21,757 nucleotides of DNA from Deinococcales bacterium. GTDB lineage: Bacteria; Deinococcota; Deinococci; Deinococcales; JAAFIG01. Of this stretch, positions 1 to 21,757 are shown in pieces. The stretch is from positions 1-21,757 of the forward strand of contig JAYWGM010000055.1 of the NCBI GenBank assembly GCA_043778225.1. The letters are read 5' to 3'. A model generated the notes under the pieces. That model had not been told where the DNA came from and made no database searches. It was given only the letters and a program-made list of their open reading frames with translations. Numbering within the stretch: position 1 is the first letter of the stretch; every line of letters begins with the position of its first letter. Made by a program: the position numbers and the translations under genes.

Positions 1-2
1 AA

Positions 3-854
3 AGATCGCTCGAAAGAGTTATTAGAAAAGAGGGTTTTCAATTGGAAGTGGAGTTCATTGAGTCTGTAGAAAAAGCCGTAGAGTTTCTAAAAGAAGACAG
101 CCGCGCAGCCCATGTAGATTTGATATTAATGGACTATAATCTTGGTCAAGGAAAAACGGGTGATGTTGGCTTAAAAGAAATTAGAGAATTCTTACCCTAT
201 AAAGAAATCATTTTTTATTCTGGGAACACCGATATAGGAGAAATTCTAAAAAATGCAGGAGTTCAAGGGGTTTATTCGACAAGTAGGAACGATATTCCTC
301 TAGTTGTAGCAGAAGTTTTTTTAGTATTAATTAAAAAAGTAATTGACATTGAACATTCTCGTGGAATTGCAATGGGCGCTACAAGCGATATTGATGGATT
401 GGTTAATGAATGTCTCGTTTTGGTTTTTAACAATGTAGATACGAAAATTAACACAGGCTACTTTCAACTAATTTTTGAACGTATAGCAGAAATAGAAGAA
501 GAGTTTCCGAGAAAAATTACAAAAGCAAAGCAAATTAGTTCAATTGATGATTTGTTTAAGCATCATTTCGTATACACAAGCAATGATAGGATCAGATTAT
601 TAAAAACAATTTTGAAAACCATAGAAGATTATATTTCTGTTGATGAATACATTAAGAATTACATTGATGAAATAGTTCCGCTAAGGAATGACCTGGCGCA
701 CGTAAATGTGAAGATTGATGGTTTTTCGAGAAAGATATTTACAAGAGAAGGGGTAGAACTCACGCCAGAAGTTATGAGGAAATTAAGAATTGATCTTCTA
801 GAATTTCGAGAACTGATGGAAAAATTAAAATCTAACCTTACACCAAGTAGTTAA
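3..854 (+). CDS. Response-regulator receiver (REC) domain protein with helical HEPN-like C-terminal domain; 5'-partial
   Basis: Frame is open from position 3 (RSLERVIRKEGFQLEVEF), so the true start lies outside the window. REC motifs DLILMDYNLG (phospho-acceptor Asp) and IIFYSG. C-terminal RGIAMGATSDIDGLV helix and RNDLAH (RxxxxH, nt 684-701). Confidence 0.75.
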   Translation, partial: RSLERVIRKEGFQLEVEFIESVEKAVEFLKEDSRAAHVDLILMDYNLGQGKTGDVGLKEIREFLPYKEIIFYSGNTDIGEILKNAGVQGVYSTSRNDIPLVVAEVFLVLIKKVIDIEHSRGIAMGATSDIDGLVNECLVLVFNNVDTKINTGYFQLIFERIAEIEEEFPRKITKAKQISSIDDLFKHHFVYTSNDRIRLLKTILKTIEDYISVDEYIKNYIDEIVPLRNDLAHVNVKIDGFSRKIFTREGVELTPEVMRKLRIDLLEFRELMEKLKSNLTPSS

Positions 855-2100
855 ATAGACTCAAGCCTATAGCTTCAGCAATGAGCGGTGGCACAGCATT
901 AGCAACTTGAGTAAACCTAGGAACTTCAAATTTTCTTCGATCCCCACCAGTTGTGTATTGACCTTTGAATTCAAACCAATCTGGAAAACCCTGTAATCTT
1001 GCATTTTCTCGGACTGTTAATGCTCGAGGTTCACAGTAGTGTATTAAGTCATCAGGCATACTTGTGATGGTTGGTGATGGACTATTTGGGTCAAGCACTC
1101 TAATAGAAGACTTTTTGAGTCCAAGTCCTGCCTTTATTTCTTTAGAAAGACTCATGTTAAGTCGCCCCATCTGTACTGATAAAGCAATCATTTTTTGAAA
1201 ACGCTCCACTGTACTTGGTTTATGTTTTGCCAACCGAGTATCTGAAACTAAGTTACCCATCCCTAAATTCATTATTTTTTGATACTCACTTAATGGTTGG
1301 GTATATTTTAATTCTTGAAACCCTTTTGTATCCCGAGATGGAACACTTCCATTTAATTTGACCTCAAGGTCTGATATAGCCTCTTTAATAGTTACAGGGA
1401 TACCATTTATTCCTTTATTCAACAAGAAAGCGGCGCGGTTATTTTCAATAGCAACAAATGGTTCAAGTTGTATTTTTAGGTTTACGCCTTTACGAAATGC
1501 AATGAGAAAAAACCTGTGGCGTTTTTGAGGAACACCAAAAGTGGATGTGTCGAGAATCTCTGAGTGTACAGTATAGTTTTTTGAGAGCGATTCGATTAAC
1601 CACTTTGCATAATTTATCTTTGTGTCTTCATCGGAAAAATCTGAAGTAATTCCTTTTACATTTTCAATCAATACGATTTTGGGTTGAATGATTTCCACAA
1701 ACTTGAGATAGATTTTGATCAATTGATTCCGTGGGTCATTTGGGTCACGACGACCTGCTGGAGAAAATCCTTGACAGGGTGGTCCACCAACCAATAAATC
1801 CACTTGACCCCTAAGAGAGATAAGATTGTCATGATTATTTTCCATAATATCTTCCACAGAATGGTTACTTTTAGAAAGCCAATCACACCAGTCGAATTTA
1901 GGTTTTCCTAGAGAATCAATTAAATTGTGTCTAAGTGTTTGAAAAGCATCTGAGTTGCGCTCTATCGCAAATAAACCTTGCCAACCTGCTTGAAGGAGTC
2001 CAAGGCTTAAACCGCCACAACCAGCAAAAATATCAATGAACGTCGGTTTTTTACTTACCAAAACTGACTGCTCACTTTTTTGCTCGGGTAGTTTTTTCAT
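838..2100 (-). CDS. DNA (cytosine-5)-methyltransferase
   Basis: Canonical C5-MTase motifs in order: FAGCGG (I), GGPPCQGFS (IV), ENV (VI), QKRHRFF (VIII), RALTVRENARLQGFPD (IX), QVANAVPP (X). Overlaps the convergent REC gene by 17 bp. Confidence 0.95.
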   Translation of the reverse strand: MKKLPEQKSEQSVLVSKKPTFIDIFAGCGGLSLGLLQAGWQGLFAIERNSDAFQTLRHNLIDSLGKPKFDWCDWLSKSNHSVEDIMENNHDNLISLRGQVDLLVGGPPCQGFSPAGRRDPNDPRNQLIKIYLKFVEIIQPKIVLIENVKGITSDFSDEDTKINYAKWLIESLSKNYTVHSEILDTSTFGVPQKRHRFFLIAFRKGVNLKIQLEPFVAIENNRAAFLLNKGINGIPVTIKEAISDLEVKLNGSVPSRDTKGFQELKYTQPLSEYQKIMNLGMGNLVSDTRLAKHKPSTVERFQKMIALSVQMGRLNMSLSKEIKAGLGLKKSSIRVLDPNSPSPTITSMPDDLIHYCEPRALTVRENARLQGFPDWFEFKGQYTTGGDRRKFEVPRFTQVANAVPPLIAEAIGLSLFNYLV

Positions 2101-2373
2101 AATTTTCCCATGTTCAGAATATAACTAATTTTTGTTAAAAAAGCCAGGATTAGGTCGGCTATACTCGAGTCCAAATAAATCCAGAAATCTATTTATGAAA
2201 CCTTAGCCCTCGAGTTATTCGTTATTGCCCGCACAATTAACTTTATAACTTCTCGGTTCAGCCAGTTCCGACCCAACACTGACACCACAAATGCGAAATG
2301 GGTTAAGCCCTGTGCGAGTGCTGCATGGTTATATCGAGGATGCCGAATCTCGAGACTGTGCGTTGCTGCTCGA

Positions 2374-3081
2374 GTGGCGAAACCCAACACGCCTCGAGAC
2401 AAAAGCCAAATAAAAACAGGTAAACTGCTTTTTGTGCAAGGTTTAATTATCGCTATTGTGGCAATTTGGGTCGGACTCGACCAAGCCCTCAAATTTTGGA
2501 CAATCGCCAATGTTCCTTTTGGAACGGTTGCCGAATATCAGCCATTCCCAGCTTTTATGTCGCTGGCTCATGTGCGAAACACGGGTGCAGCTTGGAGTTT
2601 ATTCTCGAGTGCTACACCATTTTTGGTGGTGGTGCGGTTGGTGGTTGGGGCAGCCATTCTGGTTTGGTTACTGCGAAAGCCACGCCCTAAACTCGAGTCG
2701 GTGGCTTTTAGTTTTATTGTCGCAGGGGCTTGGGGCAATGCCATAGATGGGCTTCAATACGGCTATGTGGTGGATATGCTGCAAAATCATTGGCTGACGG
2801 CTGTTTACCGAATTATCCAACCCAACCAGATTTTCCCCATTTTTAACCTAGCCGACACGGGCGTGGTTGGTGGAGTGCTGTTGTTGGTGGCGTTAAGTTT
2901 TCTGCCTAAAAAACTTGAGCCAATTGTTGCAACAGAAGCTCAAAACAGTCACCTCGAGAATGCCGAATCGCACAGTCACCTCGAGAATGGCGAAGCGCAA
3001 GGACTTGAGTCAGAATCATCTCAGGTCAAACCCGAATTGACCGTGCCAACACCACTCGAGCCAGTCAAGCATGAGTCTTAG
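2374..3081 (+). CDS. lspA: Lipoprotein signal peptidase II with low-complexity C-terminal extension (start uncertain)
   Basis: Motifs LDQALKFW, NTGAAWS, GAWGNAID, VVDML and IFNLAD, with several hydrophobic segments. Confidence 0.9.
   Translation: MAKPNTPRDKSQIKTGKLLFVQGLIIAIVAIWVGLDQALKFWTIANVPFGTVAEYQPFPAFMSLAHVRNTGAAWSLFSSATPFLVVVRLVVGAAILVWLLRKPRPKLESVAFSFIVAGAWGNAIDGLQYGYVVDMLQNHWLTAVYRIIQPNQIFPIFNLADTGVVGGVLLLVALSFLPKKLEPIVATEAQNSHLENAESHSHLENGEAQGLESESSQVKPELTVPTPLEPVKHES
2945..2989 (+). repeat. In-frame 27-bp tandem duplication in the lspA tail
   Basis: ACAGTCACCTCGAGAATG at 2945 and 2972, encoding NSHLENAES / HSHLENGEA. Confidence 0.85.
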
Positions 3082-3144
3082 ATGACACTTGTTGCATAAA
3101 ATTTTGCACATCGTTGCGCTTTTTCTTGGTGTACAGTCAGAGGC

Positions 3145-5652
3145 ATGAAGTATTTTCCAGTTTTGATTTCCTTGGCAGCCCTCGCCGCTTGTGGCAGCAG
3201 TATTCCAGTTGGGTCGGGCGGACTCGAGAAGTGGTCTGACCCGAAAACTTGGGGCGGGACTGTGCCTGTTGCGGGTGCAAACCTGACCATCCCAGCCGGT
3301 AAACAAGTGCTGCTCGATACATCGGTTAGCCTCGGGGCGCTTGAAATCGCTGGCGAATTGCGTTTTGACAATGCTGACCTCGAGTTACGCGCCAAAAGCA
3401 TCATGGTGCATGGTGGAAAACTACAAATTGGCTCGAGTCTTGCGCCGTTTTCTAAACGCGCTACAATTACTCTGGTTGGTCAGGACACAGGCGGCGATGT
3501 CATGGGCATGGGCGAAAAAGTTTTGGGTGTGATGATGGGCGGTAGTTTAGAACTTTACGGTGCATCCCGAGGCAAGTCTTGGACACGCTTAAATGGTACG
3601 GCTGCGGTGGGTGCAAAAACCCTCAATCTCGAGGCTGGGGCGGGTTGGGCGGTCGGTGATAAAATTGCTCTTGCCAGCACCGATTACAGTCCAGACCAAG
3701 CCGAAGAAGTGGTGATTACCGCCGTAGCTGGCAATACAGTCACGATTGCACCCGCCTTAAAATACAGCCATTTTGGTGAAGCCCAGACCTTTGCTGGAAA
3801 AACCCTTGAGTCTCGAGCCGAAGTGGCGCTCTTAAATCGTAACATTGTCATTCGCGGCGATGAGACCAGCAACACCACAGGTTTTGGTGGTCATGTCATG
3901 GTCATGGACAGCAGCCTTGCCAAGCTCGAGAATGTTGAAATTACTAACATGGGTCAAAAAAATAAGCTCAAGCGCTACCCGATTCATTTTCATATGCAAA
4001 GTATCGGCAGCACTGGTTCGCTCATTAAAAATAGCGTCATTCACAATAATTTTAACCGTTGTGTCACGGTTCATGGCTCGGCTGGTATTCTGCTCGAGAA
4101 CAACGCGGCATACAACACCCTCGGGCATTGCTTTTTTCTCGAGGATGGCAGCGAGACGGGCAACACCTTGCGCGGCAATCTTGGTTTTAGCACCAAACGC
4201 CCCCCCGAAGGACAGCGCTTACTGCCGACCGACAGCGACCCGTCCACCTTTTGGATTACCAACCCCAACAATACCTTCGAGAACAATGTTGCGGCTGGCT
4301 CGGCAACTTTTGGTTTCTGGATTGCCCTGCCCGAAAAAGCCACCGGTCCAAGTGCTACCGATGCCCGTTTTGCGGGTACATTCCCAAGCCGCACCGCCTT
4401 GGGCGTTTTTAAGAACAACTTAGCCCACAGCAACGAAAACACAGGCTTAAATGTGGATGGTGGTCCGGATGTCACCACGCTCGAGCAACGCACCACGTAT
4501 TATGCGGCTCGAGCCAACCCATCTGACGAAAAAAGCGTGATTGTTCCGACTTTGTTTGAAGGTTTCCAAGCCTATAAAAACCGTAACCGTGGGGTCTGGT
4601 TGCGCGGCGAAAAACACACCCTCGAGAATGCGCTGATTGCCGATGGGGCAATTGGGGCAACTTTTGCCAGCCATGAAACTTTTGTGCAAAACAGCGTTTT
4701 TGTCGGTGAAACCGCCAATAAAGGCACACCATCTGATTACGAAAAAAACGGACGGGTCGGCTTAGATGGTCGGACGCTGCCATTTCCTTGGGAAGTCGCC
4801 TTTCCAATTCGTGGTTTTGAATTTTATGATGGCAAAGTTGGCGCTAAAAATGTCACCTTTGTTAATTACCAGCCCAACGCTCAACGCGGCGCAGGTGGCA
4901 CGTCGTATTTGCGCTTTACCGACTTTCATATTGACCCACGCAATGGCGCAGAAGGTCTGAGCTTCCAAAACGCCAACCAAGTCTGGCTCAAATTTGAAAA
5001 GCCCGAGCCAAGCGCCCCAACCGACGATGGCATGGATGGCTATCGCAGCGCCGTGTTTATGGACAAAGATGGCAGTCTCACGGGAACGGCTGACCGCAGC
5101 GTGGTGGTCAATAATCCGTTTTTACTGAATGCCAACTGCACTGCCAAAACTGAATGGAGCGCCAACATCTGCAACAATCCGTATGCACGTTTCCAATTCG
5201 AGAATGTTTCTGGCAACAATGCCGAAATTAGCCCTGTCAGCATCAAGCGGCTCGAGGACAACAACCCAACCCATAAAATGTGGGGAACACCTTCGGACAA
5301 TGCCAACCGCCATTTTGAAACCCGTCTGATTGCCCAAAAGAATTACGATATTAGCCCTGCTGGGGCTTTGCCGCCTCGAGTCCGCCTGCATTTTCGCAAC
5401 CGCAATGTTGGCGACTGGATACGAATTACCCTGCCATGGATGGGTTCAGCCCCGCGCATCTACCGCGATTGGTGGGTGGACAACCGCAATGACCTCGAGC
5501 CAGTGGCGCTTAGCGAACTTGAAGCCTCGAGTGGCGATAAGTACGCACTTGAAGGCGGTAAGCTGTACTTAAAGATGCAAATCAAAGCCGAAGCCAGTTA
5601 TGTCAAGGATTGGGCGGTCTTGGATGTCTGTCAGGCTGACCTTTGTAAATAA
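3145..5652 (+). CDS. G8-domain lipoprotein with parallel beta-helix repeats (CEMIP/TMEM2-like)
   Basis: Signal peptide with lipobox LAAC. G8-like N-terminus (WSDPKTWGGTVP...GGSLELYG). Motifs RAEVALLNRNIVIRG, RYPIHFH, CVTVHGS, GHCFFLEDG and STFWITNPNN, typical of the CEMIP/TMEM2/fibrocystin group. Confidence 0.8.
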   Translation: MKYFPVLISLAALAACGSSIPVGSGGLEKWSDPKTWGGTVPVAGANLTIPAGKQVLLDTSVSLGALEIAGELRFDNADLELRAKSIMVHGGKLQIGSSLAPFSKRATITLVGQDTGGDVMGMGEKVLGVMMGGSLELYGASRGKSWTRLNGTAAVGAKTLNLEAGAGWAVGDKIALASTDYSPDQAEEVVITAVAGNTVTIAPALKYSHFGEAQTFAGKTLESRAEVALLNRNIVIRGDETSNTTGFGGHVMVMDSSLAKLENVEITNMGQKNKLKRYPIHFHMQSIGSTGSLIKNSVIHNNFNRCVTVHGSAGILLENNAAYNTLGHCFFLEDGSETGNTLRGNLGFSTKRPPEGQRLLPTDSDPSTFWITNPNNTFENNVAAGSATFGFWIALPEKATGPSATDARFAGTFPSRTALGVFKNNLAHSNENTGLNVDGGPDVTTLEQRTTYYAARANPSDEKSVIVPTLFEGFQAYKNRNRGVWLRGEKHTLENALIADGAIGATFASHETFVQNSVFVGETANKGTPSDYEKNGRVGLDGRTLPFPWEVAFPIRGFEFYDGKVGAKNVTFVNYQPNAQRGAGGTSYLRFTDFHIDPRNGAEGLSFQNANQVWLKFEKPEPSAPTDDGMDGYRSAVFMDKDGSLTGTADRSVVVNNPFLLNANCTAKTEWSANICNNPYARFQFENVSGNNAEISPVSIKRLEDNNPTHKMWGTPSDNANRHFETRLIAQKNYDISPAGALPPRVRLHFRNRNVGDWIRITLPWMGSAPRIYRDWWVDNRNDLEPVALSELEASSGDKYALEGGKLYLKMQIKAEASYVKDWAVLDVCQADLCK

Positions 5653-5681
5653 TCCCTAGAAATTGCTGTACGATACCAGCC

Positions 5682-6308
5682 ATGCCACGTACCTTAGACA
5701 AAATTCGCCAAGCAAGCGTCGAGGAGTATTTGCGTTTTGAGGAGACTGCTTTAGAACGCCATGAATTTGTGGATGGCAGTATTTTTATGATGGCTGGCGG
5801 AACTGTACAACACGCTCAAATTGCTTTGCGTTTAGCCGCTAAACTCTTAGCAAGCACAGAAAATACCGAATGCGAAGTGGTAACTTCAGATGTGAAATTG
5901 CAAATTGGCAATGTTTATTATTACCCTGACATCATGGTCTCTTGCCAAGAAAACAAAGCCGAACGACGATTTTTTCAAAATCCTTGCAGCATTATCGAAG
6001 TGCTTTCGAGCAGCACAGAACCCGTAGACCGAGGCGAAAAGTTACTGCGCTATCGCACTATTGCTACTTTACAAACGTATATTTTACTGGCACAAGACGC
6101 GATTCGAGCCGAAGTCTATAGGCGTTTACCCGATAACACTTGGCGTTATGAAGTGCTAGAAAAAAACGATACCCTCGAGATACCATGCGCTCATTTTAAG
6201 CAATTACTGAATTCTATTTACAAAGGTGTATTAAGCAACCGAGCCGATTTTGAAGCAGCACTTGCCAGCGCACCAGATGTCCAGCCAGACCCTGACGACC
6301 AAATGTAA
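5682..6308 (+). CDS. Uma2 (DUF820) family PD-(D/E)XK endonuclease
   Basis: Motifs RHEFVDG, MAGGTVQH, YYYPDIMVSC, PCSIIEVLSSST, DRGEK..RY and YILLAQD. Confidence 0.9.
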   Translation: MPRTLDKIRQASVEEYLRFEETALERHEFVDGSIFMMAGGTVQHAQIALRLAAKLLASTENTECEVVTSDVKLQIGNVYYYPDIMVSCQENKAERRFFQNPCSIIEVLSSSTEPVDRGEKLLRYRTIATLQTYILLAQDAIRAEVYRRLPDNTWRYEVLEKNDTLEIPCAHFKQLLNSIYKGVLSNRADFEAALASAPDVQPDPDDQM

Positions 6309-6310
6309 AC

Positions 6311-6501
6311 GAGCAACCAAGTATCGTATGGGACTCGAGCAACCAAGTATCGTATGGGACTCGAGCAACCAAGTATCGTATGGGACTTGAGCAACCAAGT
6401 ATCGTATGGGACTCGAGTAACCAGGCATTGTATGGGACTTGAGACACCAAGCATCGTATGGGACTCGAGACGTTGACTGATGTGGGACTCGAGACTCCCA
6501 C
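6311..6501 (+). repeat. Tandem array of 26-bp units (6 full copies plus 1 degenerate), ending in a small palindrome
   Basis: Unit GAGCAACCAAGTATCGTATGGGACT(C/T) starting at 6311, 6337, 6363, 6389, 6415 and 6441, with a degenerate copy at 6467. Ends GTGGGA-CTCGAGAC-TCCCAC (6482-6501). Confidence 0.95.
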
Positions 6502-6508
6502 CCATCTG

Positions 6509-6587
6509 TGCTATGCTGCCCTTCGGGTGCGAAATTCTCGCGCCATTTTATTGTGCTTGCGAGCGAATCAAATCGCCGCTTTTTTTT
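6509..6587 (+). promoter_or_regulatory. Putative typA extended -10 promoter and structured leader with a terminator-like hairpin
   Basis: TG-C-TATGCT at 6509-6517. Stem GCGAGCGA/TCGCCGC at 6559-6579 followed by T8 (6580-6587), then RBS GAGGT. Confidence 0.4.
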
Positions 6588-6596
6588 GAGGTTGTC

Positions 6597-8384
6597 ATGC
6601 AGGAATTTCGTAATATCGCCATTATTGCCCACGTAGACCACGGTAAAACAACCTTGGTGGATGGGCTACTTAAACAAACGCACACTTTCCGCGATAACCA
6701 GCTGGTTGCCGACCGCGTGATGGACTCCAATGCCCTCGAGCGAGAGCGCGGTATTACCATTTTGGCAAAAAATACCGCCGTTGAGTACCACGGCATTAAA
6801 ATCAATATCATGGATACGCCCGGTCACGCCGATTTCGGTGGCGAAGTCGAACGTGTGCTTGGCATGGTGGATGGCTGCTTATTGTTGGTGGATGCTTCTG
6901 AAGGTCCGATGCCACAAACCCGTTTTGTCCTCAAAAAAGCCCTCGAGCTTGGACTGCACCCAATTGTCGTGATTAACAAAATAGACCGCAAAGACCAGCG
7001 CATCACCGAAGTTGTTAATTTGACCTTCGATTTGATGGCAAGTTTGGATGCCACCGACGAACAACTCGATTTCCCGATTATCTATGCGATTGCTCGAGAG
7101 GGCAAAGCCTTCAAAGATTTGGAGCAACCCAAGGAAGACCTCGACGAATTGCTCGAGTTAATTGTCAAGCACGTTCCACCACCCGCCATCGAAATTGATA
7201 AGCCGTTTCAGATGCTGGTCACCAACCTCGATTATTCCGATTACCTTGGGCGTATCGCCATTGGGCGGGTGCGGCGCGGTAAGGTCAAGCGCAACGAATA
7301 CGTGATGGTGATGCACAAAGACGGCACGCAATCGAAAGCCAAAGTGTCCCAAGTCTTTACCCACATGGGTCTAAATCGCATTGATGTTGAACAGGTTTTT
7401 GCTGGAGATGTCGTGGCGATTGCTGGACTCGAGGATGTTGGTGTTGGCGAAACCGTCGCCGATTTTGCTGACCCCGAAGCCTTGCCAATTTTAACCGTCG
7501 ATGAGCCAACCGTTTCGATGACCTTTGGTCCAAACACCAGCCCATTTGCTGGTAGAGAAGGCAAGTACGTCACCACCCGTCATATCCGTGACCGCTTATT
7601 CAAAGAAGCCATGACCAATGTGGCACTGCGCGTTGAAGAGGACAGCACCGACGAGTACAAAGTCTCTGGGCGTGGCGAGTTGCACCTGAGCATTTTAATC
7701 GAAACCATGCGCCGTGAAGGTTACGAAATGCAGGTCTCCACACCACAAGTGATTACTCGAGAAATTGATGGCAAAGTTCACGAACCTTACGAGCATTTGG
7801 TGATTGATGTGCCAGAAGGCAAAATGGGCGGCGTGATGGAAACCCTAGGCAGTCGTCGCGGCGAAATGCTGAATATGGACAACCAAAACGGACGGATGCG
7901 GCTCGAGTACAAAATTCCAGCCAGAAGCCTGTTTGGTTTCCGCACCCAGTTTTTAAGCATGACCCAAGGCGAAGGCATCATGAACCACGTCTTTGATGGT
8001 TATGCCCCAATGGCTGGCGAAATCAAGACCCGTCAGAATGGGTCTTTGGTCGCCATGGAAGCCGGACAGACCTTTCCATACGCGATTTGGAAACTCGAGG
8101 ATCGCGGTAAGTTCTTTATCGAACCGGGTATCGAAGTCTATATTGGTATGATTGTTGGTTCTAACAGCAGCGCCAAGGATTTGAACGTCAATGTCTGTAA
8201 ATCTAAAAAGCTGACCAATATGCGAACCAGTGGCGCGGACGATGCCACGACCCTGACCCCAGTTTCACCAATGAGTCTCGAGGAAGCCCTTGAGTACATT
8301 GCTGATGACGAATTGGTCGAGGTCACACCAAAAAGCATTCGTTTGCGTAAACGGGTACTCGAGCCAAACCAACGCAAAATCTAA
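6597..8384 (+). CDS. typA: Translational GTPase TypA/BipA
   Basis: [64 protein letters not shown] and [19 protein letters not shown] at 6597 follows GAGGT. Confidence 0.97.
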
Positions 8385-8392
8385 GTTCAAAA

Positions 8393-8414
8393 AGGCGAGC
8401 CAATTGGCTCGCCT
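8393..8414. terminator. Perfect 22-bp palindrome after typA (terminator or REP-like element)
   Basis: AGGCGAGCCAATTGGCTCGCCT equals its own reverse complement. The A-run precedes it, so the U-tract falls on the minus strand. Confidence 0.55.
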
Positions 8415-8463
8415 ATGGCTCGAGTACCCAAAAAGATTTTTTTTAGGTACTCTGGTAGGTATC

Positions 8464-9219
8464 ATGACCAAGACCATAGACCTCAATGCCGATGCTGGAG
8501 AATCTTATGGCACTTGGCAACTTGGCGCGGATGCGGCGCTTTTCCCATACTTAACCAGTGTCAATCTGGCTTGTGGTTTCCACGCTGGCGACCCAAGTAC
8601 CATCCTGCGTAGCCTCGAGTTGGCTGCCAAACACCAGCTTGCGGTTGGGGCGCACCCAAGTTTTCCAGATCTGGTTGGTTTTGGGCGGCGCGAAATGACC
8701 CTCGAGCCAGACCAGATTTATAGCGATGTGCTGTACCAAATTGCGGCTTTAGGTGGCATGGCAAATACCCAAGGCTTGCAGTTGCACCATGTCAAAGCCC
8801 ATGGCGCACTCTACAACCAAGCGGCTCGAGCAATAACCACGGCTCGAGCCATTGCCAAAGCGGTACGGGATTTTGGTTCTGGTGTGCCTTTGGTCGGTTT
8901 GCCTAACTCAAAACTCGAGCAGGCTGCTCTAGAATTTGGCTTACCATTTATTGCCGAAGCCTTTCCAGAACGTGGCTACCTTGAAACTGGTGAACTTGCG
9001 CCGCGCAGTCTGCTTGGCTCGAGTATTCACGACCCTGATGTGGCAGCCACAAGGGCAGTCCAGATGGTGCTTGGGCAAATCCAGACCCTCGAAGGCACAA
9101 GGCTGGCGCAGCAAGCCCAAACGCTGTGTATTCATGGCGATAACCCTAATGCGGTACAGATTGCCAAGGCTGTTCGGGCGGCGCTCGAGGTGGCTGGTAT
9201 CGAGCTTAGGGCGTACTGA
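8464..9219 (+). CDS. pxpA: 5-oxoprolinase subunit A (LamB/YcsF family)
   Basis: IDLNADAGESYG, NLACGFHAGDP, GAHPSFPDLVGFGRR, HVKAHGALYN and TLCIHGDNP. ATG at 8464. Confidence 0.93.
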   Translation: MTKTIDLNADAGESYGTWQLGADAALFPYLTSVNLACGFHAGDPSTILRSLELAAKHQLAVGAHPSFPDLVGFGRREMTLEPDQIYSDVLYQIAALGGMANTQGLQLHHVKAHGALYNQAARAITTARAIAKAVRDFGSGVPLVGLPNSKLEQAALEFGLPFIAEAFPERGYLETGELAPRSLLGSSIHDPDVAATRAVQMVLGQIQTLEGTRLAQQAQTLCIHGDNPNAVQIAKAVRAALEVAGIELRAY

Positions 9220-10721
9220 TGCGTTTAGGGTTTTACCTTCCTTTTGCCAAAAAGCCCGATGTTATAGCTTCGGCTCGAGCCTTAAATGCCCTCAAAGCCA
9301 TGCGCCAAAATCTGCTCTCAGGAGTGACCGAAATAATTCCCAGCTACCTCAATATTTATTTTGAATTCGAGGCTCGAGTGACTACAAAAAAAGTGGTACA
9401 GGCTTGGGCAAATTCTTATCTGTCGCGGAATTGGCAACAGCCAACCCAGCCCCAAACCGTCGAAATTCCAGTTGAGTACAACGGTATAGACCTTGACTTT
9501 ATTGCCGAAAAAACAGGCTTAACGATTGCCGAAGTTATTCGGTTGCACGCGAGCCAGATGTATCATACTTTTGCAGTCGGTTTTACGCCGGGTTTCCCAT
9601 TTTTAGGGGTGCTGCCAGAAGCGCTCCATTTGCCACGGCGTGCCACACCCAGAGCCAAAGTCCAAGCCCACTCGGTAGCAATGGCGCTTGGGCAGACTGG
9701 GGTTTATCCATTCTCGAGTCCGGGTGGCTGGCATATTCTGGGTACGGCTGGCGTAGCCATGTTTGACCCACACCGTGACCGACCTTTTTGGGTCGAAGCT
9801 GGCGATTCGGTGCGTTTTGTGCCAACCCAAAGCGCACAAATCCCTAAACTCGAGCCAGTTCGGTTATTGCCACTCGAGCCACGTTTTCCAGTCTTAAAAC
9901 TCGAGCAGGCTGGTTTACAAACCCTGCTGCTCGATGCTGGGCGCAGCCATGTCGGGCATTTTGGTTTGGCACAGTCTGGGGTGCTGGATTCACGCAGTGC
10001 TGCCCTTGCCAATGCCGTGGTTGGCAATACCGCCAGCACACCATTGCTCGAGCTAACCCTGACGGGTGGTGTGTTTACGGCATTGACCGATGTCGTGCTG
10101 GGCTTTGCGGGTTATGGCATGAACCCGATACTGGGTGGCGAAGCAATAGCGGCTGCCTCGAGTTTTTTGTTGCGCCGTGGGCAAACGCTGCGATTTGCGC
10201 CAAGCCAAATCGGGGTACGTGCTTACCTCAGTGTGGCTGGTGGCTTTGAGGCACAACCAATCTGGGGCAGCGTCAGTTCGGATGCTCGGGCTGGGTTGGG
10301 TCGAGCTTTACAAGCTGGTGATGTGCTTGGGTCGGCTTTTCCTCGAGCCACAAGGGCTGGGTTTTACTTATCACAGCCCAAACTCGAGCCTCGGGCTTTA
10401 CGTTTACTCGAGGGAGCGCAACCAAACCCAGAGGCGCTCGCCAGACTGTGCGAGCAGCCATTTGTGCTTGAACGGGCTGACCGTATGGGCGCAAGGTTAT
10501 CTGGGGCAGCCGTGGCTGGTGGGGAGGTCTCGAGTGAAGCCACTGCCTTTGGTGCGCTGCAAATCACGCCGAGTGGTCAGCCGATTATTCTGCTGCACGA
10601 CCGTGGGCGAATGGGTGGCTATAGCAAACCTGCCCTGCTTCATCCCAGCGATGTATGGCGTTTGGCACAATTGCGCGATGGACAATTACTGCATTTCTCG
10701 AGATTTTTGAACTCGGTCTAA
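9219..10721 (+). CDS. pxpBC: Fused 5-oxoprolinase subunits B and C (KipI-KipA / allophanate hydrolase subunits 1+2)
   Basis: GFTPGFPFLG, PRRATPR and TGVYPFSSPGGWHILG (PxpB); ALANAVVGN, GVRAYLSVAGG, DRMGARL and GGYSK (PxpC). TGATG overlap with pxpA. Confidence 0.9.
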   Translation: MRLGFYLPFAKKPDVIASARALNALKAMRQNLLSGVTEIIPSYLNIYFEFEARVTTKKVVQAWANSYLSRNWQQPTQPQTVEIPVEYNGIDLDFIAEKTGLTIAEVIRLHASQMYHTFAVGFTPGFPFLGVLPEALHLPRRATPRAKVQAHSVAMALGQTGVYPFSSPGGWHILGTAGVAMFDPHRDRPFWVEAGDSVRFVPTQSAQIPKLEPVRLLPLEPRFPVLKLEQAGLQTLLLDAGRSHVGHFGLAQSGVLDSRSAALANAVVGNTASTPLLELTLTGGVFTALTDVVLGFAGYGMNPILGGEAIAAASSFLLRRGQTLRFAPSQIGVRAYLSVAGGFEAQPIWGSVSSDARAGLGRALQAGDVLGSAFPRATRAGFYLSQPKLEPRALRLLEGAQPNPEALARLCEQPFVLERADRMGARLSGAAVAGGEVSSEATAFGALQITPSGQPIILLHDRGRMGGYSKPALLHPSDVWRLAQLRDGQLLHFSRFLNSV

Positions 10722-10826
10722 TTTTTATTTCCCAAACTGACCCCAAAACCTTGTAGAATCTCGAGCATTCCCCAAAGTATCTTGCAGTTTCTAGCTCGAG
10801 ATACGCTTTGCCTAATAGGAGGCACA

Positions 10827-11288
10827 ATGGATCCCAAAGACCTCAAACGAATTTTAGATGCCCTCAAAGATGCCGATGTTTCCGAATTTAACCTCGAGAC
10901 CCCGGAGTACAAAGTTCATGTCAAACGCGGCGACCAAATTATCCATATGGCTGCTCCAAGCCCAATGGTGCTGGCTGCCCCCGCTCCAGTCCAAGTGGCG
11001 GCGGCGCTACCCGCTCCAAGCACGACCGAAACCGCTCCAGTCGAAAAAATAAATGGTCATCAGGTCAAAGCCCCGATTGTGGGTACATTTTACCGCTCGA
11101 GTAGCCCAGATGCGGCTGTGTTTGTCCAACTTGGCGATAAAGTCGAATCCGGACAAGTGTTGTGCATTATCGAAGCGATGAAACTGATGAATGAAATCGA
11201 ATCGGATAAAGCTGGCACAGTGCGCGAAATTCTTGTTTCCAATGCCCAGCCAGTCGAATATGGACAGGCTTTATTTGTGATTGAGTAG
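10827..11288 (+). CDS. accB: Biotin carboxyl carrier protein
   Basis: Ala/Pro linker, APIVGTFYRSSSP and the biotinylation motif EAMKLMNEI. RBS AGGAGG at 10817-10822. Confidence 0.95.
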   Translation: MDPKDLKRILDALKDADVSEFNLETPEYKVHVKRGDQIIHMAAPSPMVLAAPAPVQVAAALPAPSTTETAPVEKINGHQVKAPIVGTFYRSSSPDAAVFVQLGDKVESGQVLCIIEAMKLMNEIESDKAGTVREILVSNAQPVEYGQALFVIE

Positions 11289-11316
11289 CAGGGCGACCAC
11301 AAGGGTCGCGCCCTAC
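11288..11316 (-). repeat. REP-like palindrome between accB and accC
   Basis: Minus strand reads GTAGGGCGCGACC-CTTGT-GGTCGCCCTGC: a GTAG tetranucleotide followed by an imperfect GC-rich hairpin. Confidence 0.6.
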
Positions 11317-11369
11317 AAGGTCAAAAAGATGATTTTTGTGGGAGGGGTTTATCTGAGCTCGAGGTTGCT

Positions 11370-12707
11370 ATGTTCAAAAAAATTTTAATTGCTAACCGTG
11401 GCGAAATTGCGCTGCGGGTGATTCGCACTGCCAAAGAAATGGGTATTAAAACCGTGCTGGTCTACTCCGAAGCCGATGTTGGCAGTTTGCCGGTGCTGCT
11501 TGCCGACGAAACCGTCTGTGTTGGACCGCCCGCCTCGAGTGGCTCGTACCTCAATATCCCCAATGTGCTGTCGGCAGCCGTCATGACTGGCGCAGAGGCG
11601 ATTCATCCGGGCTACGGGTTTTTATCCGAAAATCCAGATTTTGCCGAAAAATGCCGCGACCACGGGATTGTCTTTATCGGACCAACCCCAGAATCAATGC
11701 ACGCTTTGGGTTCTAAAGCTGGTGGGCGCGAAATTGCACGGCTTTCCAATGTGCCAGTTGTGCCGGGTTCTGGCTTACTCGAGTCCACCGAAGATGCGAT
11801 TGTGCAAGCCGAAAAAATTGGTTATCCGGTCTTACTCAAAGCCAGTGCTGGCGGCGGTGGGCGCGGGCAGAAAATCGTGCGCTCGAGCGAAGAAATGCAG
11901 TCGAGCTTTAACCAAGCTGCCCAAGAAGCGCTCTCGTATTTTAGCGACCCAGCCTTGATTATGGAAAAACTGATTATGGAATTTCGCCATGTCGAAGTTC
12001 AGGTCATGGGCGATGGAAGTGGTCATGTGATTCACATCGGCGAACGCGATTGCAGCATCCAGCGCCGCAACCAAAAACTGATTGAAGAAGCCCCAAGTAC
12101 CCTACCCGCCGATCTGCGCGACGAAATTCTGGCGGCTGGGGTGCGCCTTGCTAAGCACGTCAATTATAGCGGCGCGGGGACTTTAGAATTTATTGTTGAC
12201 CCAGAAAATAATTTTTATTTTATGGAAATGAACACCCGAATCCAAGTCGAGCATTGTGTTTCTGAAAGTATCTCGAGGCTTGATTTTGTGCGTTTACAAA
12301 TTGAGATTGCGGCGGGTATGGGTTTAACGCTACAGCAATCAGACATTCGACTCGAGGGTCATGCGATTGAATGCCGCATTAACGCCGAAGACCCCGATAA
12401 GGATTTTCGCCCTGCGGCTGGTAAACTCGAGAGCGTCCATTTTGCAGGTGGAGTTGGGGTGCGAATAGACAGCCATGCTTTTAGTGGTTACACCATTCCG
12501 CCACATTACGACAGTTTAATCGGCAAGCTGATTTGTTGGGCACCAACTCGAGACATGGCAATTGCCAGAACCAAACGGGCATTGGATGAAACTGTGATTC
12601 AGGGTGTCAAAACCACAATTCCGTTGTATGTCAAAATCATGCAGAATGCTTTTTATCAGCGCGGTGTGGTGCTGACCAATTTCTTAAAAACCCGTATGGA
12701 GATGTAG
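11370..12707 (+). CDS. accC: Biotin carboxylase
   Basis: MFKKILIANRGEIALRVIR, IHPGYGFLSEN, KASAGGGGRG, ERDCSIQRRNQK and EMNTRIQVEH. Confidence 0.96.
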   Translation: MFKKILIANRGEIALRVIRTAKEMGIKTVLVYSEADVGSLPVLLADETVCVGPPASSGSYLNIPNVLSAAVMTGAEAIHPGYGFLSENPDFAEKCRDHGIVFIGPTPESMHALGSKAGGREIARLSNVPVVPGSGLLESTEDAIVQAEKIGYPVLLKASAGGGGRGQKIVRSSEEMQSSFNQAAQEALSYFSDPALIMEKLIMEFRHVEVQVMGDGSGHVIHIGERDCSIQRRNQKLIEEAPSTLPADLRDEILAAGVRLAKHVNYSGAGTLEFIVDPENNFYFMEMNTRIQVEHCVSESISRLDFVRLQIEIAAGMGLTLQQSDIRLEGHAIECRINAEDPDKDFRPAAGKLESVHFAGGVGVRIDSHAFSGYTIPPHYDSLIGKLICWAPTRDMAIARTKRALDETVIQGVKTTIPLYVKIMQNAFYQRGVVLTNFLKTRMEM

Positions 12708-13856
12708 TTCGGCTTGTAAAATGTCTTGCACTGTCTCACGTCGGCGCAAGACCACCCAAGCATCGTCCTCGAGTAGCACTTCGGCAGGGCGAGGGCGGGT
12801 CAGGTAATTGCTTGCCATGCTCGAGCCATATGCGCCAGCTTGGCTGATGCAAATCAGGTCGCCGACCTCTGGCTCGGCAATTTTGACATCGCGCCCCAAA
12901 ATATCGCCAGATTCGCAAGCTGCTCCTGCAATATCAAGCGTTACGGTGGCTCGAGTGGCGCTCAGGTTTTCGATTGGATGCACTGCGCCGTACAACATTG
13001 GGCGCAATAACTCGGACATTCCAGAATCCACCACCGCAAAAGTTCGAGCAGTTTTTTTCTTCTCGAGAACGGTGGTCAATAGCACCCCACTTTCGGACAC
13101 CAGCCAACGTCCGGGTTCAATCCAGAGTTCAGACGCGCCAAAAGCATCAGCAGCTTGGTGTCCAAGTTTGGCTAATGGCTCGAGGTCAAAGCCTAAACCA
13201 AAGCCGCCGCCCATATCAAAAACTTGCCTCGAGCCAATCTGTTTGGCAAGCCCCGCCATCCGCTCGAGTGCCAGCAGATAATCGTTTGGGTCTTCGATGC
13301 TGCTGCCGATGTGCATTTGTAGCCCAACCACTTCTAAACCAGCTTTTTCGGCGTTCTGTACGGCTACAGGCACATCCTCGAGACTGACCCCAAACTTGCT
13401 GCTGGCGTTGCCCGTCGCCAAATGGTCGTGGGTCGAAACCTTTAAGCCCGGATTGACCCGAATCAGCACTTGGGCGTTGGGCGCGTACTTGGCGGCTCGG
13501 GTGGCTTCATCGGTATTGTCGAGAATGATGTATGCTCCGACTTCTTTGGCTTTTGTATAATCAGCATTGAGTTTGCCGGGTCCGTTCATGACCATTTGCC
13601 TACCCGTCGCCCCAGCTAAAATTGCCCGCTCGAGTTCGCCGCCAGACACGGCTTCAAAGCCCACGCCCAGCGCGTTTAGGCGTTTGAGAATCCCAAGGTT
13701 GGGGTTGGCTTTGATTGCATAAAAAATTTTGGCTGAACCAAATGCCACTTTTAGCCGCTCGAGTTGTGTCTGAATGACTTGCCAATCGTAAGCATAGAGT
13801 GGTGTGCCATAAGTTTGGGCTGCCTCGAGTAACAAAGTTTTGAAAGCTGAACGCAT
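12684..13856 (-). CDS. lysA: Diaminopimelate decarboxylase (fold type III PLP decarboxylase)
   Basis: YGTPLYAYD, YAIKANPN (PLP lysine), SKFG, HIGS, EPGR, ACESGD and GAYGSSMASNY. Overlaps the accC 3' end by 24 bp. Confidence 0.85.
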   Translation of the reverse strand: MRSAFKTLLLEAAQTYGTPLYAYDWQVIQTQLERLKVAFGSAKIFYAIKANPNLGILKRLNALGVGFEAVSGGELERAILAGATGRQMVMNGPGKLNADYTKAKEVGAYIILDNTDEATRAAKYAPNAQVLIRVNPGLKVSTHDHLATGNASSKFGVSLEDVPVAVQNAEKAGLEVVGLQMHIGSSIEDPNDYLLALERMAGLAKQIGSRQVFDMGGGFGLGFDLEPLAKLGHQAADAFGASELWIEPGRWLVSESGVLLTTVLEKKKTARTFAVVDSGMSELLRPMLYGAVHPIENLSATRATVTLDIAGAACESGDILGRDVKIAEPEVGDLICISQAGAYGSSMASNYLTRPRPAEVLLEDDAWVVLRRRETVQDILQAELHLHTGF

Positions 13857-13862
13857 GGCTCG

Positions 13863-13870
13863 AGTATACT
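13863..13870. promoter_or_regulatory. Palindromic bidirectional -10 element for leaderless lysA and ALDH transcripts
   Basis: AGTATACT reads TATACT on both strands, each exactly 6 nt before an ATG (13877 on +, 13856 on -). Confidence 0.7.
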
Positions 13871-13876
13871 GCTACG

Positions 13877-15340
13877 ATGCAAAGTAAACTTTTTATTGGC
13901 GGTTCGTGGGTCGCAGCGACTGGCGGCACACTCGAGGTCGTCAACCCCAGCAACGAAGAAATTCTGAGTTATGCACCCAATGCCAGCCCCGCCGACGTAG
14001 ATACAGCCGTAGAAGCGGCTCGAGTGGCTTTTAAGACTTGGAAGCGCACCACAGGCGCAGAACGAGCCGTATTTTTAAGTGCCATTGCCCAAGGGGTGCG
14101 AAATCGCAAAGAAGCACTGGCGCGACTCGAGACCCAACAAAACGGTAAGCCTCTGCCCGAAGCGCTGTGGGACATGGATGATGTGGCGGCTTGTTTTGAC
14201 TACTACGCCCAACTTGCTATAGACCTTGACTCGAGGCTCGAGACCGAAATTATTTTGCCAAATCCAGACTTTAGCAGTTTGGCACGGCTCGAGCCAGTCG
14301 GGGTGGTCGGGCAGATTATTCCGTGGAATTACCCACTTTTAATGCTGGCGTGGAAAGTTGCCCCAGCATTATCAGCAGGCTGTTGCAGTGTGCTTAAACC
14401 ATCCGAACTGACCCCTTTTACCGCCCTCGAGCTTGGGGAAATTGCACTCGAGGCTGGGTTGCCATCTGGAGTGCTGAACATTGTGAGTGGTGGGCGCGAA
14501 ACAGGCGCAGCCCTAGCCGACCATCAGGGTATAGATAAACTGGCATTTACAGGCAGTGTCGCCACTGGGCGCAAGGTCATGCAGGCAGCGACCACAGGCA
14601 TCAAAAACATCACGCTCGAGTTGGGTGGCAAATCGCCAATACTGGTTTTTAACGACAGCGATTTAGACCAAGCCATTGAGTGGATTCTGTTTGGGATTTT
14701 TTGGAATAAAGGCGAGGTTTGTAGCGCCACCAGTCGGTTGTTGGTGCAGTCCGAAATTGCGCCGGCTTTATGGAGTCGCCTCAAGCTCGAGTGCGAAAAA
14801 ATAACCATCGGCGACCCGCTCGAGGCTGGAGTCTTGCTTGGACCACTGGTCTCGAGTGGACAATACCAAAAAGTGCTTTCGTTCCTCGAAGTCGCCAAAG
14901 CCGAAGGATTAACATTGCTGACTGGCGGCAAGCGCCCAAGCCATTTAGCCAAAGGGTTTTATCTCGAGCCAACCGTTTTTACCGATGTCCCAAGCAGCAG
15001 CCGCCTCTGGACAGAAGAAATTTTTGGACCGGTGCTGGTTGCCCAGACCTTCACCACCGAAGCCCAAGCCCTCGAGTTGGCAAATTCTAGCAACTTTGGT
15101 TTGGCAGCAGCTGTACTCTCCAAAGATTTAACCCGTTGCCAACGGGTGGCTCGAGAACTCGAGGCGGGTATTGTCTGGATTAATTGCTCGCAACCGACTT
15201 TTTGTGAAGCCCCATGGGGTGGCTATAAACAGAGCGGTATTGGGCGCGAACTTGGGCATTGGGGTTTAGACAATTACCTCGAGACCAAGCAAATTACCAG
15301 TTACAACACCGATAAGCCATGGGGTTGGTACATTAAATAG
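13877..15340 (+). CDS. Aldehyde dehydrogenase, betaine/aminoaldehyde dehydrogenase (ALDH10-like)
   Basis: [32 protein letters not shown], catalytic [16 protein letters not shown] and C-terminal PWGWY. Confidence 0.88.
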
Positions 15341-16196
15341 CTCGTGCCTCAAATCTTTTTGAGGGCAGTACAAATTCATCTTGGGCAGCAATCAACTGAA
15401 TTTCTCGAGTGCCAAGCTGGTGTGTCAGTTCGAGCAAGTTATAGAGCGCACTGGCGGCATTCTCGAGTGCCAGTTTTAGACTGCCCGTCTTTAAGTAATG
15501 CCCTAAAAACAGAGCCGCAATACAATCGCCAGTGCCATTGCGCGGTGGGTCAAGTAAAATTTTAGGTGTCTCGAGCAACCACGCGCCCTCACTCGAGACC
15601 GCCAAGACTTCGATGCTGTCTTGGCGTAGCTCGAGGCTTGTGACCAGCACCAGACCATTTGGGCGCATCTTGGAGCGCAACGCCAGAGTCGCATTCAGTG
15701 CATCCTCAAGGGTCTGAATCTGCAAGCCAGTCAAAAGCTCGAGTTCAAATTGATTGGGGGTCAATATATCGGCTTGTGGCACAACATTTTGGCGGATAAG
15801 GTCTGGCAATTCTGGGCGCACAAAAATGCCACGCCCGACATCGCCCATGACTGGATCGCAACAAAAAAGCGCCTTGGGGTTGGCGGCGCGTACCTTTGCG
15901 ACTGCCTCGAGAATCGCTTGAGCCGTGTCTGGTGCGCCCATATAGCCAGACAGCACCGCCGTACATTCGGGCAGCACGCCTCGGTCTTCGATGCCTTGAA
16001 TCAGGGCTTTGGTCTGTTCGGCTGGAAAAACTTGCCCAGTCCACGCGCCATACCCAGTGTGGTTACTAAATTGCACGGTATGGACTGCCCAGACTTCAAA
16101 ACCAAGGCGCTGCAACGGGAAAACAGCCGCCGCGTTGCCTGCATGACCGTAGCTCACCCAGCTTTGAATCGAGAGGATATTTTGTGGTTTTTGCAT
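15333..16196 (-). CDS. pdxY: Pyridoxal kinase
   Basis: [52 protein letters not shown] and NGTGD. Confidence 0.93.
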
Positions 16197-16199
16197 GAC

Positions 16200-16673
16200 C
16201 TAAGCCACCATCGGTTTACTGGTTTTGCCACTCAGGCTTCTGAACCTCGAGACCGCATTGACATCCTCGGCTAACTCGAGCATATCGAGGTAAATATCAT
16301 CGGCATAGTATGCCAGTGCGGTTAATCCTTCGGCAAAAACCTCATAACGCAGTGCCGACATCGGTAATTCGACGGTCAGAGTTACATCCTCGTCTTCGTC
16401 GAGGACAAATTTGGCTAAGTTCATTTCACGGTTAAAGTGCAGCATCGCTTCCATGGTATGGACTCGGGTTTTCTCGAGTTCTGGGGCGGGTACAAACGGC
16501 GAGATGGTCATGTAGAGCCATGCTTCGGTTAAGCGCATATAAATTGTAAAAAAACCATTTTCACCCTTAAAGCCAGTCCGCCAGACACCATCGCCAATGG
16601 TTTCAAAGCTCCAACCGTATTCTCCAAAAAACTTTTCAACTGTTTGCGGTTTGACCTCGGTCACATTTTGCAT
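16200..16673 (-). CDS. YbjN-domain protein (type III secretion chaperone-like fold)
   Basis: 157 aa and acidic. The pattern MLHFNREMNLAKFVLDEDEDVTLTVELP resembles the YbjN family. Ends 3 bp before pdxY. Confidence 0.65.
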   Translation of the reverse strand: MQNVTEVKPQTVEKFFGEYGWSFETIGDGVWRTGFKGENGFFTIYMRLTEAWLYMTISPFVPAPELEKTRVHTMEAMLHFNREMNLAKFVLDEDEDVTLTVELPMSALRYEVFAEGLTALAYYADDIYLDMLELAEDVNAVSRFRSLSGKTSKPMVA

Positions 16674-16696
16674 TCTACCCCTTTATGGTGAAATAA

Positions 16697-16741
16697 CTTT
16701 TGACCTTTTGACCTTTTGACCTTTTGACTTTTTGACCTTTT
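16697..16741. repeat. Intergenic octamer tandem repeat (C/T)TTTTGAC x5
   Basis: CTTTTGAC x4, TTTTTGAC, then partial CTTTT, starting at the aminotransferase stop codon. Confidence 0.95.
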
Positions 16742-17814
16742 CACCCTAGCAACCCTGCCAAGCGTTTCATGCCTTCATCTATCTCCTCAAAAGTCAGGGC
16801 GCAAAAAGGCAAACGCAAAAATTGGTTACCATCTTCTGGATTGACAAAAAAACCACGTCCGTCGGTTAAAGCCAGACCAGCACCTGTGGCTCGAGCCATC
16901 AATTCGGTGATACTCGAGCCACTTGGCAAATTGACTGACAAGAAAAAACCTCCATCTGGCTCGAGAAAATCGGTCAGCCCATTGGCACGCAGCGCGGCTG
17001 CCATACGCTCTAAACGCGGCGCGTATAAAGCACGTAAGCGCTCGAGTTGTGGTTCAAGATGCCCACGCTTGATAAATTCGAAAACTGTGGCTTGCCCGAG
17101 AAACGCCCCAGAAATATAAGTGTCGTTGGCAGCTTTGGCAAGTTTGGCTAACCAAGTCTTATCGCCAACCAACGTCCCAACCCGCACCCCCGGCGAAATT
17201 TGTTTGGTATACGAACTCATTTGCATAACCTTACTTGGGTTGAGTTCAAATAAACTTGGCAGACTTGTGCCACGGTAACGCAAAGGGCGGTAGGGTGCAT
17301 CCTCGAGAATCATAAAATTGTGGCTTTGCGCCAATTCCAACACCGCATGGCGTTTCTCGAGGCTCATAGTTGAGCCACTGGGATTTTGGAAATCGGCAAT
17401 GAGATACGCCAGTGTTGGCTTATGGGTTTCGACCGCTTTTTTGAACGCCTCGAGATTGACCCCATCTGGCTCGAGCGGTACTGCCACGATATTGACCCCG
17501 TGACGTTTTAACAAGGTGATGGTGCGGTCATAGGTTGGTGCTTCGACCAACACAGTAGCACCCGGCTCGAGAATCAGCCCCAGTAAATCCACAAACGACA
17601 AACTGCCATTGCCGATTAAAACTTGGTCGGTTGTTACACCGTTTTGGGCAGCCAACAATTCACGCAACGGATTAAACCCATAGCCAGTGCCATAACGCAT
17701 GGTTTCGAGTGCCAGTTTTGGGTCAGCCATCACGGCAGCCGCAGATTCACGCACCAACTCGAGTGGATAGGATTCGTCGGCTGGAACACCACGGGTTAAT
17801 TGAATCGTTTGCAT
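16741..17814 (-). CDS. PLP-dependent class I/II aminotransferase (LysN/MocR-AT-like, no HTH domain)
   Basis: VEAPTYDR, FQNPSG, ILEDAPY, SSYTKQISPGVRVG (PLP lysine) and FLRLPF. Confidence 0.88.
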   Translation of the reverse strand: MQTIQLTRGVPADESYPLELVRESAAAVMADPKLALETMRYGTGYGFNPLRELLAAQNGVTTDQVLIGNGSLSFVDLLGLILEPGATVLVEAPTYDRTITLLKRHGVNIVAVPLEPDGVNLEAFKKAVETHKPTLAYLIADFQNPSGSTMSLEKRHAVLELAQSHNFMILEDAPYRPLRYRGTSLPSLFELNPSKVMQMSSYTKQISPGVRVGTLVGDKTWLAKLAKAANDTYISGAFLGQATVFEFIKRGHLEPQLERLRALYAPRLERMAAALRANGLTDFLEPDGGFFLSVNLPSGSSITELMARATGAGLALTDGRGFFVNPEDGNQFLRLPFCALTFEEIDEGMKRLAGLLG

Positions 17815-17874
17815 AACCAGATTCTACCAAGAGAGTTGGACAACATAAAAGTAACTCGAGTAGACTGGTCACTT

Positions 17875-18858
17875 ATGGAATACAAATTGTTGGGTCGGAC
17901 GGGTTTTAACATCTCGAGCATCGGTTTTGGTGCATGGGCAATTGGTGGCACGTGGGGCGAAGTCCTCGACACCGACAGCATGAGCGCCCTGCATAAAGCC
18001 TTGGATATGGGCGTAAATTTTATAGACACCGCCGATGTTTACGGCGATGGTCGCTCCGAGCGTTTAATTGCCCAACTTCGAGCCGAGCGCAGCGAACCCT
18101 TTTTTGTTGCCACCAAGGCTGGGCGCAGACTGCCTAAACAAACAGTCGAGGGTTACAGCCAAGAAAACCTTCATGCTTGGGTCAAACGCAGTTTAGAAAA
18201 TCTCAAGCTCGAGACCATAGACCTGTTGCAATTGCACTGCCCACCAACCGATGTCTACCGCGCAGACGATGTTTTTCGTATTCTCGAGGAGATGAAGTCT
18301 TTGGGTATGATTCGGCACTATGGAATCAGCGTCGAAACGGTCGAAGAAGCCATGCTGGGTATTCAGTACGAAGGTGTGCAGAGCGTACAAATTATTTTTA
18401 ATTTGCTGCGTCTTAAACCCAGCGATGTGTTTTTTGCCGAAAGCATTAAACGCCAAGTTGGTATTCTGGCTCGAGTGCCGCTTGCCAGTGGCTTATTGAC
18501 TGGTAAAATGACGAAGGCTTCAAGTTTTGCTGCCGACGACCACCGTGCTTTTAATCGCAATGGCGAGGCATTCGATAAGGGCGAGACCTTTTCGGGTGTG
18601 CCGTACAATGTCGGCTTAGAGGCAGTCGAACGCCTGCGTGGGTTTGTCCCCAATGGCTCGAGTCTGACCCAATTTGCCTTGCGTTGGATTGGGATGTTCC
18701 CAGCCGTAACGTGCAGCATTCCGGGCGCAAAAAATGCCGCCCAAGCCGAGCAGAACTTTGCCGCCGCCGACCTGCCACCACTCGAGCCAGATGTGATGCA
18801 AGCCACTCGAGCGATTTACGACGATTTAATCCGCCAACACGTGCATGGCAGTTGGTGA
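17875..18858 (+). CDS. Aldo/keto reductase
   Basis: LGRTG..ISSIGFGAWAIGG, FIDTADVYGDGRSE, VATKAG, IDLLQLH and PLASGLLTGK. Likely start is ATG at 17875. Confidence 0.92.
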   Translation: MEYKLLGRTGFNISSIGFGAWAIGGTWGEVLDTDSMSALHKALDMGVNFIDTADVYGDGRSERLIAQLRAERSEPFFVATKAGRRLPKQTVEGYSQENLHAWVKRSLENLKLETIDLLQLHCPPTDVYRADDVFRILEEMKSLGMIRHYGISVETVEEAMLGIQYEGVQSVQIIFNLLRLKPSDVFFAESIKRQVGILARVPLASGLLTGKMTKASSFAADDHRAFNRNGEAFDKGETFSGVPYNVGLEAVERLRGFVPNGSSLTQFALRWIGMFPAVTCSIPGAKNAAQAEQNFAAADLPPLEPDVMQATRAIYDDLIRQHVHGSW

Positions 18859-18869
18859 TAAAATCTTTT

Positions 18870-19244
18870 ATGCCTAAAAAAGACATACCAAAAGACCCGA
18901 TTCGAGAACAACGAATTGATTATGAAATCGTGGTGGATGCCTACGACGAAATCGAACGGTCAATGGGCTGGTACTATTATCTTGATGAGAAACTGGTCTA
19001 TCCATTCTCGGCAAAATGTATCCTCGAGCGTCTTACCTCGCCTTTAGGAATTGGTGAACAAGTCAAAGTGCTTGGAATGCCAAGCGAAGAAGATTGCCAA
19101 GACGAGATGCTGGTTTTGGTCAAGTACAAAACAAAGAAATTAGCTGTTCCACTGGCGCAACTCGAGTGTTTATCCGAAGATGAAGATACCTTAGAAGCCG
19201 TAGCGGACTGGCATTATTGGGTTGGACGTGGTTACCAGTTTTAA
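18870..19244 (+). CDS. CcbP-family calcium-binding protein
   Basis: Acidic 124-aa protein with RIDYEIVVDAYD.E..MGWYYYL, PF.AKC, LAVPLAQL and AVADWHYWV, characteristic of the family. ATG at 18870. Confidence 0.75.
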   Translation: MPKKDIPKDPIREQRIDYEIVVDAYDEIERSMGWYYYLDEKLVYPFSAKCILERLTSPLGIGEQVKVLGMPSEEDCQDEMLVLVKYKTKKLAVPLAQLECLSEDEDTLEAVADWHYWVGRGYQF

Positions 19245-20224
19245 GCTAAATTCGAGTCGGTAAACGAGGCTGCATTAAACTCGAGAATCTGCGAACAGCG
19301 CTTTTGTAGTTGCACAAATGTTGTGAGCAGTTCAGGTGGTTGTTCGATTTGTACCATGCACCCCAAACCAAGCAGCAGGGCTGCAAATCTCTCGAGGTTG
19401 CTGCGCTGACACTGCATTCGTGTGCCAGCCTTTTCGGCGACCAATTCGGTCGCCCAAAGAGAAAGTTTGCCGCGCAGTACATCTGGCGGAAACTCGAGCC
19501 AAACACTGATTTGATATGTTTTTGGGGTATCTATAATGGTGCGGTGTAAAAAAGTAAGCGCATCAAAATTGGCTGGTGGAATAAAAGTCTGTTCAAGTAA
19601 CTCGAGTTGCTCGATGCGATCCAAGCGAAACGAGCGTATGTCATGGCGTAATTCGCACCAACCAACCGCGTACCAACGTCCTCCCAAATGCACCACTTGG
19701 TAAATCTGAACAGGGCGTACCGTCGGAGTTTTAGATTGACCAAGGTACGATAACCGTACCACTCGAGTTTGCCGCACCGCTTGTAAAAGTTGTTGTAATA
19801 CGGCTGTGTCGGTGTCAACTACCCAAGGAGCAATATCCATTTGCACCGCTTGCTCGAGGATGGTCATTTGTTGGCGCATGGTATCGGGCAAAACCCGCAG
19901 TAATTTGGCATGAACTGTTTCGGCGGCTGGGGTCAGGGTTTGTAAACCAAGCAACTGCAAAGCTCGCAAGCCAAAAGTCAGCGCCAAGGCTTCATCGTTG
20001 CTAAACATTAAAGGGGGAAGCCGAAAGCCAGCCTGAAGACGGTACGAGCCACCCACACCACGCTTACCTTGAATTGGGATACCCAAGTCTTGTAAACGCA
20101 AAATATAGCGCTGCACACTGCGCGGACTGACCTCAAGCCGACGTGCCAATTCGGCACAGGTGATGGTTTCTCGAGCTTGTAATAACTCGAGTACCGCCAG
20201 AACTCGCATCGAAGGGTCATACAT
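19241..20224 (-). CDS. HTH-WYL-WCX transcriptional regulator (YafY/PafBC/DriD-like)
   Basis: N-terminal wHTH ELARRLEVSPRSVQRYI, then GVGGSYRL and LPPLMFS; WYL domain RWYAVGWCELRHDIRSFRLDRI. Likely start is ATG at 20224. Confidence 0.92.
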   Translation of the reverse strand: MYDPSMRVLAVLELLQARETITCAELARRLEVSPRSVQRYILRLQDLGIPIQGKRGVGGSYRLQAGFRLPPLMFSNDEALALTFGLRALQLLGLQTLTPAAETVHAKLLRVLPDTMRQQMTILEQAVQMDIAPWVVDTDTAVLQQLLQAVRQTRVVRLSYLGQSKTPTVRPVQIYQVVHLGGRWYAVGWCELRHDIRSFRLDRIEQLELLEQTFIPPANFDALTFLHRTIIDTPKTYQISVWLEFPPDVLRGKLSLWATELVAEKAGTRMQCQRSNLERFAALLLGLGCMVQIEQPPELLTTFVQLQKRCSQILEFNAASFTDSNLA

Positions 20225-20246
20225 ATGACTACAGTATGCCCGAAAA

Positions 20247-20281
20247 ATACGACAAGTCCTGACGTAAATTGGCATTATGCT
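20247..20281 (+). promoter_or_regulatory. Putative WYL-regulator operator and dinB promoter
   Basis: Imperfect inverted repeat TACGACA-AGTCC-TGACGTA (20248-20266). The right half TGACGT lies 10 nt before TATGCT (20276-20281). Confidence 0.6.
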
Positions 20282-20300
20282 CTGTTCGGAGGTAACACCC

Positions 20301-20780
20301 ATGAATACGCCCACAGACCAACAACCAATGCTCTCGCCAACTCAGTACCTTGCCCATTGGCAAGGACACCGCAGCCTCACTCGCCGTATCATCGAAGCCT
20401 TTCCAGACGATCAATTATTTGGTTTTTCTGCCACCGAACCAATGCGACCCTTTGGCGCAATGGCTTGGGAACTACAACTGATTAGCGAGATGACCATGCG
20501 TGGTTTAACATCCGAAAACTGGGAAAGCCCAGATTGGAATAGACCACCCGATAAAACTATTTTATTGAGCGCATGGGATGCCCTGACCGAAGAAATCAAT
20601 CAGCAATTTACAAGCATTCCACTCGAGCAGTACCACAAAAATTACACCTTGGAATGGGGCGAAATGACAGGCTTGACTGTGTTGCTTTACAACATAGACA
20701 ACGAAATCCATCACCGCGGACAAGGCTATGTTTACCTACGGTTATTGGGCATTGAACCGCCTTTTTTCCACGAGCGTTAA
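20301..20780 (+). CDS. DinB/YfiT family protein (not DNA polymerase IV)
   Basis: HRSLTRRIIEAFPDD, MRPFGAM and NEIHHRGQGYVYLRLLGIEPP. RBS GGAGG at 20288. Confidence 0.88.
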   Translation: MNTPTDQQPMLSPTQYLAHWQGHRSLTRRIIEAFPDDQLFGFSATEPMRPFGAMAWELQLISEMTMRGLTSENWESPDWNRPPDKTILLSAWDALTEEINQQFTSIPLEQYHKNYTLEWGEMTGLTVLLYNIDNEIHHRGQGYVYLRLLGIEPPFFHER

Positions 20781-20788
20781 ACCTATTT

Positions 20789-20818
20789 GGCTCGAGTCAA
20801 TACGATTTGACTCGAGCC
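20789..20818. terminator. Perfect 12-bp hairpin between the convergent dinB and GNAT genes
   Basis: GGCTCGAGTCAA-TACGAT-TTGACTCGAGCC. U-tracts are weak. Confidence 0.5.
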
Positions 20819-21396
20819 TCGAGCCGCGCTTTTACCATTTGCCATTCGGATTGAAGCACACTAAAAATAATTTTGTCACGCACCAAACCATCAGCCCGAA
20901 TCGCAGATTGTCGCAGCATACCTTCTTTGGTTGCACCAAGTTTATTGATGCTGCCAATCGAACGTAAATTTTCGGCATCAATCGTAAATTGAACTCGGTT
21001 TGCACCCAATACTTCAAAAGCTCGAGTCAGCAGCAGTAACTTTGATTCAGCATTGGCTTGGCTGCCCCAGAAAGCTGGCATCAGTAACGTTCCAAGCTCG
21101 AGCGCCGCGTTTTTGGCTTGGACATGAAAAAGTAAAACCCGACCACAAATTGCACCTGTAGCCAACATCCGCACTGCCCAATGAACACTTTCAGAACGGC
21201 TTATTTGCTCCTCGAGATGGGTTTGAAAAGCCGCCACCGAAGTAAAATTTAAGTAGCCTGTTCCCGTAAAAGTCAGTGCTTGGGCATCAAACCATTCAAA
21301 CATTGGAGCAGCATGCAAAGCTGGCTCAAGCGGCTCGAGTCGAATGTGTTTTCCCTCGAGCAGCACTGGCTCGAGCCAAATTTCTTGGATGGTCAT
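20797..21396 (-). CDS. GNAT (RimJ/RimL-like) N-acetyltransferase
   Basis: LEGKHIRLEPL, LELGT...FWGS.ANAESKLLLLTRAFE, RVQFTIDAENLRS and LGATKEGMLR. Confidence 0.88.
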   Translation of the reverse strand: MTIQEIWLEPVLLEGKHIRLEPLEPALHAAPMFEWFDAQALTFTGTGYLNFTSVAAFQTHLEEQISRSESVHWAVRMLATGAICGRVLLFHVQAKNAALELGTLLMPAFWGSQANAESKLLLLTRAFEVLGANRVQFTIDAENLRSIGSINKLGATKEGMLRQSAIRADGLVRDKIIFSVLQSEWQMVKARLEARVKSY

Positions 21397-21415
21397 GATT
21401 TTATTCTGCCACAGA

Positions 21416-21550
21416 TTATACCGTCTTTATATAGATACTCTGTATTTCGCAGGTTTGAACCACCAACACAGGACGACGAAACCCTGGACTCGAGCCAATT
21501 GGGTTCAAACCAAGATTTGCCCACCAAATCTCGCCACGTTCAATTACCAT
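21416..21550 (-). pseudogene. mazF: Truncated PemK/MazF family toxin
   Basis: MVIERGEIWWANLG.NPIGSSPGFRRPVLVVQ is the typical MazF N-terminus. The ORF stops after 44 codons and the GNAT start follows 19 nt later. Confidence 0.8.
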
Positions 21551-21671
21551 TAGACCTCTTGCATAAGTCAGATTCGTGATGCACAGTACAGTATGGTCGT
21601 CAAGAGCAACCGATGGGAACACACTAAAAAGCCTACCTAGCCAAAATTTTCGCTGTCTTATACCAAGTTAT

Positions 21672-21702
21672 GTTAATCAGTTGTGTATTTTGACTGATTA
21701 AC
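21672..21702. promoter_or_regulatory. 10-bp perfect inverted repeat
   Basis: GTTAATCAGT-N11-ACTGATTAAC. Confidence 0.5.
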
Positions 21703-21757
21703 CGACTAAGCGACCCTGCCCGTGAGGTGCGTGTTTAGGGTCAAGAAAAGGAGTGAT

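Follow-up and report, generated by a model that had tools for sequence, protein, structure and literature searches.

What does a receiver domain control when it is joined to a helical domain with a ribonuclease-type motif, and when its gene runs into that of a cytosine methyltransferase? The left end of the window, by which we mean the whole 21,757-nt stretch of DNA analyzed here, poses this question. The original prediction proposed that an upstream kinase or ATPase switches on an abortive HEPN ribonuclease there by way of the receiver, with the methyltransferase marking self DNA. The features that bear on this proposal are as follows:

1..2100, no strand: right-hand part of an island that is low in GC and poor in CTCGAG, from GC and CTCGAG counts
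3..854, plus strand: gene for the receiver (REC) plus HEPN-like protein, residues 22–304 of a 304-aa protein, with the start codon upstream of the window
3..344, plus strand: REC domain (residues 1–135 of the database protein P0003), from Pfam and fold matches
132..134, plus strand: phospho-acceptor Asp65, the Asp of DLILMD, invariant in 137/137 homologs
345..851, plus strand: helical output domain, HEPN-like; in the model, five helices with the motif ending the fifth, a beta-hairpin and a last helix
360..395, plus strand: RGIAMGATSDID helix, with R141 and G142 invariant and D/E152 acidic in 137/137
684..701, plus strand: RNDLAH, candidate Rx4H RNase site (R249, N250, H254), conserved in homologs
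838..2100, minus strand: C5 cytosine DNA methyltransferase (MTase), 420 aa, Pfam DNA_methylase E 4.4e-55, convergent with a 17-nt 3' overlap

A receiver protein on the edge of a foreign island

The reading frame at 3–854 (plus strand) holds 283 codons and is open at the 5' edge of the window. Protein P0003 (304 aa) is 100% identical across all 283 window residues, and 21 N-terminal residues therefore lie outside the window; residues are numbered throughout according to P0003. A GHKL-histidine kinase gene encoding ~790 aa presumably lies immediately upstream of the window, as we assume from related loci.

The AT-rich island of the original prediction was recovered, GC content being 0.34–0.37 within positions 1–2000 and 0.46–0.56, about 0.5, from 2001 on. 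The host word CTCGAG occurs once in 1–2100, against 152 occurrences over the other 19,657 nt (2101–21757), a scarcity with a Poisson p of 1.5e-6 at the host rate and 0.007 after GC correction. From the low GC and the scarcity of CTCGAG, we conclude that the REC-HEPN and MTase genes close off a foreign island on its right side. The overlap with a convergent C5-MTase, also part of the prediction, amounts to 17 nt at the 3' ends of the two genes. An Rfam search gave no match, and promoter and terminator scans gave signals at or below chance.

A word-based search recovered 65 homologs of the REC protein, and a profile built from 63 of these matched 1331 representatives at E<=0.001, the weaker of which may match by REC alone, 1050 at 1e-10 and 351 at 1e-30. 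The alignment used below (A2, n=137) combines 17 of the 65 homologs with 120 new matches of 285–350 aa, drawn from the best 150 of the 1331. As predicted, the receiver has an intact phospho-acceptor, Asp65 being kept in all 137 sequences. The domain matches Pfam Response_reg (E 3.2e-7, 30.9 bits against a cutoff of 30.2) and the fold of the PorX receiver (Z 16.1, rmsd 2.0, 120 residues aligned; pLDDT of the model 85.9). The acidic pair, the phospho-Asp and the Ser/Thr of a (beta/alpha)5 receiver are all present: besides D65, D/E11 is kept in 137, D12 in 126 and S/T94 in 136 of the 137 sequences; in P0003 the D11/D12 pair sits just outside the window and S94 is kept. Residue 116, which we take to be the place where the canonical Lys after beta5 is expected, is Arg in 134/137 homologs and Lys in 3/137, and we count this Arg against the reading that we prefer below.

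Kinase, REC-HEPN protein and methyltransferase form a cassette

One scan of GTDB genomes yielded 61 loci from many phyla; its patterns were drawn from the REC part, and the set therefore leans to the nearer clade. When all ORFs of at least 70 aa in these loci were clustered, three core families were found: a ~790-aa kinase (61/61), the REC-HEPN protein (60, one more being cut by a contig end) and the C5-MTase (58). Kinase, REC-HEPN protein and C5-MTase travel together as a three-gene cassette. In 52 of 60 loci the kinase and REC genes share 4 nt, and in one locus (L053) a transposase lies between them. The window's arrangement, with an adjacent and convergent MTase, recurs in 46 loci. In 8 others the MTase gene lies upstream and points the same way, in 2 it is one gene off and in 2 about 3 kb off; it is missing from 3 of the 61 loci, 2 of which are contig ends. 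Both linkages had been anticipated: the GHKL/histidine kinase expected upstream is present in every related locus, from which the window's own copy is inferred, and the expected MTase is present in 58 of 61.

Two further genes, for Vsr and for a restriction enzyme, had been named as worth looking for. A Vsr gene occurs in 7 of the 61 loci, which suggests an active 5mC MTase, whereas no restriction enzyme is conserved, since the next-largest gene cluster spans 8 loci only. HNH genes are found in 4 loci and a PNKP-type HAD phosphatase in 3, and SacI- and Eco29kI-type enzymes occur in one locus each, beside a second MTase. In the window MTase the FxGxG, PCQ, ENV and QxRxR motifs are intact, with the catalytic Cys109 at nt 1774–1776, and the catalytic motifs are intact in 48–49 of the 49 module MTases. 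Throughout the main clade the target-recognition region is conserved; two loci, L058 and L060, have a different one. An ordinary type II restriction–modification (R–M) system was rejected, because no endonuclease is conserved among the ORFs of at least 70 aa.

The cassette looks mobile. Its GC content is below that of the flanks in 43 of 45 loci, and the other nearest neighbors, from about one flanking ORF scanned per side, are Tn7, integrase, resolvase, relaxase, transposase or housekeeping genes. That the flanks are often mobile-element or housekeeping rather than defence genes was counted against our preferred reading. In the 49 complete loci the tree distances of the three proteins are correlated (kinase–regulator 0.93, kinase–MTase 0.78, regulator–MTase 0.75; Mantel p 0.001), which, for a comparison made without a host-tree control, points to shared descent of the cassette. 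No REC-HEPN relative was found by tblastn in plasmids and in a set labelled 'phages'.

A mobile cassette of this kind could also be a guard or addiction module, in which the RNase would be released upon inhibition of the MTase–kinase (e.g. by a phage DNA mimic), upon DNA breaks or upon loss of the cassette, and in which phosphorylation may hold the RNase off. With no conserved restriction enzyme, the MTase may serve as bait, and the translational coupling of kinase and REC-HEPN protein resembles an antitoxin–toxin order; the same logic is proposed for the R–M-linked HEPN RNases PrrC and RloC (PMC3710099). We nevertheless consider this reading rather unlikely, as the MTase keeps its motifs and, in the main clade, its recognition region, the recruitment of Vsr is consistent with real methylation being read, and the two ATP-binding modules of the kinase would be superfluous for a pure addiction module.

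The output domain carries an invariant HEPN-type motif

The early RGIAMGATSDID helix and the late RNDLAH motif at 684–701 were confirmed at their predicted positions. The sole invariants of the 137-sequence alignment, at a mean column identity of 26%, are D65, R141, G142, R249 and H254, and a chance motif was rejected on the strength of R249 and H254. Residue 250 is N in 133 sequences, D in 3 and T in 1. R[ND]xx[AG]H was also found in 26/26 further proteins retrieved with the C-terminal profile, and RNxxxH in 60/60 genome loci, despite scan patterns taken from the REC part; conservation of the motif had been proposed beforehand as a check.

The model of the C-terminal domain (173 residues, pLDDT 91.8) is all-helical; its helix 98–123 ends on H123, a hairpin comes next and the final helix covers 145–169. 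In the available text of Anantharaman 2013 (PMC3710099), HEPN domains are defined by an R-polar motif at a helix end and an upstream acidic residue. The domain has Rx4-6H with a polar residue (N/D/H) after the Arg, at the end of a helix that runs into a loop, with a last helix behind it, and R-N-x-x-[AG]-H at this place together with the invariant upstream acid fits the published definition. The acid, D/E152, belongs to the first helix and is not part of an Ex3[KR], which the definition often places in helix 2. The beta-hairpin right after RNDLAH is as in Csx1, in which a hairpin follows straight after the motif and whose HEPN structure is described as unlike all others (PMC3710099).

Sequence searches pointed in the same direction. 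Among the 137 members, the non-receiver Pfam families that match at least 3 are all four of HEPN type (RiboL-PSP 8, MAE_28990 5, Swt1 4, ApeA 3). For the isolated domains (n=60) the best matches were RiboL-PSP-HEPN (E 1.3e-5) and Csm6-HEPN (3.9e-4), and the Csx1 model matched 6 of the 60; the motif region of the window's own domain matched RiboL-PSP (0.047), ApeA (0.1), Cas13-ApeA (0.0037) and Csx1 (0.0046). Seven HEPN-type models were matched weakly, LA2681 being added to RiboL-PSP, MAE_28990, Swt1, ApeA, Csm6 and Csx1; every HEPN match is below its curated cutoff, and most family members have none. PEP-utilisers_N matches 7 of the 60 isolated domains, oftener than any HEPN family there. In a helical control (170 aa from 43 kinases) no HEPN family was among the 25 of 63 families listed, which include all recurring ones, and weak chance matches recur in that control as well (Alanine_zipper, 13/43).

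Structural searches gave no such indication. Foldseek with the C-terminal model found no HEPN structure at E<=0.001 in PDB and BFVD, nor did the VIA fold search, in its wide version and in a second look, where the best match was a generic bundle (Z 7.2, rmsd 4.1, 74 aligned, within residues 82–172); row 31 of the wide search is the CARF-HTH part of Csx1-Crn2 and not its HEPN domain. The fold alignments of the C-terminal model span only residues 82–173 of 173, and with the full model, matches to the REC domain took up the search results. The ESM Atlas returned unnamed clusters (TM 0.69–0.82), which are probably the REC-HEPN family itself, and no usable named match. When the domain alignment was run as a sequence profile against the PDB, only spurious helical matches came up, and an hhalign comparison with one AbiJ-type protein reached a probability of 0.4%. 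Nothing was found with the domain profile in the 901 other ORFs of the loci. Stand-alone or differently fused copies were absent at 90–338 aa, bar fragments, and otherwise fused copies at 568–2000 aa, both weak negatives. Swapping of the first helix, or a long insert of helices, might account for the missing fold match.

These null results, from the fold searches and the named clusters to the PDB profile and AbiJ comparisons, would also be expected of an output other than a HEPN RNase, either a different, DNA-acting nuclease, for which an MTase without an endonuclease leaves the role of DNase vacant, or a helical domain that has no catalytic role and binds partners or nucleic acid. Such an output seems improbable to us given the invariant motif at a helix end with its upstream acid, the Csx1-like hairpin and the seven HEPN-type models. 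The HEPN claim of the original prediction was backed by weak but consistent sub-cutoff sequence matches, whereas four C-terminal fold searches returned no HEPN structure; in our judgment the output domain is probably HEPN.

In related loci the upstream gene encodes a soluble GHKL ATPase–histidine kinase

In all 61 related loci the gene upstream of REC encodes a soluble, paraMORC-type GHKL ATPase joined to a histidine kinase. All 5 kinases scanned (5/5) have an N-terminal HATPase_c_3 and a C-terminal HATPase_c. E35, N39, DxGxG, GxxGxG, H582 and the N-box residues N696 and N700 are invariant in 43/43 aligned kinases, K362 is kept in 41/43, and the H, N, G1, F and G2 boxes of a histidine kinase are kept in 41–43 of these 43 relatives. 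No transmembrane segment was detected in the 43 sequences, which have no hydrophobic 19-mer above 1.36. The kinase profile matches solved sensor kinases over 554–787, as well as Hsp90-family N-domains, and the N-terminal part is closest to GHKL restriction enzymes of the BbrUII/HgiDII family, far below cutoff. The middle we take to be an S5 domain and a coiled coil, going by the usual GHKL architecture and an alanine-rich consensus. H582 is followed by Gln in 40/43 kinases (an LHHQ H-box), which we count against our preferred reading; an acidic residue after the His is reported to be needed for kinase activity in many histidine kinases, with exceptions (bioRxiv 10.64898/2026.02.27.708494, available text).

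Distant plasmid kinases are paired with a short REC protein and HNH in Deinococcus gobiensis, with a REC protein and an unannotated 232-aa ORF in Stenotrophomonas, and with a 357-aa REC protein in Enterobacter, and none of these partners matches the REC-HEPN C-terminal profile. Since distant kinases pair with other outputs, the chassis has exchangeable effectors. Across related plasmid loci the outputs include an HNH nuclease, protease-like proteins and others.

Could the cassette instead serve regulation and not defence, as a two-component system that adjusts the methylase or host gene expression to nucleotide or DNA state? Signalling that controls R–M was proposed for a sister system in 2021, with stress induction observed (PMC8011034, available text), and neither PADLOC 2.0 nor NCBIfam has a model that identifies REC protein or kinase above its cutoff, a result that we also count against a defence reading. 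The protein, however, has no DNA-binding output domain and its RNase-type motif is invariant; the cassette is patchily distributed across distant phyla, in low-GC islands with Tn7, integrase, relaxase or resolvase neighbors, and related plasmid kinases are paired with other outputs, an HNH nuclease gene among them. We therefore regard a purely regulatory role as very unlikely.

Relation to known systems

The closest precedent is the HEF_HK/Response_reg_2 system with a C5-MTase, a computational prediction only (Bellieny-Rabelo et al. 2021, PMC8011034). As far as its available text goes, that system shares with the cassette a soluble paraMORC-derived HATPase_c_3 + H-box + HATPase_c kinase, an adjoining receiver, a C5-MTase and an occasional Vsr. 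The two differ in several respects. The cassette kinase, with its LHHQ H-box, gave no PF19191 match at E<=0.01 in 5/5 sequences scanned, and its His582 is followed by Gln, whereas in the HEF_HK domain Glu/Asp follows the His. The cassette regulator is ~305 aa long, that of the HEF_HK system ~600 aa; Response_reg matches 107/137 cassette regulators, and Response_reg_2 only 5/137, weakly (best E 0.0022, none for P0003). No effector domain is named for the HEF_HK system in the text available, whereas the cassette regulator has the invariant Rx4H. Membership in PF19191/PF19192 was rejected, as HEF_HK gave no match and Response_reg_2 only those weak ones.

ParaMORC R–M systems (Iyer 2008, PMC2292703) likewise place a GHKL+S5 ATPase beside a cytosine methylase, while HEPN RNases back up R–M systems, and Ymh-HEPN domains, fused directly to paraMORCs in R–M neighborhoods, are under GHKL control (Anantharaman 2013, PMC3710099). 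Unlike the former, the cassette lacks a conserved helicase or restriction endonuclease; unlike the latter, it has its HEPN-like domain on a separate protein, reached via a predicted His–Asp phosphorelay. The HEPN family table of PMC3710099 contains no receiver–HEPN fusion, and the available text of PMC2292703 mentions neither receiver nor HEPN. The anticodon nucleases PrrC and RloC are also NTPase-regulated HEPN RNases that back up R–M loci, but they have a cis-fused ABC-ATPase, guard a type I R–M complex or sense DNA damage, and use no phosphorelay (PMC3710099, available text).

GHKL ATPases that control a nuclease are experimentally active against phage in VcSduA (Shedu/paraMORC3, PMC12137116), which is non-abortive, and in Tiamat (bioRxiv 10.64898/2026.09.30.754977); according to the available text, these are single polypeptides with PD-(D/E)xK DNases and neither kinase nor receiver. 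Our literature search found no description of a receiver–HEPN protein with a GHKL kinase and a methylase, most subscription papers lying outside the search, so that a prior report is possible; the system is absent from the text available of PMC12137116, the Tiamat preprint, PMC8195603, PMC12839542, PMC11229360 and bioRxiv 10.64898/2026.02.27.708494. The CARF-HEPN proteins Csx1 and Csm6, to which PADLOC gave weak matches, resemble the REC-HEPN protein in having a Rossmann-like sensor N-terminal to a HEPN RNase. In CRISPR loci, cyclic oligoadenylate activates these proteins, whereas the cassette sensor is a phospho-acceptor receiver.

A phosphorelay that may trigger an abortive RNase

The cassette keeps both nucleotide-binding modules of the kinase, the kinase His, the REC Asp and the output Rx4H. 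The reading that we prefer, to which we give about an even chance, is that a phosphorelay gates an abortive RNase while self DNA is marked by the MTase. On the host's DNA the MTase would methylate a short, fixed site, and the N-terminal GHKL+S5 clamp would engage unmarked DNA, such as that of an incoming phage or plasmid. Closure of the clamp would then be passed through the coiled coil, leading to autophosphorylation at His582 and phosphate transfer to Asp65. Phosphorylated REC domains would bring two HEPN half-sites together as an RNase, and cleavage of tRNA, rRNA or mRNA would result in dormancy or abortive infection. The cassette would thus be an R–M-like system for telling self from non-self, in which a phosphorelay and a suicide RNase replace the restriction enzyme.

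In its more general form, the proposal is that a His–Asp phosphorelay directly triggers an immune effector, a MORC-like clamp reading methylation and assembling the HEPN RNase, and that REC-HEPN is one of several swappable outputs in a wider family of paraMORC-kinase defence chassis, which would extend over more than a thousand clusters at 50% identity; we hold this to be possible, at slightly short of even chances. The new part is a probable HEPN output on a chassis of paraMORC-kinase, receiver and C5-MTase already predicted in 2021.

If this is true, the paraMORC-kinase/receiver/methylase loci put forward in 2021, orphans until now, gain a concrete effector and a testable mechanism, and two-component signalling would act as the on-switch of an abortive RNase and not of transcription. 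The family is large, with its 1331 representatives at E<=0.001, and stands unnamed by PADLOC or NCBIfam models. The cassette also offers a small three-gene system for probing what bacterial MORC-type ATPases sense, a question that bears on eukaryotic MORCs.

Palindromes and repeats in the host part of the window

The palindrome CTCGAG is highly iterated in the host genome: window positions 2101-21757 contain it 152 times, where 4.9 occurrences are expected from base composition (31-fold). At least eight other 6-bp palindromes do not occur at all in this region. A degenerate 26-nt unit is repeated in tandem about seven times at 6285-6500, without spacers. On one side of this repeat lies an ORF of 208 aa, and on the other a gene for a translational GTPase, which we take to be TypA-like. 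At 16689-16752, an intergenic region holds tandem copies of the 8-nt unit CTTTTGAC.

Neighboring genes and disruption of the cassette

Tn7-like transposition genes adjoin the paraMORC-kinase/REC-HEPN/C5-MTase cassette, upstream in loci L028 and L031 and downstream in L003 of the genome scan, which suggests that the cassette is Tn7 cargo. In L053 (7617-9818), a DDE transposase lies between the kinase and a truncated REC-HEPN in which most of the receiver is missing; the MTase there is still intact. Three divergent loci carry a gene for a PNKP-type HAD phosphatase directly after REC-HEPN:

L056:10917-11381, phosphatase gene
L057:5897-6337, phosphatase gene
L061:10929-11375, phosphatase gene

This enzyme could serve in phospho-Asp reset or in RNA-end healing. 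In L060, its place is held by a SLOG-family gene.

Possible other outputs on the same chassis

Plasmid P2 of Deinococcus gobiensis (L062:3544-8511) encodes an Eco57I-type MTase, a paraMORC-kinase, a 215-aa REC-like protein and an HNH nuclease, a predicted DNase-output version of the chassis. On Stenotrophomonas rhizophila plasmid CP031730 (L063:3745-10044), a cluster adjoining TnsA comprises a C5-MTase, a paraMORC-kinase and two unannotated genes, a 212-aa REC and a 232-aa ORF. The latter had no Pfam match at 1e-4 and contains His-Gly and Ser-Cys motifs, which in our view recall caspase/CHAT proteases. L063 may represent this chassis with a protease as its output.

A second candidate system

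In several loci, a related C5-MTase clade is adjoined by a separate three-gene cluster:

L011:11515-20889, three-gene cluster
L046:15184-20882, three-gene cluster
L051:14730-20282, three-gene cluster
L064 and L065, three-gene cluster

Its three products are about 710-770 aa, 525 aa and, with a HerA-like domain, up to 1843 aa long, and cluster and methylase also occur together on plasmids without the paraMORC-kinase. We consider it a candidate second system built on the C5-MTase family of the cassette.

Follow-up and report, generated by a model that had tools for sequence, protein, structure and literature searches.

Why should a stretch of ordinary housekeeping DNA from an uncultured Deinococcus relative be crowded with the hexamer CTCGAG? 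The 21,757 nucleotides analysed here (the window) had been read as carrying about 150 sites, roughly one per 130 bp. We counted 153, against 2.9 expected from 100 dinucleotide-preserving shuffles, the largest of which gave 9 (0/100 reached 153). Mapping motif positions and phases placed 152 copies in one interval (2164..21494; one per 127 bp), which spans 17 genes on both strands plus the intervening spacers. The Pfam families of these genes include an lspA-type peptidase, a G8/beta-helix protein, Uma2, TypA, LamB/YcsF, carboxyltransferase, biotin carrier and carboxylase, decarboxylase and aldehyde dehydrogenase, among others.

Layout of the motif in the window

In our own ORF map, codon phases 0, 1 and 2 hold 89, 26 and 22 sites, with 89 sites in plus-strand genes and 48 in minus-strand genes, in agreement with the sequence-only reading that all phases and both strands are used. 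The typA/bipA gene (6588..8384, plus strand) contains ten CTCGAG exactly as first described: eight of its ten Leu-Glu pairs are written CTC GAG, and two further phase-1 sites (7093 and 7756) run through the Arg codon CGA. Sixteen sites fall outside called genes or cross their boundaries. Those at 2164, 2209, 8419, 10760, 13859 and 20791, previously listed as intergenic, are among them; the listed site at 17855 lies downstream of a TTG at 17800 and upstream of the first ATG at 17875, so that calling it intergenic is plausible, though not settled.

The contig edge provides a motif-poor contrast. An AT-rich islet (1..2163, 35.8% GC) has a single CTCGAG (1023) and is probably imported DNA. It encodes a C5 DNA methyltransferase (838-2100, minus strand; PF00145, E 4e-55) with no relative of at least 38% identity among the C5 enzymes of the other compared genomes. 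The opposite end of the window is a dispersed repeat of about 100 bp (21657..21757) that recurs at many contig ends; it has 87-100% matches in contigs of the same genome, several of them no more than 100 bases from a contig end (C12, C60, C71, C36 and others), also matches genomes of the same genus, and is unconnected with the CTCGAG phenomenon.

Genome-wide abundance and its cost to proteins

The genome of the window (G000; 4,029,277 bp, 107 contigs) contains 24,877 CTCGAG, or 6.17/kb, about one per 160 bases. The Markov comparison proposed with the first reading gave observed/expected ratios of 26.7 at zero order and of 47.5, 15.1, 3.6 and 1.16 at orders 1 to 4; the last of these is uninformative, since 68% of TCGA and 89% of CTCGA words are themselves part of a CTCGAG copy. 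Each of the 107 contigs has a density of 4.0-10.6 sites/kb, which rules out confinement to one locus. Density is the same in genes (6.17/kb) and in non-coding DNA (6.13/kb), where, at 45% GC, 3,111 sites compare with 100 expected from composition (31-fold). The pressure is thus blind to coding. Flanking sequence is random, enrichment is limited to the contiguous word, and 123 close doublets represent 122 different sequences.

For coding DNA we used rough ORF calls of our own (3,366 genes, 21,773 coding sites) and five shuffles per type. Shuffles keeping amino acids and codon usage per gene retained 2,269-2,375 sites (~11%), leaving a 9.4-fold excess, and whole-codon shuffles retained 934-1,035. 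Codon bias is therefore insufficient, as had been argued, and the description of a frame-independent iterated palindrome resembling HIP1 holds genome-wide.

These results bear on the simplest explanation, that the abundance is a by-product of the codons or dipeptides in use, belongs to a dispersed repeat or MITE, or arose as an artefact of assembly or library. The Leu-Glu phase does account for 60% of coding sites, and in some GC-rich relatives a smaller excess is in large part a matter of codon usage (G025 and G022, 1.8 and 0.7 times their synonymous shuffles). However, the coding and non-coding excesses, the random flanks and the diversity of the doublets speak against it, as does a similar density in 18/18 further family genomes, including one assembled into a single 5.1-Mb contig. 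This explanation is already refuted by the tests that the sequence-only reading had named, and we give it negligible probability.

Permissive peptide contexts, in which synonymous codons could write the motif, are close to saturation, being filled to 69%, 56% and 42% in phases 0, 1 and 2. Protein sequence, too, yields to the motif. Of the 400 dipeptides in G000, Leu-Glu has the largest excess (18,806 versus 8,119 expected, 2.32-fold), with Glu-Leu at 0.97 of expectation. In 72 ortholog pairs between G000 and the motif-free genome G158, Leu-Glu occurs 364 versus 192 times and Glu-Leu 153 versus 136 times. CTCGAG encodes 200 of the 266 Leu-Glu pairs found only in G000, and the G158 counterparts of such pairs are most often LD, VE, IE or LN, amounting to amino-acid replacements.

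Constrained sequence resists the motif: tRNA genes hold 6 sites against 32.6 expected. AT-rich imported islands have been filled gradually and so far partly. By our arithmetic, 2-kb windows below 36% GC reach about 9 times composition (0.85/kb) and those of 36-40% GC about 21 times (2.7/kb); one methyltransferase gene of 38% GC carries 5.1/kb.

Spread, conservation and turnover

The distribution across Deinococcota, a check also suggested at the outset, proved uniform within the family and patchy outside it. The family consists of MAGs only, and each of its 19 genomes, assembled separately, holds 4.3-6.8 sites/kb. Elsewhere, density is very high in G156 (8.6/kb, the highest value, from an assembly 58% complete), G157 and G042 (3.5/kb); the motif is absent from G158, the sister of G157, and avoided in other genera. 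Such patchiness among sister lineages suggests a determinant that is acquired and discarded as one unit. Genomes normally avoid restriction sites, a pattern that G020 fits (0.4 times its synonymous shuffle) and the motif-rich family reverses. Our literature search found no report of CTCGAG hyper-abundance in Deinococcales.

Gain and loss of sites were then read from orthologs. CTCGAG was conserved in 301/464 site-genome pairs (65%) versus 784/2,855 for control hexamers of the same composition (27.5%), a 2.4-fold difference, and non-conserved counterparts were one mismatch away in 21% of cases versus 48% for controls. By parsimony over 68 sites of this one window, the G000 lineage shows seven sites of its own (apparent gains) against one loss. 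These dynamics look like those of an attractor. They fit one half of the earlier proposal of a dedicated process, namely that sites are created or kept; the other half, a named agent, did not emerge from our searches.

Across 23 typA orthologs sites turn over, and alignment position 1854 is the only one common to all five family genera. Inter-site spacing is near-exponential (Poisson-like; CV 0.998), with codon periodicity as the sole structure; a shortage of small gaps disappears in non-coding DNA, and density is flat around gene ends (5.7-8.4/kb). We see no sign of position-specific function.

We tentatively favour a molecular drive of the biased-gene-conversion type, in which a genome-wide, sequence-specific bias of DNA repair or recombination keeps CTCGAG hyper-abundant. 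Where CTCGAG stood opposite a near-cognate word on the other strand or allele, the outcome would favour CTCGAG; near-cognate words would therefore be pulled into the motif and existing sites would resist loss, with purifying selection restraining the drive only at tightly constrained sequence. The coding-blind density, the near-saturation of permissive contexts, the cost to proteins, the lack of signs of position-specific function, the attractor-like dynamics, the resistance of constrained sequence and the gradual filling of imported DNA argue for such a drive, and our inference is that biased conversion or repair, and not site-by-site selection, is the cause. The raised conservation, however, is also predicted by selection. 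Moreover, one-mismatch words are not drained genome-wide: in non-coding DNA, transition products stand at 1.3-1.95 times composition, and very strong single-mismatch conversion might have depleted them.

Selection for a chromosome function exerted through many sites, such as organising the nucleoid, telling strands apart or directing nicks in mismatch repair, or labelling DNA as self, would account for the conservation and for the density held by every family genome. That density is close to the value for a 4-bp word (~3.9/kb by our arithmetic), and GATC, at the density of a 4-bp word, serves Dam-directed repair in E. coli. For HIP1, Xu, Lawrence and Durand (2018; PMC5861425) take the same conservation pattern as evidence of selection, propose nucleoid organisation and report a periodicity of 10-90 kb. 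Yet each of some 25,000 sites could bring a minute benefit at most, and proteins are altered to make them. The spacing lacks the regularity that a distance-limited function would favour, positions in typA are not kept between genera, MutH was found in 0/12 genomes searched (six of them from the family), and G158 and many other genera live without the motif. We regard this function as unlikely, if worth keeping in view.

Mutational shielding would need neither conversion nor selection: an abundant protein bound to CTCGAG would lower mutation within the site, so that neutral gain met a roughly 27 times slower decay. This would explain why sites are well conserved and spaced in Poisson fashion, why coding and non-coding DNA are equally dense in them, and why one-off words stay near neutral levels. 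Shielding predicts slow filling, however, and the AT-rich windows and the 38% GC methyltransferase gene already bear the motif, so that its build-up seems to outpace the amelioration of base composition; that one-mismatch counterparts are scarce also points to active conversion. Shielding is in our view very improbable.

Candidate agents and known systems

A bare, perfect 6-bp palindrome with random flanks, enriched as a contiguous word only, is the signature of a dimeric recogniser of the restriction-modification type. Under the favoured repair or recombination drive this could be an orphan methyltransferase or a nicking enzyme feeding mismatch repair. CTCGAG is the recognition site of XhoI/PaeR7I-type systems, and three other Deinococcota genomes (G021, G033 and G031, broken in the last) carry XhoI-family nucleases next to methyltransferases, showing that such systems circulate in the phylum, a point in favour of the drive. 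The XhoI nuclease family (PF04555) was nevertheless found in 0/19 family genomes, and the two kinds of XhoI-linked methyltransferase have no more than weak relatives in G000 (27-33% identity). Together with Vsr (0/6 family genomes searched), MutH and a common methyltransferase ortholog, which were likewise not found in the genomes searched, this counts against the drive.

The methyltransferase search covered PF00145, PF01555, PF07669, PF02384, PF02086 and PF05063 in the family genera and three other high-density genomes (four families in all five genera, MT-A70 in three). G000 yielded 8 Eco57I-type, 6 N6_N4, 6 C5, 8 N6_Mtase and 4 Dam-like matches, some genes matching two families. A special case of the drive, Elhai's model for the HIPs, would have an orphan methyltransferase mark CTCGAG or its TCGA core and methyl-directed or very-short-patch repair fix site-creating mutations. 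Elhai (2015; PMC4390886) pairs each alternate HIP with a methyltransferase of that specificity. G000 and its relatives are rich in methyltransferases, one C5 enzyme is common to G000, G006 (80% identity) and G157 (60%), and the commonest one-off non-coding words are the C-to-T products CTTGAG/CTCAAG (1.95 times composition) and TTCGAG/CTCGAA (1.60). Plain transition bias acting on the 3,111 sites would likewise give that excess, however, and the orphan CTCGAG methyltransferase suggested earlier was not found: none of the six families has an ortholog common to the family genera, G010 (91% complete) lacks a C5 enzyme, G013 (a single contig) lacks an N6_N4 enzyme, and G156, at 58% completeness, had no match in the five families searched there. 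The only small methyltransferase of G042 is a C5 enzyme adjoining a Vsr gene, and it looks recently acquired because its 4-kb stretch has one CTCGAG and lower GC. With Vsr and MutH likewise not found in the genomes searched (0/6 and 0/12), this special case seems improbable.

The Uma2-family PD-(D/E)XK protein of the window (5682..6308, plus strand), one of 34 Uma2 matches in G000, was considered as the agent and rejected, as G042 is motif-rich and has no Uma2 match.

Alternatively, competence machinery preferring CTCGAG-bearing DNA could let recombination spread the word, as for the USS of Pasteurellaceae and the DUS of Neisseriaceae. These are also genome-wide words spread by drive rather than by per-site function, lie in genes with peptide effects and are rare in imported DNA; Findlay and Redfield, in 2009, and Maughan et al., in 2010, reportedly described USS in genes, in all frames, shaping the proteome. 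The motif-poor islands are compatible with this origin, and ComEC (PF03772) is present in 11/12 genomes searched, including 6/6 of the family. It is equally present in G158 and G020, however, and is therefore non-discriminating. The uptake signals known so far are asymmetric 9-12-mers that occur about once per kb and have extended flank preferences, whereas CTCGAG is a bare palindrome at 6/kb. We consider an uptake origin doubtful.

Two further systems are partial parallels. Dcm/Vsr very-short-patch repair turns the deamination product of the E. coli methylation site CCWGG back into the site and biases the frequency of words across the genome, although the effect is small; in the six family genomes searched Vsr was not found, and the deamination-product words of CTCGAG are not depleted. 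Chi is likewise an over-represented short word marking resident DNA, but it is asymmetric, shows strand skew and acts through RecBCD or AddAB, whereas CTCGAG is palindromic and RecC, the component searched for, was found in 0/12 genomes.

The closest resemblance is to the long-unexplained cyanobacterial HIP1 (GCGATCGC) and the alternate HIPs found in the same phylum, among which the hexamer GGCGCC of Calothrix PCC 7103 comes nearest. These too are short GC-rich palindromes, tens of times over-represented in all frames and in intergenic DNA, with no longer repeat around them; they are conserved above background, rare or missing in certain relatives, and unexplained in cause. CTCGAG differs in phylum and in word, in its density (6.2/kb versus roughly 0.5-2.5/kb in Elhai 2015, PMC4390886) and in that we found no cognate or conserved methyltransferase, against one per HIP in the same text. 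Unlike the HIP comparison, ours includes a measured effect on amino-acid sequence.

Abundance and unit of the iterated hexamer

The palindrome CTCGAG occurs 153 times in the window, compared with a mean of 2.9 and a maximum of 9 in dinucleotide-preserving shuffles, none of which reached 153 (0/100). All but one of these sites (152) lie between positions 2164 and 21494, one per 127 bp, in close agreement with a sequence-only reading that had given about 150 sites at roughly one per 130 bp. The same reading had placed sites in all codon phases, on both strands and between genes. On our own ORF map, 89, 26 and 22 sites fell into codon phases 0, 1 and 2, 89 were located in plus-strand and 48 in minus-strand genes, and 16 lay outside called genes or straddled their edges. 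In typA, CTC GAG encodes eight of ten Leu-Glu pairs and two further sites use the Arg codon CGA, exactly as had been described. The motif-bearing genes of the window are ordinary housekeeping genes by Pfam, and an Rfam scan of the window gave no match.

Enrichment restricted to this locus had been considered as a possibility, and this was not what we found. The assembly of the source genome G000 (4.03 Mb, 107 contigs, 48.7% GC), of which the window is contig C55, contains 24,877 copies of CTCGAG, or 6.17/kb. This is 26.7 times the zero-order expectation; the motif makes up 3.7% of the bases, and its density is 4.0–10.6/kb on every one of the 107 contigs. CTCGAG is by far the most frequent hexamer of the genome, the next non-overlapping hexamer having 5,347 copies. 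The ratio of observed to expected counts (O/E) was 47.5, 15.1, 3.6 and 1.16 under Markov models of order 1, 2, 3 and 4. This fall is an artefact because the sub-words of the motif are themselves saturated: 68% of the TCGA and 89% of the CTCGA words in the genome are parts of CTCGAG. The maximal-order model (O/E 1.16) is, for this reason, invalid as a null. Base frequencies at positions −6 to −1 and +1 to +6 were each 0.17–0.31 and thus near random, and among CTC+GAG spacings of 0–12 only the contiguous form was enriched. We conclude that the unit is the bare hexamer and not a longer repeat.

Gaps between sites in G000 averaged 161 bp and were distributed near-exponentially (CV 0.998), with the codon as the sole periodicity. 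Gaps of up to 20 bp made up 4.0% of the total genome-wide against 9.2% expected, and 10.3% in non-coding DNA. As the deficit is missing in non-coding DNA, we attribute it to coding constraint and reject short-range repulsion or interference between sites. A spacing of exactly 6 was never seen, because it would create GAGCTC, an avoided word with 24 copies in the genome. Spacing 7 was mildly over-represented, with 123 CTCGAGNCTCGAG doublets (122 different sequences) compared with 30–53 at spacings 8–11. The density around stop codons was flat (5.7–8.4/kb), and a role in terminators was rejected, given a mild rise to 7.3–8.4/kb within 60 bp of stop codons.

Codon choice, protein sequence and site turnover

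Our own rough gene calls for G000 (3,366 ORFs, 87% of the genome) gave CTCGAG densities of 6.17/kb in coding and 6.13/kb in non-coding DNA, with 12,976, 4,345 and 4,452 coding sites in phases 0, 1 and 2. Shuffling synonymous codons within genes retained 2,269–2,375 of the 21,773 coding sites, the observed number being 9.4-fold higher, and shuffling whole codons retained 934–1,035. The earlier view that codon bias does not explain the pattern is thus borne out, both by the excess over an amino-acid- and codon-preserving shuffle and by the equal density in non-coding DNA. We consider codon bias, a repeat family and an artefact excluded as explanations.

The motif fills 69%, 56% and 42% of the synonymously permissive peptide contexts in phases 0, 1 and 2, respectively. 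It encodes 69% of all Leu-Glu pairs, though CTC accounts for 18% of Leu codons and GAG for 37.5% of Glu codons. Leu-Glu itself shows the strongest over-representation among the 400 dipeptides of G000 (18,806 observed vs 8,119 expected, 2.32-fold); Glu-Leu stands at 0.97, and the Leu-Glu baseline in motif-free relatives is 1.05–1.28. Across 72 ortholog pairs of G000 and G158, a motif-free genome of the family f3, we counted 364 vs 192 Leu-Glu pairs, 98 of them common to both, and 153 vs 136 Glu-Leu pairs. CTCGAG was present at 200 of the 266 Leu-Glu pairs found only in G000, where the G158 counterparts were LD, VE, IE, LN and others. Orthologs from two further relatives showed the same direction (105 vs 47 against G020 and 222 vs 171 against G022). 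On these alignments, the Leu-Glu excess in G000 shows that CTCGAG has changed proteins, altering amino acids as well as codons. The motif also skews the codon, dipeptide and k-mer statistics behind binning, gene calling and phylogenetics.

In alignments of the window with seven genomes of the same genus (~78% nucleotide identity), the motif was kept in 301 of 464 site-genome pairs, compared with 784 of 2,855 for control hexamers of the same composition. Conservation above background is likewise reported by Xu et al. 2018 for HIP1, the cyanobacterial type case of the highly iterated palindromes (HIPs). It would be in keeping with selection for a chromosome-level role, which is how these authors (PMC5861425) read HIP1; for CTCGAG we regard such selection as unlikely. 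For 68 window sites the alignment included four or more genomes; of these sites, 24 were present in all genomes and seven only in G000, and at one window position the site was present in every other genome and missing in G000. Counterparts of sites that were not shared differed by one mismatch in 21% (controls, 48%) and by three mismatches in 37% (controls, 14%), which would suit a short-lived one-off state. Between the five genera of the family f1, to which G000 belongs, a single typA position is common to all, and many sites face words 3–5 mismatches away (the TypA rows of G020, G021, G041 and G182 were excluded from this comparison). One-off words in the non-coding DNA of G000 showed transitions at 1.3–1.95 times and transversions at 0.32–0.85 times the level given by composition.

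Transfer RNA genes contained six sites in 5,286 bp, compared with 32.6 at the genome rate. Aragorn predicted 68 tRNAs in G000, one of them of undetermined type, and a tRNA cluster at G000:C19:9937-12769 holds, within 3 kb, four of the six CTCGAG-containing tRNA genes. The density of sites rose with local GC content, from 0.85/kb in DNA below 36% GC to 7.2/kb at 52–56% GC; DNA of 36–40% GC had 2.7/kb, by our arithmetic ~21 times the level given by its composition. The 25 gaps of at least 1.4 kb between sites in G000 are mostly AT-rich islands. Such an islet lies at the contig edge of the window (1-2163; 35.8% GC, one CTCGAG) and carries, on the minus strand, a gene for a C5 DNA methyltransferase of 420 aa (838-2100) and, on the plus strand, a 5'-open ORF (3-854) with a weak response-regulator match only. 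The methyltransferase had no relative of at least 38% identity in the other genomes compared, and the islet probably represents what is left of an imported restriction-modification system. In CTCGAG-rich genomes, the density of the motif sensitively marks imported DNA.

Equal coding and non-coding density, Poisson spacing, turnover between genera and saturation of permissive contexts, together with the protein changes, the resistance of tRNA genes and the gradual filling of imported DNA, make a sequence-specific bias of repair or recombination our preferred source of CTCGAG abundance, if only tentatively and at somewhat under an even chance. This pattern is predicted by a genome-wide mutational or conversion pressure that purifying selection opposes, and is unlike what a position-specific function predicts. 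Mutational shielding, by comparison, appears very improbable as an account of the same data.

Patchy distribution across Deinococcota

The 18 other genomes of f1 all carry the motif at 4.3–6.8/kb, one of them being a single 5.1-Mb contig. Across 364 scanned genomes of the phylum, abundance was patchy. In f3 there are 16,253 sites in 1.9 Mb of G156 (8.6/kb; 58% complete), 24,536 in 3.5 Mb of G157 and 13,562 in 3.8 Mb of G042, and 683 in 2.3 Mb of G158, whose genus label is shared by G156 and G157. Counts per genome in genus g7 (111 genomes) are 26–1,372, densities of about 2–3.5/kb occur in genera g13, g26 and g27 (f5) and in parts of f2, and genus g9 has about 0.9/kb, the level of the GAGCTC control.

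We also sampled single genomes for density, zero-order O/E, ratio to the synonymous shuffle and Leu-Glu O/E, given here in this order. The values were 7.0/kb, 27.6, 8.9 and 2.29 for G157 (108 kb); 3.5/kb, 10.1, 3.5 and 1.8–2.0 for G042 (200 kb); 2.5/kb, 7.4, 3.5 and 1.45 for G030 (100 kb); 2.9/kb, 8.5, 1.8 and 1.46 for G025 (100 kb); 0.33/kb, 1.3, 1.2 and 1.28 for G158 (200 kb); 0.95/kb, 2.8, 0.7 and 1.15 for G022 (100 kb); and 0.06/kb, 0.2, 0.4 and 1.05 for G020 (100 kb). A weaker form of the trait (3.5 times the synonymous shuffle) thus exists in G030 and G042, which represent other, GC-richer genera, and CTCGAG is avoided in G022 and G020. No alternate HIP was seen among the hexamers in the 100–200 kb samples of the motif-free genomes G158, G020 and G022.

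In a TypA tree (single gene, midpoint root; the rows of G020, G021, G041 and G182, where a wrong long ORF produced a false clade, were disregarded), f1 forms one clade (100/100), with f3 as its sister group (99/99). In f3, G158 branches as the sister of G157 and G156 (95/88), and G042 lies amid low-density genomes. The motif trait has therefore undergone either multiple losses or multiple gains. A recent loss in G158 was rejected because its DNA is 64–69% identical to that of G157 and it shows no clear Leu-Glu fossil (1.28 vs 1.05–1.15 in other motif-free genomes). The contrast between sisters is all-or-none (G157 and G156 with 7–8.6/kb vs G158 with 0.3/kb; G042 vs its low-density neighbours) and is what phylogenetic profiling needs to find the responsible gene.

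Search for an agent and comparison with known systems

A XhoI nuclease (PF04555) with an adjacent methyltransferase was found in 0/19 genomes of f1, which sets the family apart from XhoI-type restriction-modification, and in 3/22 other genomes searched. The nucleases are at L025 (G031; interrupted by stop codons), L026 (G021) and L027 (G033). Their methyltransferases are of two unrelated types: G031 has an Eco57I + TaqI_C protein (583 aa), and G021 and G033 have a protein of 340 aa for which there are N6_N4 relatives. Used as probes, they retrieved only weak relatives from G000 (27–33% identity, some over short stretches).

Genomes of f1 carry many methyltransferases, none of them orthologous across its genera (PF00145, PF01555, PF07669, PF02384, PF02086, PF05063). 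No PF00145 C5 enzyme was found in G010 (91% complete), and one C5 enzyme is common to G000, G006 (80%) and G157 (60%) only. PF01555 (N6_N4) had no match in the single-contig genome G013. Eco57I-type PF07669 enzymes occur in all five f1 genera with a mutual identity of just 25–41%, and of 41% even within a genus; PF02384 (N6_Mtase) gave no ortholog in common, and PF05063 (MT-A70) was found in G013 alone among G000, G013, G010, G042 and G157. A Dam-like PF02086 enzyme, present at L121 (G011), L122 (G013) and L115/L150 (G157), was rejected as a universal agent, being absent from G000 by tblastn. This phage-type enzyme is 71–77% identical between two f1 genera and G157 of another family, and is as conserved as TypA (73%). 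G156, the genome of highest density, had no match in five methyltransferase families at 58% completeness. Motif density within the methyltransferase genes did not discriminate as a filter for long residence, most having 3–8/kb.

Of the mechanism proposed from the sequence alone, a dedicated process fits the conservation of the sites, and the orphan CTCGAG methyltransferase is not supported: in the six Pfam families searched, no enzyme is common to the f1 genera. The lack of a family-wide enzyme likewise weakens the form of repair bias in which a methyltransferase is coupled to the process (Elhai's model), and we hold this form to be distinctly unlikely.

Vsr (PF03852), as in Dcm/Vsr systems, was absent from all six f1 genomes searched; its sole carrier was G042, in a motif-poor island. 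All methyltransferases of G042 are on one contig. At L179 (G042:C11:82462-86457) a C5 methyltransferase gene is directly followed by the Vsr gene in a Dcm/Vsr-like pair, and this stretch has one CTCGAG in 4 kb and 62% GC, compared with 66.7% in the 200-kb sample of G042. MutH (PF02976) was found in 0/12 genomes. Chi words of the Chi/RecBCD system are asymmetric and strand-skewed, whereas CTCGAG is palindromic, and RecC (PF04257) was found in 0/12 genomes. The competence gene comEC (PF03772), present in 11/12 genomes, would allow CTCGAG to spread by drive as a DNA uptake sequence, yet it is also present in the motif-free genomes G158 and G020, and we judge this explanation quite improbable.

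To our knowledge, HIP1 has gone without explanation for decades. Its cause is disputed, with biased repair (Elhai 2015, PMC4390886) set against selection on chromosome structure (Xu et al. 2018, PMC5861425). Like the HIPs (Elhai 2015), CTCGAG is a short GC-rich palindrome, 26.7-fold over-represented throughout G000, that occurs in all coding frames and in non-coding DNA beyond codon usage and lies outside any longer repeat or mobile element. This second, denser HIP-like case in an unrelated phylum indicates that the phenomenon is no cyanobacterial peculiarity. A full-text literature search, with subscription journals and REBASE outside its scope, gave no report of over-represented CTCGAG in Deinococcota among the papers listed; "highly iterated palindrome" was never coupled with CTCGAG, and in combination with Deinococc- only work on cyanobacterial repair was found. 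It is possible, if doubtful, that a novel sequence-specific gene-conversion drive pushes this one 6-bp palindrome near saturation and rewrites proteins as it does so. Its determinant would be on or off between Deinococcota sisters and would not be of the XhoI, Dcm/Vsr or MutH type or a lineage-conserved methyltransferase, and the same principle may possibly apply to HIP1.

Proteins of the Uma2 PD-(D/E)XK family (PF05685) are much expanded, with 34 matches in G000 (one at window 5682-6308), 6–40 in f1 genomes and 33 in G019; of 14 named controls, Synechococcus, Thermus and Deinococcus alone gave matches. This expansion was rejected as the agent: genus g9 shows no motif excess with 10–16 matches, and G042 reaches 3.5/kb with no match at all.

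Many other palindromes are scarce. In G000, 31 of the 64 palindromic hexamers occur at no more than 0.05 times expectation (GGGCCC, AGGCCT and GACGTC with one copy each, GGCGCC with three), and AGCGCT is 2.2-fold enriched. Palindromic hexamers below 0.1 times expectation numbered 27 of 64 in G157 and four each in G158 and G042 (samples for G157 and G158). The last ~100 bases of the window (21657-21757) have 87–100% matches in many other G000 contigs and in genomes of the same genus. Several of the G000 copies reach a contig end or stop no more than 100 bases short of it (C12, C60, C71, C36 and others); the element is a dispersed repeat and apparently interrupts the assemblies.
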